From positions 160,001 to 224,000 of IMG/VR virus record IMGVR_UViG_3300037692_000137: 64,000 bases of DNA. One strand, 5' to 3'. The DNA comes from a virus (lineage: Duplodnaviria > Caudoviricetes). The translations under genes and the position numbers were made by a program. Positions within the stretch are counted from its first letter, which is position 1, and each line of letters starts with the position of its first letter. Positions 1 to 64,000 of the stretch are shown one piece after another. The notes below the pieces were generated by a model. The model was not told the origin of the DNA and ran no database searches. It was given only the letters and a program-made list of their open reading frames with translations.

Positions 1-554
1 GTCCAAGCATTGGTGTCAGAATTAAATGAACTTAGCCAGCCATAGTAAATAAGTAGATCCACAGGACTTGGATAAGTCCAACTTTTTATGTAATCAGTGT
101 ACCAACCATCATCGGATAAAGCAGTATTAAGTGCCGCTAAATTATCCGCATGATTTTGTAGCATACCATTAGCACCAAGAATAGGCTGGTGGCCCTCTAT
201 GTATAGTGGGCTATCTTCATCGTTGTATAGGTCTCTTCTATTTACTAGCACCTGCATAGGTATAAATGTACCAGATATACCAGTATAAGGGTCCACAACA
301 ATAGCGTCATCGGTTAAAAAGTACTCTAAATCACCTATAAATTCCGTTATTGGTTGGCCAGTATGGTTAGCAATTAGAGCGTCTAACGCGTTTTTACTGT
401 CGGCAGGCAGGGTGTCTTGATAGCATACATGTAAGTCAGAGGGCTCATTAAAGGAGAGACAGTCTAATGTACCACTGATATTAGTAGCTTGGCCTAATTC
501 ATAGTGGAGCGTGCCTAAGTCAACAGTTGCCTTTACATAAGAATAGTCTTGCAT
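1..554 (-). CDS. Partial ORF running off the window start; probable virion/structural protein
   Basis: Absent from the ORF track. ATG at 554 overlaps the upstream stop (TAATG coupling); open frame MQDYSYVKATVDLG...LLIYYGWLSSFNSDTNAW to the edge. Confidence 0.7.
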   Translation of the reverse strand, partial: MQDYSYVKATVDLGTLHYELGQATNISGTLDCLSFNEPSDLHVCYQDTLPADSKNALDALIANHTGQPITEFIGDLEYFLTDDAIVVDPYTGISGTFIPMQVLVNRRDLYNDEDSPLYIEGHQPILGANGMLQNHADNLAALNTALSDDGWYTDYIKSWTYPSPVDLLIYYGWLSSFNSDTNAW

Positions 555-1087
555 TAAGTAACTCTCCAAATATCAATCATTGCATTTTTTATATAAGCAA
601 CTGTAGACCCCATAGAGCTGCTATAGTCTATAGTTATAGTCAAGGTCTGTTCCGAAGGTATACTGCCATACATAAAACCAGAAACAAGCTCGTAATAGTT
701 CTGTTTTAATGGCGCTTGGGCTTGAGCAAAGATAGTCTGATTTATGCTTGTTCCTATTACTACTACTTGTGCATTGTATTCACTGGAGGTTTTATTCTGT
801 GCCCATTGATAACTAAAGCCTACCCTATAATTACCTATAGGTAAAGTATTAGTGGTCAAAGTAAGCTTATTTTGCCAGCTAGTGCTTGTAGTAGAGCTAA
901 CCGTGTCAGATATACCATTACTAAAGCTTGACCCAAAGTTAATATTACTTACCGGGTTAAGTAGTATGTTGGATACACCATCACCAATAAATAATTCTTT
1001 TGTGTCTGTAGCAAAGCCTAGCTCTGCTAAATCTAACGCTGGTAAGGTAGCTTTACTCCCACGTTTTATTTTTATCTTGGAGGACAT
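554..1087 (-). CDS. Fibre-associated structural protein with Mtd_N-like N-terminal domain
   Basis: N-terminus IKIKRGSKATLP..L..ELGFATDTKELFIGDG resembles the major-tropism-determinant N-terminal motif. Confidence 0.6.
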   Translation of the reverse strand: MSSKIKIKRGSKATLPALDLAELGFATDTKELFIGDGVSNILLNPVSNINFGSSFSNGISDTVSSTTSTSWQNKLTLTTNTLPIGNYRVGFSYQWAQNKTSSEYNAQVVVIGTSINQTIFAQAQAPLKQNYYELVSGFMYGSIPSEQTLTITIDYSSSMGSTVAYIKNAMIDIWRVT

Positions 1088-1105
1088 GTCATCCCTTTAA
1101 GCGTA

Positions 1106-2263
1106 TTATGCGAACGTTCCGCCGTCCACTAGAGCTACCTTTATAATTCCATTAGTATGTGTTAAGGAACTATTATCCACTACAACACCCACACCATTAG
1201 CCGTGACCGATACTGGAGCAACGGTGGCGCCAGTTGTGCTGTCAGCAGCTACAGCTATGGTTGTACCATTACCCCCTGTTAACCCATTACCTTGACTACC
1301 TATGCGTATATTGTTTGAGGCGTCCTCAGATAAACCAGTGCCTATTATATCAGTTACGTCAACCGATATTGAATCAGCAGCAACGTCTATACCATCACCA
1401 GCCCCTACGTTAAGTGTATTAAGTAGTTTTGTTAAACCATCACCAGCTGTAACACCACTTAGGCCGCCGAATTCAGCCCAACTTGACCCATCAAAACGTT
1501 GGTAAGTATTAGAAGCTCTATCCCAAGTAAGTGCACCCTCACCTGCCACAGAAACATCGTATGACACAACAAAAGCCGTGCCATTATATTCCACTATATC
1601 GTTATTACCTAAACCAGTGATTGTTCCAAAATTAGCATGTAGGGTAGACGCTACTGTTATTATGTAACGTGCGCCGGCTGCGGGGGAGGCTCCTGGATCT
1701 AAGGTAGCATCTGTTTGTATATCAAGAACGTCTGGCTGAAAGTCCATTCCGGATATTGCTGATTCAATCTCTGAATTAATTTTACTAGCTGACCACAAAT
1801 CTGTAGTAGCTGTACCAGAGTCATTGATAGCCCTATGTATTGTTACATCATCTAGGTGTGTGCTTAGTACTGTTCCTGTAATTGTGCCTGATGTAACTGT
1901 GTCATATAGTTGAGTTACCCTCCCGCTATCTAACTCTGAGGCTAGTACTCTAGCATAGGTGGTGCCGTCAGTGATATCATCCAAATCTGATACACCTGAT
2001 AACACCCAAGCGGCACCGTTATCAACATAAGTGTCGCCTGTATCTGAGGCATGGAATAGCCTACCTGATACACCTGCCACTGGTCTGCTGGATAAAATAT
2101 CTACTACCACCCTACCAACTAGATAAGCACTTGTCCCATCAGACACAAATACTTCTTTAGTATCAGTAGTAAAACCTAATTCACCGCTGGCCATAGGTGT
2201 ACCAGACATTAATGTGTCTAGCTGTGCTTTTGTGCCTCTACGTAGTTTAATTATTGCTGCCAT
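1106..2263 (-). CDS. Fibre-like structural protein with Mtd_N-like N-terminus
   Basis: IIKLRRGT...GELGFTTDTKEVFVSDG; Gly/Thr/Asp-rich; VTAGDGL repeats; C-terminal DGGTF. Confidence 0.65.
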   Translation of the reverse strand: MAAIIKLRRGTKAQLDTLMSGTPMASGELGFTTDTKEVFVSDGTSAYLVGRVVVDILSSRPVAGVSGRLFHASDTGDTYVDNGAAWVLSGVSDLDDITDGTTYARVLASELDSGRVTQLYDTVTSGTITGTVLSTHLDDVTIHRAINDSGTATTDLWSASKINSEIESAISGMDFQPDVLDIQTDATLDPGASPAAGARYIITVASTLHANFGTITGLGNNDIVEYNGTAFVVSYDVSVAGEGALTWDRASNTYQRFDGSSWAEFGGLSGVTAGDGLTKLLNTLNVGAGDGIDVAADSISVDVTDIIGTGLSEDASNNIRIGSQGNGLTGGNGTTIAVAADSTTGATVAPVSVTANGVGVVVDNSSLTHTNGIIKVALVDGGTFA

Positions 2264-2273
2264 TAGTTATCTC

Positions 2274-2546
2274 CTAAGTAAAAGTGCCGCCGTCAATAGT
2301 GTTGGTGTATTCAATACCAGTTTCATCTTCTTTAATCACAAGATATTTACCTGCTTGACCAGCATAGGATATTGGTGTATCTATAAGATCTATGAAAGAC
2401 ATACTCTCTATTCTGTCAATTAATTCACCAGACACTGTAATTATTTTATTATGTATGGTTCCTGATATTACATCATTTGCGAACTCTTGTTCTGACAAAA
2501 AATCATAGTCGTCTACTTGCTCCTCTCTTATTCTACTTCTAGCCAT
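2274..2546 (-). CDS. Small structural protein
   Basis: C-terminal YAGQAGKYLVIKEDETGIEY..IDGGTF is typical of fibre-associated proteins; coupled to neighbours. Confidence 0.55.
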   Translation of the reverse strand: MARSRIREEQVDDYDFLSEQEFANDVISGTIHNKIITVSGELIDRIESMSFIDLIDTPISYAGQAGKYLVIKEDETGIEYTNTIDGGTFT

Positions 2547-2815
2547 TATTGGTAAACCTCGTAGTGGGCTTTTAAAACGTCGGTTACATCTGGAGCAATA
2601 GCTGTGAATGTTATCTGTGTGGTTGTGTTTTCTATAAAGTCATCTGGACTATATAAGGACTGCCCGTTGTAGTCTATCACTATTTTGCCGTATTTAAAGG
2701 CTGTTGTAGTGCTAAATATCCTATTAATACCATTCTGAATACCTATGAGTGCTTCAGCAAGTTTAATATAAGAAGTCTTTTTTACTTTTCTAAGAATTAT
2801 CATAATAAACCCCAA
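2546..2815 (-). CDS. Small structural protein
   Basis: YNGQSL..PDDFIE..TTQITF motif resembles the C-terminus of ORF 3358..4863. Confidence 0.55.
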   Translation of the reverse strand: MGFIMIILRKVKKTSYIKLAEALIGIQNGINRIFSTTTAFKYGKIVIDYNGQSLYSPDDFIENTTTQITFTAIAPDVTDVLKAHYEVYQ

Positions 2816-2881
2816 GTGGTAGTAGCCGGGCTAAAGCCTAAGTAAGGCCTTAACCCAGGCGTAATAACCATAAAATAGTTG

Positions 2882-3286
2882 CTATTCGACAGAATTGTCA
2901 AGCACTTCATCAACTAAGTCGCTATCAATATCTTCGGACATCGTGGTGTCGTCTGTTAAAGTAGTATCATTTTCTAAGTCAATATTGTCCTCTATAATGA
3001 CTCCACGTAATTTAGCCATTGTATTTTGTCTAGCCTTATCACGTTCAGCAGCGCGAATGATGCTGTCTACCAGGTCAACAATTATTTTCTCATTAGCCCT
3101 TAATTGGCCAAGTTCACCTTGTAACAAACTAAGCTGTCTTTGTTTCTTTTCAACTTCTTGTCTAAAACGTTCAATTAAAGTTACTACAAAACCAGCTTCA
3201 GATCGTGACATTAACTTCTCTTCTTCTGCTTTCATCATAACTTTACGAAGTCTGTTTCTCTCATCTCTATCCTGTACACCTTCCAT
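2882..3286 (-). CDS. Coiled-coil hypothetical protein with acidic tail
   Basis: Heptad-rich sequence; AGGAG RBS upstream. Confidence 0.65.
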   Translation of the reverse strand: MEGVQDRDERNRLRKVMMKAEEEKLMSRSEAGFVVTLIERFRQEVEKKQRQLSLLQGELGQLRANEKIIVDLVDSIIRAAERDKARQNTMAKLRGVIIEDNIDLENDTTLTDDTTMSEDIDSDLVDEVLDNSVE

Positions 3287-3322
3287 AATAAATCTCCTTT
3301 ATTCCGTTTGTATTAATTATGA

Positions 3323-3346
3323 AAGGAGGGGCTTACGCCCCTCCTT
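3323..3346. terminator. Intrinsic terminator hairpin
   Basis: AAGGAGGGGC-TTAC-GCCCCTCCTT perfect 10-bp stem just after the stop of 3358..4863. Confidence 0.7.
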
Positions 3347-3357
3347 ATTTTACATCA

Positions 3358-4863
3358 TTACTGTTTAACTACATAAGTGATATTTCTACCTGGTTGTATA
3401 TTAAATCTAAAAGTAATACTAGAAGTAGAAGTTTCAGCATAGTCACGATCAGCGTTAACCCCCGCTGCGCCTGTATCGGCCGCAAGCAACTGACCATCTA
3501 CGTACACGTCCATATTAGCACCTTCCTGGCCGGCAGTAGCTACTGGTGTATAGGTTATACTATAAGGCAGTGTATGGGCTGTATTAAAATCAATTTGTGT
3601 ATCAACAGATTCTACATATTTAGCTCCAGATGTGGCATCAAGGGAGTCTTGTAGTGTATTAAGAGCACCATCTAAAGTACTAATAGCATCTACTAGATTA
3701 GAACCGTCAGCCACGTAGTAGTTGTTAGTGAAATCAACTGTACCTGAAGAGGTAGCACCAACAGCCCCCTGTAGATCTGATACGTCACTATTAATATTAA
3801 ATATAGAGGTATCAATACCACCAATATCTGCTACGATGCTTGAAATGTCACCATCATTGGATATAATGGCTTCACTTAAAGCGTCCAAAGAGACTGTGAT
3901 GTCTTCACCATCAGTAAGATAGGTAGCGGTAGTGTAAGTCGCGTCACCAATACCAGTATTTAATGCGTCAATAGCAGATTTTAAACTGGTTGGTGAGGCG
4001 TTTAACAGATAGTTACCTGTAATACTATCCCAAGGAGTAGCACTACCATCATTATCTGTAGCACCAGTGAATGTCCAGATGTTGTGGATATCCTCAACAA
4101 GCTCAACGTCGCCTTCCCATGAGCTAACAAAGTCTGTACGTAGCCACTCATACTCTGACATTTCAGACATTAGTTTACGGTAAGGATACACGAAAGCTAC
4201 GGCTGCGGGAACGGCCCCTTCCAAAGTAGATAGGTCTGTAGCAACACCGTCAGCATAAAATTTGGCATACACATCGGTACCAGCACCTGTACCGCCGAAA
4301 TCAGCGCCGTCATGGAACTTAGCATAAATAGTATTACCGCTAGCATCCTGCATTTCATTGCCGGTATCCAGATTAATAACATCAACTCTAACTACTCTGT
4401 CAAGACCGCCCTCGTCAAAATAGCTACCAGCATTAGCTGTACTAGCAAAAATAGGTAAACCACGTCTGTCAGTAGGTGTAGCATAGGCCGTAGTTGCGAA
4501 AATAAGTGCGCCTGCGGTAGTACCGGATACGGTATAGCCAGCACCAGAATTATCCTCTGACACAGCTAAAATTACCGTCTTAGCGTCTAGGGTGTTATTT
4601 TTAATGTTTGTAAGATTAAGATCTTTATTGGCAGCGCTTCCAGCGTCAGTATTAGACGGGTCAAAGTAGTTGCCCAAATCTCCGAACCAATCGGAAGTAC
4701 CTTTTAACTCTTTTACCAAGGTGCGCATAACGTTTAAATCTTGTTCAAGTGAACCGGATACAGTGGGCTCGGCTACACCTGCTGTATAAACACTAGTTAC
4801 AGCATCATCATAAGTCGCTGAACGTCGAATTTGTTCTAGTTGTCTAAGTAAACTTCTAGCCAT
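3358..4863 (-). CDS. Virion structural protein (501 aa)
   Basis: Long Ala/Gly/Thr/Asp-rich ORF with strong RBS (GGAGG), downstream of the capsid module. Confidence 0.65.
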   Translation of the reverse strand: MARSLLRQLEQIRRSATYDDAVTSVYTAGVAEPTVSGSLEQDLNVMRTLVKELKGTSDWFGDLGNYFDPSNTDAGSAANKDLNLTNIKNNTLDAKTVILAVSEDNSGAGYTVSGTTAGALIFATTAYATPTDRRGLPIFASTANAGSYFDEGGLDRVVRVDVINLDTGNEMQDASGNTIYAKFHDGADFGGTGAGTDVYAKFYADGVATDLSTLEGAVPAAVAFVYPYRKLMSEMSEYEWLRTDFVSSWEGDVELVEDIHNIWTFTGATDNDGSATPWDSITGNYLLNASPTSLKSAIDALNTGIGDATYTTATYLTDGEDITVSLDALSEAIISNDGDISSIVADIGGIDTSIFNINSDVSDLQGAVGATSSGTVDFTNNYYVADGSNLVDAISTLDGALNTLQDSLDATSGAKYVESVDTQIDFNTAHTLPYSITYTPVATAGQEGANMDVYVDGQLLAADTGAAGVNADRDYAETSTSSITFRFNIQPGRNITYVVKQ

Positions 4864-4939
4864 AGTATGTTTCCTCCAAAGTTGTATAAATTGTTAGACG
4901 CCAGCGTAGATTAGTTCAAAAACCTAGTAGAATTTTATA

Positions 4940-5443
4940 CTACCTGGCCATTTTTAATTCTGTAATACGTTTTCTCAAAACGCGACAAAGGCTGTCTTTG
5001 TTTGCCAATGAAGAAGCCTGTTGAAGAGCATACTGTAGAAGCTTTACATCTGTTAGTTGTGGCATCATATCTCTTGCCTTTCTAACTGGAAGTCCTACTA
5101 AATCAGAGACCGATATCCCTTTGGGCACTAATGGAGCTACATGGTCTGTTTTTCTATCGTTAACTTTACTTTCTTCTTTTACTACACCTTCTACAGTGTT
5201 ATTTACTTCAACGGCCACTTCGGGGATGACTCTTGTTCCGTCATCGTAAACTATTTTCCATCTGTTAGGATCACGTAATTTTATAGATTTTAACCATTCT
5301 ACAAAAGGTACACCCTCCTCTATAGCGTGCTTACTGCCATATTGTTTATACAGTTCGTCCAAATCAATTTTACCGCCGGGCCTGATAGCACGTTTCATAG
5401 CGTGGGCCCACCCAGATGTAATATTTTGCACATAACCAATCAT
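4940..5443 (-). CDS. Hypothetical protein (possible head completion)
   Basis: AAGGAG RBS; position after the capsid gene. Confidence 0.55.
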   Translation of the reverse strand: MIGYVQNITSGWAHAMKRAIRPGGKIDLDELYKQYGSKHAIEEGVPFVEWLKSIKLRDPNRWKIVYDDGTRVIPEVAVEVNNTVEGVVKEESKVNDRKTDHVAPLVPKGISVSDLVGLPVRKARDMMPQLTDVKLLQYALQQASSLANKDSLCRVLRKRITELKMAR

Positions 5444-5493
5444 AGTAATCTCCTTTTCTTTTAGTTTGCCTTTTCCTGTAGTTTACCTTAATT

Positions 5494-5817
5494 CTAGTTG
5501 TGCTTATTAATTCTATCAATAATGAAGTGTAGTACGTTAGCCATTCTATGTATAATTAATGGAAATAAAATACTAACAAAAATACTCCCTTTATCTAATG
5601 GTAGTCCATAAACAGATAAGTATAATATGTAGGCTATCCAGACAGAACTACAGTAACCACAATCTAGTAACTCATGTAAAAATTTACATGCTTTATAATC
5701 CCGTCTAATAAAGAAAAACTTTCTTACTGGTTCAAATATGCTAGACTTGACTAAAAGCTCTGTTATAGCTTCAGTTAGTATAATTAAAAGTGATATAAGT
5801 AAAAAATTTATCTTCAT
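5494..5817 (-). CDS. Membrane protein, DUF1360-like
   Basis: Hydrophobic segments plus the LLDCGYCSSVWIA motif. Confidence 0.55.
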   Translation of the reverse strand: MKINFLLISLLIILTEAITELLVKSSIFEPVRKFFFIRRDYKACKFLHELLDCGYCSSVWIAYILYLSVYGLPLDKGSIFVSILFPLIIHRMANVLHFIIDRINKHN

Positions 5818-5863
5818 TCTATATATATAAATAGGTTACTTAATTATTGAATTTGTATAACGT

Positions 5864-5908
5864 AAAATACCTCATACCTAGATCATAAATCTAAGTATGA
5901 GGTATTTA
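5864..5908 (-). terminator. Terminator after the major capsid gene
   Basis: Inverted repeat AATACCTCATAC...GTATGAGGTATT followed by TTTT on the minus strand. Confidence 0.7.
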
Positions 5909-5922
5909 TATAACAACAACTA

Positions 5923-6993
5923 TTACAGAGAACGATCTATGATACCCATACCTAACATACGGCTATCAAGACATGCGAACCCAATTTCCGCCCAACCAAA
6001 AAAGCCTTGTTTCTGGACACGGAGTAAAACAGGATCTTCAATAGCTTCGTAATCTTTTCTAATTGGCATTACAAGAGAGTCATTTACAGACATATCAAAG
6101 CCATAAATCTGAGTCTCGCCAAGTGTGGCTACTGTACCGTCAGCCGCAGTGACATTACCATGCTCTAACGTATAGGAGTTATACTGGTTGCTACTATCAG
6201 CAATAAACTTACCATAAGCGGCAGTATTGTCGTTGATGTTGTAAAGACCAGTGGCGCCCAGGTGTTGTACTTCATGTAGCGTAACATTCCAAATACGGCC
6301 CATGCCAGCTGCCTGAAAAATTTCTCTACGTGTTACTGGATCGATGTCAGTTTCTGTCCACTCACGGATGTCAGCAGCGTCTTCTGGTGATACATAAAGA
6401 TCAGTAAGTGTACGACCTGTACGTTTGAAACCAACCATCATTTTATTGATAAGTTCTTTAGACAAGTAGCCTGCACCAGTTGAGCCGGGTGAAATCTCAT
6501 AGATAGGAGCAGGTCTTGAACCAAGCAGACCTTTACCTGAAAAAGACGAAGTAGCGGCAGGTACAATTACGCGCCAGCCACACTCTTCTTCAAAGTTTGC
6601 CAAGTCTTTAGCTGCGCGGGCGGCGGCTCGCTGAGGAATATCAATACGTGAATCCCTTGCGTAGGTTATTTTCCAGTCGCCAGCGGCAGATATACTAAAA
6701 GTAGGTACATATACTTCTTCGCCGATACCCTCAATGAAGTTCTGGGCGATATAACCAAGACCAGGGAGAACCCAAACAGGGATCTCAAAGTCTTCTGCTA
6801 CAGGATAAACAGCCTGTGCACCTGCAGCAAGACGCTCGACTGTGAACATCTGACGCATAATTGACTCTAACTCAATTTTTTGCAAAATCGGTGTAGTCAA
6901 AGCAGCAGCGAACGCTCTATAAGCGGCCAGACCTTCTGCAGTCTGCACATTAGCTGTGGCCTTAAAAAGTTCTTGCATTTCATGTTTTTCCAT
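5923..6993 (-). CDS. Major capsid protein (HK97-like fold)
   Basis: 356 aa; follows scaffold/decoration genes; strong RBS and terminator; C-terminal GFFGWAEIGFACLD strand. Confidence 0.8.
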   Translation of the reverse strand: MEKHEMQELFKATANVQTAEGLAAYRAFAAALTTPILQKIELESIMRQMFTVERLAAGAQAVYPVAEDFEIPVWVLPGLGYIAQNFIEGIGEEVYVPTFSISAAGDWKITYARDSRIDIPQRAAARAAKDLANFEEECGWRVIVPAATSSFSGKGLLGSRPAPIYEISPGSTGAGYLSKELINKMMVGFKRTGRTLTDLYVSPEDAADIREWTETDIDPVTRREIFQAAGMGRIWNVTLHEVQHLGATGLYNINDNTAAYGKFIADSSNQYNSYTLEHGNVTAADGTVATLGETQIYGFDMSVNDSLVMPIRKDYEAIEDPVLLRVQKQGFFGWAEIGFACLDSRMLGMGIIDRSL

Positions 6994-7060
6994 GATTTAT
7001 TTGCTCCTTTAAATATTTATTTTCGGAAGTACTAATTTACTTTAATCCGATTTAACTTTA

Positions 7061-7696
7061 TTAGATTAATAGTTTTATTCTAATAGGGTACATAACAGTG
7101 TTGTCGATATTAGCCTGACATTTAGCAACGCTAGCGCCCTTAACTACACGCGCTACAACAGTAGTGTTACCAGTACATCTAGCACCAGTAGTGACATCTG
7201 TGGTGCCGTCTGAATTAGCAGTACTGTTTGTTACTTTAGCCTCATCGGCAGCTGCAAACAGCGCTAGACCAGGAGTCATGGCGGTTTGAACAACACCCGC
7301 AGCCATGGTACATGTATAATGTACTGTATCCCAAATACCTAAATGCGCTACACCAACAGGAACTTCTTTCGTACCAGTAATAACACCGGCAGAGCTATAA
7401 GTAGGCTGAGCAATAGCGTCGCTTGAACCTAGGTCACCTGGCATAGCATAACCAGCAGGATGAACCTGATGATAGCCAGTCTTAACTTTCTGCATGATAA
7501 AACCAAAAGGTACTTCAGCAGCAGCAGTATGTGACATCTTAATAACCTCTGCTTCCTGATTTACAGCAGTAGGGTTCAAATATACAACAGAGCCTGCGTA
7601 TGCAACTACACCACCAACACCAGCGGAGCCGGTTGCTGTTTGAGCTGCATATTTACAGAATTGATTTTCTACTACGGAGTGTCTTGGTATAAACAT
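7061..7696 (-). CDS. Capsid decoration/cement protein
   Basis: Ala/Gly/Val/Thr-rich 211-aa ORF between scaffold and major capsid gene. Confidence 0.55.
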   Translation of the reverse strand: MFIPRHSVVENQFCKYAAQTATGSAGVGGVVAYAGSVVYLNPTAVNQEAEVIKMSHTAAAEVPFGFIMQKVKTGYHQVHPAGYAMPGDLGSSDAIAQPTYSSAGVITGTKEVPVGVAHLGIWDTVHYTCTMAAGVVQTAMTPGLALFAAADEAKVTNSTANSDGTTDVTTGARCTGNTTVVARVVKGASVAKCQANIDNTVMYPIRIKLLI

Positions 7697-7720
7697 ATCT
7701 ATTTGCCTCCTTACCTCTAA

Positions 7721-8449
7721 TTATTCAGATTTTTTAAACATATCTGCCATTGCCTGGCCTAGTTTATTGTATTTATTCTTCACGTCATCTGAAGGTGCCA
7801 TCTCCATGTTTAAAGCGGCTGATACAGCCTTAGTAGGATCTATATTAGCCGGTGGGGTGTCTCCTATAGCTTGATTTGAAGAACTATCGGCGGCGGCAGC
7901 AGCTTTAGTAGCTGCTTCCTCTTTAACTTTGGCTTCAGCGGCTGCAACAGCGGCTTTTTCATCAGCTTCTTTTTTAGCTGCTTCCATCTCAGCCAGAACA
8001 GCCTCTCTAATAGAAACCAACTCGTCTCTATAAGAAGCGAACTCCTCGTCAGACATCTCTCTAACTTTAGCGGCCTGGCCTTCTTTGTCCTTACGAACAA
8101 TACCGGCAACCTCTAACTCACTCATTCTGATTTCGGTAGCTTTATCTTTGTGCATCTTTTCTAACTCAGCCTCTACACCAGCTAATTTATCCGCAACAGT
8201 CGATGTCTCAAGTTTAGCTGCCTCAAGCTCACTTTTAAGATCGTCAACTGTTTTGGTTAGAGTAGCCACTGTTTCTTCTTTTACAAGAAGATCCGCGCTT
8301 TTTTCTTCTAAAGCGGTGGCCAGCTCATCAATGGTGTTAGCAGAGGTTTGAAGAGCTTCTTCCGTTTTCTGCTTCATGGCGGCCTCTTCTTTTTCTGAAA
8401 AGATTGCCTTTATTAAAACTTCGACATCTTTTTTGAATTTATCTTCCAT
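7721..8449 (-). CDS. Capsid scaffolding protein
   Basis: Long E/K/A coiled coil between the protease-like gene and the capsid gene. Confidence 0.65.
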   Translation of the reverse strand: MEDKFKKDVEVLIKAIFSEKEEAAMKQKTEEALQTSANTIDELATALEEKSADLLVKEETVATLTKTVDDLKSELEAAKLETSTVADKLAGVEAELEKMHKDKATEIRMSELEVAGIVRKDKEGQAAKVREMSDEEFASYRDELVSIREAVLAEMEAAKKEADEKAAVAAAEAKVKEEAATKAAAAADSSSNQAIGDTPPANIDPTKAVSAALNMEMAPSDDVKNKYNKLGQAMADMFKKSE

Positions 8450-8548
8450 TTATAAACCTCCTAATGTTCTTTAAATATATAAAATTTAGAATTATTTTTT
8501 AATACCAACCTTTAATCCTTTTCCAAACCAACTAGTTTAAAAACCAAA

Positions 8549-8971
8549 CTACGGTAGCATCTGAGAAGCGCCAGTGTTGCCGCGGCAACTCATATTTGCT
8601 AAGTCAGGATTTACGCCTAACTGTGCGTGAACAACTACAACTGTATCTCCGGCTGCAGCTGTTGAACACACTAAAGTAACTACATTATTTACTTTATCTT
8701 TTGATATATAACAACTACCTACGTCACCTTCGGGAGTAGCTACAAATTTACCATAAGAAGCCAGGTCATAACCATGAAATTTAATACCGCTAGCAACAAC
8801 AACTGACGTTGTTCCGCTGACTACAGTGATTTCATCTGCCCACAAATAAGGGACTGAGTGGTTATTACCTAAATTACGGTAAGTTATAGTAGCTCTATCA
8901 TCACCCATTATCTTACATACTTTAGGTGTGCTGGCTCTTTCACCAGTCAACGGTTGTCCGATAGAACCCAT
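8549..8971 (-). CDS. Structural/hypothetical protein
   Basis: GGAGG RBS; beta-rich; in the head module. Confidence 0.55.
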   Translation of the reverse strand: MGSIGQPLTGERASTPKVCKIMGDDRATITYRNLGNNHSVPYLWADEITVVSGTTSVVVASGIKFHGYDLASYGKFVATPEGDVGSCYISKDKVNNVVTLVCSTAAAGDTVVVVHAQLGVNPDLANMSCRGNTGASQMLP

Positions 8972-8997
8972 AATTTAATCCTCCTTAACTTATTTTA

Positions 8998-10137
8998 TTA
9001 ATATAAACCTTGTTTAGCCTTGCTAACTTTATTCATTAAGTTATCAATCAACTGGCTGCGCTTAACTTCTGACTCTTTCTTATTTAACAACTCATTTACA
9101 TACGCGGTGGCAATCGCTGGTATCTGGTTTCTTAGACATTCAGGGTCAGAAGTATCCCTAGAAAAAGAAGTGCACGACCTATCATAAGCTGTACACCAAT
9201 TTTCTTTCATAATGTTACTATCTTGATCTTGTGTTATACTATCTGTAAGTCTTTTTTTGTAATTTATACATATCCCAATTGTGTCTGTATATACTAACTC
9301 AGAATTTTCTTTACTAGCACTACCTGATTTATCTGCTTCTATATTAGGTAAGGTTACATTATTAGCTATTTCAATTACTTTGTCATAATTCAATACTAAT
9401 ATGTTGTCGGGAGTTGTTTTGTCTAGGCCATTTTGGGTAGCGGTCTCTAAAATTACAGAAGGTGGATTAGCCGGATTTTTAACAATACCTACACCAGAGA
9501 AGCATATACCTCTAAGGACCCTTGCAGCTTTACCACTGGCTATTTCAACACCTTTCTTTATCACTTTAACCATAGTGCCAAAAGCCGCTGAATTTTCTGT
9601 AGGAAAACCCAGTAGGTCTGCCTCTTTCTTATCCAATATTAGATTACCTATTTTTACGTCATAGTTTTGGTAATAAGCTTCCATACTTACTTTCCACTGA
9701 CTTTCAGCTACTTCTTTAGCTATGTTAGGGAATCTACTTTTATAGATAATACCAGCTATCAGTATATGCATATCTGAAGTATCCAATGACGCTTTTTCCA
9801 TATTAGCTAACTCTTGAACATCCAACTTATTACCGGCGGCGTCTACAAAAGCATAGTCATAGATATGCCCTATAATTTCAGCCTCCTCATGTTCTACATC
9901 TACTGCCTTACTAGTTATTGACCCAGCAGCGAGTACCAGTTCTGATGGCAAAAAGTGTGCTAAGTTTAGGTTAGTACCACTACTAACAAATAATGCACTA
10001 AAGTATTGAAGATCTGGTTGTTTATTGCTTTTGTCTGGAAGCTTAATTACAGAGGAGGCCTCTTTTCTGAGAGCCTCAGTCTCTTCAACCAAATCTATTT
10101 TGGCCTCCATATAAAATTTATTATTAATTTCGTTCAC
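8998..10137 (-). CDS. Prohead maturation protease-like protein
   Basis: Directly after portal; DVEHEE..IIGHI, WKVSMEA and FSGVGIVKNPAN motifs resemble HK97-type proteases. Confidence 0.65.
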   Translation of the reverse strand: MNEINNKFYMEAKIDLVEETEALRKEASSVIKLPDKSNKQPDLQYFSALFVSSGTNLNLAHFLPSELVLAAGSITSKAVDVEHEEAEIIGHIYDYAFVDAAGNKLDVQELANMEKASLDTSDMHILIAGIIYKSRFPNIAKEVAESQWKVSMEAYYQNYDVKIGNLILDKKEADLLGFPTENSAAFGTMVKVIKKGVEIASGKAARVLRGICFSGVGIVKNPANPPSVILETATQNGLDKTTPDNILVLNYDKVIEIANNVTLPNIEADKSGSASKENSELVYTDTIGICINYKKRLTDSITQDQDSNIMKENWCTAYDRSCTSFSRDTSDPECLRNQIPAIATAYVNELLNKKESEVKRSQLIDNLMNKVSKAKQGLY

Positions 10138-10211
10138 AATTAAACCTCCGGATAATTATATAATAACTTCTTATTTAAATACTTAAACTTTATACTTACT
10201 TAGTAAGTTAG

Positions 10212-12014
10212 TTAATTATTGTTCCTAATAGAATCCAATTGCTGTAAAAAAGTATTGTACTCTTCTTCTGATAAATCTTTTACTATGTATTCTAGCGTGT
10301 TCAACGATGCTTCTGACTTAGGTGTTTTTGCAGGTTTTTTAGTTAATTTCTGTGGGTCTGTTTCTTTTTTATTAGTTGGTGATGTGACTTTACCAGATGG
10401 TCTACCATTGGAGGGTGTTCCAATAGGAGCACCTTGCACATCTTGTGTTTTAGCTTGCTGCCATGGGCTACCAACAATACCAAATATACCATCCTGCACT
10501 AATTGAAATTCGTTTGTCATGTTACTGAGCTCATTAGGATAATCAAAACCTAATAACTCAAGAGCTGTTTGGTAGCTAAGCATTCTTCTGTCCACTAATT
10601 GAGAAATGGTACTCATGTACAGAATTATGTCTTTTAATATACTATTATCCCATCTAACTTTTGGGAATCTTTCAAATCCCATAGCCTCTGCTATCTGTCT
10701 AAACTCTTTATACAGCCAGCGACTAACTTGTCTACGGGCATACTCAATTTCTTCTAGTATGCCTTTAATAGCCATGTTCACACTATCGGAACTAAATTCC
10801 CCTACACCGTCTATAAGTGCTCTAGTCATACCAAGACCGCCAGTAATATCCTCATTAACTTGTTCATACTTGGCTTTTCCTAAAATAGAGCTAATTTCGG
10901 GACTAACTATCTTCTCTACCTTCAGAGTGTGATTCCATACAACATCAAAAGACTTACTTGGGGTATTAAATAAGTCAGCTACAGCCTCTAACTCTGCCTG
11001 AGATGTTACAGGAAATTCATCATTACCAATAGTTATTTTTAGTATGTAATTAGATATACCATCTAATGTACTTAAGTCAGCCTCACGTAATGCTTTCTTG
11101 TAGTTTAATGAGTCAAATATTCTGGTAAGTTTAGGTCTTGCATAGCGCTCATAAGGTTGTTTTCTATACGTAATTGTACTAACTAACCTAGAGTCTAGTT
11201 GTAGTTCTTTACCACTTTCAGCAGCAGCCCTTAAGTCACTTGGTAATGATTTAACTAACACTTTTTCTTCTTCTGTCATAGTGCTAGATGGCTTCTTAAG
11301 TAGATCTTTTAACTCTGTGGGGGCAGTTAATTTTACAGAAACACTGTCAAACAGTAAGTTGCCATCTATAGTCACTAAGGCTGGATTTAGAACTGTGTAG
11401 GCTATAGGAAGATGCCCTTTGGACCATATCTTTTTAGCAGCACCAGTTTCAAGATTGGCTGTCTTTTTTAGAGCTTTGCCGGGAGCTGGAGATAATGTGG
11501 ATACCCTAGGCTCATACTTTGCTATGACTTTGTAGGTGGTTACCTGACCTACCTTAAAGAAGTCTAAAAATATCCATTCTAAGACCTCATCCATGGCTAT
11601 GTCAAATACCCAAGTGTCATAAAAGTTTTTTATGTTCTCATCATCAATGTCTAATTCAAAACCTTTTACTGCCAAAGAAGCAAGTAGGTTAGTAGTAGTG
11701 CCTACAATAGGATCAGTGTAGTAGTACCTGATGGCCTTCTTATAAGCATCTTGTGGTGCTTCGTCGTAAGGATCTTTAGACAGCCCTATATCTAGTAAGG
11801 ACCTACTTATAGCATCTCTTGTTATAGTAGAGGCCTGTGACTTATGTACCCTTGGTGTTATAGCTGTCCCTGGTTGCTCTAAAAAAGCTAAGGACTTTTT
11901 AGTAGGTTGTAGATAAAAAGTTGATTTACCACTTACCTCATCCAGCTCTATACTTCTTATGCCTACATCAGGATACTTCTCTTGTAGCTCACTTGTTATT
12001 TTATTTAAATCCAT
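10212..12014 (-). CDS. Portal protein
   Basis: 600 aa between terminase and protease; YYYTDPIVG, LNPALV and FPKVRWD motifs. Confidence 0.75.
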   Translation of the reverse strand: MDLNKITSELQEKYPDVGIRSIELDEVSGKSTFYLQPTKKSLAFLEQPGTAITPRVHKSQASTITRDAISRSLLDIGLSKDPYDEAPQDAYKKAIRYYYTDPIVGTTTNLLASLAVKGFELDIDDENIKNFYDTWVFDIAMDEVLEWIFLDFFKVGQVTTYKVIAKYEPRVSTLSPAPGKALKKTANLETGAAKKIWSKGHLPIAYTVLNPALVTIDGNLLFDSVSVKLTAPTELKDLLKKPSSTMTEEEKVLVKSLPSDLRAAAESGKELQLDSRLVSTITYRKQPYERYARPKLTRIFDSLNYKKALREADLSTLDGISNYILKITIGNDEFPVTSQAELEAVADLFNTPSKSFDVVWNHTLKVEKIVSPEISSILGKAKYEQVNEDITGGLGMTRALIDGVGEFSSDSVNMAIKGILEEIEYARRQVSRWLYKEFRQIAEAMGFERFPKVRWDNSILKDIILYMSTISQLVDRRMLSYQTALELLGFDYPNELSNMTNEFQLVQDGIFGIVGSPWQQAKTQDVQGAPIGTPSNGRPSGKVTSPTNKKETDPQKLTKKPAKTPKSEASLNTLEYIVKDLSEEEYNTFLQQLDSIRNNN

Positions 12015-12032
12015 AGCTTAGTCACCCTAATA

Positions 12033-12401
12033 TTAATATCTTGTAGATCTTTCATAAACTCTTACTTCGGAATCCTCACCAGTACTGATTATATACAAGG
12101 GCGCACTTGTTGTATCCTCCCACTCACCACCTGAACCAGCCACTAGTAGTCCGGAGGCGGCCAGTGTACCTGAAGTATACATTATTGCTACGTCAAAAGA
12201 ACCGGTGTTTATAACCTTTATATAAGTGCGGTTAAGTAGTGGGTTTGTAGGCAGTAGCGTAGCGGTGCCGCTAGTAACAGTCATGCTGGAAGTGACTACC
12301 TTACTGTAGTTATCTCTACGTCCTATCATATCATCTATCTCATACGGTGGTGGAACACCTATCGCTCTTGATCTTGTGTAATCGTCTGTCCATGAAGGCA
12401 T
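12033..12401 (-). CDS. Hypothetical structural protein
   Basis: AAGGAG RBS; beta-rich. Confidence 0.55.
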   Translation of the reverse strand: MPSWTDDYTRSRAIGVPPPYEIDDMIGRRDNYSKVVTSSMTVTSGTATLLPTNPLLNRTYIKVINTGSFDVAIMYTSGTLAASGLLVAGSGGEWEDTTSAPLYIISTGEDSEVRVYERSTRY

Positions 12402-12414
12402 AATATGTATCTCC

Positions 12415-13377
12415 TTAAAATAAAGTGCTTATAGATACACCAGCACTATAGTTAGAATCTTTATCTAAATAAACTGTTGGGCCAATAAATAAGTTTTCCA
12501 TTAGAGGTAATAGTTTTCCTATATTATATTTAACTGGGGTAAAGTACATCAACTCAGTATCTGATGCTTTTGCGGCGCCGAATGCTATAAACTGCCAGTC
12601 GCTGTCCGCCCTTGTCTTACCGTAACTGAATATACCTAAGTCTAAACCTACAGCAGTATCTGTACCAAATATACCAGAAAAGCCTATTCTTGGGCTATAC
12701 CAAAACTTCTTTTCTTTCTCGACCCTTTTAGCCCAGTTGTCTATTGTTAGGTCTATTGGAAACTTTTTATATGTACCATCCTCATTTTTACCTAATGATG
12801 ACCAATGGTTTTCTACCCATGCCTCAGCGTACCTTTTAGGGTTACCATCGTCATCTGTTGTTTCTACTATGTCAGTTTTTACTTCAAGTTTGTGTGGCTC
12901 TACCGACCAACGTTCTGCACCTTGTATGTTTGGGCTTAGCCTTACTACTGCTACAGGATATGGACTGCCTTCTGCGTCATTTAAGTTAACCGTTACTTCT
13001 TCTAAATCCCTTTTAGGGTTTTCAGGATCTTTATATGTGGTTGCTTTTGATAGCCAGTCAACTTTTCCTGAAAGTGTAGCAGTAACTTTACCTATCTCAT
13101 CGACACGCTCGTTGTTAGCCTTTATAGTTTTTAGCAACACACTATTTTGGGCCGCTAGTTGTTCTGTTAGTTTTTTGATATCAGCATTATTAGCTGCCAC
13201 TGTAGCTACGGCAGCGTTAGTAGCTATGTTTTCTATTGTGGTAATATCCACAGGGTTCTTGTCGTCGCGCCCGGTAAAATTACTTACCATTTTAGGTATT
13301 TCCATAAATAGAAATACTACCAGAGCTATTAATGCCAGCGACTTAGTTATGTCAAATATACTTGAATCTAATTTCAT
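12415..13377 (-). CDS. Membrane-anchored protein (possible spanin-like)
   Basis: N-terminal TM, coiled coil, beta-rich C-terminus ending in Phe. Confidence 0.45.
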   Translation of the reverse strand: MKLDSSIFDITKSLALIALVVFLFMEIPKMVSNFTGRDDKNPVDITTIENIATNAAVATVAANNADIKKLTEQLAAQNSVLLKTIKANNERVDEIGKVTATLSGKVDWLSKATTYKDPENPKRDLEEVTVNLNDAEGSPYPVAVVRLSPNIQGAERWSVEPHKLEVKTDIVETTDDDGNPKRYAEAWVENHWSSLGKNEDGTYKKFPIDLTIDNWAKRVEKEKKFWYSPRIGFSGIFGTDTAVGLDLGIFSYGKTRADSDWQFIAFGAAKASDTELMYFTPVKYNIGKLLPLMENLFIGPTVYLDKDSNYSAGVSISTLF

Positions 13378-13652
13378 TTATCAGTATCCATACCGTCAGA
13401 ATCTTCTGTTAGTGATGTCTTTGCTATAATACGTGTTGTAGCTAAAGTTATAAAACCGCCTGACAAAAAACTTAGCCCTAACGTAGCGGATATCCAAGGC
13501 TCACCTTGTTTCAATCCTTCATTAAACATACCATATACAATAGGTGCATAAATAAAAAGTAACCATTGGTATTTAACGGAGGCTACATTTCTCAAGCATT
13601 TTTGTATCCAAGCATCCCAAAACGTTCTATTAAAAATTGTATACGTCTCCAA
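13374..13652 (-). CDS. Small two-TM membrane protein (holin candidate)
   Basis: Two hydrophobic segments and a charged C-terminus; overlaps the next gene. Confidence 0.45.
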   Translation of the reverse strand: METYTIFNRTFWDAWIQKCLRNVASVKYQWLLFIYAPIVYGMFNEGLKQGEPWISATLGLSFLSGGFITLATTRIIAKTSLTEDSDGMDTDK

Positions 13653-13712
13653 CGTGTTATTCCCCTAGATATAATATGCTATTAAATTAATAAATCTTTA
13701 TTTATATAGAGG

Positions 13713-15443
13713 TTACTTTATTTTTTTCTTTAATATAGCCATAGATATATTAGGATTACCTACTGCCGCGGTAGCAGTTCTGGATATCTCTCTAAAAGAA
13801 GCATTTGGGCTTCTTTCTCTAACCATACCACCACAACTATGTAATACAGGATCTAAAACAGTATCCACCGGCTTACTTAATTCTTTTGCTCCATACCCAG
13901 CTAAAATTAAAGAAGAGTATAAGTCTTTGTTTTGTCCTTTCTTAGGTGTGTCAAAATGTAGAACGCCACTGCCAGTTTGAGTTAATATAATACTGAGCAG
14001 TTGTTTTTTAAGTTCATATATGGCTGCGTATTGCTCATCTAATTGATCAGACCCGTCCGGCATGCGCTCTGGAAATAGTAAAAGTCTGTCTTCAAACAAG
14101 GATAATGTTGAATAGTTAGCTTCTTGTATCCACTGTGGCGTAAAATTTATTAACTCTAATATATGCTTGCCTTTCCAATGAGAATGATCTAGATTAGTTC
14201 TATCTATAATAGGTGTTGCACCATTATAACCTTCTTCTAACAAATCACATATAGCTTTACCACCGCCGGCCTTATCCATATATATACGAATAACATTATA
14301 GGTTTTGCAAACACTCTGTAAAGTAGTCACCATACTTTGTGTCGTGCCATTCTTTACTTCTAACATATTTACTATTCTATTTGGTTGTCCTAATTTAACT
14401 ATGGACACACCACAGCTTGCTGAGCCACCTTGATTAGGGTCTACGCCAATGACATATTCAGCCTTACTATCTCCACTTAGTTCTAAGTAGTGCCCACTGT
14501 TACTTGTACATGCTTCTAGCATAGAAGCTTTAAAAAAGCCTTCGGAATCAGACACCATCTCTGCTTCATATTCCATACGAAATTCATGGTCAGACATTAC
14601 CCGGCGGGCCTCTTCAATGTTGTTCTCGTCCAAGAAACCTTTTGGTAAAAACCAGTGAGGTATCTGATGCACCATAACATTAGACCCTTCTTCACCTTCC
14701 TGTATAATTTTATCCCAATACGCACGCATACGCCTATACATATGATTGAATTTATAGAAACCAGAAGAAGTCATTACCATCTTATTAACCTGCTCATCAT
14801 CAAAGTCCTCTTCTGTGGCTAGTCCGGACTCAATTAGCAAACGCATCTGCTCAAGGCGTCTAACATTAGCCATAGGATCTTGCTTTGTAGCTCCCATAGG
14901 CCGGAGAACCATATCTAATATCTTATCTGGAACTTGAGCCAACTCATCAATACATATTAAATAAAAACGGGAACCACGTATTTTGGCGCCATCATTACCT
15001 AACGGTATAGCCTCAATAAAAGAACCATTACTAGAACCAACTGATTTAAATTTAAGATAAGCGGTGTCAGATCCTCTAATTGGTTTCTTTTCTGTGGCTT
15101 CCCTGAGGATGGCTGATTTTGTATAGTGTTTTTCTACTTCGGAAAAAATCATTTTGGACTGTCTAAAGGAGGGACCTACTAAGCCAACCCTATACCCTGG
15201 GTATAGCATAGCACGTAGTGCGGCTAGTGTACCTAAAAGAAAGGACTTACCAAAACCACGGCCGGCCACGGTAATTGTATAGTCTCTAAACCACATATCT
15301 TCAAATACGATACGTTGTATAGGAGCTAAATCTACGCCAAGTAAGTCATAGGCGGCGATACAAGGATTATTTCTGTAGAATTCTATTAACATAGGACCCT
15401 GCCCCATTACAGCGTCCATCATTCTACCTTTCTTAGGAGCCAT
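13713..15443 (-). CDS. terL: Terminase large subunit
   Basis: Walker A GRGFGKS, Walker B ICIDE, nuclease GVDP and KDLYSS motifs. Confidence 0.92.
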   Translation of the reverse strand: MAPKKGRMMDAVMGQGPMLIEFYRNNPCIAAYDLLGVDLAPIQRIVFEDMWFRDYTITVAGRGFGKSFLLGTLAALRAMLYPGYRVGLVGPSFRQSKMIFSEVEKHYTKSAILREATEKKPIRGSDTAYLKFKSVGSSNGSFIEAIPLGNDGAKIRGSRFYLICIDELAQVPDKILDMVLRPMGATKQDPMANVRRLEQMRLLIESGLATEEDFDDEQVNKMVMTSSGFYKFNHMYRRMRAYWDKIIQEGEEGSNVMVHQIPHWFLPKGFLDENNIEEARRVMSDHEFRMEYEAEMVSDSEGFFKASMLEACTSNSGHYLELSGDSKAEYVIGVDPNQGGSASCGVSIVKLGQPNRIVNMLEVKNGTTQSMVTTLQSVCKTYNVIRIYMDKAGGGKAICDLLEEGYNGATPIIDRTNLDHSHWKGKHILELINFTPQWIQEANYSTLSLFEDRLLLFPERMPDGSDQLDEQYAAIYELKKQLLSIILTQTGSGVLHFDTPKKGQNKDLYSSLILAGYGAKELSKPVDTVLDPVLHSCGGMVRERSPNASFREISRTATAAVGNPNISMAILKKKIK

Positions 15444-15967
15444 TATTCGTCGTTCTCCTTTTTAACATGTCCATCGACGTCATATTTATTACCAGGATTT
15501 TCCATAATTAATTTTTTAGACATTTCGTCTTCTTCTTTAAGTTGTCTTACTTTGCTCTCTAGTGTGCCACGTTTGGTTTGGTCATATGCAAAAGCTAGGT
15601 CTACTATGGAAAAGCCTTTATGCTCATTAGGGTTAATTCTATCTTTTCTTCTGGAAGATAAGCTCTCTTTAATTTTTTCTGTTTGTTTACGTAGTTTTTC
15701 TATACTTGCTGTTATGTCTAGTTGGCGATTAGCATCCCCTTTACTGGTGCGTAGTAATCTTATTTCTAAAACCTTATTAGTGGCCAAGGTCATTACGTCA
15801 TCTAAGTCACTTGCTGACAAGTCCTCATCATCGAAGTCTTTTATGTAGATATCTACTAGTGATGTATAGATATTAAGCTCGTCTTCGGCGAATATTTCCC
15901 CTACAGGCATAATCTCTGTTAAAAGTTGCCTAACGCTGGGCGGGTTTTTTGGTCTTCCTGCTGCCAT
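15443..15967 (-). CDS. Terminase small subunit (putative)
   Basis: Helical 174-aa ORF translationally coupled immediately upstream of terL. Confidence 0.55.
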   Translation of the reverse strand: MAAGRPKNPPSVRQLLTEIMPVGEIFAEDELNIYTSLVDIYIKDFDDEDLSASDLDDVMTLATNKVLEIRLLRTSKGDANRQLDITASIEKLRKQTEKIKESLSSRRKDRINPNEHKGFSIVDLAFAYDQTKRGTLESKVRQLKEEDEMSKKLIMENPGNKYDVDGHVKKENDE

Positions 15968-15968
15968 G

Positions 15969-16385
15969 TTATATATCCATATAGTCGTTTATATCAATAC
16001 CTAACTCCGTGCAACGTTCTTTAAGTAGTAATATTGTTTCCGGTGTTAAATCATGACTAAAATAATCTATGTTATCCCCATAAACTAGCTCTGTTTTGCG
16101 AGTATTACGCATAGACCTATCAGTCAATATGTCTTCAAACTCATCTAATTCTTCTCTAATATCTGTAATCCAAGAGCATAAGCTGTCGTCGTCTGATCGA
16201 CAGTATTTATTAATTAGCTCTGTGGACAAAGGGTTAAGACGCCTAAAGTAGATCATCAATGTTCTTGATATTTTATTTTTAGTTTCTTGTGTATGTAGTT
16301 GCCCTTTTTTAGACTCACTTATTGCCATTTTACTGATATCGCTTAGTCTATACCCAGTAGGGCGACCGCGTTTTTTATTATTCAT
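15969..16385 (-). CDS. NUMOD3-motif DNA-binding protein, no nuclease domain seen
   Basis: GYRLSDISKMAISESKKGQLHTQETKNKISRT tandem NUMOD3-like motifs. Confidence 0.6.
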   Translation of the reverse strand: MNNKKRGRPTGYRLSDISKMAISESKKGQLHTQETKNKISRTLMIYFRRLNPLSTELINKYCRSDDDSLCSWITDIREELDEFEDILTDRSMRNTRKTELVYGDNIDYFSHDLTPETILLLKERCTELGIDINDYMDI

Positions 16386-16707
16386 TATCTACCTCCTGAA
16401 CAGCAGCATATACTTTACAACTTGAGCATATAATACCTACGGTAGTCTTATTAACATATTTAATGGTGCCACAGTTTGTGCATTTAACAAACTTACTTCT
16501 ACTATCTTTTTTAGGCTTAGAGAACGTAAAAGGTAGATTACCATAAGTATCCATACACTTACTTTCTCTCTGTATACGCGCGTTATGCTGAGCCACACCA
16601 CCATGAGGGTCATACCTACGTCCAGTAACTCCTGGAGTTAATTCCTGTTTACCTACATCGGAGTTAATAACACCTTTAGTTAAATCTTTAATAAACTCAT
16701 TATTCAT
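16378..16707 (-). CDS. Zinc-ribbon protein
   Basis: CTNC...CSSC pairs. Confidence 0.6.
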   Translation of the reverse strand: MNNEFIKDLTKGVINSDVGKQELTPGVTGRRYDPHGGVAQHNARIQRESKCMDTYGNLPFTFSKPKKDSRSKFVKCTNCGTIKYVNKTTVGIICSSCKVYAAVQEVDNE

Positions 16708-17275
16708 TAACTTGCCTCTTAAAATATACCTCTATACATTTTTTAGATGCTACGTAATCAGATAAATAAACACATAATTCCTCTGGTGTAAACTCAGACA
16801 AAGGCTTTTTCCACGCGCCTGAGGACCAAGGACCATAGTGGTGACCTACAGCATTACGTATAATAGTGAAAGATTTATCACTTAGTATTTGTGTAGCCTC
16901 CTGCACCTCTTCTACAAGCTTGGCTCCAAGTAGTGGGTGAGTTTTAGCAGTATGACCAGACTTTTCTAAACCTTGTTTTCTTAAATCATGTATTATAGCA
17001 GCTGATAAAATCTCATCTCTATTATCTTCGCAGTCCAACCCTCTGCTTAATTCATAAGCAACTGTAAACACTTTCTTTGTATGTAAAATAGTCCCATCAG
17101 GACCTAACTCAGATATTGGATGATATTTACCAGTACTACTGGCTGGACAGTCCAAAAAAATATAATCAGGGGCCGACATGATACACAAACGTGTGAACTC
17201 TCTTATCGACGGATCAAATATTAACTCTAATTCCTGTTCAAAAACTACTACTTTATCGTCTGGTGTAATACCCAT
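16700..17275 (-). CDS. HD-domain phosphohydrolase
   Basis: PAS..YH, LHT, IIHDLRKQG and GHHYGPW motifs. Confidence 0.8.
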   Translation of the reverse strand: MGITPDDKVVVFEQELELIFDPSIREFTRLCIMSAPDYIFLDCPASSTGKYHPISELGPDGTILHTKKVFTVAYELSRGLDCEDNRDEILSAAIIHDLRKQGLEKSGHTAKTHPLLGAKLVEEVQEATQILSDKSFTIIRNAVGHHYGPWSSGAWKKPLSEFTPEELCVYLSDYVASKKCIEVYFKRQVNE

Positions 17276-17284
17276 TTAAAAACC

Positions 17285-17515
17285 TCACCTTGATTTCAGA
17301 GTGTAGTCATCACTCTCTAAGTTAATTTTCTCTACTCTTGTTGATTGGTGGTGGGGGTTATAGCCAGCCTGCGGGAAAGTGCCGCCTACACCCCTATAGT
17401 TTCTTGGGTAAGTGTCAAATTTAATAAACCTGTCTTTTTTATCAGTGCTTAGCGGATATCTTTCTTGCATTTTTATAAATGTAGGTTCTCTAAATTCACT
17501 AATGTCTATAGGCAT
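17285..17515 (-). CDS. Hypothetical protein
   Basis: GGAGG RBS; operon context. Confidence 0.55.
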   Translation of the reverse strand: MPIDISEFREPTFIKMQERYPLSTDKKDRFIKFDTYPRNYRGVGGTFPQAGYNPHHQSTRVEKINLESDDYTLKSR

Positions 17516-17542
17516 AATTAGTAACCCTCCAGGTTAAGTTTA

Positions 17543-17590
17543 TTAACAACCACCTTTCTTACCACCCTTCTTAGTGTCTTTCTTAGCCAT
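17543..17590 (-). CDS. 15-aa basic micropeptide MAKKDTKKGGKKGGC
   Basis: Read by hand; AAGGGG RBS upstream; fills the intergenic gap. Confidence 0.5.
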   Translation of the reverse strand: MAKKDTKKGGKKGGC

Positions 17591-17601
17591 AGTAAAACCC
17601 C

Positions 17602-17886
17602 TTACTTATTTTTAGTAAGCTCCTCATACTCTTCTTTGTATGAAGCCACGGCTTTATCAATAGATTCTTTGTTGGACTGAATAAACCCCATTAAATCGAA
17701 AGCAAAGTCAGGGATTGTGGTTCCCTTCCACTCATAGTTAATGGAAATGTACTCACCCTCACCTTTCTTGGCTACCGCTGAAGCGTAGTTATAACCATCT
17801 GCACTTTTTGATATACTTGTATGCATAATTTCTTCGGGGTTAATCATAAGTGTCATTGCTTTACCTGTCATTGTTTTGCTTGCCAT
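17602..17886 (-). CDS. Hypothetical protein
   Basis: AAGGAG RBS; overlaps the dNMP kinase end. Confidence 0.6.
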   Translation of the reverse strand: MASKTMTGKAMTLMINPEEIMHTSISKSADGYNYASAVAKKGEGEYISINYEWKGTTIPDFAFDLMGFIQSNKESIDKAVASYKEEYEELTKNK

Positions 17887-18485
17887 TTTTTTGTCTCCTT
17901 TATGTTTATAACATTTTCTACAAAGTAGTCTAGCTTCTTGTACAAATCATCTGTGCTACCATTGTTAGCAATAACGTAGTGTGTAGGAAGATTGTTATCA
18001 TCTAAAGCTGTCTCAGTTTCGTGCTCTTCACCATTTATGAAGGGCCTATTATTTCTTGTAATACGGATGTGGTAACCACCCCTATCTAGTACAGCCTTAA
18101 CTTCATTAGGTTGTCTTAAGTCTGTAATAATAACATTCCCAGCAACAACGTTACGAAATAGCGCTTTGACCCAGTAATCATTATCAAAGGAACGCATAAA
18201 TTGACCATATGCCTGCATCATTTCTCTTGGAGTCCAAAACCCTCCAGTTTGTTTAGGATAACGCTCGTCTTGAATTTCCTTTAAATCACCATATACCTGT
18301 GTGTAGCTTAAATTAAACTTTTCTATTAAATCTTGTTTCAATGTGTTGGCATACGCTGTTATATAAGTGTTGTAATATACAGCGCCTATTTTGTTATACA
18401 GATAAGTACCAGCGGTATCTTTACCCACCCGCGCCTTTCCTGAAATACCTATTAAAATACTTTCTTTGTCCTTTACCGTCTCCAT
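17868..18485 (-). CDS. Deoxynucleoside monophosphate kinase (T4 gp1-like)
   Basis: GISGKARVGKDT P-loop; TPREMMQAYG, VIITDLRQPNE and HETET motifs. Confidence 0.85.
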   Translation of the reverse strand: METVKDKESILIGISGKARVGKDTAGTYLYNKIGAVYYNTYITAYANTLKQDLIEKFNLSYTQVYGDLKEIQDERYPKQTGGFWTPREMMQAYGQFMRSFDNDYWVKALFRNVVAGNVIITDLRQPNEVKAVLDRGGYHIRITRNNRPFINGEEHETETALDDNNLPTHYVIANNGSTDDLYKKLDYFVENVINIKETKKWQAKQ

Positions 18486-18507
18486 GTAAATCACCTTATA
18501 TGTATTG

Positions 18508-18786
18508 CTATATTGTTAGGTAGAATGCATTACCTTGTCTAGATACCTTACCCCATCGACTGTTGTCTTGTTGCACTGGAGTATCATAATGATATCTAGG
18601 TTTTATTACTTTGTTATTATAGCATATACATTTGCTACTGTCAACCATATTCTTTTCAATTACTGTAGTATCTACAGTACAGTTAACTATAACTGGCATA
18701 TCATTGATAAGTAATAATATTGTTTTATACCTAATACCTAAACATATAGCATATATTCTTTTTAAAACGCCGGATGCTAAAGTCAT
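18508..18786 (-). CDS. Hypothetical protein
   Basis: ATGA coupling to the upstream gene. Confidence 0.45.
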   Translation of the reverse strand: MTLASGVLKRIYAICLGIRYKTILLLINDMPVIVNCTVDTTVIEKNMVDSSKCICYNNKVIKPRYHYDTPVQQDNSRWGKVSRQGNAFYLTI

Positions 18787-19046
18787 ATTTTAAATCCTTT
18801 TAGTTTTTTAATGCTTTTCTTTAACTCGTTACTTTCTTTTTTTATACTAGTAAGTAGTTTACTGGCTGTATTAGTTAACTGCTTGTCTATAGCAGGTAAA
18901 TCTTGTCTGTCTATTTCAATTAATTTAACTATGTGTTCTCGACACATGTCACTATCAACACAGTGCTTATCTTTACACAAACACTTTATATTCAAACCTT
19001 CAAATTGTACCCAATACTTATCAAGCAAGTTCGGTGCTCCAATCAC
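18783..19046 (-). CDS. Hypothetical protein
   Basis: Operon context; Cys cluster. Confidence 0.45.
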   Translation of the reverse strand: MIGAPNLLDKYWVQFEGLNIKCLCKDKHCVDSDMCREHIVKLIEIDRQDLPAIDKQLTNTASKLLTSIKKESNELKKSIKKLKGFKI

Positions 19047-19449
19047 TGGCTTTTATATGCCGTATTAATTTTAAGTAGTCCTCTAATAAAACATTCCTAT
19101 CCTTCATAGTAGTTAAAACATCTATATGAGAGGCGTCACTATTTATTAAAGTGGTATACAAGTTTAGCCTACTTTCTAACGTAGCAGCTATTTCCAAAGC
19201 ATCTGTAATACTAATTTTATTATCTCCTATAACTACGGTGTTAGCGGTATTACATTTTTTTAATACAACCTTTTGACTTTGTATCTGATCGTACAAACTA
19301 AATAATTTACTAATACAATCTTTATATACTCTAGATAAACTATCTGTATCCCCAGTCATATTTTGTAGCTTATTGATGTAGGATTCTAGCTCTCTAATTT
19401 CATCTTGTGTTTGTAATTTACGTAAAACTAATTCAGCTACTAACATCAT
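19021..19449 (-). CDS. Coiled-coil hypothetical protein
   Basis: GAGG RBS; helical; ends DWSTEL. Confidence 0.55.
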   Translation of the reverse strand: MMLVAELVLRKLQTQDEIRELESYINKLQNMTGDTDSLSRVYKDCISKLFSLYDQIQSQKVVLKKCNTANTVVIGDNKISITDALEIAATLESRLNLYTTLINSDASHIDVLTTMKDRNVLLEDYLKLIRHIKASDWSTELA

Positions 19450-19458
19450 AATACCTCA

Positions 19459-20142
19459 TTATAAGTAAGTACCACAACTACCACAATACTTTATGTAAGA
19501 CTTCCAACGTTTACCACAGGATGAACACTGTTTTTTAGTTTTAGTCATTATAGGTTTTTTAACTTCACGTTTAAAGTCATCATATCCTTGTAGTTTAAGT
19601 GTAATAACATATGACTGTGTCTCTAAAACACCTGTATGGGTTGTTATAAAATCTTGTTTTGTTGGGGTTCCTTTTACAGTTATACCAGACGAACTATATG
19701 TATTAGAAGCACCAGCTACATCTGACCTATAGCCTATCACGTCATAACTTGATTTAAAGCCCGACAACTCTTTAATAACATCTCTAAAAGGTATCGATGG
19801 TTTTTCAAAAGTGTACTCTACTCTAACTATACCATCATCTAGCCTGTCTCCTCTAAAATCTGATATAGCCTTGGTCTTCTGTATAAATCTAAACTTATTA
19901 TTTACCCTTAAATTGTCTAAGGCACCTTTTAATTCTACTATATCATTAGCCGGAACAACTAGCTGGTTATCATTTAGTACAGATAGACCATCAATGTCCA
20001 CAGACACTACCGCTCTACGTGAATCGTAGTTTTTTAATACAATGGTGTAGTCTGAACCAAAAGGAACAGTAACTACACCATCTACTTCTCTAAGTACTTT
20101 ACCATTGTGTTTTAATATAACTAAAAAATTGTTTTTATACAT
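19459..20142 (-). CDS. Conserved phage protein with C-terminal zinc ribbon
   Basis: VPFGSDYTIVLKN..RRAVVSVDIDG N-terminus; CSSCG...CGSCG. Confidence 0.65.
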   Translation of the reverse strand: MYKNNFLVILKHNGKVLREVDGVVTVPFGSDYTIVLKNYDSRRAVVSVDIDGLSVLNDNQLVVPANDIVELKGALDNLRVNNKFRFIQKTKAISDFRGDRLDDGIVRVEYTFEKPSIPFRDVIKELSGFKSSYDVIGYRSDVAGASNTYSSSGITVKGTPTKQDFITTHTGVLETQSYVITLKLQGYDDFKREVKKPIMTKTKKQCSSCGKRWKSYIKYCGSCGTYL

Positions 20143-20203
20143 AATGTTCTCCTTTAAAGACCTCCAACAATGGTCTTGGTTTATGCTGGATGGATAATTG
20201 TTA

Positions 20204-20683
20204 TTATAAAATCTTTACTTCTGTTGCCTGAATACCCTTCTCTGTGTTCTTTAAAATAAAACTTACTGGTTGGCCTGCTTTAAGTGTTTTATAGCCATCC
20301 ATATCAATACTTGTAAAGTGGATAAAATACTCTGCATCGGGGTTACCATCAATTAGTACAAAACCATATCCCATATATATTCGAGTAAGATCGTTAAACT
20401 TACCCCGTCTATAATTTCTAGACAGCTGCATGTTTCCATACAGATTAGACTATATCACCAACCAATCTGGTTGCTACGCGCTTCCACTCACTTGAGTGTA
20501 CTTCCTTTCGGAATAGTCGTTGCAGGTTCCTCATTAATAGAGGCTTCCCTCAGGATTGTCCTCGACTTGACGTTAGGATATTCCCTGAATTCACGTAGTT
20601 TTTCAAATCACATTACTGTAAAAAGCCGCCTATGGACGGTCGTTAGAAAACCATTTTACAACACCATTAATTCTTTCTTCCAT
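20204..20683 (-). CDS. csp: Cold-shock protein, intron-split: join(20683..20636, 20371..20204), 71 aa
   Basis: Spliced product MEERINGVVKWFSNDR|GYGFVLIDGNPDAEYFIHFTSI... restores RNP1 (KWF..RGYGF) and RNP2 (YFIHF); AAGGAG RBS before 20683. The ORF-track 75-aa N-terminus is intron sequence. Confidence 0.95.
20372..20635 (-). ncRNA. Group I self-splicing intron (IA2-like, 264 nt, no ORF)
   Basis: P1 CCGUC/GGCGG with U-G at the 5' splice site; P3 CUACGUG/CGCGUAG; P4 UCAGGG/UCCUGA; P7 GACUA/UAGUC; P7.1 UUCC-GAAA-GGAA; P7.2 CACUC/GAGUG; P8 CAACC/GGUUG; P9 CUGUAUG-GAAA-CAUGCAG; terminal G. Confidence 0.95.
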
Positions 20684-20741
20684 AACTCAAACTCCTTTAG
20701 TTTTTTATTTATATTATGATGATTGTAAGTCACCACGTAGT

Positions 20742-21185
20742 TTAACTTAGAAACAATGCTTTCTCTGATTCTCTCCTATTTACTAAACCTTGAGATACTT
20801 TACCGTTAGCTTTTCGCCACTGCCAAAAATTATTAGCCACACCAGTATAGTCTCCAACATTAAGCCTTCTCAGTACGGTTGATTTAGCAAAGTTAGCTAA
20901 ACCTATGTTGTAAGCCAGGCTGGTTAAAGCGTTAAACTGATTCTGTGTAACTTTAATTTTTACCAGCTCATTTACACTTTCAGAAAAGTCTCCGGCAGTG
21001 AACGTGAGTAATTCAGTAGCGCGTTCTTTTGTTATAGGAGGGTCACTTAGGCGTACCTTTGTGCCGTCCTCATAATAAGTAGAACCAAAACCTATTGTAG
21101 GTATACCCGATGGGCATAAGTAAGGCTTAGAACTAAAACCCTCAAACCTCTTTATTAAGTCTACTCCAGCTATATCTATTTTCAT
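20742..21185 (-). CDS. Endolysin, GH24 lysozyme
   Basis: EGFSSKPYLCPSGIPTIGFG, QNQFNALTSLAYNIG and GLVNRRESE motifs. Confidence 0.92.
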   Translation of the reverse strand: MKIDIAGVDLIKRFEGFSSKPYLCPSGIPTIGFGSTYYEDGTKVRLSDPPITKERATELLTFTAGDFSESVNELVKIKVTQNQFNALTSLAYNIGLANFAKSTVLRRLNVGDYTGVANNFWQWRKANGKVSQGLVNRRESEKALFLS

Positions 21186-21231
21186 TAATGTAACCTCCCT
21201 TGTACTATTTATTATAGAGGGTAGTTAATTA

Positions 21232-22221
21232 TTATAGCTGTGCAGCCATTAAACACCCGGCAGCGACACAGGTCATAGGTGAGGTGGCTCTTCTAATTTC
21301 GCTAATAGCCATAGGAAGTACTATACCAGACAAACGGTCTTCAAACATTTTAGTAAAGCCGTCAGCCAACGTCAGTCCGCCAGAAACAATGATTGGTACA
21401 GGCTCTCTAAAGATAGGTAGTTTCTTTTCTTGCTTTTTTAACTCATATGAAATATTTTGAAGCACGTAATTAATTACTGAAGAATAGTAAACTGATATAG
21501 CCTCAGAAATTTTATCTTTGGGGTTGTACAAATCTATACCTGCTTCTTTTTCTAACTGAACTAATGATGGTGACATATCTAAAGCAGTGCCAACTGAATG
21601 GTCAATAAAATCTCCTGATCTTGTTACAGAAAATTCTACTAAGGGGTCACCTTGATGAATTACAGCTATGTTGCACATACCAGCGCCAAAAGACAGTGTA
21701 ATACCAGTTAAAGAGTCGTCTAACAACTCACTTAAAGCTATAGCAAAGGCTTCATTTATTGGCTGCCCTATAAAACCTTTTTCACGCATGAACATGTTTA
21801 GTATCTCTGTGTGGTAAACGATATCAAAATTACCGTCTACTGGTTTTGCTGGGACACTGTATACTAAAGGCTCGTCGCCGGAGCCTTTACCAATTAAGCT
21901 ACTTAGCAACAATTTAAGCATTGGAAGGCTGCTTTTTTCTTTAGGGGATATTACCCCCTTAGACATAGGGCGGCTAGATACATCATTACGTTCCATTGCT
22001 ATATGTAGAGCATCTTCTCCTACTACAATGAAGTCATTACCTTCTTCTATAAAGTTGGAGCCTCTTTTTTCTAGTGACTTTTTGATGGCTTGTTTATTAA
22101 CGTCACTCTTTGGAACTATTCTATAAAAAGCATCACGCTCCATCTTAAATACGGGATTACCCTCTTTATCTATAGAACCACACACCAACATATTAGTACC
22201 AACATCAACACCTTTTGACAT
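21232..22221 (-). CDS. Actin-like ATPase (volactin/MreB superfamily)
   Basis: GVDVGTN phosphate-1, SFGAGMCN phosphate-2, VSGG adenosine motif; RPMSKG, YSVPA and PINEA. Confidence 0.8.
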   Translation of the reverse strand: MSKGVDVGTNMLVCGSIDKEGNPVFKMERDAFYRIVPKSDVNKQAIKKSLEKRGSNFIEEGNDFIVVGEDALHIAMERNDVSSRPMSKGVISPKEKSSLPMLKLLLSSLIGKGSGDEPLVYSVPAKPVDGNFDIVYHTEILNMFMREKGFIGQPINEAFAIALSELLDDSLTGITLSFGAGMCNIAVIHQGDPLVEFSVTRSGDFIDHSVGTALDMSPSLVQLEKEAGIDLYNPKDKISEAISVYYSSVINYVLQNISYELKKQEKKLPIFREPVPIIVSGGLTLADGFTKMFEDRLSGIVLPMAISEIRRATSPMTCVAAGCLMAAQL

Positions 22222-22239
22222 AAATTAATCCTCCTAGTA

Positions 22240-23205
22240 TTATTCCGGTAGAGAACCTAGTAAGTCCTTAAGTTTAGCTACCTTACTAGACATTTTTTCT
22301 TGTTCTGCTATTTTAACATCTTTAAAATTTAAATGAGGAGCCATACTTTTTTTAGTATCGCTTGGATCTATAAATACCTGCTCCATTTTAGGGCGGGCAC
22401 TCTCAGGTATAGCTGTTTTTGTAGTTTGTGAGTCAGTAATTTGTATATTAACTGGTGTACTTTTTAGGGTACTTATTGTATCATCTTTAATTTTGATAAT
22501 TTCATCTTTGGATTCTAGTTTGGAGTTGGATACAGCTAAGTCAGTTTTTAATTGTGCTAATTCAACTTTTAAGACGTCTATATCAGCTACCAATTTACTA
22601 CTATCACCAGAATTACTGGCAGTATTGTTTTTTAAAGATGTTAGTTGGGACTTAGTTACTTCCAGGGTTGATCTAAGCTTATCAGCCTCAAGCGCCTTAG
22701 GTTCATACAAATTAACTTGTTTTTTAAGTTCTATTACTTTATCCTCTGCTAAGTGTAGTTCTCTAGTTAACTTAGCTACACTTTCTTGTAATAGAAACAA
22801 TTGGGCTTGATTCTCACTTTTAGCTTCCTCAACGGCTTTATTAACAATAAGGTTAATATCCGACTCTTTAATACCGGGTTTGATGCCAGTATCCAGCTGT
22901 CTTCGTAGTTTAAGTATTTCTTCTTGTTGTTCCTTAATACGAGCACTATATTTATTTTCCATCTCTGATGAAACCTGTAATATAACCTTGTTTAACTCAT
23001 CATCAAAGTCCTCTGCCGTGTATTTTGCAACCGGCGGTCCAGCTACGGATATTTGCTTTGTTAATAGGTTTATTTGTTCTTTAAGTTCATTTACAGCATA
23101 AGAGTTTTGTACTTCTTTTTGTTTACGCTGTAAATCACGTGGCCCAGAGCCACTTTTAAAGGCCCTGGACTTATCACGTGTATCTCTTTCTTTATTGTAT
23201 TCCAT
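22240..23205 (-). CDS. Long coiled-coil protein upstream of the actin-like gene
   Basis: Extended heptads; C-terminal VFIDP motif. Confidence 0.65.
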   Translation of the reverse strand: MEYNKERDTRDKSRAFKSGSGPRDLQRKQKEVQNSYAVNELKEQINLLTKQISVAGPPVAKYTAEDFDDELNKVILQVSSEMENKYSARIKEQQEEILKLRRQLDTGIKPGIKESDINLIVNKAVEEAKSENQAQLFLLQESVAKLTRELHLAEDKVIELKKQVNLYEPKALEADKLRSTLEVTKSQLTSLKNNTASNSGDSSKLVADIDVLKVELAQLKTDLAVSNSKLESKDEIIKIKDDTISTLKSTPVNIQITDSQTTKTAIPESARPKMEQVFIDPSDTKKSMAPHLNFKDVKIAEQEKMSSKVAKLKDLLGSLPE

Positions 23206-23210
23206 TATAG

Positions 23211-23798
23211 TTATTTTCTTTTGTACTCTACTTGATCAATTAAACCGTAGATTTTAGCTTCTTCTGAGGACATGAAGTAGTCACGATGCATATCTACTTT
23301 AACCTTTCCAACATCCTGTCCAGTCATTACAGAATATTGAGAAGCCATCTTATCGTACAACTTCTTGGTGTGTTCCATGGTTTGGAATATATCCCCAGCT
23401 TTGCCTTGAACACCGGTGGATAACTCATGTATCATAATCTCACAATTTGGTAAGGCATAACGCTTGCCCTTAGTACCGGCGGTTAAAATAAATGACCCCG
23501 CACTGGCTACCTGACCGTAGCCGATGGTTACTATATCAGGTTTAATGTAGTTCATGGTGTCGTAGATGGCATACATAGCTGTAATCTGCCCACCTGGGCT
23601 GTTGATATACATGTAAATGTCCGCCCCAGAATCGTCAGTTTCTAAAAATAGAAGTTGTGCTACAACCAAATCAGCCATGTCTTGGTTAAACTCACCAGAG
23701 ATAAAGATGATTCTATCTTTTAGCATTCTTGAGAATGGGTCGTAAGCTCTTTCGGATTCTTCTCGGCTTGATTTTTCAAAAATGTAGGGTGTTCTCAT
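23211..23798 (-). CDS. clpP: ClpP protease proteolytic subunit
   Basis: DPFSRMLKDRIIF, YINSPGG, catalytic Ser (VASAGS), His (IMIHE), RDYFMSSEEA. Confidence 0.93.
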   Translation of the reverse strand: MRTPYIFEKSSREESERAYDPFSRMLKDRIIFISGEFNQDMADLVVAQLLFLETDDSGADIYMYINSPGGQITAMYAIYDTMNYIKPDIVTIGYGQVASAGSFILTAGTKGKRYALPNCEIMIHELSTGVQGKAGDIFQTMEHTKKLYDKMASQYSVMTGQDVGKVKVDMHRDYFMSSEEAKIYGLIDQVEYKRK

Positions 23799-23855
23799 AG
23801 TTAGGTAATTCTCCTTAGTTCTAGTTAAAATCTTAAATAACCTTATGTTCTGTAT

Positions 23856-23884
23856 ACTTTAACAATAAAAAAGACGTTTGTCAA
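23856..23884 (-). promoter_or_regulatory. Sigma70-type promoter upstream of clpP
   Basis: TTGACA-17 nt-TAAAGT with extended -10 TG. Confidence 0.75.
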
Positions 23885-24182
23885 GTTTTTTATCATTATC
23901 AAAGCTGCGGGTAAAGCCCCCAGAATATTTTATATGTGAATGCTGCCTAGGTTGTTTGCTACAATGCCTCAGCAATGTGGTTTAAATTGACCACACGCTG
24001 ATTTTGTATAACTAACCGAACTACCACTCACCCTAAACATAAAACAAGCTCTACGGAGTTTGTATTGATTTATATCATTTGCAAATGGTGTATTAAAAAT
24101 CAGTTAGCTTGTTTTTCGGCTTTATATTTTTTGTAAAAAAAATTAAAAGCCTATATTTTTATTATTAAACTATATTTAAATA

Positions 24183-24264
24183 CTAGTATACCGTTATTCT
24201 AGTATACTTGTTATTCTGGGAGGGCGTTCATGCCTGGTGGCCAACAGGCGTTCATGCCTGGTGG
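24183..24264. repeat. Iteron-like direct repeats beside an AT-rich tract
   Basis: GGCGTTCATGCCTGGTGG at 24223 and 24247; CTAGTATAC..GTTATT at 24183 and 24199. Confidence 0.75.
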
Positions 24265-24280
24265 TACCCCTATTTAATCC

Positions 24281-24736
24281 CTACTTAATCTGCTGTTTTT
24301 CCGCACGTTCAGCTAAAGCTAACTTCATAAAGTGTGCTTCGAAAAACAAATTTTCTTTTACCTTACCCAGAGAATCAAACTCCCAAGTGCCCAGGATATA
24401 TATATTGTATGTCTTGTTATAACGTACTACTTTTTCTACCTTGATAAATCCCTGTTCTTTTAGCTTTTTTATTTGTCTGTGTATAGATGTGACATTACAA
24501 CCAGCTATCTCGGCCAGCGCTTCCTGCGACCAACTGGTCGCTAGAACATTCTTTTTATAGTGTGTGTGATATAAATCAAACTCACCTTTGTGCGCACTAA
24601 ATCCTCTAATAATATTGGCTTTAAGAAATCTAAGTAATGCACTTTCAGGTGTTATATTAAATCTGAAGAAGGATGTACTTTTTTCTATTAATAAATGGGT
24701 AGTAACGTGTAAATTGTATAAATGCTTTTGGCTCAT
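24281..24736 (-). CDS. Winged-HTH protein resembling replication-initiator N-termini
   Basis: WSQEALAEIAGCNVTSIHRQIKKLKEQGFIKVEK...NIY; start moved to the ATG with RBS. Confidence 0.7.
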   Translation of the reverse strand: MSQKHLYNLHVTTHLLIEKSTSFFRFNITPESALLRFLKANIIRGFSAHKGEFDLYHTHYKKNVLATSWSQEALAEIAGCNVTSIHRQIKKLKEQGFIKVEKVVRYNKTYNIYILGTWEFDSLGKVKENLFFEAHFMKLALAERAEKQQIK

Positions 24737-24752
24737 AGTAATACCTTTTCTT

Positions 24753-25064
24753 TTAAACAAACCACGGGTTAGTGTCATCTAACACGTGCTCATAATACTC
24801 AAATATACTCTCATCAGATACAAGGGCTATGGCGCTGTTATATAGATCCATAGCCTCATCATGTTTTCCTTCATCAAATAGTGCAACTATGGCTTGAACT
24901 TCTTCAAACTTTTCATGTAGTAAAGCTACGCCAGACATACGTAGTATATTACATTCAGAATTCTCCTGTTTACTGTAATTACATAAATCCCAGCCGTTCT
25001 GAGCAAGGTAGTCTATCAACTTAGTTAAGTATACTTTTTTGTCTTTTAATTTCATTTTGACCAT
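24753..25064 (-). CDS. Hypothetical protein
   Basis: GAGG RBS. Confidence 0.55.
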   Translation of the reverse strand: MVKMKLKDKKVYLTKLIDYLAQNGWDLCNYSKQENSECNILRMSGVALLHEKFEEVQAIVALFDEGKHDEAMDLYNSAIALVSDESIFEYYEHVLDDTNPWFV

Positions 25065-25131
25065 TTATATTTACCTCTTAAAATAAAGTATTAGTAGTTA
25101 AGTACAATACTACTACTAATACATATATTTG

Positions 25132-25383
25132 TCAATAAATATATTGACGAGGTATAAGTTCTGGTAGTTTTTTAGTAAACTTATTACACTCTAAAACATC
25201 ATAACCTAAGTCCATACCTAAGATTAAACATGTCACGTGAGCAACAGGCTCTCCGCCATTTTCATCAAAGTCATCAGGGTCTAACCCTAACATCTCCGCT
25301 GATTCAGGGGAATTGGGCATTATAACACGTTCCATGTAGTGGTAGCAATTAGGGCACAGAAATGTTACGTCTTCCGTTTCCAT
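25132..25383 (-). CDS. Cys-containing hypothetical protein
   Basis: AAGGAG RBS; CPNC motif. Confidence 0.6.
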   Translation of the reverse strand: METEDVTFLCPNCYHYMERVIMPNSPESAEMLGLDPDDFDENGGEPVAHVTCLILGMDLGYDVLECNKFTKKLPELIPRQYIY

Positions 25384-25404
25384 AGCACACTCCTTAATAT
25401 TTAA

Positions 25405-25617
25405 CTACATATGTCGCTGTTTGTAGGCTCTATCTATTACTTCCTCTTTTTTACCCTCTACTATTTTACCTAAAGACTTTAATCTTTTAATTTTACAATT
25501 TATACTATCTGCCTGTCTACCAGGGATTAATTCCTCTAGTTCTTTTATAGTCATACTATCATAGTTTTCTATCAATAAACGCTCTTCTGTGTATGACCAC
25601 CCACGTCTTCTTGCCAT
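25405..25617 (-). CDS. Myb/SANT-like HTH protein
   Basis: WSYTEERLLIENY...ELEELIPGRQADSI; start re-called at MARRRGW. Confidence 0.65.
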   Translation of the reverse strand: MARRRGWSYTEERLLIENYDSMTIKELEELIPGRQADSINCKIKRLKSLGKIVEGKKEEVIDRAYKQRHM

Positions 25618-25618
25618 A

Positions 25619-25795
25619 TTAAAACCCCTTGTCCTCAAAAAATTCTTCCATAGTATTAACAACTTTGGTGTTATTAACTAGCTCTTTCATAATAGCCAGT
25701 ACTTCCTTGTTTTTACTTCTTTCTAAAGCAGTGTCAATACTCTCTAACAATTCGTGCTTCTTTTCCTCCCATAAATAATCTGTTAAACTTTTCAT
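25619..25795 (-). CDS. 58-aa hypothetical protein (below ORF-track cutoff)
   Basis: MKSLTDYLWEEKK...EDKGF; fills the gap in the operon. Confidence 0.55.
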   Translation of the reverse strand: MKSLTDYLWEEKKHELLESIDTALERSKNKEVLAIMKELVNNTKVVNTMEEFFEDKGF

Positions 25796-25808
25796 AGCCT
25801 CACCTTAT

Positions 25809-26249
25809 CTAAGTTTGTAGTTTTAAGACGCTCTCTATTTCTCTATCTTCCCAGCCTATGTACACTTCTTCTTGAGCATCCGTAAGAGCTAAAAAATAAA
25901 TATTATTTAGTACTGTTTGTACAACTTCATACATCAAAGTACTATTAACCATAGAATATCTATGTAGAAAACCTTCAGAGCTATTTAAAGAACTATCTAT
26001 GTTGGAGAACACCTCCCCTGTTAGAAACTCTTCACGTTCTATAATAAAGGTTAGATAATTATCATGATTAGGAGCCTCTACATATAGCTGAACACCTTTC
26101 AATTGTGGTATACCCTCAACAATAAATAAGCCCTTTGTTACAGGCATCCATAAACCGTTCTTCCGCAGGTAACTTATAGCTGAAGGACCCAAACCTTTAA
26201 ATAAGTTGTCATTATCTAATGTATGTATTACTTTTAATAAGTCAAGCAT
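25809..26249 (-). CDS. Hypothetical protein
   Basis: Operon context. Confidence 0.55.
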   Translation of the reverse strand: MLDLLKVIHTLDNDNLFKGLGPSAISYLRKNGLWMPVTKGLFIVEGIPQLKGVQLYVEAPNHDNYLTFIIEREEFLTGEVFSNIDSSLNSSEGFLHRYSMVNSTLMYEVVQTVLNNIYFLALTDAQEEVYIGWEDREIESVLKLQT

Positions 26250-26261
26250 AAAAAACCTTAT

Positions 26262-27542
26262 TTAACATAATCTTTTATCTTGTAGTAAGTCTGCAAGCTC
26301 TATTAAGCCTCCCCTATGTGAATTAGGTAACTCAACATAAGCTAAACTTTTGTGTGGTAGTATCCTAAGTAATTTTAATAAACCAGACTCTGACGGTCTT
26401 ACAACATTATAAGTTTGCGCTAAGTCACCAAGTAGTATTAGTTTACTACCTTTATTAGCTCTTGATAGTATCATGCTCATGGTATCAATATCAATTAGTT
26501 GACACTCATCACAAATCATTATGTCTGACTCTAATATACTCATGCCCTGAATAACATTTATTGGAACAACCTCAAATTTATCCTGAAAGTATCTGTCCTT
26601 AACAATGTCATATTTAATACTACCTTGGTCTTTACTGGAACCTTGACTTCTGGTGTTAGCGTATAGGTAGTACAACGCGCTTAGTATGCCAGCAAACCAT
26701 GCTTCCATTTTTGCTTGTTTGTCGCCGGGCAAGAAGCCTATGTCATATTTATGACTTATACCAATTGGGGGTCTTGTAATAAATACTTTGTTATCACTGT
26801 TGCACGATAAAGCGTAAGCTGTGCTTAGTAACGTTTTACCAGTCCCCCACTTACCTGTTATTAAAACACCATCTGCCTCAGTCATTGCATATATAGCACA
26901 TATCTGGTATATATCCAAAGCCTTAAGTTTATTACCTTCTACATTGACAGTTCTATACTCAGGAACATTATCTATGCGTGATACTGTAAGGTCAATAGGG
27001 TTGGTGGCATATACATAGGCGTTATTTAATATAATAAATTTCCAGCACTCTTTGTCTATGTCTAATTTTAGTAGTTTATTAAAATCATCTAAGCTGTAAT
27101 TTTGTAGATAATTAAACTCCTCTGGTAAATCTTTAATATCTAAATATATGTATGGTTTAAATATACCATTTGGAACAACGTCATAGAGTACTGTGGCTAC
27201 TCCCTTAGTGTTAGCTATTACTGACATAGATAAGTCTTTTGTAGCTAAGTCAGCTTTATTTTTTAAAGCGGCGTCAATTATTAAGGTATCGTTAGTCTTT
27301 AACTCATTATCGTCAGCCGACAAAATTAATCTGTCGGGGTAAGCGTCTCTAAAAGCAATTATCTCATAAATGGCTGTTCTGGCACTGTAAGATAAATCAG
27401 GATTGAATTTATGTTTATCCAATTCCTTTAACACTGTTAATGGGACTATTATTTTTTCATACTTAGTCAGGGATTTAAATAATATTTTAGGGTCGTCTAA
27501 TAATATGTTGGTGTCAATTAAAATGTTTTTATTTTTTAACAT
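26262..27542 (-). CDS. phoH: PIN-PhoH family protein (PhoH2/YlaK-like)
   Basis: PIN ILIDTNILL...ELD...ND; P-loop GKWGTGKT; IGFLPG, CDECQ and GDLAQ motifs. Confidence 0.85.
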   Translation of the reverse strand: MLKNKNILIDTNILLDDPKILFKSLTKYEKIIVPLTVLKELDKHKFNPDLSYSARTAIYEIIAFRDAYPDRLILSADDNELKTNDTLIIDAALKNKADLATKDLSMSVIANTKGVATVLYDVVPNGIFKPYIYLDIKDLPEEFNYLQNYSLDDFNKLLKLDIDKECWKFIILNNAYVYATNPIDLTVSRIDNVPEYRTVNVEGNKLKALDIYQICAIYAMTEADGVLITGKWGTGKTLLSTAYALSCNSDNKVFITRPPIGISHKYDIGFLPGDKQAKMEAWFAGILSALYYLYANTRSQGSSKDQGSIKYDIVKDRYFQDKFEVVPINVIQGMSILESDIMICDECQLIDIDTMSMILSRANKGSKLILLGDLAQTYNVVRPSESGLLKLLRILPHKSLAYVELPNSHRGGLIELADLLQDKRLC

Positions 27543-27559
27543 ATATTGTGTATATCTCC

Positions 27560-28123
27560 TTATATATTTTTAGTTAATTCTACATAAAATACAGAAAACG
27601 TAAGTAGTTCCACTACTTTAGTGTTTATGTCATCTAGCTCCCTGTTGATGTTATTAATAATATATGACGTATCTTTTAAATGCCATTTAACAAAGTCATA
27701 TGGTGTAAGTGGGTTAATTAAACTAAGAGTTTCGTGCAGTCTATTTACCATTTTTATAGTAAACGCTTCTTGACTAATAGTGTTTAAATATTTGACTAAC
27801 TGTGTTTTTTTATTTACAATATTGTCGTCTTTAAGAAGGAGGGTTAATTCCAGAACAAGATTGGTTATCTTATTACCAAATAAATTCTGTATATCTTGTA
27901 CTTCTACCCCATCGTAGGTCAGTATATTTTGTAATATAGCGGCAGCTACTATATACTCATCTTCTACAAATCTAGCTAATAAACAAGCCACATATTCTGG
28001 ATGCACTAATTTAGAGTTGGATGTAGTTGTTCTTTCCTGACTTACTTTTGAAAAAAGTAAATAAGCATCTCTAATTGTAGAGGATACTTCTAAATCATTT
28101 AGTTCATTCATAATTATCACCAT
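27560..28123 (-). CDS. RelA/SpoT-type HD-domain protein with degenerate active site
   Basis: HP..VACLL....E.IVAAAILQN (HD replaced by QN); KMVNRLHE in place of KLADRLHN. Confidence 0.65.
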   Translation of the reverse strand: MVIIMNELNDLEVSSTIRDAYLLFSKVSQERTTTSNSKLVHPEYVACLLARFVEDEYIVAAAILQNILTYDGVEVQDIQNLFGNKITNLVLELTLLLKDDNIVNKKTQLVKYLNTISQEAFTIKMVNRLHETLSLINPLTPYDFVKWHLKDTSYIINNINRELDDINTKVVELLTFSVFYVELTKNI

Positions 28124-28185
28124 TAAATAATGAAGTTCTTTAATACCTTGTATATCTATACAATGGTTAGATTAATATAAACAAA

Positions 28186-28590
28186 CTATTTACTTGTGTA
28201 GGCAAAATTGTTGACTATATTAGGTAGAGTTATACTTTTAACTGCTGATGGCATCTCATAGGTGGGCTCCGCAGCCCCCTCGGCATTTAATTCAATAGCC
28301 GATATGACAAAGTAAGTAATTGTTTTTAATTCAACGTTAGGACAAATTATTGTAGTTGCATTTTTATCTACTACATTACAAGCTAGCCTTTTGTCTAACA
28401 TGTCTGGATAATAGGAACAGTATAAGTTATATCCTAGCGTACTTTCGGTATTATTATTATATGACCACGTAGCAGTTACTCCTTTTTTAATAGCGCCAGT
28501 TGGCGTAGAGTAACACATAGCAAGTGTAAATAAAAGCATGGACATTAAAATTTTCATACTATTAGCAGTCCACGTATAAGACTTTTTCAT
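28186..28590 (-). CDS. Exported FN3/Ig-like protein
   Basis: Signal-like N-terminus; VTATWSY..GYNLY...YFVISA pattern. Confidence 0.55.
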   Translation of the reverse strand: MKKSYTWTANSMKILMSMLLFTLAMCYSTPTGAIKKGVTATWSYNNNTESTLGYNLYCSYYPDMLDKRLACNVVDKNATTIICPNVELKTITYFVISAIELNAEGAAEPTYEMPSAVKSITLPNIVNNFAYTSK

Positions 28591-28849
28591 AACCTTGTTT
28601 ACCTATACTATATAAAACATGCGCATCTATGGGTAGTAACATTCTTATATACTTTACGTGGTTATCAATGTTAACAGTCCATTCACTAACTGTGGCTTTA
28701 ACTATATCTATGTTATTGTGTTCTAATAAGGTACACAGCATAGGTCCAGCTTCTTTTCTACATGCGCATGAGTCAAACACCAGGTAAAATATACTCTGTT
28801 TATCGAAAGCTATGTCTAGTATAATCGGGTATAAAGCTGATTGAGTCAT
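28562..28849 (-). CDS. Hypothetical protein
   Basis: Operon context. Confidence 0.45.
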   Translation of the reverse strand: MTQSALYPIILDIAFDKQSIFYLVFDSCACRKEAGPMLCTLLEHNNIDIVKATVSEWTVNIDNHVKYIRMLLPIDAHVLYSIGKQGYEKVLYVDC

Positions 28850-28860
28850 TGTTATTGCCT

Positions 28861-29340
28861 TTATAGTACAGCGTATATTATTAACGGTTCTACAACTATG
28901 TATTTAGTAGAGTCATCATAACCAAAAGCTAGTTTACCTGATTTATCTGGGGTAGCTCTAAATTCAATGGTGGCTACACCATTTACAAACGCTACTTCTA
29001 AAGCACCGTAACCTTGTATTACCGCATAGTCCAGTACATTAACCCCAGTAAGTACATTACCAGTCATATCTTTGAGTGTAGCAGTAACAACAGCTGTATC
29101 ATAACCGTCGGCTTTTATTGTGGTTTTATCTGCAGTAACATAAAGATAAGGCTTAGTAGATACAAACACAGAACTTTCTTTAAATGTGGTTCCATCATAT
29201 AACCACCCTACCTTTGGTTCTGGTATTACTACTGCTGTTTTAGGAATTAACGCTGATTTAGCAGAGTCAAGCGTCATTATATTTACTACAATACCGTTCT
29301 CTATAATAGCATATCTGTTTATGCTCATATAATTCTCCAA
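28861..29340 (-). CDS. Tail-fibre-assembly-like protein with Ig-like domain
   Basis: RYAIIENGIVVNI...GWLYDG; ADKTTIKADG.D.AVVTATLKD. Confidence 0.55.
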   Translation of the reverse strand: MENYMSINRYAIIENGIVVNIMTLDSAKSALIPKTAVVIPEPKVGWLYDGTTFKESSVFVSTKPYLYVTADKTTIKADGYDTAVVTATLKDMTGNVLTGVNVLDYAVIQGYGALEVAFVNGVATIEFRATPDKSGKLAFGYDDSTKYIVVEPLIIYAVL

Positions 29341-29360
29341 GTAGTTTGTTTATTAATATA

Positions 29361-29606
29361 TTATAAAATGGCTTCGTTAGTAATAAGTGCTTTTATATGC
29401 ACCTGATTACTATTTATATCAACTACTTTTCCGAAGGCCTCACAAGCTTGGTTGTAACATGTGAATAGAACAACCATTTCATTAACTCCCCCTGCCCTAA
29501 AAAATTGACCTATAGGTTCTAAGCTGGTTTCTCCACAACACTCACAATAATGCTTGCTACTATTACACATACCTTTATTCATACAGTTCTGACAACTTAA
29601 GTTCAT
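29361..29606 (-). CDS. Cys-rich hypothetical protein
   Basis: AGGAGG RBS; several CxxC. Confidence 0.55.
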   Translation of the reverse strand: MNLSCQNCMNKGMCNSSKHYCECCGETSLEPIGQFFRAGGVNEMVVLFTCYNQACEAFGKVVDINSNQVHIKALITNEAIL

Positions 29607-29628
29607 TTATAGTCCTCCTTTAAAACAA

Positions 29629-30480
29629 TTAAAACATTACAAGCGATTTTAGTATATCTAATAATGTCATTTTTTCATTTAGTCCTATAGCTTTTAGGTA
29701 AACTTCTCCAACAATCCAGCGTTCTTTTGAATAAAGCCTATCTTTATATAGTATTTTAACAAATACAATATTATCTGGGTATATCCTTACTATGTATATA
29801 TCACCGTCATTTAGTACGGTGCGCTCAATAAATGTGGTTTTACTTACTACATCACTTTGTTTAAAGCTTTTAAATGTTTTTTCACAATAAGCTATTTTCT
29901 CTTGTTCAAATTTAAGATGTTGTTTGTAACTAAAATATTTAGCTGTTGTATTGGTTGTTGTAGGTAATATAAGTATAAAGCTTATTATAGCTATCCAACC
30001 TTTAAAAGAAAGCCCTAAAATCCACCGTTTAATTCTATGTAAAACACGTTTATCACTAAGTTTAGCTACATTAGCAGTTGGTATAATTATGTTGTCAGGA
30101 GATATTTCACCTCTTAAATGTTTGTTGGCTATGACTATAAACGCCTTAGCATCAGGTGGCTTTACCATAACCATTTCTCTAGGTACCTTATGAAACTCTA
30201 CTAACTCTTTTACTACCTCTTCTGGTAAATTTCTAGATAATATTAGACATTTATCTGGATCAGCCCCTCCCCTACCAACAAGTTCTAAGCCACTCTCTCT
30301 ATTTTCTAGTATTGTGTCAATGATATACAAATCATAGTCATACCGCATCATACGTTCTCGGGCTTCTTTTAAACTACTAACTGAATGCACTACACAGTCG
30401 TATGGCGCCAGTAATCCTTTGTATAGTTGTATCATAGCTAAACTTTCTTCAGCTACCAGCACTGCCCTTTTATTGGCCAT
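29629..30480 (-). CDS. Receiver-domain protein with a TM segment
   Basis: VLVAEE...LYIIDT...LILS...VKP receiver pattern, then hydrophobic WIAIISFILIL. Confidence 0.65.
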   Translation of the reverse strand: MANKRAVLVAEESLAMIQLYKGLLAPYDCVVHSVSSLKEARERMMRYDYDLYIIDTILENRESGLELVGRGGADPDKCLILSRNLPEEVVKELVEFHKVPREMVMVKPPDAKAFIVIANKHLRGEISPDNIIIPTANVAKLSDKRVLHRIKRWILGLSFKGWIAIISFILILPTTTNTTAKYFSYKQHLKFEQEKIAYCEKTFKSFKQSDVVSKTTFIERTVLNDGDIYIVRIYPDNIVFVKILYKDRLYSKERWIVGEVYLKAIGLNEKMTLLDILKSLVMF

Positions 30481-30493
30481 AGTTATAACCCCG

Positions 30494-31570
30494 TTATTTA
30501 AATATAATATCTAAATCATAATTACAGGCTTTTATAACTGCCAAGCAAGCCTCCACCACTTTATCGTCATACAATTTTCCAGAGCCCTTAGTTATCTCCT
30601 CCATAGCCACATTAATACCTAGAGACGCCCTATAAGGTCTATGCGATGCCATAGCTTCTACTGTATCTGCTACACCTAGTATCCTAGATTCTATAGATAT
30701 CTGATCCCCTCTTAAACCATTTGGATATCCAGATCCGTCTAGTCTTTCATGATGCTGTAATACCATTCTAGCTATTGGTGCTTCAAAAGGAATGTCACTA
30801 ATTATATTGTATCCTTCTATAACATGTTTTTTTAATAATTTAAACTCTGTCTCATTCAATTTGGTTGGTTTAACCAGTAGCTCTTGTGGCACATAAAACT
30901 TTCCTATGTCATGCAACATGCCAGCCAACTTTATATTTTCTATTTGTGTTTCATCTAAACCATAATACTCAGAAATTTTTACGGCCAGGGCTGTAACACG
31001 CTTTTGATGACCGGCCGTATATGGATCTCGTATCTCCATAGTTTTTGATAAGGCCTCTACAGTTTTATATAAAATACTACTTAAGTCTTTATTGGCCACT
31101 GCTAATTTTTCATTTGTTGCTGCTAAATTATCTGTTCTTTCTTTAACAAGCTTTTCTAGTTGTTGTTGATACATTTGGTTATCTCTAACCAAGTCATGTT
31201 TCTCTAAACACTGGGTTACAGAATGCTTTAATATTTCTAACGTTATTGGCTTAGTTATAAAGTCACAGGCACCTTTTCTCAGGGCCTCCACCACGAATTC
31301 ATTACATGTATTACCTGTTATTATAATAATCTGTGATGGAGGGTACAATGCTTTAATTTTATCCATTAAGTCTAGGCCCATAGCATCAGGAAGACCTATG
31401 TCTAATAGCACTATTGGTGGAGAGTACTTTTTAAACGCAACTATACCGTCCACCCCTTTAGTAGCATTAATTATATTATCGAACCCAATTACAGATAACA
31501 TTGTACTTATAACAGATAATATAGACTGGTCGTCGTCTATTACAAGTATAGGTTCTTTTATTCTTGTCAT
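30494..31570 (-). CDS. Response regulator with HD-GYP phosphodiesterase domain (RpfG-like)
   Basis: Receiver IDDD/LLDI/IITG/TKP; HD-GYP GHQKRV, LHDIGK, HHERLDGSGYP, VADTVEAM..RPYR. Confidence 0.93.
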   Translation of the reverse strand: MTRIKEPILVIDDDQSILSVISTMLSVIGFDNIINATKGVDGIVAFKKYSPPIVLLDIGLPDAMGLDLMDKIKALYPPSQIIIITGNTCNEFVVEALRKGACDFITKPITLEILKHSVTQCLEKHDLVRDNQMYQQQLEKLVKERTDNLAATNEKLAVANKDLSSILYKTVEALSKTMEIRDPYTAGHQKRVTALAVKISEYYGLDETQIENIKLAGMLHDIGKFYVPQELLVKPTKLNETEFKLLKKHVIEGYNIISDIPFEAPIARMVLQHHERLDGSGYPNGLRGDQISIESRILGVADTVEAMASHRPYRASLGINVAMEEITKGSGKLYDDKVVEACLAVIKACNYDLDIIFK

Positions 31571-31603
31571 TTAAAGTCTCCAAAAAATCTGTAGAGTGTT
31601 TAC

Positions 31604-31918
31604 TTACGGAGTAGTTAGTATAGACAATAACGTATCAATTTGTTCTATACTTAAACCTAATTTTATAGCTAGATCTGCTTTTGCTTCTAGCTTACTATCT
31701 TCTGTTACAGTACCGACCAGTAATAACTCATATACGGTAGGTGGTGACGGCACCGGATCTAAAGCGTTATGTGCTTCTTCTTCTGTATCAAACCAATACC
31801 ACCCGTCCATAGGGTAAGTATATGTTTCATGCAAGTCCGCGCGTAGTGTAAAAGTGGGGGCATACACAAAGTTGTCTGCTACTAATAGTATTTGGCTATC
31901 CATTTTATAGAACGACAT
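31604..31918 (-). CDS. Small fibre-associated protein
   Basis: YTYPMDGWYWFDTEEEA; follows the repeat protein. Confidence 0.55.
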   Translation of the reverse strand: MSFYKMDSQILLVADNFVYAPTFTLRADLHETYTYPMDGWYWFDTEEEAHNALDPVPSPPTVYELLLVGTVTEDSKLEAKADLAIKLGLSIEQIDTLLSILTTP

Positions 31919-31928
31919 AATAATCTCC

Positions 31929-34823
31929 TTATGATCCTGCTACTGTCCAACCTTTTGCAGTAGCTATAGATGGGGTATCTAAAGGTATACCGTGGTTCCC
32001 TGTTACAGTTATTGTTTGTCCGGATACGGTAGCTAAATTGGTATATAGTAAGTCTAAACTTTCGGAAGAAAGATTGCAGTTTGCTACTGTAAAAGTATAT
32101 TTAAACCCAATAGCCTCTACACATGCCAGATTTGTGCAGCCAAAAAACATATTAGAATAGGCTGAGGATGATGAGGCTTTGTTAACATTAATAGCAGGAA
32201 CCAAATTTAAAGTATTACAATTTTGGAACATGGTTCCAAAAGCAGTACCATTAGCTGTATTTAATAGTGGTATAGTTTGTAGTGATGAACAATTACTAAA
32301 CATACCAGTAAATGTTATACCTGCTACTGTATTTAATAAAGGTATAGTTTGCAAAGAAGAACAACCATTAAACATACTACTAAAGTTAGTACCTAATGTG
32401 GTATTTAATAAAGACATTACACGTAAAGAGCTACAATTAAAAAACATATAACTAAAGTTAGTACCTTTGGCCGTATTAATAACAGGCATTTCTTCTAAAG
32501 AATAGCAGCCATAAAACATGTAATTAAAATTAGTGACGTTAGCGGTATCCAACAAAGGTATGGTTGGTAAAGATGGGCAGTTTTTAAACATATAACTAAA
32601 AGTGGTACAGACTGAAGTAGTAAGTGTAGGTATTTTTTGTAGGGATAAGCAGTTTTCAAACATACTATTCATGACAGTAGCTTTACTAGTATCAATTAAA
32701 GGGATTGTTTGTAACGTAGAGCAATTAACAAACATATAACTAAAGTTAGTACCCTTAGATGTATTAAATAGAGGTATGGTTTTTAATGATAGGCAACCAT
32801 AGAACATGTTATTAAAATTGGTGCAGTTTGACGTGTCTAGTAACGGAAGTTCCTGAAGAGAAACACAATCATAAAAAGTTGAGCTAAAACTAGGGCATTT
32901 AGAGGTATTAATCAAGGGTATGGTGATTAATGAGTAGCAGCTATAAAACATGTTTATAAAATTAGTGCCATTACTTGTATTAATTAAAGGTATGGTTTGT
33001 AGAGATCTACAATTAGAAAACATGTAACTGAAGTTGGTAACTAAACTTGTATCAAGTAGTGGTACGGTAATTAATGAATAACAACTTGAAAAAGTGCTAG
33101 AAAAATTTACACAACTACTTGTATCCAAAAGAGGTATCTCTTTTAAAGAGTAGCAATATGTGAATGTATTACCAAAATTAGTTACATTAGTGGTATTAAA
33201 TAAGGGTATTTCAACTAATGAGTTGCAACCATTAAACATGTAATAAAAATTTGTTGCGTTGGCAGTGCTTAATAAAGGAACTATTTGCAAAGCAGTGCAA
33301 CCAGTAAACATATAACTAAAATCAATACCTAAAGATGTATCAAATAAAGTTATGGTTTGTAATGCCGGGCAGTCTTGAAACATGTGGCTAAAATTAGTGC
33401 AGTTATCAAAACTCATACTACCTGTAGTTAGTAGTGATCTACAGCCACTAAACATATACATACAATACGTACATGAGTTTGCTGTTATATCTGGAGCCGT
33501 CTGCAAAGAGTAGCAATATGAAAACATATATGAGGTAGTGGTAGCAACCGGTAGTACTATATTACCTATTTCAACTAAAGATGTGCAATGATCAAACATG
33601 TATTCAAGGGTTACAGCTGCAGATAAATCCAATTGAGGTACTGACAGTAGAGAGTAACAATTTTGAAACATTCTATCGAGAGTAACACCACTAACAAGAT
33701 TTATTGCTGGAATAGCCACTAATGATGTACAAAAGTTAAACATGTTACCAAACGCAATTCCAGTAGAAAGGTCCAATAAAGGTATGGTACCTAAACTATA
33801 GCAATTCATAAACATACTTGAAAATATAGTACCGTTTGAAGTGTCAATTAATGGTATTTCTTGTAAAGAATAGCAGTTATAGAACATAGAATTAAAATTA
33901 GTGACGTTAGCGGTATTAAATAATGGTATAGTAATAAGAGATATACAATTATAAAACATATTCAGGCAAGTAGTGCCGTTGGTTGTGTTAAATAGGTTAA
34001 CATCCTGCAATGATGTACAGGCGTAAAACATACTACTGAAAGTAGTACACGCTGTTGTATATAAATCTACACTTCTTAAACCACTGCAACTGTAGAAGAT
34101 ATAACTAAGGTCTGTAATATTGTTTTGGTATAACTTTACTTGTTCTAAACGTGAAAAACCTATGTATTGATTTCCTGCAGTATAACAACCTACCAGTAGC
34201 GTAGATAAATTTGCGCCAGCAATGGCTATATCAATAAAGCCTGAATCATACTTTTGTAGATTAGCTTTATTGTGTTTTCTATGAAGGTCTAATACAGTTA
34301 AACTTTGACCTGCTTGTGGTATAATAGTTACTATGGCCTGTTTATAGCCACGAGAACACTCAGTACCATCAAGATTAGCATTATTGTAATCATACTCATG
34401 ATAGGCCACTACACTGGAAGTATAGTTTTCTACAGTACCATCACCCCAATCTACAGTATAATCACCATCAGCAGTTAGTGCGCAAAAGGACTCATATTTA
34501 GATACCGCATGTAGCCCTACGAACTTCTCATCAGCACCTGATATAGTAGGTAACTCCAACCAGTCATCAGGTCTTTCCCAAGGCGTACCGCTAGTAGTTA
34601 AATTATCGTAAGATAGGGCATAGTTTGGGAATATTACAGGGTCTTTAGGTAGGGTTATACCGCTGCCCCCACCAGTACCAGAAATGGTTATATCGTCTAT
34701 TTTTCCAGCATAGGATCTAAAAGTAGTATCTACAGGAACAGTACCTCCTTTATTAATTATAGACTGTCTAATAAGATCCTTGGTATCATTTAAGTAAGTT
34801 AGTTTTTCGGCTATAGTAGTCAT
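31929..34823 (-). CDS. BspA/DUF285-type leucine-rich-repeat surface/fibre protein
   Basis: About 30 tandem 22-aa repeats (MF..C.SL..IPL..T...TNF); PKD-like WGDG motif. Confidence 0.85.
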   Translation of the reverse strand: MTTIAEKLTYLNDTKDLIRQSIINKGGTVPVDTTFRSYAGKIDDITISGTGGGSGITLPKDPVIFPNYALSYDNLTTSGTPWERPDDWLELPTISGADEKFVGLHAVSKYESFCALTADGDYTVDWGDGTVENYTSSVVAYHEYDYNNANLDGTECSRGYKQAIVTIIPQAGQSLTVLDLHRKHNKANLQKYDSGFIDIAIAGANLSTLLVGCYTAGNQYIGFSRLEQVKLYQNNITDLSYIFYSCSGLRSVDLYTTACTTFSSMFYACTSLQDVNLFNTTNGTTCLNMFYNCISLITIPLFNTANVTNFNSMFYNCYSLQEIPLIDTSNGTIFSSMFMNCYSLGTIPLLDLSTGIAFGNMFNFCTSLVAIPAINLVSGVTLDRMFQNCYSLLSVPQLDLSAAVTLEYMFDHCTSLVEIGNIVLPVATTTSYMFSYCYSLQTAPDITANSCTYCMYMFSGCRSLLTTGSMSFDNCTNFSHMFQDCPALQTITLFDTSLGIDFSYMFTGCTALQIVPLLSTANATNFYYMFNGCNSLVEIPLFNTTNVTNFGNTFTYCYSLKEIPLLDTSSCVNFSSTFSSCYSLITVPLLDTSLVTNFSYMFSNCRSLQTIPLINTSNGTNFINMFYSCYSLITIPLINTSKCPSFSSTFYDCVSLQELPLLDTSNCTNFNNMFYGCLSLKTIPLFNTSKGTNFSYMFVNCSTLQTIPLIDTSKATVMNSMFENCLSLQKIPTLTTSVCTTFSYMFKNCPSLPTIPLLDTANVTNFNYMFYGCYSLEEMPVINTAKGTNFSYMFFNCSSLRVMSLLNTTLGTNFSSMFNGCSSLQTIPLLNTVAGITFTGMFSNCSSLQTIPLLNTANGTAFGTMFQNCNTLNLVPAINVNKASSSSAYSNMFFGCTNLACVEAIGFKYTFTVANCNLSSESLDLLYTNLATVSGQTITVTGNHGIPLDTPSIATAKGWTVAGS

Positions 34824-34828
34824 ATTAT

Positions 34829-35077
34829 TTATTCACCATTTATGGCATCAAGTGCAGCACCAATATCGCCTATAACTGACGCACTTACACCTATCTGTGC
34901 CCAAACATTAGGGCTTATACTTTTTAGCATCCACCTTGTATCATCGCTAAGTTGGTGCACATCTTTACCTACATCATCCGCTACTAAATCTGTTGCTGCT
35001 AACCTATCCGCCGCATCAGCGAATAGTCTAATGTATGGATCAATGCTTATGGTGTTAGAATATTTTGTAAAAGCCAT
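34829..35077 (-). CDS. Hypothetical protein
   Basis: GGGGG RBS; operon context. Confidence 0.55.
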   Translation of the reverse strand: MAFTKYSNTISIDPYIRLFADAADRLAATDLVADDVGKDVHQLSDDTRWMLKSISPNVWAQIGVSASVIGDIGAALDAINGE

Positions 35078-35090
35078 CTATAACCCCCTA

Positions 35091-35429
35091 TTATATTAAT
35101 ATGTTTACTTTTATACTATCGGTTCCAGAAGATAGTTTTATTACCTTTGTTTGTGTGTCAGAGTAATTTTGTACTGTATAGTCAGTATTATATCTTACCT
35201 CGTACAGTCCGTCTTCAGGTATAAGCTCTAAAATTTGTACTAGCCTAATCCCATCTGTATCTGACGCGTGTGTAGCGGTTACTTCTTGATTTTGACTAAC
35301 CCCACTAAAGGTAGTTTGTACTACAGAGACAGAGGAACCTCCTATAAAACTGTCTTCGCCAAAGTTATCCACAGCTATGGTGTTAATCTCTGTTATTTCA
35401 TTGTTTAGTACTTGTGAATAATTTACCAT
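35091..35429 (-). CDS. Small structural protein, paralog of the next two ORFs
   Basis: MVNYS...; ends IKVNILI. Confidence 0.7.
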   Translation of the reverse strand: MVNYSQVLNNEITEINTIAVDNFGEDSFIGGSSVSVVQTTFSGVSQNQEVTATHASDTDGIRLVQILELIPEDGLYEVRYNTDYTVQNYSDTQTKVIKLSSGTDSIKVNILI

Positions 35430-35442
35430 GTAGTTATCCTCG

Positions 35443-35784
35443 TTAAGCTAATAAGATATTAACTTTAATAGTAGCAGTACCAGAAGACACTTTAGTTACT
35501 GTTGTTATAGTATCAGACTTATTTGACACAGTATAGTTAGCAACGTCTTGTAAGTGGTATAAGCCACTACCTACTTGTAGTTCATAAACCTGAGCTATTA
35601 TGCCTGAAGCATTACTGCCATGTGTTATTATGACGGTGTCATTTTGTCCTATGTTACTAAACACATTTTGTAGTGTACTAGAAGCAGTTCCTCCGTCGCC
35701 AATAAAACTGTCAGCCCCGTATTCAGTTGCCACAGTATTTATTTCTTTTATGTAGTTATTAGTTATTAATGAGTAATTAAGCAT
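35443..35784 (-). CDS. Small structural protein, paralog
   Basis: MLNYS...; ends IKVNILLA. Confidence 0.7.
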   Translation of the reverse strand: MLNYSLITNNYIKEINTVATEYGADSFIGDGGTASSTLQNVFSNIGQNDTVIITHGSNASGIIAQVYELQVGSGLYHLQDVANYTVSNKSDTITTVTKVSSGTATIKVNILLA

Positions 35785-35804
35785 AATGTATTCTCCAAAG
35801 TATA

Positions 35805-38447
35805 TTAAGGCAATATAGTATTAACTTTAACATTACTACTACCAGCACTAGTTTTTACTATTTTTGTGGTTGTACTAGATGTATTTGTTATTGTGTAGTC
35901 TGAGTTCATTTTAAGCGTATAGAACCCATATTCATCGTAGTTTAAAGTTACTTGGTCTAAACTGGGTGTTACTGTAGAATTGCTGGTATTAAATAGAAAA
36001 GCAAAGTCCAAAAAAGGTTCTGTGGTTACATAGTAGTTTGCTAATGCTGTCTCTAATTCAGTAGTAGTATTCCATCCAGCTGTATTAGCTATACCGGGAT
36101 GAGTAACAAATGAGGAGCCATTCCAGTTTTTCCAAGTTACTCTACCATCAAAGGATACTAAGCAGCCAAGAGAGGTATCGCTGGGCTTTAAAGTGTCTAT
36201 GGCTAGTGAGTTTATTTGAACTACGTGCGCTAGATTTATTTGATTATCATCAGAGGTGGTTACATATTTAGGTATAATGGTGTATCCCATATTAAGTTCT
36301 AACATTTCTACCTCTGATATTTGTAGTGTGTCGTTGGTAGTAGCATTCCGGTTACATGCAGTAATGTTCAGTCTGTACCACCTATAGGCAGTAGTATTGG
36401 AAAAAGTGTAGGCTTTTATCTGGCTATAAGAGGAGGGCTCCCCCGTTCTAGTGTCTAAGGTTATCCAAGTTCCATTTGTTATACCATCAGTTGAATCGTT
36501 AGATGCTTGAAAGGTCCAATCTTTTGGTAGCATGTCAGCATAAGTATTTGATATACCAGTTAAAGTATATCTAACTATTATTTTTTCATTTCCGGCGCCA
36601 AAGTCATATCCCAGGATAGCAGGTAGTATGCTTTGATACCAGTACCATGAAGTACCATTGCTATGTCCCCCTCTAATATTGTCAAAAGCTTTAGCCGGAG
36701 TATTAGTACCGTATACCTCACCATTTCCAAAAGCTTTAGTGCCATCAATACATACGTCAACTGTATATAAATAAGGTATTCCCAAAAAGCCCGCAGTATA
36801 ACCGTCTGGCACGCTGTAAGTAAAAGGGCTCCCCCCAAAGTTTGCAGTAAGTGTAGTTAGTGGTTTATTATCTCTACCAGAAACCGCTACAAAATAAGGG
36901 GCATTTTTTGTAAATGTAGCTGTATATTCAAAAACACCGTTTATGTAATAAGTTACTTGTTTGTTGTCCGCGTCTATAGCTAACCCCACTGTGCTACCTG
37001 TACCAAATATGGCCGTTCCGGTTTTTACTACGGCAGCACCTACATATATAGCGCTATTTTGTGCGTCTAAACAAGTAGCACTAGTTGCCGTAACTGAACT
37101 CATCAAATTATTGTTTAAAACAGCATCAGTAGAAACAATACCAACAAAAGAGTCGTAAGTAGCTGATGCCTGATCACAATGTATTTCACAATAGTATTTA
37201 CCTGTTGTTACACTTAAAAGTGTAGTTACTATATCATTATCAGGCACATTGGCAGTAAGGTTACCATTACTTAGAACAACACTAGCACCCTTTGTTAAAG
37301 GACTAAAGGTGGTAGGCGCTATACTAGGCACCAAATTAAGTTGTGCTATTGCGTCTACAGTAGTTGAATCAGACACATATAAAATATTACTATCTGAGTT
37401 TAAAAATAAACTAGCCACAGAGCTCACATACTTACCTACTGGTAAGGATATTAAACCATAAACGGCCGTGGTTATATCCCATGGCGTAGTTAATACACAT
37501 TGATACACGTATAGGCTTAAGTTACCACCAATAAATAATGTGGTTCCGTCATTAGATAAACAAAAGGCCACTACTCCGCCATCTATCGAGTTTGCATTAA
37601 AAGCACCTATAAAAGTTATAGTACTTAAATCCCACGGAGTGGTTAAAGTATATTGACTTATAATATCAGTAGAAATACTTACAGAGTATAACCTTGTTCC
37701 ATCAGCATTAGCCCACAGCTCAACAGAGGTTACGGCTTCTCCTTGTGTGCCCATAGTGTAGTAGGTAACTTCTGTGGTAGCTGTGCTAATATCCCATGGG
37801 GTACTTAAATTTAATCTTTTTATTCTGTCTGGTGTTGTGTTGGTGGTTGCAACCAATACTATAGTACCGTCCTCATTTATTACTATACCTTCGACATCTA
37901 CTATGTCATATGACTTATTAGTATAGCTAATAGTGGTTATATCCCATGCCGTGCTCAAGGCATACTGATGTATTTTATCAGTGATTTTATCTGCTACATA
38001 AACCTTAGTTCCATCAGCACTAATACAAAAGTCACTATGTGTTGTCGCCTGTGTTATAGCCCCTTTTCCTATGCAAGTTGCGATTGGCAAGTAAATCCCG
38101 CCGGAGCCCGTTGACCGTTTTAGTTTAACCATACCACCAACAAACTCAGTGCCGCTTACAGTGTCTTCTTGTATAAACTGATCCGCATCAATTAAGTCAA
38201 AGTCTAGTGACGTGTTAACTATATTATCTGTCGCCGGTATCAGTTCATAGACCTGTGTTATACGTTTATCTAAAGTATCCTCAGCATGCGTTACAGTTGC
38301 TATACCGCTTTGTGTAACATTATTATAAGCATTACTAATCATATTAACAGAACCACTATCGGAAGTAAAACTACTAGCTCCTTCTAGTACTGCTTTATCG
38401 TTAGCAGTCTTTATTTGGGTGTTGATTAATTCTGAATAATTGACCAT
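35805..38447 (-). CDS. Receptor-binding/adhesin protein: beta-propeller + SPRY + discoidin-like domains
   Basis: Repeated LSTPWDIST blades; SPRY TGKYYCEI...VGLAIDAD; F5/8C-like PKDWTFQASND...YRWYRLNIT. Confidence 0.75.
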   Translation of the reverse strand: MVNYSELINTQIKTANDKAVLEGASSFTSDSGSVNMISNAYNNVTQSGIATVTHAEDTLDKRITQVYELIPATDNIVNTSLDFDLIDADQFIQEDTVSGTEFVGGMVKLKRSTGSGGIYLPIATCIGKGAITQATTHSDFCISADGTKVYVADKITDKIHQYALSTAWDITTISYTNKSYDIVDVEGIVINEDGTIVLVATTNTTPDRIKRLNLSTPWDISTATTEVTYYTMGTQGEAVTSVELWANADGTRLYSVSISTDIISQYTLTTPWDLSTITFIGAFNANSIDGGVVAFCLSNDGTTLFIGGNLSLYVYQCVLTTPWDITTAVYGLISLPVGKYVSSVASLFLNSDSNILYVSDSTTVDAIAQLNLVPSIAPTTFSPLTKGASVVLSNGNLTANVPDNDIVTTLLSVTTGKYYCEIHCDQASATYDSFVGIVSTDAVLNNNLMSSVTATSATCLDAQNSAIYVGAAVVKTGTAIFGTGSTVGLAIDADNKQVTYYINGVFEYTATFTKNAPYFVAVSGRDNKPLTTLTANFGGSPFTYSVPDGYTAGFLGIPYLYTVDVCIDGTKAFGNGEVYGTNTPAKAFDNIRGGHSNGTSWYWYQSILPAILGYDFGAGNEKIIVRYTLTGISNTYADMLPKDWTFQASNDSTDGITNGTWITLDTRTGEPSSYSQIKAYTFSNTTAYRWYRLNITACNRNATTNDTLQISEVEMLELNMGYTIIPKYVTTSDDNQINLAHVVQINSLAIDTLKPSDTSLGCLVSFDGRVTWKNWNGSSFVTHPGIANTAGWNTTTELETALANYYVTTEPFLDFAFLFNTSNSTVTPSLDQVTLNYDEYGFYTLKMNSDYTITNTSSTTTKIVKTSAGSSNVKVNTILP

Positions 38448-38554
38448 TAGTATTATCTCCTATTTAAACACACATCTTTTTATTATTGTTATTACAGATT
38501 TTTTAACACGCACCCAATTAACCACATGTACGACCACCATGTTCTAAAAGCAAG

Positions 38555-38821
38555 TCAGTGGTCGTGGTCTAAAAGCAAGTCATTAATAAACTGGAACCAC
38601 TGCTCCTCCACGGACGCCAGTATGATACCAGGCACAGGTCCAAATGCCTTAACCATCAGTTCCCTTTCTTTATTGGTGGTATGCAACAGGTTGTTTATAC
38701 TGAAGTATAAATCCATCAAATCAGGTGTATCCATACCTTTAATAATTCTAGTTAAACAGTTGTTACATATAGCCTTGTTATCAGGGTTATTAGCTTTACA
38801 ATGTCTGTCTATGCACTTCAT
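38555..38821 (-). CDS. Hypothetical protein
   Basis: AAGGG RBS; Cys motifs. Confidence 0.5.
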   Translation of the reverse strand: MKCIDRHCKANNPDNKAICNNCLTRIIKGMDTPDLMDLYFSINNLLHTTNKERELMVKAFGPVPGIILASVEEQWFQFINDLLLDHDH

Positions 38822-38909
38822 AATATGTCCCTTAAGTTTCTATAATATACATAGGATAGTTTATTAAAAAACAAGGCTCTTTATCATAATATATAAAACA
38901 CTAATAACA

Positions 38910-39152
38910 CTACCATATAAGTAGATTACTACTATATTTATACATGTGCATTCTCTTAAAATCTAATTCATAAGTATCCACTATATTACTTGGTAAAACG
39001 TGTAACAACTGTTTTAAAGCTAAAGTAGCATAACAGTCTGCTGACACCAGCTGTTCTAGTGTAACACAGCTATTATAAACCCGTCTAACTTTTTTTATCA
39101 AAGCCAAACTTTTTTTATACTCTAATTTATCCTTATTTCTTACGATAAACAT
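38910..39152 (-). CDS. Hypothetical protein
   Basis: GGAGG RBS. Confidence 0.5.
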   Translation of the reverse strand: MFIVRNKDKLEYKKSLALIKKVRRVYNSCVTLEQLVSADCYATLALKQLLHVLPSNIVDTYELDFKRMHMYKYSSNLLIW

Positions 39153-39188
39153 AAACCCCTCCCCTCACAGACTACAAGTTATTTTAAT

Positions 39189-39407
39189 TTAGTGTAGTAT
39201 AATATTTACTAATGTACACCTCTCTTTAGAGTAGTTAGCTTCTAAGCAATCCATTTCTAGCTTCTTACATCTACACTTGTAAACAACCTTGAACATCTTA
39301 TTACTATCTACTATTTCCCATGCGTCTTGTCTACTACCATAAGGACACCTAAAGAAGTTATCCATCCTATCAACTCTTTTACTTATTAGTGTTTCATCTA
39401 TTGCCAT
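39189..39407 (-). CDS. Hypothetical protein
   Basis: GAGGAG RBS. Confidence 0.5.
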   Translation of the reverse strand: MAIDETLISKRVDRMDNFFRCPYGSRQDAWEIVDSNKMFKVVYKCRCKKLEMDCLEANYSKERCTLVNIILH

Positions 39408-39662
39408 GTGTACTCCTCTATGTTATCTTTATCATGGTCGATGGGTTTTATAGCGCCCGAAATTATTTTTTACAATAAAAAGGGCAGTGCTTTTTACACT
39501 ACCCTTTCAGGCTTCCGATATTGCCTTTGTTACACACCTTTATCACAAGTTACTCCACTCCCAGCCGTTTTTATTTTAGTTTTAATTCACTCACTGCCTA
39601 ATAGGTTAGTTTATAATAATATAGTATACTATCCATAGTATCTACCATATTAAAGTAGACAT

Positions 39663-39984
39663 GTTAAAATCGTTATATACTATTAAAATCGTTATATACT
39701 ATTCGATAGATAATCTAGTAGACAACTTATATGCTCATATATTTATACCATCGATAAATTAGTTATACTGATTATACTGGAGTTGTAGTATACCTTACTA
39801 TAACTTTATACCCATTATCACACTAATCTACCTTATAACTAAGACTACACCACTATACTATAATACTACATTAATGGCAGTGCTGGCTTACTCTACTCTA
39901 GTTTACTAGTTTATTGTGTTACTAGTTTATATAATACTCTACGGTAGGACTACTCTACTCTACTCTACTCTACTCTACTCTACT
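39663..39984. repeat. Direct repeat and (TACTC)n microsatellite in the divergent intergenic gap
   Basis: TTAAAATCGTTATATACTA x2 near 39663; (TACTC)6 at 39951-39980. Confidence 0.8.
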
Positions 39985-40272
39985 ATTATATTACTATACT
40001 ATCATGGTCATCTATTTATAGGTCCGCAAACTATTTTATTGTATACACCTACATACAAACGCTATCGTTGTTATGTAGTTGAAATTTAAATAAAATATAG
40101 CCAAAGGGACCCATATAGTAAGTCATGTAGAAAGGTATATATTACAGACTTATAGGGCCCCCTTATGCGCATTTTTGATTTTTACCCTGAGTAATGATGG
40201 TTTGTTTTTTACCTGTATTGTGAAGGATTACCCTTCTATTTATTAATCTTTAGTCCTGTAAGGAGATTTGTC

Positions 40273-40545
40273 ATGTCTACATCTATTATTTTAGCGCGGC
40301 CTTCAAACCTCTCAAATACTTTCTCTTCCTCCGATGGTAAAATCACTGCTATCGCTGGCCGTTGTGGTGAATTTGACAATGCCCACGTTCTGGAGGTTAT
40401 CACCCCTAAGGGCACCTACCACCTTTCGGGGGACAGGCTTGGTCAGAATCTTACCCGTTACACTGGCTATGCCCCAGAACACTTCCTTATAGCAAAGTAC
40501 GATAAAGGTTCTATTATCCTTAGCTGGACACCTTATCGTAAGTAA
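40273..40545 (+). CDS. 90-aa hypothetical protein, possible paralog of 40942..41214
   Basis: AAGGAG RBS; TPKGTYHL motif. Confidence 0.65.
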   Translation: MSTSIILARPSNLSNTFSSSDGKITAIAGRCGEFDNAHVLEVITPKGTYHLSGDRLGQNLTRYTGYAPEHFLIAKYDKGSIILSWTPYRK

Positions 40546-40570
40546 TTATAAGGTATACGCCTTGTACTAA

Positions 40571-40636
40571 TGTCGAAACCCCGCTATGAGGGGGCCTGTT
40601 AGGACTGGACCCCCTAATACTGATGATGATAGACCA
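40571..40636 (+). ncRNA. Type II hammerhead ribozyme, copy 1 (C at position 16.1)
   Basis: UGUC GAAA CCCC..GGGG CC UGUUAGG..CCUAAUA CUGAUGA U GAUA GACCA. Confidence 0.75.
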
Positions 40637-40669
40637 ACTACTAACCTTTTATCCTGTAAGGAGGATGCC

Positions 40670-40906
40670 ATGAACATTCAACACATCTGTAAGTCCCAAA
40701 CTAATTGTAAAGCACAGCCTGCTGCCAATTGTGCTGGTTGTTTCTACTACGACACCGTAAAAGAAACTGCTATATGTGTATGCTGTAACCTGGCGGCTGA
40801 CCAAGGCAGTGAGTACTGTGGCTTCTGTAATCCAGTCTACCAAGAGCGTTTCAGGAAAGCAGTTATCCGTGAATCCGCTGGCCTTCATAGTGAGTATGAT
40901 ATTTAG
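40670..40906 (+). CDS. Cys-rich small protein
   Basis: Start re-called at MNIQHIC after AAGGAGG; many CxxC. Confidence 0.65.
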   Translation: MNIQHICKSQTNCKAQPAANCAGCFYYDTVKETAICVCCNLAADQGSEYCGFCNPVYQERFRKAVIRESAGLHSEYDI

Positions 40907-40941
40907 TCATCTCAACAACCTTTTATCCTAGGAGGATAACC

Positions 40942-41214
40942 ATGAGCAAACACGTCGCAAAACAACAGCACTCTTTCCCTTTAACAGCAGTAAAGACTGT
41001 AGGTAAACAGTCAGTTCTATTTGAGACCACTCCTGCTGGGTTCTCAGTAGCTTGGTGCGACAGTACTCCTGATAGAGTTACCCTCACAACCCCTAAGGGT
41101 AAGTACACTCTTATCAAGCACAGAACATTGGGCTACTACCACGGTGTTTGTGGTGGGTTTAAGGTTCAGGTATCACTTAAAGTCCAGGTGGGTGAGCTTC
41201 GAGCCTGGTATTAA
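40942..41214 (+). CDS. 90-aa hypothetical protein
   Basis: GGAGG RBS; TPKGKYTL motif. Confidence 0.65.
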   Translation: MSKHVAKQQHSFPLTAVKTVGKQSVLFETTPAGFSVAWCDSTPDRVTLTTPKGKYTLIKHRTLGYYHGVCGGFKVQVSLKVQVGELRAWY

Positions 41215-41218
41215 CCAC

Positions 41219-41282
41219 TGTCGAAACCCCTCTATGAGGGGTCTATTAGGGCCGGCCTCCTAATATTGATAATGACAGGCCA
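41219..41282 (+). ncRNA. Type II hammerhead ribozyme, copy 2 (U3-A8 variant)
   Basis: UGUC GAAA CCCC..GGGG UC UAUUAGG..CCUAAUA UUGAUAA U GACA GGCCA; loop-I GGCC pseudoknot. Confidence 0.85.
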
Positions 41283-41318
41283 ACTAACACAACCTTTTAT
41301 CCTGATGGAGGGATACCC

Positions 41319-41420
41319 ATGAAAGAATTACTTACAGCAGATGAGTCTTTTGAGAATGTAGCACATATACTTGAAGTATTAGCCCTGGCAGATGAGGCTG
41401 ATTTTGAGTTTATTAATTAA
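41319..41420 (+). CDS. 33-aa acidic peptide
   Basis: GGAGG RBS; MKELLTADESFENVAHILEVLALADEADFEFIN. Confidence 0.55.
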   Translation: MKELLTADESFENVAHILEVLALADEADFEFIN

Positions 41421-41490
41421 CATTTTTTTGCCAGATCTATGTGGCGTAGCATTACCCTATACAGCTGCTAAGCAGCAAAGGAGCAGTATT

Positions 41491-41691
41491 ATGTTTATTT
41501 GTGAGGTATGTGGCTGTGCTTTTGGCGGAGACTGGTCGCCGGTATGTGATAAACAAACGTGCTATGATGCCTTCATGCAGCATGCCTGCACTGATGAGGA
41601 GAACTGGGGGCCTGAGGACGGTGGATGTTGCCCTTGTAACAGCCCCAGTTGTGATGGCACTTGTGCTAAACAACAAGGAGAACTACTATGA
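41491..41691 (+). CDS. Cys-rich small protein
   Basis: AAGGAG RBS; start re-called. Confidence 0.6.
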   Translation: MFICEVCGCAFGGDWSPVCDKQTCYDAFMQHACTDEENWGPEDGGCCPCNSPSCDGTCAKQQGELL

Positions 41692-41897
41692 ACTGTATTA
41701 AAAACTGTGTTAAATGTGTCGAGTCTGAGTGTGCTTCCCACCCACTTAAAGCACAACTTAAGAAGTGTACTCGTTGTGGAGCTATGGAGGTATTAACAAT
41801 CACAGAGTATGGGGCCACAGCTTCCTGCCCTAACGATAAGCACCCCGCTCGTATCCTTAGCGCAGCCAGCAACGTATGGGCGGCTATGGGTTGCTAA
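41688..41897 (+). CDS. Cys-rich small protein
   Basis: AAGGAG RBS; overlaps the previous stop. Confidence 0.6.
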   Translation: MNCIKNCVKCVESECASHPLKAQLKKCTRCGAMEVLTITEYGATASCPNDKHPARILSAASNVWAAMGC

Positions 41898-41947
41898 CTA
41901 CCAATGGGCCAGGACCACATGACTGACCCAAACTAAGGAGTTATAGT

Positions 41948-42235
41948 ATGAAGATAAACAACGCATTAAAAAGACTCATTGAAGAGGCCTTATCAGAGGC
42001 TAAGGCGGCCTCTACTGAGTACGTTGTAGTAAGATGCTTGTTCAGGCACGCTCTTTGTCGCAAAACACGCCTTTCTAAGGGCCAGGCTACATGGGTATGG
42101 CACAACATAGTATACGTTGACCCTAAGCATGTATGTGGCAGGGAGCAGCGTGGTGAAATAAGTAGGTCTGACCAATGCGGGTTCAGATGTATCTCGCCTT
42201 TAGGCAACTGTCCTGACTTTAAACTTTCGCTCTAA
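41948..42235 (+). CDS. Hypothetical protein
   Basis: AAGGAG RBS. Confidence 0.6.
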   Translation: MKINNALKRLIEEALSEAKAASTEYVVVRCLFRHALCRKTRLSKGQATWVWHNIVYVDPKHVCGREQRGEISRSDQCGFRCISPLGNCPDFKLSL

Positions 42236-42247
42236 GGAGACATCACC

Positions 42248-42499
42248 ATGACTGCTAATACTGTCACTACTACCAATGAACATCCGCCGTTTGTAACCAC
42301 TGGCAGCGGTGTTGGCCCATCATTTGTAACCACCTATGAATGTATCATAGGATGGAAAGCTGTTTTGATTACTTGGGACGCTGAGTTTGGTTATATTCCA
42401 GATACTACTGCCTACTTCGCTCATCCAACTGAAGACGTTGCTATCGAGGATGCTAAGCAGTGGGCGGAAGCCGAAGGAATTGAGTACCGTCCGCGCTAA
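42248..42499 (+). CDS. Hypothetical protein
   Basis: AAGGAG RBS; ends A.E.AKQWAEAEGIEY. Confidence 0.65.
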   Translation: MTANTVTTTNEHPPFVTTGSGVGPSFVTTYECIIGWKAVLITWDAEFGYIPDTTAYFAHPTEDVAIEDAKQWAEAEGIEYRPR

Positions 42500-42538
42500 A
42501 TAGTTTATTTATCTCTAACCTTTTTCAGGAGAATTACC

Positions 42539-43300
42539 ATGAAATCTATTAAATCAATCGCAGTAGTAGCAATCATTGTTCTTTCACTCGTAGCCTGTAA
42601 ACAAGAGGCTATGGTTAGTGCTCCTCAGCCCGCGGTAGTAGTTGGTAACGTATACACCACTGATGTTCTGCGTTATGAGGGCGACATTGTTAATAACATG
42701 CCCAATGGTAAGGGTGTTATCACCTTCATCTGGGGTGATACTTATGCCGGAGATGTTGTCAACGCACTACCTAATGGCGGAGGTGTTATGCGTTATGTGG
42801 ATGGCAGTATCTACCGCGGGCAGTGGAAGGACGGCCTGCGTGACGGGCATGGCAGGTTTGACTCATCTGATGGCAGCCGGTATAATGGTTCCTGGGTAGC
42901 AGGGAGTAAGCATGGCCAGGGAACACTTACAGTGGATGGCCTTAGCCAGACGGGTACCTTTGAGAAAGACCAGCCCAAACGTGTTGTGGTTTTGGATACT
43001 AATACCTGTATCGAAGGTAACTGTCGCACAGGCTATGGTATTAAACGCACAGCAGACGGTGTTTACTCTGGTGACTTCGAAAACGGTGACTTCCATGGAC
43101 AAGGCACATTTAAGTATAGCAATGGTGATACCTACAAGGGCAGCTTTCTCAAGGGACACATGTTTGGTGCTGGAAGGCTTACCAGCCCCAATAACCATTG
43201 TGTAACCATGGGTATCTGGGAAAGAGGTAAATGGGTTGAGGGTAACAGACGTTACGATGACGGTACACCTGAGTACATTCTTATGAGACACATTCTGTAA
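42539..43300 (+). CDS. MORN-repeat lipoprotein
   Basis: Lipobox LVAC; YxGxWxxGxxHGxG repeats; C.EGNC..GYG. Confidence 0.85.
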   Translation: MKSIKSIAVVAIIVLSLVACKQEAMVSAPQPAVVVGNVYTTDVLRYEGDIVNNMPNGKGVITFIWGDTYAGDVVNALPNGGGVMRYVDGSIYRGQWKDGLRDGHGRFDSSDGSRYNGSWVAGSKHGQGTLTVDGLSQTGTFEKDQPKRVVVLDTNTCIEGNCRTGYGIKRTADGVYSGDFENGDFHGQGTFKYSNGDTYKGSFLKGHMFGAGRLTSPNNHCVTMGIWERGKWVEGNRRYDDGTPEYILMRHIL

Positions 43301-43390
43301 TTGTCGCTTCTCTCTGCTTATCTCCCGTTAGGTAAGCAGGGGTTAGGAGACAAGAACAATAATAACCCTATCATGAAAAGGAGAAATATC

Positions 43391-43588
43391 ATGACCGCAC
43401 AATTACGTTGGTTCGAGCGCATTCATCAGGCCGTTGTTGTTACACAAGATAAAGTGTGTAAATATCAAATTCACAATATGGAGGAGTTGGAAGTAGCCAT
43501 TAAAGTATTAGAAAGTATGTTCAGTACTAGTGCTAAGCTGGTTAGTTCTAAGAAGCCAGATGTGTTCATATTTAACTTCAACAAATAA
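43391..43588 (+). CDS. Hypothetical protein
   Basis: AAGGAG RBS; start re-called. Confidence 0.55.
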   Translation: MTAQLRWFERIHQAVVVTQDKVCKYQIHNMEELEVAIKVLESMFSTSAKLVSSKKPDVFIFNFNK

Positions 43589-43769
43589 AAGGAGACACAC
43601 GCCATGTCATTACGTTCAATTGTATGTACGTGTCGCCGCACCCAGACAAGCCACACTTTCTTGTCGATTGGGCGACTATAAATAGGCATTAGGCCCAAAG
43701 CGCCCCTATCTATACCAGGTAGGGGGTTGCTCTCTGTGTTAGTTTATTAACTTTATATAAGGAGATTGT

Positions 43770-44054
43770 ATGTCATATATCACACTTATTCATTGGACTA
43801 TGCGCATATTTAAGAGTTCTTCTGTTCTTACTGTGCATGAAAAACAGATTATTTATGAAGTGCCTTTTTCCGGTTTATATGACGCTAAGTACATGCGTTA
43901 TTTATTAATAAATAGGCTTATTCCAAAAGGAGAGTTAAGCGAATTAGATAAGTACATAAAAGAGGTACTTGTAGATGAATGGGATAAAGCATTAACAATA
44001 AGGGTGTGTGTTATTATACGCTATAACGCTGTCATAGGAGGTAGTCATGCCTAA
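43770..44054 (+). CDS. Hypothetical protein
   Basis: AAGGAG RBS. Confidence 0.55.
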   Translation: MSYITLIHWTMRIFKSSSVLTVHEKQIIYEVPFSGLYDAKYMRYLLINRLIPKGELSELDKYIKEVLVDEWDKALTIRVCVIIRYNAVIGGSHA

Positions 44055-44235
44055 ACAAAAAGGAGACACGTTGGTGCTTTATCAAAACATGTCAGACGGT
44101 CATTGGGTTAGGGGGTACTGCCTTTCGCCCGCATGTGCATGTAGTAACTACAGGAAAACACATTGTGACAATGGAACATGTCGTTTCTATAAAGAAGAGT
44201 TTATTTCTATTAAACAGAAAGGGGGTAGCTCATGA
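44047..44235 (+). CDS. Small Cys-containing protein
   Basis: GGAGG RBS. Confidence 0.55.
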   Translation: MPKQKGDTLVLYQNMSDGHWVRGYCLSPACACSNYRKTHCDNGTCRFYKEEFISIKQKGGSS

Positions 44236-44400
44236 CTATAAGCACAGTAGCAAGGTGCTCTGTATGTAAACAATTAAAGAGATATTTCTATTTCTCTTTA
44301 TCTGAGCAGGCTAAACTAAAACCAGCCGTGTGTAATGACTGTTTTGACTCAGTCAATGTACCTTTATTCACAATTATTGGCGTTGGGGGGGGGTAATATT

Positions 44401-44607
44401 ATGAGCACGTTCTTTATCACGATGGGTGTTGCTGCAGATGGGGGCTTTCAGCCGGTAAAAGCTGTAAAGCTGCCTAATAGCCGGATAGCTGTAGTAAACA
44501 GGAGCCCAATTACTACGCACTGTCCAGAGTTAGCAGAGGAGATAGCAGAGGCTTGGGCAAAAGAGGAAGGCTTAATCTACAACAAGAAGGAGAATGACTA
44601 TGTTTAA
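44401..44607 (+). CDS. Hypothetical protein, C-terminus similar to 42248..42499
   Basis: LAEEIAEAWAKEEGLIY. Confidence 0.55.
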   Translation: MSTFFITMGVAADGGFQPVKAVKLPNSRIAVVNRSPITTHCPELAEEIAEAWAKEEGLIYNKKENDYV

Positions 44608-44830
44608 ACTCGACTCTCAGAACATACTTATTGGTGCTGTTATTGTAACAATTATCTGGTTCTTCAATTACATATTGGGTTCCATGCTGATTATTATAGC
44701 AGCAAGTGTTATCGGGTTGTTTATGTTTAACTGGCTTGGTAGTATATTCCGTAAGGATACAACAAAGCCCAAAGATAAGGCAAAAGACCCAACAGACTTG
44801 TCAGGGGCATTTAAGGAGACTAAACCATGA
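44594..44830 (+). CDS. Small membrane protein
   Basis: Two hydrophobic segments; AAGGAG RBS. Confidence 0.6.
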   Translation: MTMFKLDSQNILIGAVIVTIIWFFNYILGSMLIIIAASVIGLFMFNWLGSIFRKDTTKPKDKAKDPTDLSGAFKETKP

Positions 44831-45003
44831 AGATAGTAAAGGTAGTTTGCTCGTGGTGTATTGCTGAGGGGTTTCCTGTGACCCCTTTACATGAAATAGA
44901 GGTGCCTGATGATGTTGAAGGAGATTCACACGGTATCTGCGAGTACCACGCCTCAGAGTTGGAAGAGATGCTGACGTTATACATGGAGTATGATGAGGAG
45001 TAA
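44827..45003 (+). CDS. 58-aa metal-binding protein (below cutoff)
   Basis: VCSWC...SHGICEYH motif; AAGGAG RBS. Confidence 0.6.
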   Translation: MKIVKVVCSWCIAEGFPVTPLHEIEVPDDVEGDSHGICEYHASELEEMLTLYMEYDEE

Positions 45004-45084
45004 AGATATCAAACTTAATTACAAAGGAGACAGCAAAAATGTTCACATAACCTAAGGGAGGTGGTGCCTATGAGATAAGCGTTA

Positions 45085-45175
45085 GGGTTTAACGTGAAGG
45101 GCAAACCCGGAGCAATCCGGGGACGCAAAGCTATGGGCCCTCATTGTGAGGGCAGCCAGGTTACCAAACAAACCG
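45085..45175 (+). promoter_or_regulatory. c-di-GMP-I (GEMM) riboswitch
   Basis: GAAGGGCAAACC-CGGAGCAATCCG-GGGACGCAAAGC..GGGCCCTC..GAGGGCAGCCAGGTTACC follows the GEMM layout; G at the position-20 equivalent. Confidence 0.92.
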
Positions 45176-45193
45176 AATTACAGGAGAATTACC

Positions 45194-46162
45194 ATGAAGA
45201 AATCAATCGTTATTTCCGCAATCGTTTCTCTTATTTCTATTATGTCTACCTCATCAGCACAGGGTGAACTCATTGATGGTCGTTTTACTGTTCTGGATAC
45301 CACTACCAATTACGAATGGCAGAAACACCCCTTCGTGTATACCAATTGGTATGACGGTAAGGACCAATGTGAAGACCTCGTTATGGATGGGCATGATGAT
45401 TGGGTTATGCCTATGCCCGGCCATTTGAGAACAATCAAGGGCGTTATCCAGTACCTGGCATACAACTACATGTACTACCACACAATCAAAGAGTATTCAG
45501 CTACGGCGGACTACTCATACAACATTGATACTGGTGTTGTTGGTGTTGTATCCAAATACAATCTTGGCAACGTTCGTTGTATGCGGGATGCTTCGGCTGA
45601 TATGGCTGAGGTTATTACCAGCGTAACTATCCAGAAAACCGGATATTACACGATGGCCACTTCCATTGCCAACGTAACTGGCATGGTATCAGCATTTGTT
45701 GATGGTGTTCTGGTGGCTTCTTACAATACCGACTATATCAACACACCTGTTGGTATTGGCAATCTTACCGCCGGCCAGAATCTGGAAGTTACGGTCAATG
45801 GCGACAAGGCCGAGGGCATCAACGAAATCGATTGGCAGAGTTGGGATATGACCTTTTCTGCCGGTGACATCGAAATCTATGTCGAAGACCCTCCGGTACC
45901 CAACAATTGTGTTGCCGCTGAGCCTACTGAAGAACTGCCCCCGCCGGTGATTGTTGAGGTGGGTATTACCAAGGCGCAAGTACTCAACAGTAAGAACAAG
46001 AGTACTTTAACGTTGGTATTGAACGTCCCTGAACAGATTACTATGGGAGACGGCCCCGCAGACTTCACGTTCTTCGTTTACAAGAATGGTTCAGATGTTG
46101 CGTATGTAGGTTCCACCGTAATGACACACAAGGGGAATGGTAACATCATTTCCAATAAGTAG
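45194..46162 (+). CDS. Secreted DUF1566 (Lcl C-terminal) domain protein
   Basis: Signal peptide; TVLDTTTNYEWQK, WYDGKDQCEDL..GHDDWVMP, VRCMR; AGGAG RBS before 45194. Confidence 0.8.
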   Translation: MKKSIVISAIVSLISIMSTSSAQGELIDGRFTVLDTTTNYEWQKHPFVYTNWYDGKDQCEDLVMDGHDDWVMPMPGHLRTIKGVIQYLAYNYMYYHTIKEYSATADYSYNIDTGVVGVVSKYNLGNVRCMRDASADMAEVITSVTIQKTGYYTMATSIANVTGMVSAFVDGVLVASYNTDYINTPVGIGNLTAGQNLEVTVNGDKAEGINEIDWQSWDMTFSAGDIEIYVEDPPVPNNCVAAEPTEELPPPVIVEVGITKAQVLNSKNKSTLTLVLNVPEQITMGDGPADFTFFVYKNGSDVAYVGSTVMTHKGNGNIISNK

Positions 46163-46216
46163 TCTAACCAAAGGGGCGCCCTATCTGGGCGTCCCTACAC
46201 CCAATGAGGTAATATT

Positions 46217-46618
46217 ATGACAGGGCACTATAAACGTGGCATATACCACACAAATCAAGGCTTTGTTCACGTATATGCTCTCGAAAGTAAATGGTTGTAT
46301 AAACGCGTATCCTTATCCTGTTTTACTGATGTTGTAGAAGAAATGAATCAAGACACGTGGGATACTTGTGATGAAGTTAACGACTTGAACATATTAGCCA
46401 GATTTACACGCCCGGCTGATATTAGTGACACATTCAGGATATGTGATGGAGCATCTACTTGCTTAAAGAACTGTTCAGCCAAGAAAGTACCTAATTCTGC
46501 TACGTGGATATCTACAGCAGTTTTAAATAATCCTTCCGCCTGTATTCACTCAGACCACATAGATGGGGAAGAGCACGATTGTACGTACACAACTGTTTAT
46601 GCCAAGTTAAAGCGTTAA
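46217..46618 (+). CDS. Hypothetical protein
   Basis: GAGG RBS. Confidence 0.55.
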   Translation: MTGHYKRGIYHTNQGFVHVYALESKWLYKRVSLSCFTDVVEEMNQDTWDTCDEVNDLNILARFTRPADISDTFRICDGASTCLKNCSAKKVPNSATWISTAVLNNPSACIHSDHIDGEEHDCTYTTVYAKLKR

Positions 46619-46867
46619 CAATTCTTCCTGCTCATCAACTATTAGATGAGCGGGGCTGAGTAGTTAAACCCGTACCACTTAATCTCTATACCAAGGAGGA
46701 GACCCATGAAACCAAAGTGTGGCTGTACCGAATATGTGCTATGTGACAGATGTGCTATCATCCTGATGATGAAGATATTGTATTCATTTAGAAACGGTAT
46801 TAAAAACGATACCACTACAACTACTAATACTGAACCTAAATAATTTATTCACTTGTGGAGGTGTACT

Positions 46868-47191
46868 ATGTTGGAAAAATGTAATGTTATCGAAAATAGT
46901 GTGTTGTGTGGTGAACCCGTACTTACAGATGGTGCTTGTTATGACCACTGTGTTCCCTGTACTGTATGTGGTGAGCCTATTTCTAAACTTAAAGACAAAC
47001 CTGTATGTGACTTGTGTGCGTACACCTCAGTACAGATGATTCCTGTCTATGTATGGCCGGATGATACGTGGATGTATGCGCATGAGTATAACGATGTTGA
47101 GGATGCCTGGCGGGGTGATGATTACACCATCAAATACTTCTCTGGGGATTCTACGTATGAAGAAGTTGATGAGGCAGTATTGTCAAAGTAA
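46868..47191 (+). CDS. Zn-finger-like hypothetical protein
   Basis: GGAGGT RBS; repeated CxxC. Confidence 0.6.
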   Translation: MLEKCNVIENSVLCGEPVLTDGACYDHCVPCTVCGEPISKLKDKPVCDLCAYTSVQMIPVYVWPDDTWMYAHEYNDVEDAWRGDDYTIKYFSGDSTYEEVDEAVLSK

Positions 47192-47211
47192 ACACTTGTG
47201 GAGGTGTGCTT

Positions 47212-48162
47212 ATGGATATTTATGAAAGAATAACTACCAGGCTTGATGGCTTCTTCAAAAAAGGTATGAAGAGGCATTCCTTTGTTGACAAACAACAACA
47301 CCAGTTGGCCAGAATCAACGCCTCAAAGATTTCAAGGGCGCTTAACTCACTGCCGATGTACTTTGTTAACATCTACGATGAATTGGTAAGTCCTACATTT
47401 AGGGAACACGCTGCTAAAATATCCGAATACGTAAAGAAGAATAACATTACAGTTGATGAAGTATATGCCGCGTTTAGGGCCCCTTACAATGATTTTGTTC
47501 TTTGCGATGGCGTGGACCTTTATATCGTAAATAGTCCCGCTAATCTTGTACTTAACATGTTGGTGTTTACACCATATCGTGATGAAGGGCGCCCTTATTT
47601 TGGTCTATATATTGAGGCCAATCTTAATACCGATATGTGGAAGGTAAAAGATATGGTGATGTTAACCCATAATGCGTTACTTCCTAAAAAGGCTGTTTCA
47701 AAAGTATCAGCTGCTGATATACGTAACATTTGTAACAGTCTTGACATTGAGAAGCTAACAGATATGTTTACTCGTGTGGGCCGGGTCATTCATAATTTTG
47801 TAATTTGTTCTGTATTTAGTAAGTTTGAAGGCGAGTATACCGATATTAAGAAGGTTACTCCTGGTGTTAAGCCTATTAGTAGTAGGCCTAATGTATTCAG
47901 AGAAATAGATATTAACCTCAACCATACAAAGTTTATTATGAACCGCAAAGCACAACGTAAGGGGCATAAACTTCAGTATCAAAGTGCTATGCCCAGGATG
48001 TTGAAGTACATGCGGCACGAGCGGTATAGCCAGAATGGGACACTTCCTATACAGTACGACATTCAAGGTAAGCCATACTACTACACTGTTGAGGTTGATC
48101 CGTTTACCAGAGGAAAAGAACTTCCTCGGAAAGAAGACAGTATCAAATACAAAGTCGGTTAG
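47212..48162 (+). CDS. Hypothetical protein (~316 aa)
   Basis: GGAGGT RBS; long ORF. Confidence 0.7.
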   Translation: MDIYERITTRLDGFFKKGMKRHSFVDKQQHQLARINASKISRALNSLPMYFVNIYDELVSPTFREHAAKISEYVKKNNITVDEVYAAFRAPYNDFVLCDGVDLYIVNSPANLVLNMLVFTPYRDEGRPYFGLYIEANLNTDMWKVKDMVMLTHNALLPKKAVSKVSAADIRNICNSLDIEKLTDMFTRVGRVIHNFVICSVFSKFEGEYTDIKKVTPGVKPISSRPNVFREIDINLNHTKFIMNRKAQRKGHKLQYQSAMPRMLKYMRHERYSQNGTLPIQYDIQGKPYYYTVEVDPFTRGKELPRKEDSIKYKVG

Positions 48163-48181
48163 CCCTTAAAGGAGGTGCGTT

Positions 48182-48346
48182 ATGAAGATGAAGTATACAG
48201 TAATAGTCGAGAGCTCTACGTATAGGCTGGAAATCGAAGTTAATAAACTGCTTGCCGAGGGGTGGGTACTCCAAGGAGGAGTATCTACGACTACTTTGGA
48301 GGGCGGGACTCATTGTGCTCAGGCACTCGTGCTGATTGAGAAGTAA
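48182..48346 (+). CDS. DUF1737-like small protein (below cutoff)
   Basis: LEIEVNKLLAEGWVLQGGVS...AQAL; AGGAGG RBS. Confidence 0.65.
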   Translation: MKMKYTVIVESSTYRLEIEVNKLLAEGWVLQGGVSTTTLEGGTHCAQALVLIEK

Positions 48347-48387
48347 TAAGTGGTGGCGTCAATTGGTTCTTTTAAAGGAGGTTAACC

Positions 48388-48633
48388 ATGAACGGACACT
48401 TTTTGACTGGTATGTATTCTGGACACCTGGGAAATATCCAGGTAGCAGTCGTTGAGGGTAAATGGATGTACAGAAAGGTTAAGACTAGGGCAGCTCCTGA
48501 TAAATATCTTCCTATGACTGAGTACGTCTGGGAGCGCTGCTGGCCTATCACTGAAGTAAAGTTGTTAAGGAAGCTGTATAGGACAACGGATGTCCTCTAC
48601 AAAGAGAAGAAGGCTCGTGAGGTTGGAGCATAA
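48388..48633 (+). CDS. Hypothetical protein
   Basis: AAGGAGG RBS. Confidence 0.6.
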   Translation: MNGHFLTGMYSGHLGNIQVAVVEGKWMYRKVKTRAAPDKYLPMTEYVWERCWPITEVKLLRKLYRTTDVLYKEKKAREVGA

Positions 48634-48645
48634 CCGTACCACAAT

Positions 48646-48683
48646 GGGGAAAGGGCACTAGCTGCCTTTTCCCCCGTTTTTTT
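48646..48683 (+). terminator. Intrinsic terminator
   Basis: GGGGAAAGGGCA-CTAGC-TGCCTTTTCCCC stem followed by a T7 run. Confidence 0.75.
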
Positions 48684-49058
48684 GAGGGGTAGTGTTACGA
48701 GAGCCACACCTCTTCTATCTGCTTGAGGGTGTAGATAGTTAACCCAAAACTCTTATTAACCTTGTTCATATCAGGAGGTATGGACGTATGTCTGAAATGA
48801 CAAAAGATATTTGGTATTAGGTTATGGGTAGGCTTTGCCCCCATATGGGGGCGCGCCATTGTGCGCACAAAAGACATGCCCGTAACAGCTCCTTAAATTC
48901 CACCGGTTTCCTATGGAGGCATTGCCCTTGTGGGAACCCCGAGACCTCGGAAGAAGCAACCAGGTTTGAAAGAGTCCATGGTATGGGCCGGCCCCTAATT
49001 GGTACTGCCTTGGACAGACCATTACATTCAACTCATTGGCATAAAGGAGGTGGTTCAA

Positions 49059-49433
49059 ATGCCATTCTACACTGCGCGTATTAATTATAGTGGTGCTGAC
49101 AGATTAGACATCACTGCTGCTGGACAACACCCGATAGGTAAGATATTTGCTCCTACTTGGGAAATTGTTAAAATGTGGCAAAACGCAAAAAAGTTGACTG
49201 AAAAAACTGGAGACCCCCGTATATTAGCTAAGGCAGAAGATTATTATAGAGAACAATATAAAGAGCAGATGCGAGCCAGTATACACAACAACGGAGGTAC
49301 GTGGATTCAAGTACTTTCACAACCAACAGTTACCTTTGTTTGCTACTGCCCATCAGGGACATTCTGCCATAGGTATCAACTTATGGAAATTCTAACAAAA
49401 GAGTTAGGCGCCATCTACATAGGCGAACGCTAA
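49059..49433 (+). CDS. DUF488-like protein
   Basis: FAPTWEIV...VTFVCYCPSGTFCHRYQL motif. Confidence 0.65.
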   Translation: MPFYTARINYSGADRLDITAAGQHPIGKIFAPTWEIVKMWQNAKKLTEKTGDPRILAKAEDYYREQYKEQMRASIHNNGGTWIQVLSQPTVTFVCYCPSGTFCHRYQLMEILTKELGAIYIGER

Positions 49434-49615
49434 CTACTTGGCCGTTTGGCGACGCAAGCCATCCCCTTGCATCCGCTGGCCAAGTCTCTACAAATTCCAT
49501 GTAATATATTCACGAAGTACTGCTGATGAAGACACAATTTTTCCCGTATTGTGGAGAGCCATTATGGTATCTACCACTTCAACTCAACTTAACCCAAGAT
49601 TAAAGGAGAAACACC

Positions 49616-49828
49616 ATGCCGACATACAAAAGAAAATTGGGCAAAAGAGATTATAAAGAGTTGTTATTAACCCAGGAAGAGGCCAGTAGCGTGGACCTTA
49701 TGGAGAGTATATACAACAACGTACCGACATGTGGCGGGCAGTGGCAACACGAGGAGGAAAGCACATGGCGGCCCTCATGCCGTAGGAAAAATGACAGGCA
49801 ATTAAGTCTTGACAAACTTTTCAGGTAG
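49616..49828 (+). CDS. Hypothetical protein
   Basis: AAGGAG RBS. Confidence 0.5.
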   Translation: MPTYKRKLGKRDYKELLLTQEEASSVDLMESIYNNVPTCGGQWQHEEESTWRPSCRRKNDRQLSLDKLFR

Positions 49829-49854
49829 TGGTAGTGGTAGTAGGTAGTAACACC

Positions 49855-49880
49855 GGTAGTGTTTTTTCCCGCTTCGCGGA
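49855..49880. repeat. 26-bp exact repeat, copy 1 (copy 2 at 51866..51891)
   Basis: GGTAGTGTTTTTTCCCGCTTCGCGGA. Confidence 0.9.
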
Positions 49881-49930
49881 GGGGCTGGCGTATTGTCAGT
49901 CCCATAACCATACTCTTATAGGAGAACAAC

Positions 49931-51586
49931 ATGTTTACACTCAACGAAGATGCTGCTTTGGCTATGGAAAAAGCCGAGCAAGCACAACAAAAACGTGCGC
50001 AAGAAGAAGCCGAAGCTATTGCTGCGCAACAGAGGAGAGCAGCTGCTGAGGCACAAGCAGCCGCCGAGGAGGCCAAGTGGGGCAAGAACCGGCTGATCAT
50101 TTGTGCAGGTGAGTTAGCCATCAACGGGGTACAGCTGCTGCCGGCGAAACTGATAGGTGTTATCCAGGAAATCTGGAAAATGACCAACAAACCATTCTTG
50201 GGTAGCACATCCTTTACCAGGGATATCCTCACGGACGCTGTCTCAAACAGCAAACTTACCGGAGTCTATGACGCCACCACCAAGTCGGTTGTAATCAGCC
50301 TGCACCAACTTTGGGAAGACTGTACCAAACCTGAATGCCTCCAACGTATGGGTATGGCAGAACAGGTGTGGGCAACCCTGCTTCAAGTGGTATCTCATGA
50401 GATTGTACACGCTGTTGAGCCAGAAGAGCGCGCCTGTGAAGTACGTGCCAAGGACATCATTACCACTTTGGCACAAAAGTTCGACCTCGAATGTCCGGCC
50501 ATCGTCGACATGGGTTGGTTCGCCCCCAAACTGGATGAGTGGTATGCCAGCATCGAGAACAGTGATGAGGAACTCCACAAGCTCCAGAGGCAGATGCGTA
50601 TGGAGGGTGTTCCTTATATCTTCGCCAGCGGGAAAAGGCTGAGCAGCATGAGACAGTGGTTCAGACTGTATCACGTTGAGAGGCGTGAAGAAACCGCATG
50701 GGATGAGGCAGTTAGTTCACTCATTCTTCAAGGCGCACAGCCCACACCTCCGGCCAATCCGCACGTAACCAACGCGGCAGCAACCACAATAGCAGAGGCA
50801 GCAATGACCATGGGAACCTATGAGATGCCTAAGATGCCTGGAGTGCCTGCGGCCGAAACAACAGCTGCCGGTCTTAATGACCTGAGAGCACAGATGGCTG
50901 CGCTGGGAGTTCCGTTCGGTGATGGCTGCTCGACGGTGACTGAGGAAGGTTACGATGCTTCCGCACAGATGCCCGGTGAGCTTAACTTCGGTGAAACACC
51001 CAACTATCAGCCGGCAGCACAGCAGGGACAGCAGAAACAGTACAGTGGCCCTGCTCCCTGGGCAATGCCAAGCAGCATCCCACCTCAGCCCCTCGAAGCA
51101 CCTATTGATGAGCTGAGAACGTACACTAGGGAAGTCATGATTCGTGCGTTCATGGCCATATTCGGCTACTGTGGATGGAATGGGCAGGGTGGGTACAGTG
51201 ACCCTGACTTCGTGGCCAGAACCCCAATCAATGTAACCGACATCCCACATGTCAACAACATCCTTCTGGGACTCGACACGGTGGTAGACAAGCGTAAAGT
51301 CTACGACCAGCCGACCCAAGGTATCATTCGAGGGTTTGTTGGCAAAGCAGCCAAGATGCCGCAGTATTCGTTACATATTAACCATGGGAGTAAGGTAGTT
51401 AGGTACTCCTTGATGCCGCAAAATCCGGAGCGGCCTGGACCTCGTGGGCAGGAAGCGAAAGCCGGAGCGATGTTCGGCTGGGTTACTATGCCGGGTGAAG
51501 GAGACAAGAGTGTCTACGTAGCCAAGATATCCTGCCCCTCTGGTGTAGTAAATCGTGCAAACATGGTCTTTGAAAAACTGGTGTAG
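49931..51586 (+). CDS. 551-aa protein with HExxH zincin-like motif
   Basis: VSHEIVH...EERAC; AGGAG RBS; relatively GC-rich. Confidence 0.7.
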   Translation: MFTLNEDAALAMEKAEQAQQKRAQEEAEAIAAQQRRAAAEAQAAAEEAKWGKNRLIICAGELAINGVQLLPAKLIGVIQEIWKMTNKPFLGSTSFTRDILTDAVSNSKLTGVYDATTKSVVISLHQLWEDCTKPECLQRMGMAEQVWATLLQVVSHEIVHAVEPEERACEVRAKDIITTLAQKFDLECPAIVDMGWFAPKLDEWYASIENSDEELHKLQRQMRMEGVPYIFASGKRLSSMRQWFRLYHVERREETAWDEAVSSLILQGAQPTPPANPHVTNAAATTIAEAAMTMGTYEMPKMPGVPAAETTAAGLNDLRAQMAALGVPFGDGCSTVTEEGYDASAQMPGELNFGETPNYQPAAQQGQQKQYSGPAPWAMPSSIPPQPLEAPIDELRTYTREVMIRAFMAIFGYCGWNGQGGYSDPDFVARTPINVTDIPHVNNILLGLDTVVDKRKVYDQPTQGIIRGFVGKAAKMPQYSLHINHGSKVVRYSLMPQNPERPGPRGQEAKAGAMFGWVTMPGEGDKSVYVAKISCPSGVVNRANMVFEKLV

Positions 51587-51588
51587 CC

Positions 51589-51870
51589 ATGGCACCATAC
51601 AGGGGTATGATTGAAGCCATTACCTCCAGTGAGTTTCGTATACAGCTCATTGGGGGTAACCCTGTAACATTCCCATATGATAACAAGTATGCGCATATGC
51701 GTAAATATGAAATCATCTGGGTATATATCTATCACGGCGTAGTAACCGAGCTCCATACGTTAGAGTGTGTAGAACGTAAGAGCAAGGTGCGCCATAGACC
51801 ACCACCAATGTCGCTGGAGATGTTGGAAGTGGAAGCAGGGGACTGTTTCGAAGAGGGTATTGTTTGGTAG
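51589..51870 (+). CDS. Hypothetical protein
   Basis: Follows the previous stop closely. Confidence 0.45.
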   Translation: MAPYRGMIEAITSSEFRIQLIGGNPVTFPYDNKYAHMRKYEIIWVYIYHGVVTELHTLECVERKSKVRHRPPPMSLEMLEVEAGDCFEEGIVW

Positions 51871-51891
51871 TGTTTTTTCCCGCTTCGCGGA
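51866..51891. repeat. 26-bp exact repeat, copy 2
   Basis: Identical to 49855..49880. Confidence 0.9.
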
Positions 51892-51969
51892 TAGTGTAGT
51901 GGTAGTTAGTAGTGTGGAGGTGCATTTAGCACCAAACAATTAATAATCTTTTTATTATGAGGTATTACA

Positions 51970-52995
51970 ATGATCGGACGCAAAACAACTGACGTATTTG
52001 GCACAATCGTACCCGCAACCCTTGGTTGGAACGCTGGTCAGCCAGTGAAACACGCATTGATTGGCGGTGTTCTTACTCCGCCGTGTATGAAAAATGGAGT
52101 GCGGCAGAAAGAGCGCGTGACCTTTGATGTACTGATCAACGACAATAGCGAGGCAGGTTATTCCATCACTCGTTGTGTAGCATGGAGTAGTGCTGAAGCT
52201 GAGTCTGGAAAAGGCTTCGCGGCGAAACTGGCGCGGATGCTCGTACCTGGACGTTATATCTGTCTCTTCGGAGCTACCATTAGCTCAAACAAGGTGGCAG
52301 TCCTGAATAACGACGCTACCCCGGTGCTTCATAACGGCACGCAATATTTCCGTACATTTGATTCAGTGGTAGTACAGCCAGGTGGGAATATTATCATAAA
52401 CCGTGATTCTCTGGAAACGCAGGCAGCTATGGCGAGGCACTATAACAAGGCCAAAACCTTCGCCGGTAATTCCTGGGACTTCTTCCATCGTCCGCTGTCC
52501 GTCTACTGCGACCAGAATGGAGAAGTCCATTTCATGTCCGACGCTACGAAAGCCGAGCTGGAAGCCACCAACAAATGTCGTAATAGCATTCCGTTGTTCA
52601 CGGGTATGCAGACTTATGGGTTCTGTACAGTACGCCTGCCTGAGGGTGCCCTGCCGGTATATCCGCGGAGCAATGAGTACGACGCATGGCTGGCACGGTA
52701 TAAAGCTGCTGGTATTCTCGATGCTAACGGTCTTCCGATGCTGACACCTGGACAGCAGAACGTTGCTACTCCGGCTGCTGGTCTTCAGATGCCAACCATG
52801 GGTGGGACTACCACCATGCCGCAGATGCCAGGTATGCCTGGTACGACCACCACACCGGCAAGTACGGCCAATGCAACGGCCTCAGCACTGGGAATCGATG
52901 CGAACATGCTGAAACTGCTTCAGGCTGCGCTGGCTGGTCAAGGGCATAGTACTGAGGCTAGTGCCGGCGGTGAAATGCCGACTGTTATGATTTAA
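51970..52995 (+). CDS. Divergent SSB-like OB-fold protein with low-complexity tail
   Basis: VTFDVLIND...RCVAWS...LARMLVPGRYICLFG resembles the SSB pattern; P/G/T/M-rich tail. Confidence 0.45.
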   Translation: MIGRKTTDVFGTIVPATLGWNAGQPVKHALIGGVLTPPCMKNGVRQKERVTFDVLINDNSEAGYSITRCVAWSSAEAESGKGFAAKLARMLVPGRYICLFGATISSNKVAVLNNDATPVLHNGTQYFRTFDSVVVQPGGNIIINRDSLETQAAMARHYNKAKTFAGNSWDFFHRPLSVYCDQNGEVHFMSDATKAELEATNKCRNSIPLFTGMQTYGFCTVRLPEGALPVYPRSNEYDAWLARYKAAGILDANGLPMLTPGQQNVATPAAGLQMPTMGGTTTMPQMPGMPGTTTTPASTANATASALGIDANMLKLLQAALAGQGHSTEASAGGEMPTVMI

Positions 52996-53042
52996 TAGTA
53001 CATAAGTGTAGTACCGCAGTAAAACAGCTTTGATACGGCTGA

Positions 53043-53079
53043 GGGGGAGAGGCAATCGTGCCTCTCCCCCGTTTTTTTT
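53043..53079 (+). terminator. Strong intrinsic terminator
   Basis: GGGGGAGAGGC-AATCGT-GCCTCTCCCCC followed by a T run. Confidence 0.9.
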
Positions 53080-53264
53080 CATACACATAAGGAGCTAACT
53101 TAATGCTGCTACTAATAGGTAGTAAAATCCCGAATTTTTTTAACATAGGACATATACTATACAAGAAGTACTTTTACTGCGCTGGGGCGCTAATGGTAGT
53201 GTATGGAACGAGTAACACATTTCATACACCGAAGTTAGTTTTACAGCCGGGGAAAGAAAGACGA

Positions 53265-53537
53265 CTATAGGACCGACTCTTCGTTCATACCTGCAGTTTT
53301 TTTCAATTCATTTTTACTGCGTGGCTTTCTTGCTAGCAGTTCATCTTTATATGCCATAGAATGTTCTACTATATTAGAAATACTTACTGTACCAAGTAGC
53401 TGATGTACAATAATGTCTACCACTCTACCAACTCCAACTTTGTTGCCCGTTTCTTTTTCTATAAACTTACTTAACATATATAAATTAGCTAAGGTAGTGT
53501 CAAGTAACCTAAGTGTAATATCTTTTTTATCTAACAT
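53265..53537 (-). CDS. Ribbon-helix-helix-like DNA-binding protein
   Basis: N-terminal strand DITLRL then two helices; AGGAG RBS. Confidence 0.55.
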   Translation of the reverse strand: MLDKKDITLRLLDTTLANLYMLSKFIEKETGNKVGVGRVVDIIVHQLLGTVSISNIVEHSMAYKDELLARKPRSKNELKKTAGMNEESVL

Positions 53538-53554
53538 AATTCTTCTCCTGTCGT

Positions 53555-53682
53555 TAAGTTAATACATTAACTTATAGAGATAAGTTAATACATTAATTTA
53601 TCTTTTATACTACACTACATTAATTTATCTTTTATACTACACTACATTAATTTATCTTTTATACTATACTACATTAATTTAT
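53555..53682. repeat. Five TACATTAAYTTAT repeats at 26-27 bp spacing
   Basis: Starts at 53563, 53589, 53616, 53643, 53670; palindrome TAAGTTAAT-AC-ATTAACTTA. Confidence 0.9.
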
Positions 53683-53711
53683 AGTATACTATATCATACC
53701 CTAACTGTCAA
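53683..53711 (-). promoter_or_regulatory. Sigma70-type promoter for the RHH-like gene
   Basis: TTGACA-17 nt-TATACT. Confidence 0.8.
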
Positions 53712-53722
53712 GAGGTAATCAA

Positions 53723-53911
53723 ATGAAAAAAGAGAAAAAAGCGTCTGTCAAACTGAATGTATACCCTATTATAGGTGGTATTCTCATTATATTGTCCTGG
53801 TTAATGGTCTGGTACCTAGCCATAGCCACTGGATTCATGGACTGGTCTATGAATGAGTACAACAAAATAGTCTCAACGCCCCCACAAGTGTCTGATTCTA
53901 AAACAAAATAG
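53723..53911 (+). CDS. Small membrane protein
   Basis: One TM segment; GAGG RBS. Confidence 0.55.
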   Translation: MKKEKKASVKLNVYPIIGGILIILSWLMVWYLAIATGFMDWSMNEYNKIVSTPPQVSDSKTK

Positions 53912-54185
53912 AATAACTCACGTATTTACCCGTTTCTTTTTCAACAAAATAGTAAAACAGACCTAAAAGGTCCCATATAAAGGAGCAATATAGTCTATTA
54001 TGCTAGTATATTGTTTTATACTCTATAGGGGTATAAATGGCACTAAAAATATAAGTAGTTAATATGCTTATCTATTTTATTTTGGGCGGCCTATAAAAGC
54101 CTAAAAGGGTATCGTTTTTACCCCTATAAACTATAAAATATTCGGCAAACAGCCCTACAACCCAATAAAACATATGAGGAGGTAA

Positions 54186-54386
54186 ATGACCCCTGTAATA
54201 TATAAAATACTATACAATAGTATACTACTATCTACCATGGTAAGCATTATCACAGGTATATGGTGTGTATACGATATGGATTCATTAACCAGGATTCTAT
54301 ATAAAGAGGTATCTAAACTATTCTTCGGCATAACCATAATTTCTGGCACGGCCCTAGGATTGATAAAGCTTTTAACTTCCACATAA
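54186..54386 (+). CDS. Small two-TM membrane protein
   Basis: GAGGAGG RBS. Confidence 0.55.
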   Translation: MTPVIYKILYNSILLSTMVSIITGIWCVYDMDSLTRILYKEVSKLFFGITIISGTALGLIKLLTST

Positions 54387-54399
54387 GGAGATATAAACA

Positions 54400-54687
54400 A
54401 TGAAGAAACATTTAAGAGATATCAATCAATTAAGAGCTTTAAACGGTGAAGAGTTACTAACCTGTATACCTGTACCAGAGCCTACCATGAAAGTAATAGC
54501 TAGTTTTGGGGAGTTAGTAAGAAGGGCTGCTGTTCTTGGTAAAGCAGAACAATCAGGGGATAAAGAAGCAATTGATAAAGCAAGAATAGCTCATAATGAA
54601 TATAAAGTGATATGCTTAAACGCAGATGAACTGACCACAGGGCTAACCTACGGTGAGTTGACACCGTCTGTAAAGCCACGTGAATAA
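54400..54687 (+). CDS. Hypothetical protein
   Basis: AAGGAG RBS. Confidence 0.6.
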   Translation: MKKHLRDINQLRALNGEELLTCIPVPEPTMKVIASFGELVRRAAVLGKAEQSGDKEAIDKARIAHNEYKVICLNADELTTGLTYGELTPSVKPRE

Positions 54688-55083
54688 AGGGTTTGCTTTA
54701 TGGCTAGTCTACTACAAGGCTATGTAGTACTATGTTATAGTATACTACTCTATCGATATTTTTTAATCGATTTCATCTATCGATAATTTTTTCGATATGT
54801 TGTGAGTGAGTGTTATCGACACCCTGAGAGCGTAATAACATAGTATAATATAGTGTAGTGTAAAGATAAAATAGAGTACCTATAATATAGAGTAGTGGAA
54901 AGGGGTGTAGTATGTAGCAGAGTAGTATAAAGATAATATAGTGTAGTATGAAGGTAACTATAAAGATAAAATAGAGTAGTGGTATGGTAAACTTGTGGTA
55001 TGGTAAACTTGCAATGTAGCAGAGTAGTATGAAGATAAAAAGATAAACTTGTGGTGCTGTAGCATAGTTTAAAGGAGGTTGCT

Positions 55084-55221
55084 ATGTGGAAAGACTTTTT
55101 GAATGGTAATTGGAAGACTAGAGTTTATATACTCCTTCTTATATTTACTATAGGAGTTATTTTCTCTATATTGCTTTTAATGGTGTTTTGTACTTTTTGT
55201 AATACTTTAAAGTGCCTGTAA
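55084..55221 (+). CDS. 45-aa membrane peptide (below cutoff)
   Basis: AAGGAGG RBS; hydrophobic. Confidence 0.5.
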   Translation: MWKDFLNGNWKTRVYILLLIFTIGVIFSILLLMVFCTFCNTLKCL

Positions 55222-55298
55222 TAATGCATGTTCTCGGCTGGCTCTTTTCTTAGCCCGCGGGCGTAAATTGTAGTATAACATAGTATAAGGAGAATAGT

Positions 55299-56078
55299 AT
55301 GAATAATAAGAAAATACACTATGAAAAATCAACGTGTTGTTCAGACACCAGAGAGCGAAAGCTACTCTATCATTATAATCCATTTCATGTAACGTGTGAG
55401 AAGTGCAAAGACCTTTTGAGGCCATATCTCTCACTGGCTGAAGGTGATACTGTTACTAACATTTATAAAAAGACTTCACTATTTGGCAAACGTGGTATTG
55501 TAAGTATACAAAAAGAAAATTTCTGTGTGGCTGTAACTTATGATACCGGATTTACCTATGTATACAACCCAATAGAAGTACATAGACACCTTAAACAAAG
55601 TAAAAAACCCCCTGTACACTACTGTATTCCTATCGCCAAGATGCCCCTTTTTGGACGGTCGGGAGAAAATGTTGTTCTTTGTGATAAAGATAGTACTATG
55701 TTTCTAGACCGTTCGCTGGAACATACAGAAGATGTAAACAAAGTAACGTGTACACACTGTATAAAAGTAATCAATACAGCTGAATTTAAAACCCTTATGG
55801 AGGAAAACACTGTGTCAGAAAACACAGTTGCTACACCTAATTACAGTGAACTTATGCTGTGTAAAGTAGACTATACAGGCAGGTATAGCTTGGTACTTAA
55901 CACCTTTGATGCTACCGCCATAGATGCAATGGTAGAATTTATGAAGACCGCTTGTCAATTAAATGCAATAGATATTGAAGAAATTTTTTCAGGAAAAATA
56001 ACAAATGGTTTTAAGCTGGTTATACTTAAACCTGTTACTATTAAAACAGTATGTACATATACTGTTGAGGAACTTTAA
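55299..56078 (+). CDS. Hypothetical protein with duplicated HY...VTCxxC motif
   Basis: IHY...VTCEKC and VHY...VTCTHC. Confidence 0.65.
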   Translation: MNNKKIHYEKSTCCSDTRERKLLYHYNPFHVTCEKCKDLLRPYLSLAEGDTVTNIYKKTSLFGKRGIVSIQKENFCVAVTYDTGFTYVYNPIEVHRHLKQSKKPPVHYCIPIAKMPLFGRSGENVVLCDKDSTMFLDRSLEHTEDVNKVTCTHCIKVINTAEFKTLMEENTVSENTVATPNYSELMLCKVDYTGRYSLVLNTFDATAIDAMVEFMKTACQLNAIDIEEIFSGKITNGFKLVILKPVTIKTVCTYTVEEL

Positions 56079-56079
56079 T

Positions 56080-56322
56080 ATGGTAATGCACTTTTTCAAA
56101 TATACACTTCTTCCGGCCGCGATACAAATTGCAGTTATGCTTACTGATATACTGATATTAGTTGCTATTACTGCTTTTACGTTACGTTGGGGTTTATCGG
56201 GTTTTATTATAGCTGTTTTACTTGCAATGCCTGGTGTACAAGCCACTGGCGGGTTTTTCTATTCTTGGAAACCCAGTGTAATTAAATCCTTTTTTGAGAA
56301 TTGGCGCATAGATATGCGTTAG
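56080..56322 (+). CDS. Membrane protein
   Basis: Hydrophobic; GAGGA RBS; start re-called. Confidence 0.55.
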   Translation: MVMHFFKYTLLPAAIQIAVMLTDILILVAITAFTLRWGLSGFIIAVLLAMPGVQATGGFFYSWKPSVIKSFFENWRIDMR

Positions 56323-56411
56323 ATGGTACGCTTACAGATGCTGAGTTTAGGGTGTTTGTATTGTGCTGGGAATAGAACAACCATGGAAACATTTAATATT
56401 GAGGAAGAAAA

Positions 56412-56624
56412 ATGAAACCGCCCAAACGAGCAAAAGTCAATAAGGTCAAGCGTCAGGAGGAACTTCAGGCACTTAAAACAGAGTTTGAGGAATTCAAAGC
56501 AATGACAAAAGCATTGCTGCATCTTGCTGACTTGGCATCTCAACCCCCTCATAATATAATTCAACCATCCCTTAACATTGTCAAGACACATAGAGTTCTT
56601 ATCAATAAATACAGCCTCTTATAA
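56412..56624 (+). CDS. Hypothetical protein
   Basis: GAGGA RBS. Confidence 0.5.
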   Translation: MKPPKRAKVNKVKRQEELQALKTEFEEFKAMTKALLHLADLASQPPHNIIQPSLNIVKTHRVLINKYSLL

Positions 56625-56658
56625 GCCTTTTGGCCGGCGAAAAACAAGGAGAATTACT

Positions 56659-56982
56659 ATGGCAAAGTTACTTACAGATTTATCTGACTGTACAGAAAGC
56701 TTAATAGCTGAAGACCGCGTGGTTGTAATGCTGGTGCCATCAAACCCACCAGCTTTAGGAAACTCTGACGTTACTATGTGCAGAGCAAGAAGTATGAAAG
56801 CAGTTGAATTGGCCCTTATTGCGCCGCCTTCGGCCTGGACCAAGTTGGTCATTATACTCGACAGACCTTACGAGAATTACACCTCCAGGCAACTGAAAGA
56901 GGAGATAGCAAAAGGCCCTCAAAATGACACACCTGTACTATCTCCGAAAGAATTGATTTTCTTATCAGCTGACCAGAGTTAA
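56659..56982 (+). CDS. Hypothetical protein
   Basis: AAGGAG RBS; start re-called. Confidence 0.55.
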   Translation: MAKLLTDLSDCTESLIAEDRVVVMLVPSNPPALGNSDVTMCRARSMKAVELALIAPPSAWTKLVIILDRPYENYTSRQLKEEIAKGPQNDTPVLSPKELIFLSADQS

Positions 56983-57198
56983 TTCAGATTAATTCCCCGT
57001 TTATTTACAGAAATCAACAAAAAACTACTATTAATTAAACTACTGTAATAATTGGCTTATATATTAGGTTATATTTAGTCAATGATTACACAGTGTTACA
57101 TTCCATTGTTACGCTGTTACACTCCGTTACAATTGTATGTAATATAGTATAATAATAGTAGTAATATCAATGTACTATCAATGTAATGGAGAAGTGAC

Positions 57199-57969
57199 AT
57201 GAAGGCAAAGAATAGGGGTAGGCCTTTTGGTCATAAGTTGTCAGAAGAATCGAAACGTAAGATTAGTGTGTCTAAAAAAGGGTATAAGCACACAGTTGAA
57301 ACCAAAAATAAAATAACTAAATCAGTTACTAGATATTATAGTAATGGTTATGCCGTGGAGGGCACTACAATGGGAGTCAATATTAGTCCGAATAAGATTC
57401 GAGCATACAACCTTGGTGACAATGAATTCAACATCAAGATTGTTGAGGCTGATAATCGCTATGTGTACCTTACAGCAGATTTCACCTATGAATCTTTATT
57501 AGAAGAAACAGGCATGAAGATAATAGCTGTTAAAATGAGCACCATAAACCTTGAGCGTACACCAATCAAAACGGCCGATGATGTCGGATTTGGTACTGTC
57601 TCACAAATCAAAAAGGTCAGGCTCTCCTGCCGCTTTACAAAAATAAAGAAGCCGGCTGATTTTAACAGGATATTCCTAATTATGGAATCTAACTTTCCGA
57701 ATATACTTTTTAAGATAAATACACTGGTCACCAGAAAAAACGGCCATGAGTATGTCTGGAAAAGAAAACATGTCCCTGGTATGGACGGTATGCTTGTTAC
57801 AAAACTAATACTTACAGAGGTTGATAACAACCAGCCTTATGAACTGTCATCCGAAATGAAAAGACATATTTTAACTCTTGTTGAAGACTTTGTTGTTCCA
57901 AGATTCTGCAATATAGAGGTAACAGGGTCCCAAGAGGGGATTCAATGCACTGGTTATGAGAAATTGTAA
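57199..57969 (+). CDS. NUMOD3-motif protein
   Basis: RGRPFGHKLSEESKRKISVSKKGYKHTVETKNKI, similar to 15969..16385. Confidence 0.65.
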   Translation: MKAKNRGRPFGHKLSEESKRKISVSKKGYKHTVETKNKITKSVTRYYSNGYAVEGTTMGVNISPNKIRAYNLGDNEFNIKIVEADNRYVYLTADFTYESLLEETGMKIIAVKMSTINLERTPIKTADDVGFGTVSQIKKVRLSCRFTKIKKPADFNRIFLIMESNFPNILFKINTLVTRKNGHEYVWKRKHVPGMDGMLVTKLILTEVDNNQPYELSSEMKRHILTLVEDFVVPRFCNIEVTGSQEGIQCTGYEKL

Positions 57970-58000
57970 TACACACAAACTTTAAAGGAGCACCACTAAA

Positions 58001-58186
58001 ATGGCCCGTAATTATTGTAAAACTTGTGACTACTGCCAAGTGGTCAATGAAGAAAAAAGCCTTGGTAAATGCCGAATCAACCCACCAACTGTGATTGTTT
58101 ATGACATTGACATGGCGACGGTGTTTCCAAAAGTAGACATCCACAAAGACTGGTGTGGTAGTCATACCGAAAGCACAGGCGTCTGA
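58001..58186 (+). CDS. Cys-rich small protein
   Basis: CKTCDYC..GKCRINPP...DWCGSH. Confidence 0.6.
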   Translation: MARNYCKTCDYCQVVNEEKSLGKCRINPPTVIVYDIDMATVFPKVDIHKDWCGSHTESTGV

Positions 58187-58231
58187 GCAACTTGCCGACT
58201 ATTTTACCAGCTATCAGAGGATTTTTTAATT

Positions 58232-58483
58232 ATGGAAACTTTTCCTTATATAGTAACCGTGACTGTTGGAGGAGTAACTTTAACTTTGCCTTTTAACACA
58301 AGGGAAGCTGCTTATGATGTATTTTCCACAATGCTGGATAACATGCGTGCTACTAACCATATAGCAGCTGTATATAGAGACTCCCAGGAAGTACTCTTAT
58401 TGCTGCCGGCCGCTGTTTTACGTAAAGCCGTGATTCAGTTGCTGCCCGCTCCTACTGCTAACTTCTACACTGGTAAACCCTAA
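58232..58483 (+). CDS. Hypothetical protein
   Basis: GAGGA RBS. Confidence 0.5.
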   Translation: METFPYIVTVTVGGVTLTLPFNTREAAYDVFSTMLDNMRATNHIAAVYRDSQEVLLLLPAAVLRKAVIQLLPAPTANFYTGKP

Positions 58484-58548
58484 ATAAGCAGTTAAGTATT
58501 AAAATGTAGTTAAATTGAAAAATGTAAATTGAGGAGCATAGAATTAAA

Positions 58549-59637
58549 ATGGTATCAACAACTTCATGGAAAGAGGAGTACAAGGATTTTGTAATACAGC
58601 ATTTGCTGGCTGGAAATAATCTCAAGGAGGTGGAGGTTGCTTTACATGCAAATTTTCCTTCCAGTACAGATTTGACCGTTGATACACTGGCAAAAAGAGT
58701 AAATAGCATACGAAAAACAAACGAAGCCTTACAAAATGTGTTTGTGGGGGTGAGGTACAATGTTTCTCTGGCTGATTTTATAGGGTTGTACAACGACCCT
58801 ACGCTCTCTACAAAGGATATTCGTGACACATTTGGTATGAACTACTGCACTCTATCCAAGGCACTTGCATATGCAGAAGCCAGTGGTATACCAGTTATTC
58901 GAAGAAAAGTGGCAACAATAATGGTAAAGAAAAGCAAAAGCAAAGTTACCAATAAACGTGGGGCTACTCTTAACTATACTGCTAGACCAGTAAAGAGGGC
59001 GGAAGAACAAAAAGCAGTAGAAGCTATTGTTGAACATGGGGGCTTCTTTGGTCTTACTAACAGCAATGTTATTGAGCACTGGGAAATGTTTAATCATCTC
59101 CTCCGCCCGAAATCGCCATTTTTCATCGCAGAAAGGGACCCGGAAGTATACTCAGTAATAAAAGCACAAGTTGAGGCGCTCCAACAGGATGAAACACAGC
59201 CGAAGGCAAAGAATATCGTTGCTGTCCAGGGAGATCTGTTTAGTGAACTACGTCGTAAGTACGCCAACAGCACAAAAAGCCTTTTTCGCTACGGGCACCT
59301 GGATTTTTGCAACACCGCACTCACACTGGTAAGGGATGGGAACCTTATAAACGATCTGACGTGGCTCGCCAACAGTACCATTTTAAAAGACGTCTTTTAT
59401 ATGGATATTACATTCGTCCACAGAATGGACCACTCCTCCCCTCCGATGTATGATACTGTCTTAAACCACTTCATACCCAGCATCTTTTCCGCTTGTGGTT
59501 GGATGGTGTCCACTTTTGAAGATAAGAACCAAATAGAACAGGAAGCAGAGACACACGGGTTTTACAAAACATACCATGAGAATTTCAGATCTGCTAAAAT
59601 GGTTCGTGGCTTCTTCAAATTTGAACGTAATTATTAA
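58549..59637 (+). CDS. Hypothetical protein; HTH-like middle and possible methyltransferase-like C-terminus
   Basis: IRDTFGMNYCTLSKAL; QGDLF...GHLDFCN. Confidence 0.55.
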   Translation: MVSTTSWKEEYKDFVIQHLLAGNNLKEVEVALHANFPSSTDLTVDTLAKRVNSIRKTNEALQNVFVGVRYNVSLADFIGLYNDPTLSTKDIRDTFGMNYCTLSKALAYAEASGIPVIRRKVATIMVKKSKSKVTNKRGATLNYTARPVKRAEEQKAVEAIVEHGGFFGLTNSNVIEHWEMFNHLLRPKSPFFIAERDPEVYSVIKAQVEALQQDETQPKAKNIVAVQGDLFSELRRKYANSTKSLFRYGHLDFCNTALTLVRDGNLINDLTWLANSTILKDVFYMDITFVHRMDHSSPPMYDTVLNHFIPSIFSACGWMVSTFEDKNQIEQEAETHGFYKTYHENFRSAKMVRGFFKFERNY

Positions 59638-59648
59638 AAGGAACCGTT

Positions 59649-59834
59649 ATGTTATTTAATAAAGAGACACGCTATTGGCAAAAAGAATACAGAGAAGGAC
59701 GTCTAGATAATGTGGGCATGCTAGGAGAAACCAGGGCTTTACTTGATGGCTCGGCAGAAAAAGGATTCTGGGTCATAGTGAAAGTCATGTGCATTGTAGC
59801 GTGCCTCCTTCTCGCACTCTGTATTTGGCACTAA
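59649..59834 (+). CDS. Small membrane protein
   Basis: C-terminal TM. Confidence 0.5.
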   Translation: MLFNKETRYWQKEYREGRLDNVGMLGETRALLDGSAEKGFWVIVKVMCIVACLLLALCIWH

Positions 59835-59853
59835 TCATTAAAGGAGAGCTTCA

Positions 59854-60285
59854 ATGCTTGATAATGATATGAGTTTAAGGGACATCTCCATAGAGTATGA
59901 CAAAATATACTCTGAGATGCAGGAGTTGTTAAACGAATACCAACCCTGTAGAGGGTATCATGGCGAGCCTTGTATTAGAGTAGGCTTTTGTTGTCAAGGT
60001 TGCAAGCACCTAAGCGAAACAGGTTGCACTGTTAAGTCTATGTGGTGTAAGTTTTGGCTTTGCGCTTCCGCGACGGCTGGATTGTCAACAAAGTTTCTGA
60101 CTGGGAGAGCCGCGTTACAAAAACGGTTCTACAAATTACCCTTTTCCACATGGCTTGAGGGGAGATACTCAAAAGCTCAATACATAAGGGCTCTTGTGCG
60201 TTTACGGCACCGACGTAAACGAGTAGCAGCAAGAAAATTAAGGATGAGTGAAACAAATGCCACCTGTACACATTGTTCAAGGTAA
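59854..60285 (+). CDS. Cys-cluster protein
   Basis: PC...CCQGCKHL..GC...CKFWLC; AAGGAG RBS. Confidence 0.6.
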   Translation: MLDNDMSLRDISIEYDKIYSEMQELLNEYQPCRGYHGEPCIRVGFCCQGCKHLSETGCTVKSMWCKFWLCASATAGLSTKFLTGRAALQKRFYKLPFSTWLEGRYSKAQYIRALVRLRHRRKRVAARKLRMSETNATCTHCSR

Positions 60286-60331
60286 AGTTATATGGGTGCA
60301 TGGGGTAGTTACTGGGACTATCCCTATATAC

Positions 60332-60640
60332 ATGCGCAACTATAAATTCTCCCCAGAGAAAGTATGTAGTATACTTAACATAAAACTACCCACTCTTCGT
60401 AATTGGGTAGCTGGTGGGTTTGTTGGAAAGCCTAAGCAGCTCACCAAAGCCTGTAGTTTTGATTTCTGGGAAGTACTCAATATAAAAGTTTTCAAGGAGT
60501 TACGGGCTTTTGGACTCCGACGAGAGTTGGTGGGGAGGGTGGTAATGGGTGAGCGCTTGACCCATGGTGCCGATGTAGTTATAAATTGGCAGGAACAAGT
60601 ACACTCCTTAAGAAAAATGTTGCAAGGTAACTTATCCTGA
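60332..60640 (+). CDS. MerR-like HTH DNA-binding protein
   Basis: SPEKVCSILNIKLPTLRNWVAGG...FDFWEVLNIKVFKELRAFG. Confidence 0.7.
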   Translation: MRNYKFSPEKVCSILNIKLPTLRNWVAGGFVGKPKQLTKACSFDFWEVLNIKVFKELRAFGLRRELVGRVVMGERLTHGADVVINWQEQVHSLRKMLQGNLS

Positions 60641-60951
60641 TTTAACATCAGGTAAAATAAAACGAGACGCCTCCGGCCGGCGTCAGTTAATAGGCCGGTA
60701 TATTTTTCATTGAAGCGGTAGGCCAACTGCTGATGGACCTCCTTATCCCCTGTTGTCGAAGTCAAAAAGAGCTGTATGCATATCTTTTTGATAAAGTGCT
60801 AAAACAATCTTAACAAAACAAATGACTGATGGATTACTATAAACAGGTACGAATGGCTCGGTGTAATTTAAAGTTATATTGTGCAAGCCGGCCTATTCAG
60901 GGGTAGGTTGGTGTTAAGATACCTTTTTCTATAAACATACACACTGGAGGT

Positions 60952-61167
60952 GTGGTAGTGAAGATAAGATTTCGTGGGCAAAAGATAACCGTCCGATTGA
61001 TGACCGACGAGGAGATCATAAGAGCCAGATGCCTTTTTAGAGAAAGATCTTGTTTTGATAGCGATTCTAGTAGTATATGGCGTGAATCTAATGCACAAGG
61101 TGATCGTGTTGGAGAACATCCACATAGAGAATATGTGGAGATAATCTCCTCATGGTTTAAATTATAA
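60952..61167 (+). CDS. Hypothetical protein
   Basis: GGAGGT RBS. Confidence 0.5.
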   Translation: MVVKIRFRGQKITVRLMTDEEIIRARCLFRERSCFDSDSSSIWRESNAQGDRVGEHPHREYVEIISSWFKL

Positions 61168-61177
61168 AATTATATAT

Positions 61178-61408
61178 GTGGAGAAAATAATCATGAGTTC
61201 CGCAGTAAGAAGTTCGGAAGACGACCCTACTTCGTTTAGCCCGCTGCATACATTTGAAGAGTATGCTGGAAGCACGAAAGATGGCCGATGTAGGGATTAC
61301 CTTTCCGTGGTAAGAGCAGTAACCTGCTTACACGGAAGTATGGAAGAATTTTCTAAAGAATCTGAGCAAAAAGCTCAGGAACATGGTAATAATTCGGAGG
61401 ATTATTAA
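61178..61408 (+). CDS. Hypothetical protein
   Basis: Operon context. Confidence 0.45.
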   Translation: MEKIIMSSAVRSSEDDPTSFSPLHTFEEYAGSTKDGRCRDYLSVVRAVTCLHGSMEEFSKESEQKAQEHGNNSEDY

Positions 61409-61409
61409 C

Positions 61410-61646
61410 ATGTTATTTACAGTGTTAAAAGTCGGTTTTATTTTCATGGCTGGTTTTGGCGCCGGGATCGCTATTGGTGTGATTAGCACCACAGAAACGT
61501 ATTATACTTTAACAAGTAGGCTTTTCGAAAAAGACTGTACTACAAGCACCGTTTATCATGCTGCCCGTGAACATGAGTTTATAACCTCATTGGTGCTCAT
61601 ACTTCTATCTTTAATTGGTTTAATCCTTACAACCTACTTAAAGTAG
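61410..61646 (+). CDS. Two-TM membrane protein
   Basis: GGAGG RBS; start re-called. Confidence 0.55.
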   Translation: MLFTVLKVGFIFMAGFGAGIAIGVISTTETYYTLTSRLFEKDCTTSTVYHAAREHEFITSLVLILLSLIGLILTTYLK

Positions 61647-61675
61647 AAATAAATCCAAAAGCTACGAGGCAAGGC

Positions 61676-61888
61676 ATGTCGGATAAAATAAAAAAGTACA
61701 CATTCTATTTCTTGGATGGAGTCCAGTCTGTTGGTGTTGGTACTTCTGTATCAAAAGCATTTGCTAACGCTGGTTACGGCGGCGGGGCAATAAACGTAGT
61801 AGATTTCTGGGAGGAGGGTGATCATATAGCGCACATCTGGAATAAGTCAAAAAAATGTTGGGAAACCAATTCCGAAGTAAGCATGTAG
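61676..61888 (+). CDS. Hypothetical protein
   Basis: GAGG RBS. Confidence 0.55.
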   Translation: MSDKIKKYTFYFLDGVQSVGVGTSVSKAFANAGYGGGAINVVDFWEEGDHIAHIWNKSKKCWETNSEVSM

Positions 61889-61925
61889 TAAATAAACTAT
61901 AATTAATTAATTGTGGAGGATTCAA

Positions 61926-62738
61926 ATGATCAAAATGAACGATGTGGAAAAAGATTTGCGTAAGGCACTTACCATGTTTAACATTTTATTGCCTTTTACA
62001 CTCTCAGATCTCAAGAAAACATACAGAGAGCTTTGTCTGCAAAACCACCCTGATCGCTTTATCGCTGGCCCCGGCCGTGAGGCAGCTAATGATTATATGG
62101 CTGAAATTAACACCGGATTCCTGCTGCTCGGTAAGTGCGCGGCGGACGACAGGTCTGAGGATGAGATGTTGCTGCTTGATAAGGAAACCCTCATTGCCCG
62201 GCTGTCCAAAGATCCCTTTGCTGTATATGATACCTGTAGCTCGTGTGGCGGTAAGAAAGTTGTTACGCATACTTACGTAAGCGGTCATGATGACTGCTCT
62301 GCTTGTGGTGCTCATGGTTACACAGAAAAGTTGTGCAAAGACTGTTACGGTACCGGCATTTTCTTGGCCGGGGTAAAAGAGCTGTCCTGTTCCATCTGCA
62401 ATGGCTCCGGTTCTTTTACCACAAGGAGTGGAAAAGTTGTTCCCTGCTTGAAATGTGACGGAACTGGTGTGTTCCATGTGAAACTCAAAAATCAGTACAA
62501 ATGTCGCACTTGTGCTGGTGTTGGCACAATTGTGACATCTTGTCCCACGTGTAACGCCATAGGCGTAGTTGCAGTCACTGGGGAAAAGAAGACTGTCTGC
62601 GCAGCCTGCCTGGGCGTTGGCGAAGTAAAGAAGGATTTATGGAATCCCGTTATCAAACCTGGCGCCATCCTGGCCATGAATATCTGCCACAAAAACCGCA
62701 CGAAACATCATCGTAACACCTCCGTTGCTGCCGGCTAA
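61926..62738 (+). CDS. J-domain protein with eight CxxCxGxG-type zinc repeats
   Basis: LKKTYRELCLQNHPD...MAEINTGF; eight CxxC repeats. Confidence 0.85.
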   Translation: MIKMNDVEKDLRKALTMFNILLPFTLSDLKKTYRELCLQNHPDRFIAGPGREAANDYMAEINTGFLLLGKCAADDRSEDEMLLLDKETLIARLSKDPFAVYDTCSSCGGKKVVTHTYVSGHDDCSACGAHGYTEKLCKDCYGTGIFLAGVKELSCSICNGSGSFTTRSGKVVPCLKCDGTGVFHVKLKNQYKCRTCAGVGTIVTSCPTCNAIGVVAVTGEKKTVCAACLGVGEVKKDLWNPVIKPGAILAMNICHKNRTKHHRNTSVAAG

Positions 62739-62796
62739 TCCACCAAAGTAACTTGAATGAGGGTTCCGTAAGGAGCCCTTATTCTAGGTAATATAA

Positions 62797-63006
62797 ATGA
62801 TAATCACACCCGCTATTAATAAGCTACCGTTCGACCGTAAACTCCCGTTTAAGGCCATTAAGCAAGCTCGAAGTAAGAAGATGCTTGAACTTGTAAGTTG
62901 TACCAACTGCAAGCACAGAAGATCCCGTCTCAATTTATCCCCAAAGTATAACACATGTCTCATCTGCAATAACTTTGATAGGTGGGAATTCAGAATCATA
63001 GCCTGA
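62797..63006 (+). CDS. Small CxxC protein
   Basis: CTNC...CLIC. Confidence 0.5.
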   Translation: MIITPAINKLPFDRKLPFKAIKQARSKKMLELVSCTNCKHRRSRLNLSPKYNTCLICNNFDRWEFRIIA

Positions 63007-63016
63007 GGTAAATACT

Positions 63017-63298
63017 ATGAGAAAAGTAGAAATACGCATATTAGAGGGGCATCCTGACGAAATGTATTTTAACATTGAGTTGCTAACGGATGATGCTTCT
63101 GCCAAGGAAGGGCCAAGTACCATGAGAATGATAGTAACTAAACATATCTCAAGTATGCAGCCTTCTACCGGATTTAAACATCTTCCACATTTCAGTGAGA
63201 GAGAAATGCAGCATATTACAAGCCACACACGCTTCTGCTTTGACTTATTTTCTGCTGAAAAAGAACTGGCTGTACTATGGCTAAATAACCTTGACTAA
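63017..63298 (+). CDS. Hypothetical protein, paralog of 63319..63615
   Basis: TK...P..GF..LP...E.E..H.R..D.F shared. Confidence 0.6.
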   Translation: MRKVEIRILEGHPDEMYFNIELLTDDASAKEGPSTMRMIVTKHISSMQPSTGFKHLPHFSEREMQHITSHTRFCFDLFSAEKELAVLWLNNLD

Positions 63299-63318
63299 AC
63301 TGAAAGGATTTCTGGATT

Positions 63319-63615
63319 ATGAAGAGCGTAATTTTAGAATGGAACCCAAAAATTGGAGATCAGTCACTTGAAGTGATAGTATCCTTTGTGGGTAAGCATA
63401 TACCTTTGGCAACTATTGTTGCTACAAAGCAAACAATGTCCTGGAAACCGTTTCCAGGATTTTATGCACTTCCAGAAACAACTGAACAAGAGAGAGACCT
63501 CGTAGAAACGCATGTGCGCACTTACTATGACGCTTTCTTTCGGTTGGTTAAAGAGACTACAATCTGGTACGATGAAACCTCTACCGTGGAGGCTAGAATA
63601 CAAAAATCAATATAA
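63319..63615 (+). CDS. Hypothetical protein
   Basis: AAGGA RBS; paralog of the previous ORF. Confidence 0.6.
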   Translation: MKSVILEWNPKIGDQSLEVIVSFVGKHIPLATIVATKQTMSWKPFPGFYALPETTEQERDLVETHVRTYYDAFFRLVKETTIWYDETSTVEARIQKSI

Positions 63616-63625
63616 AGGAGTTACT

Positions 63626-63757
63626 ATGGCAAAAAAGAAACGCCCAAGCGAGGAATTTGGAATAAGAATTCCAGTACCCCCACCTAATCAAGCGCATAAA
63701 AACAAAAGTAAATATGTGCGCAAGCCCAAACGTCCAAAGGAGGACGCAGATGAATAA
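63626..63757 (+). CDS. 43-aa basic ArfA-like peptide
   Basis: AAGGAG RBS; PPPNQAHKNKSKYVRKPK. Confidence 0.55.
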   Translation: MAKKKRPSEEFGIRIPVPPPNQAHKNKSKYVRKPKRPKEDADE

Positions 63758-64000
63758 AAAGAGTAAGTATAGTTCGGTTGAAAATACGTTTGTTTACGCG
63801 TTACTTTGCTTGAAGCAGAAAGCCTTGTCTGCCTTTAAAGACAACGTGCCTTCGTGGATTTCTGCCCAAATTAAGAAAAAAGAGCTTTGCTCAGACAACT
63901 GGTCCCTTTCGGAAGAGAATCTTAATCACGGGGCAGAGCTGGTGTTGACACTCAGTTTGGTATCGGAGGCCGGCGTTAAGAACAAAGTAGTAAAGCTTTA
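63750..64000 (+). CDS. Partial ORF running off the window end
   Basis: AAGGAGG RBS; MNKKSKYSSVENTF... open to the edge. Confidence 0.6.
   Translation, partial: MNKKSKYSSVENTFVYALLCLKQKALSAFKDNVPSWISAQIKKKELCSDNWSLSEENLNHGAELVLTLSLVSEAGVKNKVVKL

Follow-up and report, generated by a model that had tools for sequence, protein, structure and literature searches.

We find that the cold-shock protein gene (csp) of a groundwater jumbo phage is split by a 264-nt group I intron that has no open reading frame (ORF), belongs to subgroup IA, and separates the codons for R16 and G17. We conclude, with a probability of about 0.85, that this intron is a selfish, mobile element. Its presence is patchy among close relatives, yet it is identical across lineages that have diverged around it; it is inserted at invariant, critical codons; endonuclease genes lie in or beside related copies; and a paralog has settled in a second gene of this genome, at a site resembling the one in csp. 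Marks of this kind are expected of a mobile selfish intron. The gene lies on the minus strand of a 234-kb viral record, and all positions given below, unless marked otherwise, refer to the 64,000-nt stretch of that record that was analyzed (the window). A preliminary description of the locus, made from the sequence alone, had placed the intron correctly; the observation is confirmed as real and as far beyond chance.

The intron (intron A; positions 20372–20635, minus strand) is matched end to end by the Rfam group I model RF00028 (model positions 1–253 of 253 over 20645–20426), with a score of 86 bits against a cut-off of 50 (E = 1.7e-20). The preliminary description had proposed a complete group I intron without an ORF and had suggested a check against the Rfam models; the score, well above the cut-off, and the full-length match bear this out. 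No endonuclease ORF is present inside the intron, where the longest frames encode 28 to 29 amino acids (aa). Also as described, an in-frame TAG (20630–20632, minus strand) stands two codons into the intron, such that unspliced RNA reads CGT CCA TAG. Comparable early stops are found in a second intron of the same genome and in csp introns at another insertion site (site B), both discussed below.

Both splice sites can be assigned. Group I introns are marked at their 5′ splice site by a U.G pair in helix P1, and here U20636 pairs with G20629. The 3′ splice site follows the terminal guanosine (omega G) at position 20372 (minus strand), which alone among the candidate guanosines yields an in-frame junction in agreement with intron-free orthologs. 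The U.G pair holds in ten relatives, and all ten likewise end in G. An alternative 3′ splice site at G20426, where the Rfam model ends, is also in frame. We rejected it because it would add 18 residues to RNP1 that are absent from all homologs, and because the bases beyond it form the conserved hairpins P9.1 and P9.2, into which the 54 bases between the model end and the intron end fold.

The two exons together encode an ordinary cold-shock protein (Csp). A ribosome-binding site (AAGGAG; 20692–20697, minus strand) lies 8 nt 5′ of the csp ATG (20683–20681), which opens a frame of 16 codons, MEERINGVVKWFSNDR, ending in CGT. This is exon 1 (20636–20683, minus strand), whose final base is the U of the splice-site pair; compared with the start of P0004, an intron-free homolog, it agrees at 15 of 16 residues. 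Exon 2 (20204–20371, minus strand) opens at 20371 with GYGFVLIDGNPDAEYFIHF and runs (GYGFVLIDG...KIL) to a stop at 20204, encoding most of RNP1, RNP2 (YFIHF), and the remaining cold-shock domain. On its own, exon 2 matches positions 13–64 of the 66 in the Pfam cold-shock domain profile (CSD, PF00313; E = 4e-13), and P0004, uninterrupted and near-identical, matches positions 2–65 (E = 8e-19). The protein encoded by exon 2 is 85–98% identical to homologs P0002–P0006. Ligation of the exons, with a predicted junction of AACGACCGT-GGATATGGT, gives a 71-aa Csp with both RGYGFV (RNP1) and YFIHF (RNP2), the intron being inserted between the first two RNP1 residues (R|GYGFV).

Like bacterial CspA-family proteins (PF00313), the phage Csp is about 70 aa long and has a single cold-shock domain with canonically spaced RNP1 and RNP2 motifs. 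The phage clade differs in that GYGF replaces GFGF, in a conserved MDGYKTLKAGQ segment, and in that its genes are split by an intron at approximately 13% of surveyed loci. In a tblastn search of 50,697 cultured-phage records, we found no close homolog, only csp genes at most 49% identical; thus, no cultured model phage is available for this locus. Upstream of csp is a phage lysozyme gene (20742–21185, minus strand; Pfam Phage_lysozyme, 1e-41), and downstream is a gene for a 227-aa protein with a C-terminal zinc ribbon (19459–20142, minus strand), which is syntenic at every related locus. A 329-aa actin-like protein, encoded at 21232–22221 (minus strand), gives a full-length match to Pfam Volactin (E = 6e-64), and every related phage contig likewise has a Volactin-like gene next to lysozyme.

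Intron-free orthologs establish the junction. Ten uninterrupted proteins (P0003–P0012; 71–72 aa, 75–96% identical) read straight over it (...KWFSNDR-GYGF..., as ...KWFSNDRGYGFVLIDG... or ...VKWFSNDRGYGFVLIDG...). The contigs that encode them share the gene order of the window, in which ClpP is followed by a 330-aa protein, a Volactin-like actin homolog, lysozyme, csp, a protein of 230 or 234 aa, and a 142-aa protein. The preliminary description had deduced both the NDR|GYGF junction and a 71-aa product, and in both it agrees with these syntenic orthologs. All sequencing runs found to contain the locus were DNA runs; four that we checked contained neither a spliced nor an intron-free joint, and three tiny SOLiD metatranscriptomes of the same study lacked sequence from the locus; these searches count neither way.

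We assigned the RNA structure of the intron helix by helix. P1 (20626–20640, minus strand) pairs exon CCGU and intron base C1 with the guide GGCGG (intron positions 6–10), as indicated by complementarity, the minimum free energy (MFE) fold, and the Rfam alignment. P2 (intron positions 15–28; 20608–20621, minus strand) is a 5-bp hairpin with a GUAA tetraloop, found by Rfam and with compensatory changes in its pairs. P3 (38–43/157–162; 20474–20598, minus strand) encloses P4 (48–53/81–86), P5 (58–61/74–77), and the 5′ strand of P7; P6 (87–89/110–112) and P6a (93–96/104–107); and P7.1 (123–126/131–134) and P7.2 (138–142/147–151); covariation examined pair by pair supports this region. The pseudoknot helix P7, which is the guanosine-binding helix, pairs GACUA (118–122) with UAGUC (184–188) (20448–20518, minus strand). 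Relatives carry compensatory variants of it: GACCA/UGGUC in three introns (L023, L076, and L080) and GAUCA/UGAUC in another (L067). P8 (163–167/173–177) lies between both P7 strands on the same strand, and P9 (193–210; 20426–20443, minus strand) is a hairpin with a GAAA loop, supported by Rfam and covariation. Past the end of the Rfam model, the MFE fold forms P9.1 (213–217/225–229) and P9.2 (232–237/247–252) (20384–20423, minus strand). All relatives form a P9.1 hairpin, from differing sequences, and ten introns retain P9.2 with covariation.

Folding analyses agree with this structure. From a first alignment of intron A with its paralog, csp introns of other contigs, and introns of cultured phages, RNAalifold recovered P2, P3, P4, P5, P6, P6a, P7.1, P7.2, P8, and P9, with compensatory changes in 36 of 47 pairs. 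Among ten introns of the csp and glycosyltransferase family alone, such changes affect 44 of 56 pairs, those of P9.2 included. The MFE fold of intron A (z-score −2.98) reproduces P1, P3, P6, P7.1, P7.2, P8, P9, P9.1, and P9.2. The presence of P7.1 and P7.2, both covarying, places the intron in subgroup IA. The core had originally been called IA2-like, of which the subgroup stands, at the level of IA. A P10 helix had also been suggested. The 5-bp complementarity between CCAUA and UAUGG exists, but we do not count it as P10: its exon 2 side is set back 3 nt from the junction, it competes for bases with the P1 strand, and the paralogous intron has no equivalent.

Two other structured RNAs are encoded elsewhere in the window, both on the plus strand: a Pistol self-cleaving ribozyme at 43662–43731 (Rfam RF02679; 65.3 bits, cut-off 34.5) and a variant riboswitch aptamer, c-di-GMP-I-GGC, at 45091–45169 (Rfam RF03167; 66.3 bits, cut-off 59).

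We infer from this structure that the intron is spliced in vivo. The csp pre-mRNA would fold as a P1–P9.2 ribozyme, in which an external guanosine would attack after U20636, held in place by the U.G pair of P1. The freed exon 1 would then attack after the terminal G20372, and the ligated mRNA would encode a Csp of 71 aa with nothing unusual about it. The early TAG may serve to keep ribosomes off the folding core.

Gene callers annotate a truncated Csp at this locus, either a 75-aa frame that starts at an ATG (20431) inside the intron or a 56-aa frame (P0001 and P0002). Taken at face value, such calls might mean that the intron is a dead relic within a csp pseudogene, or that the 75-aa frame is the real gene. 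We give almost no credence to either. The core helices and the conserved core nucleotides are all intact, and exon 1 has its own ribosome-binding site in front of a sequence that matches the N-termini of homologs. Furthermore, the exons are under selection: differences between lineages are almost wholly synonymous, with just one of about eight in exon 2 changing a residue between the window and a lineage with the same intron (L002, below). The 75-aa frame, for its part, lacks the KWF strand, no ribosome-binding site precedes it, and the ribozyme segment from P9 to P9.2 encodes its first 19 residues. At intron-split loci of this kind, a called “Csp” truncated to 56 or 75 aa is therefore an annotation trap.

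The intron is polymorphic at the same site among related phages. The preliminary description had recommended searching for both intronless and intron-bearing csp alleles, and both were found: csp is intron-free in L012–L016 (for example at L012:3001-3216 and L014:3001-3219), L129, and the contig encoding P0004, and carries intron A in the window and in L002–L011, contigs recovered by more than one study of groundwater or sediment. Between the window and L002–L011, the intron is identical at 264 of 264 positions, and exon 1 is identical from the second codon onward. The surrounding DNA has diverged: downstream sequence is 86–98% identical, and the upstream lysozyme only 74% (protein).

In L002–L011, a free-standing gene for a 290-aa HNH endonuclease (L002:301-1173; PHROG HNH, 2.5e-10) lies between the lysozyme gene and csp. 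Two further phage contigs have its closest full-length homologs (42% identical) at the equivalent position, where the adjacent csp genes are uninterrupted and encode 72 aa. Within the window, no endonuclease gene lies in or adjoining intron A. The configurations found are HNH with intron-free csp, HNH with intron A, and intron A alone. Two more HNH genes occur in the window genome (G000:C1:113009-113329 and 50266-50883; L047 and L048), and these are related (56% and 41%) to the csp-adjacent HNH of the L002 lineage.

Such a pattern resembles collaborative homing, which, along with reverse splicing, is a described route of intron mobility (PMC3984707; patterns also in PMC2790892). Known examples are the psbA intron of cyanophage S-PM2 with F-CphI, T3/phiI-like phages, and mobE of T4 with the nrdB intron (PMC3984707, PMC2790892, PMC6083498). 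As in these systems, an ORF-less intron sits in a conserved gene, relatives have a free-standing HNH gene beside csp, all combinations of endonuclease and intron are found, and an HNH gene likewise immediately precedes the gene that holds the second intron of the genome. The csp system differs in that the window has the intron without an endonuclease gene, and in that the two HNH proteins (that of L002 beside intron A, and that beside the second intron) are not close relatives, being weakly alike at the HNH motif (E = 0.007).

The same configurations allow a protective role, whereby the intron interrupts a target in csp and so immunizes its carrier against a homing endonuclease, such as the HNH, of co-infecting relatives; it would then be kept for a competitive benefit rather than being neutral. 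Differing alleles do coexist in one sample, as a single groundwater run includes a contig with intron A alongside one with a site-B intron, the latter being much the more abundant. In addition, an intron endonuclease is known to mediate competition between jumbo phages (PMC11620839), and collaborative homing itself is an established model (PMC3984707). We nevertheless hold this role to be a tentative possibility. HNH-bearing genomes with an intron-free csp exist and must escape self-cleavage in some other way, and the phages are uncultured. A protective role is compatible with the selfish-intron explanation that we prefer, under which the intron may well be neutral for the phage.

Introns have entered csp repeatedly. 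We surveyed 105 loci encoding this csp family (25 viral and 80 metagenomic) and found 14 to be interrupted, every one inside the stretch that encodes RNP1. The three insertion sites span 17 nt. Site A (CGT|GGA) is used only in the window and L002–L011. Site B (TGG T|TT), in the Phe codon of KWF, is 14 nt 5′ of site A and is occupied in L017–L019, L049, L050, L023, L066, L067, L068, L076, and L080. Site C (GGT|TAT) is 3 nt 3′ of site A and is occupied in L069, L072, and L073. In silico splicing of every interrupted csp gives a Csp of 69–73 aa. The B and C introns form one cluster (66–92% identical) and are 64–73% identical to intron A. An Rfam search at E = 0.001 missed seven of these introns (L023, L066–L069, L072, and L073), the identity of which rests on our own alignment and its covariation.

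Insertion sites differ even between closely related csp genes. Coding identity is 89% between the window (site A) and L018 (site B), and 86% between L067 (B) and L069 (C). The site-B intron of L068 (L068:192-1186; 995 nt) contains an ORF for a 245-aa LAGLIDADG_2 homing endonuclease (L068:324-1058; Pfam, 2e-21), whereas the near-identical host gene of L067 has an intron of 267 nt without an ORF. The 59-kb contig of L023 also encodes, at L130:1-679, a 1041-aa protein with intein-splicing and LAGLIDADG_3 Pfam hits, in a gene that adjoins an HNH gene; this phage therefore has an intein as well as a csp intron.

The window genome carries a second group I intron of 264 nt outside the window (G000:C1:71714-71977, which is L001:1450-1713, minus strand), detected by an Rfam search of the genome (match at C1:71842-72064). 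It is 84% identical to the csp intron, with a swap of GG/CC to CC/GG in P6, and interrupts a gene for a GT4 glycosyltransferase, here too following codon 16 (MERKTKILCYMDTPTC|ATGFGTV...). Directly upstream, ending 10 nt before the start codon of the GT4 gene, is a gene for a 229-aa HNH endonuclease (L001:1771-2460, minus strand). The glycosyltransferase insertion site (A2) and csp site A have GGTTTTG in common at +7 to +13.

The intron family has colonized three positions within 17 nt of the RNP1 stretch and, in the window genome, one or more genes besides csp. Movement between these sites could have taken an RNA route, with guide-matched reverse splicing followed by reverse transcription and recombination. 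The guide core of the B and C introns is the same, GCC, and at either site its partner is an exon GGU; introns at the two sites are 66–82% identical and occur in csp genes as similar as those of L067 and L069. Related introns at neighboring sites are, moreover, classic circumstantial evidence for reverse splicing (PMC3984707). Even so, we place this route on the unlikely side. No reverse transcriptase is linked to these phages, endonuclease genes (HNH and LAGLIDADG) are at hand and can likewise explain ectopic insertion, and the GGTTTTG downstream of sites A and A2 points to recognition of DNA by a protein rather than by a guide RNA.

Most likely, the intron spreads at the DNA level, following double-strand breaks made by endonucleases that are encoded elsewhere. 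Candidates are the HNH protein whose gene separates lysozyme from csp in relatives and the LAGLIDADG protein encoded within the L068 intron. Short matches to the guide sequence could help movement between nearby sites.

The classic phage group I introns are those of T4 td, nrdB, and sunY. By sequence, the nearest relatives of the csp intron are an intron in the DNA polymerase I gene of Pseudoalteromonas phage pYD6-A, ribonucleotide reductase introns of Rhizobium phage RHph_N3_13 and Roseobacter phage CRP-7, and the tandem introns of Staphylococcus Twortvirinae phages such as CF5. The csp intron shares with these phage subgroup-IA introns the RF00028 family, a core 78–88% identical over 95–175 nt, the P7.1/P7.2 extension, a U before the 5′ splice site, a terminal G, an early in-frame stop, and insertion in codons of conserved, functionally critical residues. 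It differs in its host gene, which encodes a cold-shock protein, and in an exon 1 of just 48 nt, and the csp family differs in having three alternative insertion sites within 17 nt. In phage CF5 (L044; PP034390.1 57068-59632), four tandem group I introns (Rfam 50–97 bits) lie within approximately 1.1 kb, a region annotated only as small hypothetical proteins and an “intron encoded nuclease”.

Typical phage hosts of group I introns are polymerase, reductase, and terminase genes, and phage introns and homing endonucleases aim at conserved codons (PMC3984707). The statement in the preliminary description that no csp host gene was known holds: csp is absent from the host genes named in that review, and an incomplete literature search returned no report of a csp intron. 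The csp intron otherwise looks like known phage introns in how it works, and csp seems to be a target, previously unnoticed, of a selfish element that is itself ordinary.

The nature of the host gene raises the question of regulation. If splicing were rate limiting and dependent on temperature or on Csp, the intron could gate, or feed back on, production of an RNA chaperone. The Csp family consists of general RNA chaperones, and splicing of the td intron is promoted by two other proteins, StpA and IF1 (PMC3017892, PMC1851640, PMC11587861), although the chaperone-splicing literature that we found contains no test of CspA itself on group I splicing. A conceptual analog exists in the Ll.LtrB group II intron, which acts as a cold sensor (PMC7293003). 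There, splicing gates a host gene by temperature, as has been demonstrated experimentally for Ll.LtrB, but the intron class and mechanism differ. The invasion of csp at 14 of 105 loci and the origin of the samples in cool groundwater and sediment could also be read in favor of regulation.

We regard a regulatory intron as a reasonable idea but a quite improbable one, to which the sequence lends no support. Close orthologs function without any intron, and the intron position differs among relatives. The paralog in the glycosyltransferase gene indicates that the intron family is not tied to csp, and conservation of the RNP1 coding sequence already accounts for repeated invasion. The more specific idea that csp is favored because Csp chaperones the splicing of its own pre-mRNA, creating a self-reinforcing, temperature-dependent switch in cold groundwater hosts, is to our minds just as improbable. 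A protective role is somewhat more likely than either. The selfish-intron explanation can, on present comparisons, account for intron absence, shifting sites, the paralog, and the HNH-linked lineage without a regulatory role.

Here, we describe csp as a new kind of host gene for phage group I introns, within a hot spot richer than expected. With it, the genes known to host these elements come to include one for an RNA chaperone. Uncultured phages display all the proposed stages of the life cycle: absence of the intron, a free-standing endonuclease by itself, an endonuclease together with an intron, an intron alone, and an intron with an internal endonuclease. The finding would gain greatly in importance if the regulatory idea proved true. 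Under the self-chaperoning idea, csp would be the first case of a protein-coding gene interrupted by a ribozyme that its own product chaperones. The RNP1 hot spot is a natural experiment on mobility, and offers a compact system in which to set collaborative homing against reverse splicing.

Follow-up and report, generated by a model that had tools for sequence, protein, structure and literature searches.

A predicted c-di-GMP-I riboswitch and a predicted REC-HD-GYP phosphodiesterase in the genome of a large uncultured sediment phage

Riboswitches of the c-di-GMP-I class commonly control genes for secreted, adhesin-like proteins, as also appears to be the case at the locus described here, and crystal structures of these RNAs have revealed G20, A47 and C92 (Vc2 numbering) as the ligand-contacting nucleotides. 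A regulated system for destroying this messenger that is comparable to the one found here is the RpfC/RpfG pair of Xanthomonas, in which a hybrid sensor kinase acts on a REC-HD-GYP c-di-GMP phosphodiesterase. Riboswitches have been regarded as great rarities among phages, and McCown et al. 2017 (PMC5473149) cite only two c-di-GMP-I cases, both from C. difficile prophages (Sudarsan et al. 2008, as cited therein). HD-GYP enzymes are described across jumbo phage groups by Iyer et al. 2021 (Viruses 13:63, PMC7824862), and the prior reading of such phage enzymes has been one of counter-defence only.

The sequence analysed here, referred to as the window, is a stretch of 64,000 nucleotides (positions 160,001 to 224,000) of the IMG/VR record IMGVR_UViG_3300037692_000137, which has a total length of 234,228 bp and represents an uncultured sediment phage. 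A DNA search with this sequence gave no match among GenBank phages. Every part discussed below is present and intact in this genome and is conserved.

The riboswitch aptamer occupies positions 45087–45169 on the plus strand and matches RF01051 with a covariance score of 75.1 bits (E 5.6e-16), well above the gathering cut-off of 35; the match of the c-di-GMP-I clan spans 45091–45169. The proposed P1 helix is formed by 45087–45090 and 45094 with 45165–45169, P1a (45106–45121) carries a GCAA tetraloop of the GNRA type at 45112–45115, and P1b corresponds to 45129–45162. Alignment to the model places the equivalents of the ligand-contacting nucleotides at G45100 (G20), A45127 (A47) and C45164 (C92), and all ligand-contact and tertiary-contact nucleotides are retained. 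The Rfam clan competition was won by the GGC variant RF03167 with 66.3 bits; this assignment was rejected because RF01051 scores higher, and the two conserved G's of the RF03167 consensus (GACGCGAA and UGCC) are replaced by A here, the window having GACGCAAA and UUACC, which are the canonical letters. Across five cassettes, helix positions are paired in 99% of the cells of the alignment, as compared to 28–49% in slid controls, and compensatory change in P1a and P1b is evident from the alteration of both sides in 10 of the 20 pairs. Judging from these letters and pairs, this is a canonical aptamer whose structure is under selection, and the predicted c-di-GMP sensor RNA looks functional.

Upstream of the aptamer, at 45054–45078 on the plus strand, there is a purine-rich box with a strong Shine-Dalgarno-like GGGAGGTGG, followed by a mini-ORF. 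The mini-ORF comprises two codons (ATG at 45070, TAA at 45076–45078) and ends 8 nt 5' of the 5' strand of P1. The purine-rich box occurs only once in the 234-kb genome and is conserved in relatives, being kept at loci L006, L012 and L124, as well as at the riboswitch-less L010. Downstream of the aptamer, the Shine-Dalgarno sequence AGGAGA of the putatively regulated gene (45182–45187, plus strand) was read from the sequence and is also kept in relatives; it stands 13 nt past the 3' end of the aptamer, and the ATG at 45194 is located 24 nt past it. The listed ORF start at 45146 was rejected, since it falls inside the aptamer, and ATG 45194 with AGGAGA upstream was taken as the real start. Because no terminator was found between the aptamer and this ATG and the distance to the start codon is so short, the riboswitch most likely acts at translation initiation. 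Minimum free energy and ensemble folding, with or without the enforced aptamer, gave no consistent shift at the Shine-Dalgarno sequence or the AUG; in the five cassettes, the accessibility of the Shine-Dalgarno sequence was the same in the free and aptamer-enforced ensembles, and no expression platform emerged. A candidate SD/anti-SD hairpin within the coding region was dropped as not conserved, and so was a long-range GGUGGU/AUUACC helix, which is lost in L124.

The gene following the aptamer (45194–46162, plus strand) encodes the 322-aa protein P0002. Its N-terminus, MKKSIVISAIVSLISIMSTSSAQG, is a predicted Sec signal peptide, in agreement with the initial annotation of the window, which had placed a c-di-GMP-I riboswitch ahead of a secreted DUF1566 gene. 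The signal peptide is followed by a DUF1566/Lcl_C-like domain (residues ~25–140) and two beta-rich domains (~142–233 and ~255–310). The DUF1566 label itself holds as a likeness rather than as a family assignment: P0002 matches DUF1566/Lcl_C (PF07603) with 27.0–29.2 bits (E 2e-7 to 6e-6), under the Pfam gathering threshold of 34.9. We use the name "Lcl_C-like" because this threshold is missed, yet the E-value reaches 2e-7, the precomputed Pfam hit of the relative P0006 to Lcl_C is unmarked, and a phmmer search of 1.8 billion proteins retrieved 636 relatives of P0002 over residues ~25–140, mainly repeated domains in giant surface proteins. The AlphaFold model of P0002 is poor, with a mean pLDDT of 43 and about 24 for the N-terminal domain, and an Atlas feature search with P0002 gave Lcl_C leads only, all below 0.9. 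The product is likely a Sec-exported, adhesin-like protein.

The riboswitch–gene cassette is shared by five phage contigs, with protein identity as low as 28%. It precedes homologous genes at L006–L009, L012, L124 and L125, including orthologues of P0002 (81–87% identity) and more distant homologues (32% and 28%), with 17–25 nt between the aptamer and the start codon; at L125, where the aptamer carries A at position 20, the 318-aa gene further downstream has a homologue as well. This distribution and the helix pairing indicate that the cassette is old and under selection, and it is probably mobile. The loss of the aptamer with retention of the gene in one relative, as well as the failure of folding to yield an expression platform, would be expected if the aptamer were a decaying relic that was imported with the gene and now regulates nothing. 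We consider such decay very improbable in view of the complete set of ligand- and tertiary-contact nucleotides, the compensatory changes in half of the helix pairs across the five cassettes, and the conserved spacing to the start codon.

The HD-GYP gene (30494–31570, minus strand) encodes P0001, a 358-aa REC-HD-GYP response regulator of the RpfG type (HD_5, E 4.6e-41; Response_reg, E 4e-21), which bears out the earlier prediction of an HD-GYP gene in this genome. Both catalytic motifs, HDIGK and HHERLDGSGYP, and the receiver residues D13/D14, D57, T85 and K107 are intact, and P0001 is the sole HD_5 protein in the genome. Its orthologues in related phage contigs show 94%, 74% and 73% identity, and the nearest cellular homologues, with identities of 49% or less, are annotated as RpfG-family response regulators. 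Directly downstream of the HD-GYP gene, at 29629–30480 on the minus strand, a 283-aa REC-TM protein with an unknown C-terminal domain is encoded; it has a weak match to Response_reg (28–30 bits), the residues E11/E12, D55, S82 and K107 in the alignment, and a hydrophobic helix at ~158–178. The REC-TM gene adjoins the HD-GYP gene at L005, L013, L014, L015 and L148. The possibility that this neighbour is a hidden cyclase was rejected, since its domains are REC and TM.

The same record, outside the window, encodes a hybrid sensor histidine kinase of 1207 aa (P0126), consisting of a solute-binding SBP_bac_3 domain, a CxxCH region, PAS, GAF and kinase domains, and a C-terminal REC domain; the SHDFNN H-box, HATPase_c and REC were found. 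Its gene is far from the HD-GYP gene, and its orthologue in a 236.8-kb relative is 69% identical. A profile search for the HPt domain gave no match anywhere in the 234-kb record. We conjecture that P0126 feeds a phosphorelay leading to the HD-GYP protein. The presence of the REC domain and of a phage kinase implies that the activity of the enzyme is signal-dependent and not clock-like, and, given the hybrid kinase of the phage, the HD-GYP protein is best read as a regulated output rather than the plain late "reset" that had been proposed. P0001 is predicted to be a kinase-controlled, c-di-GMP-destroying enzyme.

The best PDB match of P0001 is V-cGAP3 (5z7c; 3'3'-cGAMP-specific), with E 8.5e-35, and the c-di-GMP enzyme PmGH gives E 5.7e-33; this gap is negligible, and by sequence c-di-GMP and 3'3'-cGAMP are both candidate substrates. 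One could suppose that P0001 is a counter-defence enzyme directed against cyclic-oligonucleotide immune signals (e.g., 3'3'-cGAMP, CBASS) and unrelated to the c-di-GMP-reading riboswitch. Such a role of jumbo-phage HD-GYP enzymes is proposed in section 3.4.8 of Iyer et al. 2021 (PMC7824862), and it agrees with the top PDB match and with the occurrence of HD-GYP in many riboswitch-free large viral records. However, the intact phospho-acceptor REC domain, the REC-TM partner and the sensor kinase of the phage fit a regulated signalling enzyme, the nearest cellular homologues are of the RpfG family, and V-cGAP3 is hardly preferred over PmGH; for P0001 a purely defensive role therefore seems rather improbable. 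No regulation is known for the established anti-CBASS nucleases, Acb1 among them.

The initial annotation had combined the riboswitch and the eraser into a possible complete write/read circuit, and this circuit lacks its writer, since no GGDEF, EAL or PilZ domains were found in the whole 234,228-bp record (GGDEF at E <= 0.01; positive controls matched). It had further been suggested that the two parts make up a co-adapted timer, in which the riboswitch reads the biofilm or planktonic state of the host early in infection and gates the secreted protein, and the HD-GYP enzyme, produced later with the tail genes, removes c-di-GMP and flips the switch, so that a programmed time window would result. 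Both parts are indeed intact in this genome and in its closest relative, and both are restricted to one sub-lineage, neither of them being found in 13 outgroup relatives chosen via PhoH loci. Their surroundings may point the same way: the riboswitch lies in a block of small ORFs without assigned function, while the HD-GYP gene is surrounded by tail-fibre-like genes, and a tail sheath gene adjoins a 48%-identity homologue of P0001 on its contig. The closest relative is a contig of 236,830 bp, which is the longest contig for the target, HD-GYP and kinase orthologues alike, and the co-presence of the three genes in this relative is deduced from the agreement of this one length.

Comparison of the relatives, however, does not support a coupled timer or feedback loop. 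A 69.8-kb contig (L010/L013) contains the HD-GYP, REC-TM and target genes and has no aptamer; this lineage has apparently lost the aptamer while keeping the HD-GYP and target genes, with the reservation that most relatives are contig fragments, where absence is weak evidence. Elsewhere the modules are generally separate: none of the eight riboswitch phages with at least 90% completeness encodes HD-GYP, EAL or GGDEF domains, and none of the seven HD-GYP viral records longer than 100 kb has a c-di-GMP-I or -II riboswitch, so that the co-occurrence of RF01051 and HD-GYP suggested as a check gives no general pairing. Taken with the signal-dependent activity implied by the REC domain and the kinase, this makes the timer an unlikely explanation. 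The novelty of the pairing stood, as far as we searched: among the true phages surveyed, no second combination of riboswitch and HD-GYP was found beyond this lineage, and a literature search found no paper on a phage with a c-di-GMP riboswitch plus its own phosphodiesterase or kinase.

We consider it somewhat probable that the phage carries two genuine yet separable c-di-GMP modules, which meet only via the c-di-GMP pool of the infected cell. In the first module, consisting of the purine-rich box with the mini-ORF, the c-di-GMP-I aptamer, the Shine-Dalgarno sequence and the gene, host c-di-GMP would govern the output of the Sec-exported adhesin-like protein of the DUF1566/Lcl_C type. The second module would be a two-component output made up of the REC-HD-GYP protein and its REC-TM partner, probably phosphorylated by P0126; upon an envelope or redox cue, the HD-GYP enzyme would hydrolyse c-di-GMP produced by host cyclases. 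From sequence comparison we infer ligand binding by the aptamer, the activity and substrate of the enzyme, phosphotransfer from the kinase to the HD-GYP protein, and any influence that this protein may have on the riboswitch. Cross-talk via the shared pool is plausible, and it would be unavoidable if the enzyme cleaves c-di-GMP at a time when the riboswitch mRNA exists; the comparative data suggest that it would be a by-product of joining two modules and not a co-evolved device. Both modules are limited to one narrow sub-lineage, however, which could point to co-selection rather than to independence. It is possible that the phage parts form a chain of input, eraser, reader and output. Such a phage-owned pathway, in which a periplasmic or redox-sensing kinase would act through the REC-HD-GYP protein to lower c-di-GMP and the riboswitch would set the level of the secreted adhesin-like protein, can be entertained as a doubtful candidate.

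According to their predicted functions, three parts of one phage bear on the same messenger, namely a sensor kinase, an eraser fused to a receiver domain, and an RNA that reads it. If these parts communicate, the phage would clearly exemplify a virus that manipulates the signal of the sessile/motile decision of its host and reads it as well, and a phage-owned pathway, if true, would mean an environment-dependent viral decision made via the host lifestyle messenger. The presence of a kinase together with HD-GYP in four other huge phages would then imply that the first two tiers are an undescribed trait of huge phages in general. Even without cross-talk, two observations stand. At least two dozen IMG/VR records contain riboswitches of the c-di-GMP-I class, which usually precede genes for secreted or adhesin-type products, such as those for proteins with CAP and an adhesive domain or for VWA/Cna_B/SpaA pilins in other phages, and huge phages with HD-GYP often encode true histidine kinases (HisKA/HATPase_c in 4 of the 7 other large HD-GYP viral records).

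In comparison with known c-di-GMP-I (GEMM-I) riboswitches, for example Vc1 and Vc2 of Vibrio cholerae, the phage aptamer is similar in its three helices, the GNRA tetraloop and G20/A47/C92; as is typical of the class, it is located in the 5' leader on the strand of the gene, and its occurrence in a phage has precedent. It differs in the very short spacing between the aptamer and the start codon, the lack of a recognisable expression platform, and the upstream Shine-Dalgarno-like box with the mini-ORF. Unlike the C. difficile prophage examples, the phage lineage studied here is large, originates from sediment and is apparently non-clostridial, and, compared with known c-di-GMP-I carriers, this phage additionally encodes HD-GYP and a sensor kinase. 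A c-di-GMP-I aptamer and HD-GYP on one mobile element were also found in the IMG/VR records G064, G065 and G068, in which, unlike in this phage, the riboswitch is directly upstream of the HD-GYP gene, suggesting cis control of the enzyme. These records were rejected as phages, since their TraG/VirD4 coupling protein, MobL relaxase and serine recombinases identify them as conjugative elements.

Among structurally characterised enzymes, V-cGAP3 (5z7c), PmGH (4mcw) and PA4781 (4r8z) align to residues ~160–345 of P0001 with E-values from 1e-19 to 1e-35, and, as they differ in substrate or preference, this likeness does not discriminate between substrates. An HD-GYP phosphodiesterase gene in a phage larger than 200 kb resembles the jumbo phages of Iyer et al. 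2021 (PMC7824862), where the proposed role is constitutive counter-defence; the passages searched there contain no receiver fusion, phage kinases or riboswitches. The likeness to RpfC/RpfG consists in a REC-HD-GYP protein with all catalytic motifs and a hybrid kinase with a C-terminal REC domain in the same genome. Unlike RpfC/RpfG, the putative partners are encoded by a phage, their genes are non-adjacent and HPt was not found in the record, and the inputs of the phage kinase are SBP_bac_3, the CxxCH region, PAS and GAF, where RpfC has a DSF-sensing membrane domain instead.

The 234,228-bp IMG/VR virus record from which the window was taken (bases 160,001–224,000; 89% complete according to CheckV) appears to combine two functional modules that share a single metabolite pool: a secreted protein gated by a riboswitch, and a phosphodiesterase under the control of a kinase. 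We favour this reading with moderate confidence. In the first module, c-di-GMP of the host pool would gate the secreted protein; in the second, the phosphodiesterase would be under kinase control, and cross-talk between the modules would be a by-product of their combination rather than design. Near-identical DNA is present in sediment metagenomes, groundwater metagenomes contain only small shares, and no GenBank phage similar to the window was found by DNA-level search. The window also carries a group I intron (20426–20645, minus strand, 86 bits).

An Rfam search revealed a single c-di-GMP-I clan aptamer at 45091–45169 on the plus strand, and the Rfam models detected no second c-di-GMP-I-like RNA in the rest of the genome. 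In Rfam clan competition the winning model was that of the 'GGC' variant, with 66.3 bits against a cut-off of 59. This label was rejected, and the aptamer was classed as canonical c-di-GMP-I, since the RF01051 score is higher (75.1 bits, cut-off 35) and A occupies both conserved-G positions of the variant consensus (GACGCAAA, UUACC). P1a is capped by a GCAA tetraloop, and the equivalents of Vc2 G20, A47 and C92, whose roles we take to be those known from c-di-GMP-I crystal structures, are G45100, A45127 and C45164. From the 3' end of the aptamer it is 13 nt to AGGAGA (45182–45187) and 24 nt to the start codon ATG 45194; the listed ORF start at 45146 was rejected as the real start because it falls within the aptamer.

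No terminator was found between the aptamer and ATG 45194, comparison of free and enforced-aptamer folding gave no consistent shift in the accessibility of the Shine–Dalgarno site and AUG (5/5 cassettes), and conservation of a candidate anti-Shine–Dalgarno element in the coding region was sought and found absent. Immediately 5' of the aptamer lies the box AAGG(G)AGGTG(G/A)TGCCTATG, a long, near-perfect Shine–Dalgarno site occurring once in the whole genome, followed after 7–8 nt by the ATG of a mini-ORF of 2–5 codons, whose stop is 7–9 nt from the P1 5' strand. A ribosome terminating at this stop would cover that strand. The box is conserved in the window, on contigs L006, L012 and L124, and also on the riboswitch-less contig L010. 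A Pistol self-cleaving ribozyme (43662–43731, plus strand, 65.3 bits, cut-off 34.5), located 1.4 kb upstream on the same strand as the riboswitch, might set the 5' end of the riboswitch-bearing mRNA; a partial Pistol match (33 bits) occupies the syntenic position on L010 (854–900).

The gene predicted to be controlled by the riboswitch encodes a 322-aa protein (P0002) with an N-terminal Sec-type signal peptide. The initial annotation had placed the riboswitch before a secreted DUF1566 protein; the aptamer and the signal peptide bear this out, while the Lcl_C/DUF1566 match following the signal peptide (27–29 bits, E ~1e-6 to 2e-7) falls below the Pfam threshold. A library of 1.8 billion proteins contains 636 relatives of the Lcl_C-like domain, mostly in giant proteins with up to 14 tandem copies, and a weak predicted model shows two beta-rich domains in the C-terminal part. 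We interpret P0002 as a lectin- or adhesin-like protein that is secreted. A gene upstream of the cassette (42539–43300, plus strand), conserved there in relatives L006–L010, encodes a protein of 253 aa that has MORN repeats and a lipoprotein-type signal (…LSLVAC).

Orthologues of the target with 81–87% identity (L006–L009, L012 and, in part, L011) retain the aptamer, and in the distant homologues P0174 (32% identity, L124) and P0198 (28%, L125) an aptamer of the c-di-GMP-I clan precedes the start codon by 17 nt; L125 also carries a homologue of the 318-aa gene downstream in the window. When five aptamers were aligned, standard pairs filled 99% of the P1a/P1b helix cells, compared with 28–49% in slid alignment controls, and 10 of 20 pairs had changed on both sides. 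Selection thus acts on a conserved cassette, and the possibility that the aptamer is dead is highly improbable. Upstream of the 59%-identity orthologue P0006 on L010, the aptamer was absent even with permissive thresholds, which is best read as secondary loss because the box preceding the aptamer elsewhere is retained. The aptamer on L125 (942–1026) scores best on the UAU variant (33.5 bits) and has U-A in place of canonical G19-G20. An A at the position of G20 is associated with 3'3'-cGAMP-type GEMM-I RNAs, and the ligand of the L125 aptamer may differ, e.g., 3'3'-cGAMP.

The HD-GYP protein noted initially is confirmed as P0001 (358 aa; 30494–31570, minus strand), a predicted eraser of REC + HD-GYP architecture and the sole HD_5 protein in the genome, with intact HDIGK and HHERLDGSGYP motifs and the receiver residues D13/D14, D57, T85 and K107. 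Its gene is always followed by that of a 280–287-aa protein (REC-TM) in which a transmembrane helix links a receiver-like domain to a C-terminal domain without assignment. Orthologues on phage contigs share 94%, 74% and 73% identity, and cellular homologues, annotated as RpfG-family regulators, at most 49%; the closest of these come from Desulfobacterales, Sedimenticola, Spirochaetes and others. The HD-GYP operon is flanked by minus-strand genes for two large proteins, probably fibre or receptor-binding proteins: one of 964 aa (31929–34823) carries nine DUF285 (BspA-like LRR) repeats, and the other, of 880 aa (35805–38447), resembles SPRY and tail proteins. Ig-like genes are also nearby. A tail sheath gene adjoins a 48%-identity HD-GYP homologue, and a late, structural-module position of the HD-GYP gene is plausible.

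A complete write/read circuit had also been proposed. A reader and a predicted eraser are present; a writer is missing, since a profile search of the record, in which controls matched, detected no GGDEF, EAL or PilZ domain. The record does encode a 1207-aa hybrid histidine kinase outside the window (genome 19,683–23,306, minus strand; L123:2684–6307), comprising a signal peptide, SBP_bac_3, membrane segments around CKNCH, PAS, GAF, an SHDFNN H-box, HATPase_c and REC; a 236,830-bp relative carries an orthologue with 69% identity. The genome has three receiver domains, in the kinase, the HD-GYP protein and the REC-TM protein, and a search of the record for an HPt domain found none. Kinases with HisKA and HATPase_c occur in four of the seven other HD-GYP viral records larger than 100 kb (G051, G060, G066 and G070; L144–L147), three of these sets being hybrid with PAS sensors, versus none of five HD-GYP-negative records of that size, a difference (one-sided Fisher p ~0.07) that is only suggestive of an association between kinase and HD-GYP in large viral records.

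Co-occurrence of RF01051 and HD-GYP across phage genomes, suggested earlier as a check, proved rare in three surveys. Two IMG/VR pattern scans yielded 48 records, 24 with a true RF01051 match and 24 without, the latter serving as chance controls. Among the positives, HD-GYP occurred only in one 6-kb fragment, GGDEF/EAL lay beside the riboswitch in one provirus, and c-di-GMP enzymes were found in 0/8 records at least 90% complete. In the second survey, 3 of 21 HD-GYP viral records (G064, G065 and G068; L115–L117, L149) had a c-di-GMP-I riboswitch, each directly upstream of HD-GYP (~240 nt from a 267-aa gene); although IMG/VR lists them as viruses, these were judged to be conjugative elements and not phages because of their TraG/VirD4 coupling protein, MobL relaxase and serine recombinases. 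HD-GYP records larger than 100 kb contained c-di-GMP-I or -II in 0/7 cases. Thirteen relatives selected by PhoH protein (~50% identity), including a 228-kb record 86% complete, contained neither HD-GYP, riboswitch, target gene nor kinase (0/13), and a 69.8-kb contig of the lineage has HD-GYP, REC-TM and the target gene without the aptamer. Altogether, these data indicate that the pairing is rare and restricted to this sub-lineage, and that each module is able to exist without the other. That HD-GYP and riboswitch form a feedback timer, as the initial annotation suggested, seems unlikely to us.

Secreted-protein genes also follow other phage or provirus c-di-GMP-I riboswitches, encoding a CAP-domain protein and a protein with an ice-binding-like adhesive domain (G023, L102; G035, L103), a VWA/Cna_B/SpaA pilin-like adhesin (G024, L110) and a Cu_amine_oxidN1-domain protein (G005, L108). 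In a complete 237-kb phage lacking HD-GYP, EAL and GGDEF, two tandem c-di-GMP-I aptamers (G022:C1:221962–222149, L101) precede several membrane or secreted proteins.

The literature searched agrees with the earlier statement that no phage with both a riboswitch and its own phosphodiesterase has been described, and contains no description of a phage combining riboswitch, HD-GYP and kinase, or of kinase and HD-GYP together in huge phages. According to McCown et al. 2017 (PMC5473149), just two c-di-GMP-I examples had been known from phages, both in C. difficile prophages. For HD-GYP in jumbo phages, a counter-defence role has been proposed (PMC7824862); a purely counter-defence function of P0001 is a doubtful alternative to the two-module reading. 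The top solved relatives of P0001 are V-cGAP3 (E 8.5e-35), which is 3'3'-cGAMP-specific, and the c-di-GMP enzyme PmGH (E 5.7e-33), so that sequence likeness does not separate these candidate substrates.

Follow-up and report, generated by a model that had tools for sequence, protein, structure and literature searches.

Two type II hammerhead ribozymes in a small-gene block of a large uncultured phage: a gene-linked cassette and a probable role in cutting the message

The window analysed in this study is a 64,000-nucleotide stretch of DNA, bases 160001-224000 of the 234,228-bp record of an uncultured virus. Terminase, portal and tail genes are present in this 234-kb phage genome, and the sequencing runs that contain the window are sediment metagenomes. 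The locus described here opens a long block of small ORFs on the plus strand and, like the clustered arrays known from other phage genomes, carries two hammerhead ribozymes, both on the plus strand and 648 nt apart, which flank two ORFs (Table 1). With the exception of a MORN-repeat protein encoded further on, the ORFs of the block that were tested had no match in Pfam or PHROG, and this includes P0004, the first gene between the two ribozymes. It is this layout of small plus-strand ORFs without Pfam or PHROG matches that leads us to call the block "early", a name that should be read as presumptive. The ORF upstream of the first ribozyme, P0001, had no homologue in the search made for it, and its comparison with the P0002 family gave an hhalign probability of 3.7%.

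Hammerheads are not the only structured RNAs of the block. A pistol ribozyme lies between the second hammerhead and a c-di-GMP-I riboswitch, and an ORF of 25 codons that starts at 43604 extends into it. In a related contig (L116, 3883-7078) a hammerhead and the riboswitch are both present, and no pistol match was found between them. The ribozymes of this operon are variable accessories. A group I intron lies elsewhere in the window. Outside the window, the RNA-family scan of the genome extended this inventory by no more than another group I intron and five tRNA genes, the latter around G000:34.5-40.7 kb.

Table 1. Coordinates of the hammerhead locus, its structural elements and related features (window positions unless another record is named).
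Feature	Position	Strand	Remarks
Group I intron	20426-20645		
ORF P0001	40273..40545	+	90 aa; orphan; upstream of copy 1
Hammerhead copy 1 (type II)	40571..40638	+	RF02276 30.7 bits; own model R1 97.8 bits
Copy 1, stem II	40571-74 with 40628-31	+	UGUC with GAUA; GAAA at 40575-78
Copy 1, stem III	40579-82 with 40591-94	+	CCCC with GGGG
Copy 1, cleavage site	40595, 40596	+	C16.1 at 40595 (A15.1 = A40578 opposite); C17 at 40596
Copy 1, predicted cut	between 40596 and 40597	+	
Copy 1, stem I	40597-603 with 40613-19	+	UGUUAGG with CCUAAUA
Copy 1, pseudoknot	40606-08 with 40634-36	+	UGG with CCA
Copy 1, core	40620-26	+	CUGAUGA; GAA intact; extra U at 40627
Leader 1	40639..40669	+	AACCTTTTATCCT (40643-40655) plus small predicted hairpin holding the Shine-Dalgarno site, up to the ATG of the next gene
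ORF P0004	40670..40906	+	78 aa; cysteine-rich; first gene between the two predicted cuts
Leader 2	40907..40941	+	Same leader (13-mer at 40917-40929); no hammerhead attached
ORF P0002	40942..41214	+	90 aa; ends ...GELRAWY
Hammerhead copy 2 (type II)	41218..41284	+	RF02276 32.2 bits
Copy 2, stem II	41218-22 with 41274-78	+	(C)UGUC with GACA(G); GAAA at 41223-26
Copy 2, stem III	41227-30 with 41238-41	+	
Copy 2, cleavage site	41242, 41243	+	A15.1-U16.1 = A41226-U41242, then C17 at 41243; GUC site
Copy 2, predicted cut	between 41243 and 41244	+	
Copy 2, stem I	41244-51 with 41258-65	+	
Copy 2, pseudoknot	41254-57 with 41278-81	+	GGCC with GGCC
Copy 2, core	41266-72	+	UUGAUAA (U3-A8); GAA intact; extra U at 41273
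Leader 3	41285..41318	+	Same leader family (13-mer at 41291-41303); one base differs from the leader after variant C in L120; to ATG
ORF P0003	41319..41420	+	33 aa; downstream of copy 2
Pistol ribozyme	43662..43731	+	Rfam RF02679, 65.3 bits (cut-off 34.5); same-strand gene block
c-di-GMP-I riboswitch	45091-45169		Same block
Second group I intron	G000:C1:71842-72064 (L090:12142-12364)	-	83.5 bits
RNA_ligase-family protein (PF09414)	G000:C1:8219-8854 (L098:1402-2037)		211 aa; outside the window; 93.9 bits
Variant B hammerhead	L107:3044-3111; L114:814-881; L115:942-1009 (-); L117:253-320 (-)		

Both hammerheads are placed between ORFs of the same strand, copy 2 beginning 4 nt past a stop codon. 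[quoted passage not shown] They differ from that family in the length of stem II, which is 3-5 bp here against 2 bp in the consensus, in an extra nucleotide after A9 and, in copy 1, in the C at position 16.1. A preliminary description of this DNA had proposed the two type II ribozymes and their spacing, with a core pair that is C3-G8 in copy 1 and U3-A8 in copy 2, an extra U after A9 in both and C16.1 in copy 1. All these elements are found where they had been placed. The same holds for the predicted cuts, after 40596 and 41243, which would bound a fragment of 647 nt with two ORFs (40670-40906 and 40942-41214).

A check against the Hammerhead_II model of Rfam, suggested in the same description, was favourable in part. 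Both copies are covered by the model over its whole length (model positions 1-66), but with only 32.2 bits for copy 2 (E = 2e-4) and 30.7 bits for copy 1 (E = 5e-4) in a 951-nt search, both below the gathering score of 37 bits. When a strict hammerhead descriptor was applied to both strands of the 234-kb genome, copy 2 was the sole match; with the 15.1-16.1 pair left unconstrained, copies 1 and 2 were the only matches in the whole genome. Dinucleotide-shuffled genomes yielded 0.27-0.37 descriptor matches per genome.

Relatives of the locus were not easily reached. The phage collection contained no near-identical DNA; pattern scans of viral contigs, first assuming a conserved stem II and then in a looser form, gave no matches, and protein-led scans starting from the MORN gene and from P0002 found no relatives among viral contigs. 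No Hammerhead_II match at E <= 0.01 was obtained in 38 terminase-related contigs (53-96% identity), which are mostly fragments that possibly do not cover the region, and the 39 contigs made up of these and one from the leader pattern gave no real match to our own covariance model. The leader-pattern scan identified four loci, all without a hammerhead, and the single more distant P0002 homologue from the protein search has no hammerhead after the gene. It was through homologues of P0004, found at 92%, 83% and 68% identity in many groundwater and sediment contigs, that 16 related loci could be examined. According to our own model, nine of these contain one hammerhead and seven none. A pattern scan of metagenomes again showed hammerheads after a P0002-like stop codon, in four loci of which two are records already obtained from the protein look-ups, and contributed a more diverged hammerhead in L120, designated variant C. 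Two other metagenome matches, L118 and L119, have the stem III hairpin only and no hammerhead core, and were taken as chance; the L119 match (positions 651-680 of an unrelated 14-kb contig) reads UGCCGAAACCCCGCUAUGAGGGGU, the stem III hairpin of copy 1, probably by coincidence.

In every case the hammerhead lies 3' of the stop codon of a P0002-like gene, immediately downstream in variants A and B, at a distance of 4 nt in L120. The proteins encoded by these genes are 86-88 aa long and end in GELRAWY. By position, copy 2 is orthologous to the hammerheads that follow the P0002-like genes of L099, L107 and L120. The orthologues all exceed the Rfam cut-off of 37, with 50.3 bits for variant A, 44.6 for variant B and 39.5 for variant C. 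In variant B, recovered from at least three metagenomes, the core reads CUGAUAA, which places C3 opposite A8. This C3.A8 state is a one-step form between the C3-G8 of variants A and C and copy 1 and the U3-A8 of copy 2. The ribozyme is dispensable, since it is absent in many close relatives and after the distant P0002 homologue.

Five distinct sequences could be aligned. Counting the pairs of the stems together with the pseudoknot and C3-G8, 93.6% of the cells are paired, compared with 31-55% in controls in which the partners were slid, and none of 500 shuffles matched the observed covariation. Seven pairs are changed on both sides: three in stem I, two in stem II, one in the pseudoknot (U:A to C:G), and the core pair (C3-G8 to U3-A8). 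Stem III is invariant in the five sequences and offers no evidence either way. All five sequences have the extra nucleotide after A9, U in four of them and G in variant A. At the level of sequence comparison, this covariation establishes the family and its pseudoknot. As both window copies score below 37 bits and their orthologues above, their membership rests on homology and covariation. On these grounds, namely orthologues of 39.5-50.3 bits and seven pairs changed on both sides, we judge copies 1 and 2 to be genuine members of the type II family and reject a chance resemblance to a hammerhead.

The comparison of the two copies with each other is less telling. Over the ribozyme the two share about 90% identity, and the similarity continues through a common leader to the next start codon. 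Their differences amount to 2 single-base indels and 10 substitutions, of which 9 are transitions. In the stems only one side of a pair changes, from G-U to A-U in stem I and from U-G to C-G in stem II, and in the pseudoknot the change from A.A to C:G makes a pair out of a mismatch. Within the genome, C3-G8 versus U3-A8 is the sole compensatory change between two standard pairs. To gauge chance, 10 random substitutions were placed on copy 2 and the trials counted in which at most one of them disrupted the structure. Such trials made up 1% under a uniform model (P = 0.01) and 4-7% under a transition-biased model (P = 0.04-0.07). The within-genome pattern is thus only modestly unlikely by chance, suggestive but not strong. 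The earlier view that the stems of the two copies covary must be amended in this sense: between the copies the changes are one-sided exchanges of wobble and Watson-Crick pairs, and real covariation emerges once the orthologues are added. The companion claim, that loop I and the 3' tail change in concert, is upheld by the pseudoknot pair that covaries across the five sequences.

The two copies also differ in their predicted state. The minimum-energy fold of copy 2 is the hammerhead junction (z = -2.6), which accounts for 40% of the predicted ensemble. The minimum-energy fold of copy 1 is not a hammerhead, for its GGGGG run pairs with the CCCCC run of loop I; the hammerhead fold, at -13.2 kcal/mol, is 3.8 worse than the minimum of -17.0 and takes up about 2e-4 of the ensemble. 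Three features are unique to copy 1 among the five sequences: C16.1, an extra G beside stem III, and an A inserted in loop I, which breaks the covarying pseudoknot pair. Its pseudoknot consists of three pairs and one isolated pair beyond a mismatch, whereas the number of contiguous pairs is four in copy 2, five in variants A and B and four in variant C. C16.1 is no assembly error, because a contig from a second, independent sediment sample is identical over 40450-40619. The runs listed as containing this sequence are all DNA; three of them, from sediment, have identical pieces that show neither natural variants nor ends. The A15.1-U16.1 pair is the most conserved of the hammerhead apart from G10.1-C11.1, and changes to it cost at least 10-fold in rate (PMC3088659); cleavage at non-NUH sites is strongly reduced. 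For these reasons copy 1 is expected to be slow or inactive. The suspicion that it might be slow or conditional agrees with the predicted folding and with the three changes, and we consider it probably slow or dead. Its changes in stem II compensate relative to variants A and B, which means that copy 1 was once selected for the fold.

Each ribozyme is followed by one of three related translation leaders. An exact 13-mer, AACCTTTTATCCT, occurs three times and opens all of them, including the middle one, which has no ribozyme attached. In each leader UAUCC(U) pairs with (A)GGAUA around the Shine-Dalgarno site. Neither the P0002-like gene nor the ribozyme is present in seven related loci. Alignment of L105:2730-2790 with L107:2730-3150 defines an indel block of about 370 nt in which the P0002-like gene is joined by the hammerhead and its leader; a 24-nt direct repeat, CTTTTATCCTGTAAGGAGGATATC, flanks the block. 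Gene order varies as well: a P0003-like gene of 32 aa is found upstream of the P0004 homologue in L099-L113 except L107, and the P0003 homologue is downstream of the hammerhead in the window and in L120. The nearest sequences to copy 1 are variants A and B (82%), and the leader of copy 2 matches that of variant C; the two copies are therefore reassorted module lineages and not the products of a simple local duplication.

We regard the following as the probable explanation of these observations. The comparison shows that both copies belong to one type II hammerhead lineage of large groundwater and sediment phages, recognisable by an additional nucleotide after A9, a stem II of 3-5 bp and the pseudoknot between loop I and the 3' tail. 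Among the close relatives that were sampled, the ribozyme forms the 3' end of a cassette in which a P0002-like gene is combined with the hammerhead and a translation leader, and which is gained and lost between the 24-nt leader repeats. When the same-strand gene block is transcribed, copy 2 would most likely cut itself after C41243. The upstream message would then end with the stem III hairpin and a 2',3'-cyclic phosphate, and the downstream message would open with the stem I hairpin, its first nucleotide bearing a 5'-OH, and continue into its own leader and Shine-Dalgarno site. Because the cut falls between two hairpins, each message would have a hairpin at its new end. Both kinds of end should slow end-dependent decay, and the two messages could decay and be translated independently of each other. 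Copy 1, a member of the same family that formerly kept compensating stem changes, now carries damaging changes and would cleave at a low rate, if at all. For arrays of this kind, the usual suggestion is that they process a polycistronic message (PMC3088659, PMC6765202), and such processing is plausible here. In the predicted best fold of the uncleaved RNA from window 41214-41321, the 5' strand of copy 2 stem III, CCCUCUAU, pairs with downstream AUGGAGGG and hides the Shine-Dalgarno site. An anti-Shine-Dalgarno role of the uncleaved RNA was considered and rejected, as the effect is seen for copy 2 only (P unpaired 0.0 versus 0.25) and not for the other four variants.

A less favourable view would be that neither copy cleaves usefully, and that both are decaying relics kept as structured spacers and as recombination homology between leaders. 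Copy 2 speaks against this. It has no disruptive change: its G8 to A substitution is offset by C3 to U, its pseudoknot shows the U:A to C:G exchange, and a stem II pair has changed to C-G. Such compensation is the signature of continued selection, and hammerheads with U3-A8 are active in vitro (reference 32 of Perreault et al., via PMC3088659). The idea that both copies are relics draws on the fact that they fall under the Rfam cut-off when their orthologues do not, on the dispensability of the cassette in close relatives, on the C3.A8 mismatch of variant B and on the three unique, damaging changes of copy 1. On balance we find it unlikely.

The mobility of the cassette raises another prospect, in which the hammerhead and leader together serve as a portable junction for swapping small genes, cleavage being secondary and acting to insulate the newcomer. 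The indel of gene, hammerhead and leader between direct repeats is what one would expect of such a junction, as are the shift of the P0003-like gene from before P0004 in relatives to after the hammerhead here and in L120, and the reassortment of modules seen in the affinities of copy 1 and of the leader of copy 2. Still, leader repeats alone suffice for recombination, the middle leader doing without a ribozyme, and the covariation indicates selection on the catalytic fold itself. This role is compatible with cutting of the message by copy 2; as the primary explanation we think it quite improbable.

Finally, the preliminary description had raised circularisation of the released fragment. Both ribozymes would cut, and the 647-nt RNA from 40597 to 41243 would be joined into a stable circular message, either by reversal of the hammerhead reaction or by a ligase acting on 2',3'-cyclic phosphate and 5'-OH ends. 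The geometry lends itself to this: the two ORFs, each with a Shine-Dalgarno leader of its own, lie between ribozymes of the same strand, and joining 41243 to 40597 would rebuild a canonical hammerhead with the A15.1-U16.1 pair and GUC site of copy 2, the C3-G8 pair of copy 1 and a stem II that, read from the sequence, has 5 bp (CUGUC with GAUAG). The phage also encodes an RNA_ligase-family protein, PF09414. However, this family is known for sealing 3'-OH and 5'-phosphate ends, which are not those left by a hammerhead, and neither RtcB nor an Rnl1-type ligase was found in the phage genome. Excision would require a cut by copy 1, with its C16.1 and predicted misfolding. Nor is the ribozyme-bounded unit conserved, as related phages have exactly one hammerhead or none at the locus; that the gene, its leader and a single hammerhead are gained and lost jointly argues against circularisation as a conserved role. 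Comparable arrays gave no circular or spliced products when these were sought by Perreault et al. (PMC3088659). A circular, translatable two-gene message in infected cells is thus very improbable, and the proposal is not supported.

Cutting of a polycistronic transcript at a gene boundary, the reading preferred here for copy 2, is both the conventional one and the best supported. Natural type II hammerheads were described by Perreault et al. in 2011 (PMC3088659), who found the pseudoknot between loop I and the 3' tail to be important for speed and reported natural covariation to U3-A8 as well as reduced activity of variants at 15.1 and 16.1. In prophages, multiple hammerheads flank single genes or short gene blocks, a role in mRNA processing was proposed, and comparable triple arrays cleave both in vitro and in E. 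coli (PMC3088659). More generally, self-cleaving ribozymes of bacteria cluster near one another and near phage genes, where their role is unproven (2019 review, PMC6765202). A close parallel is the triple array at ardA of A. tumefaciens (Perreault et al. 2011, Figure 3), in which same-strand ribozymes likewise lie between small phage genes and processing of the transcript is the proposed role. Unlike such prophage arrays, the locus studied here belongs to an uncultured 234-kb phage, its ribozyme is part of an indel cassette together with one specific gene family and a leader that is repeated, and its two copies come from different module lineages.

Other parallels concern details. Copy 2, with U3-A8 in an otherwise intact core, resembles the natural and engineered variants in which C3-G8 is replaced by U3-A8 (PMC3088659); what sets the present case apart is that the C3.A8 intermediate occurs too, so that all three states are found at one locus. 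In the (+) hammerhead of CChMVd, an extra residue lies between A9 and G10.1, U being the best tolerated there, with trans-cleavage 3-4 fold faster (De la Pena and Flores 2001, summarised in PMC3705267). One nucleotide is inserted at the same core position in the phage ribozymes; in contrast to the viroid, where it is naturally A, this extra nucleotide has been kept throughout a type II lineage of phages. A further parallel is with retrozymes and viroid-like circular RNAs (PMC5680766, PMC6765202), in that two same-strand hammerheads bound a unit of about 650 nt whose joined ends would rebuild a hammerhead, but here the unit consists of ordinary protein-coding genes of a dsDNA phage operon and its layout is not conserved in relatives.

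The discovery is a modest one, because the ribozyme class, the pseudoknot, the U3-A8 variant and the tandem layout in phages were all published in 2011. What is specific to this locus is likewise modest: a sub-lineage in which stem II is longer and an additional nucleotide is conserved, the series of three states at C3 and G8, and the tight linkage of the ribozyme to one gene family in an indel cassette. The locus provides a compact natural test set, in which an intact orthologue series with C3-G8, C3.A8 and U3-A8 is accompanied by a sister copy with C16.1 and by close relatives free of the cassette. How these variants compare in the ends, stability and translation of their messages could reveal whether cleavage matters to the phage.
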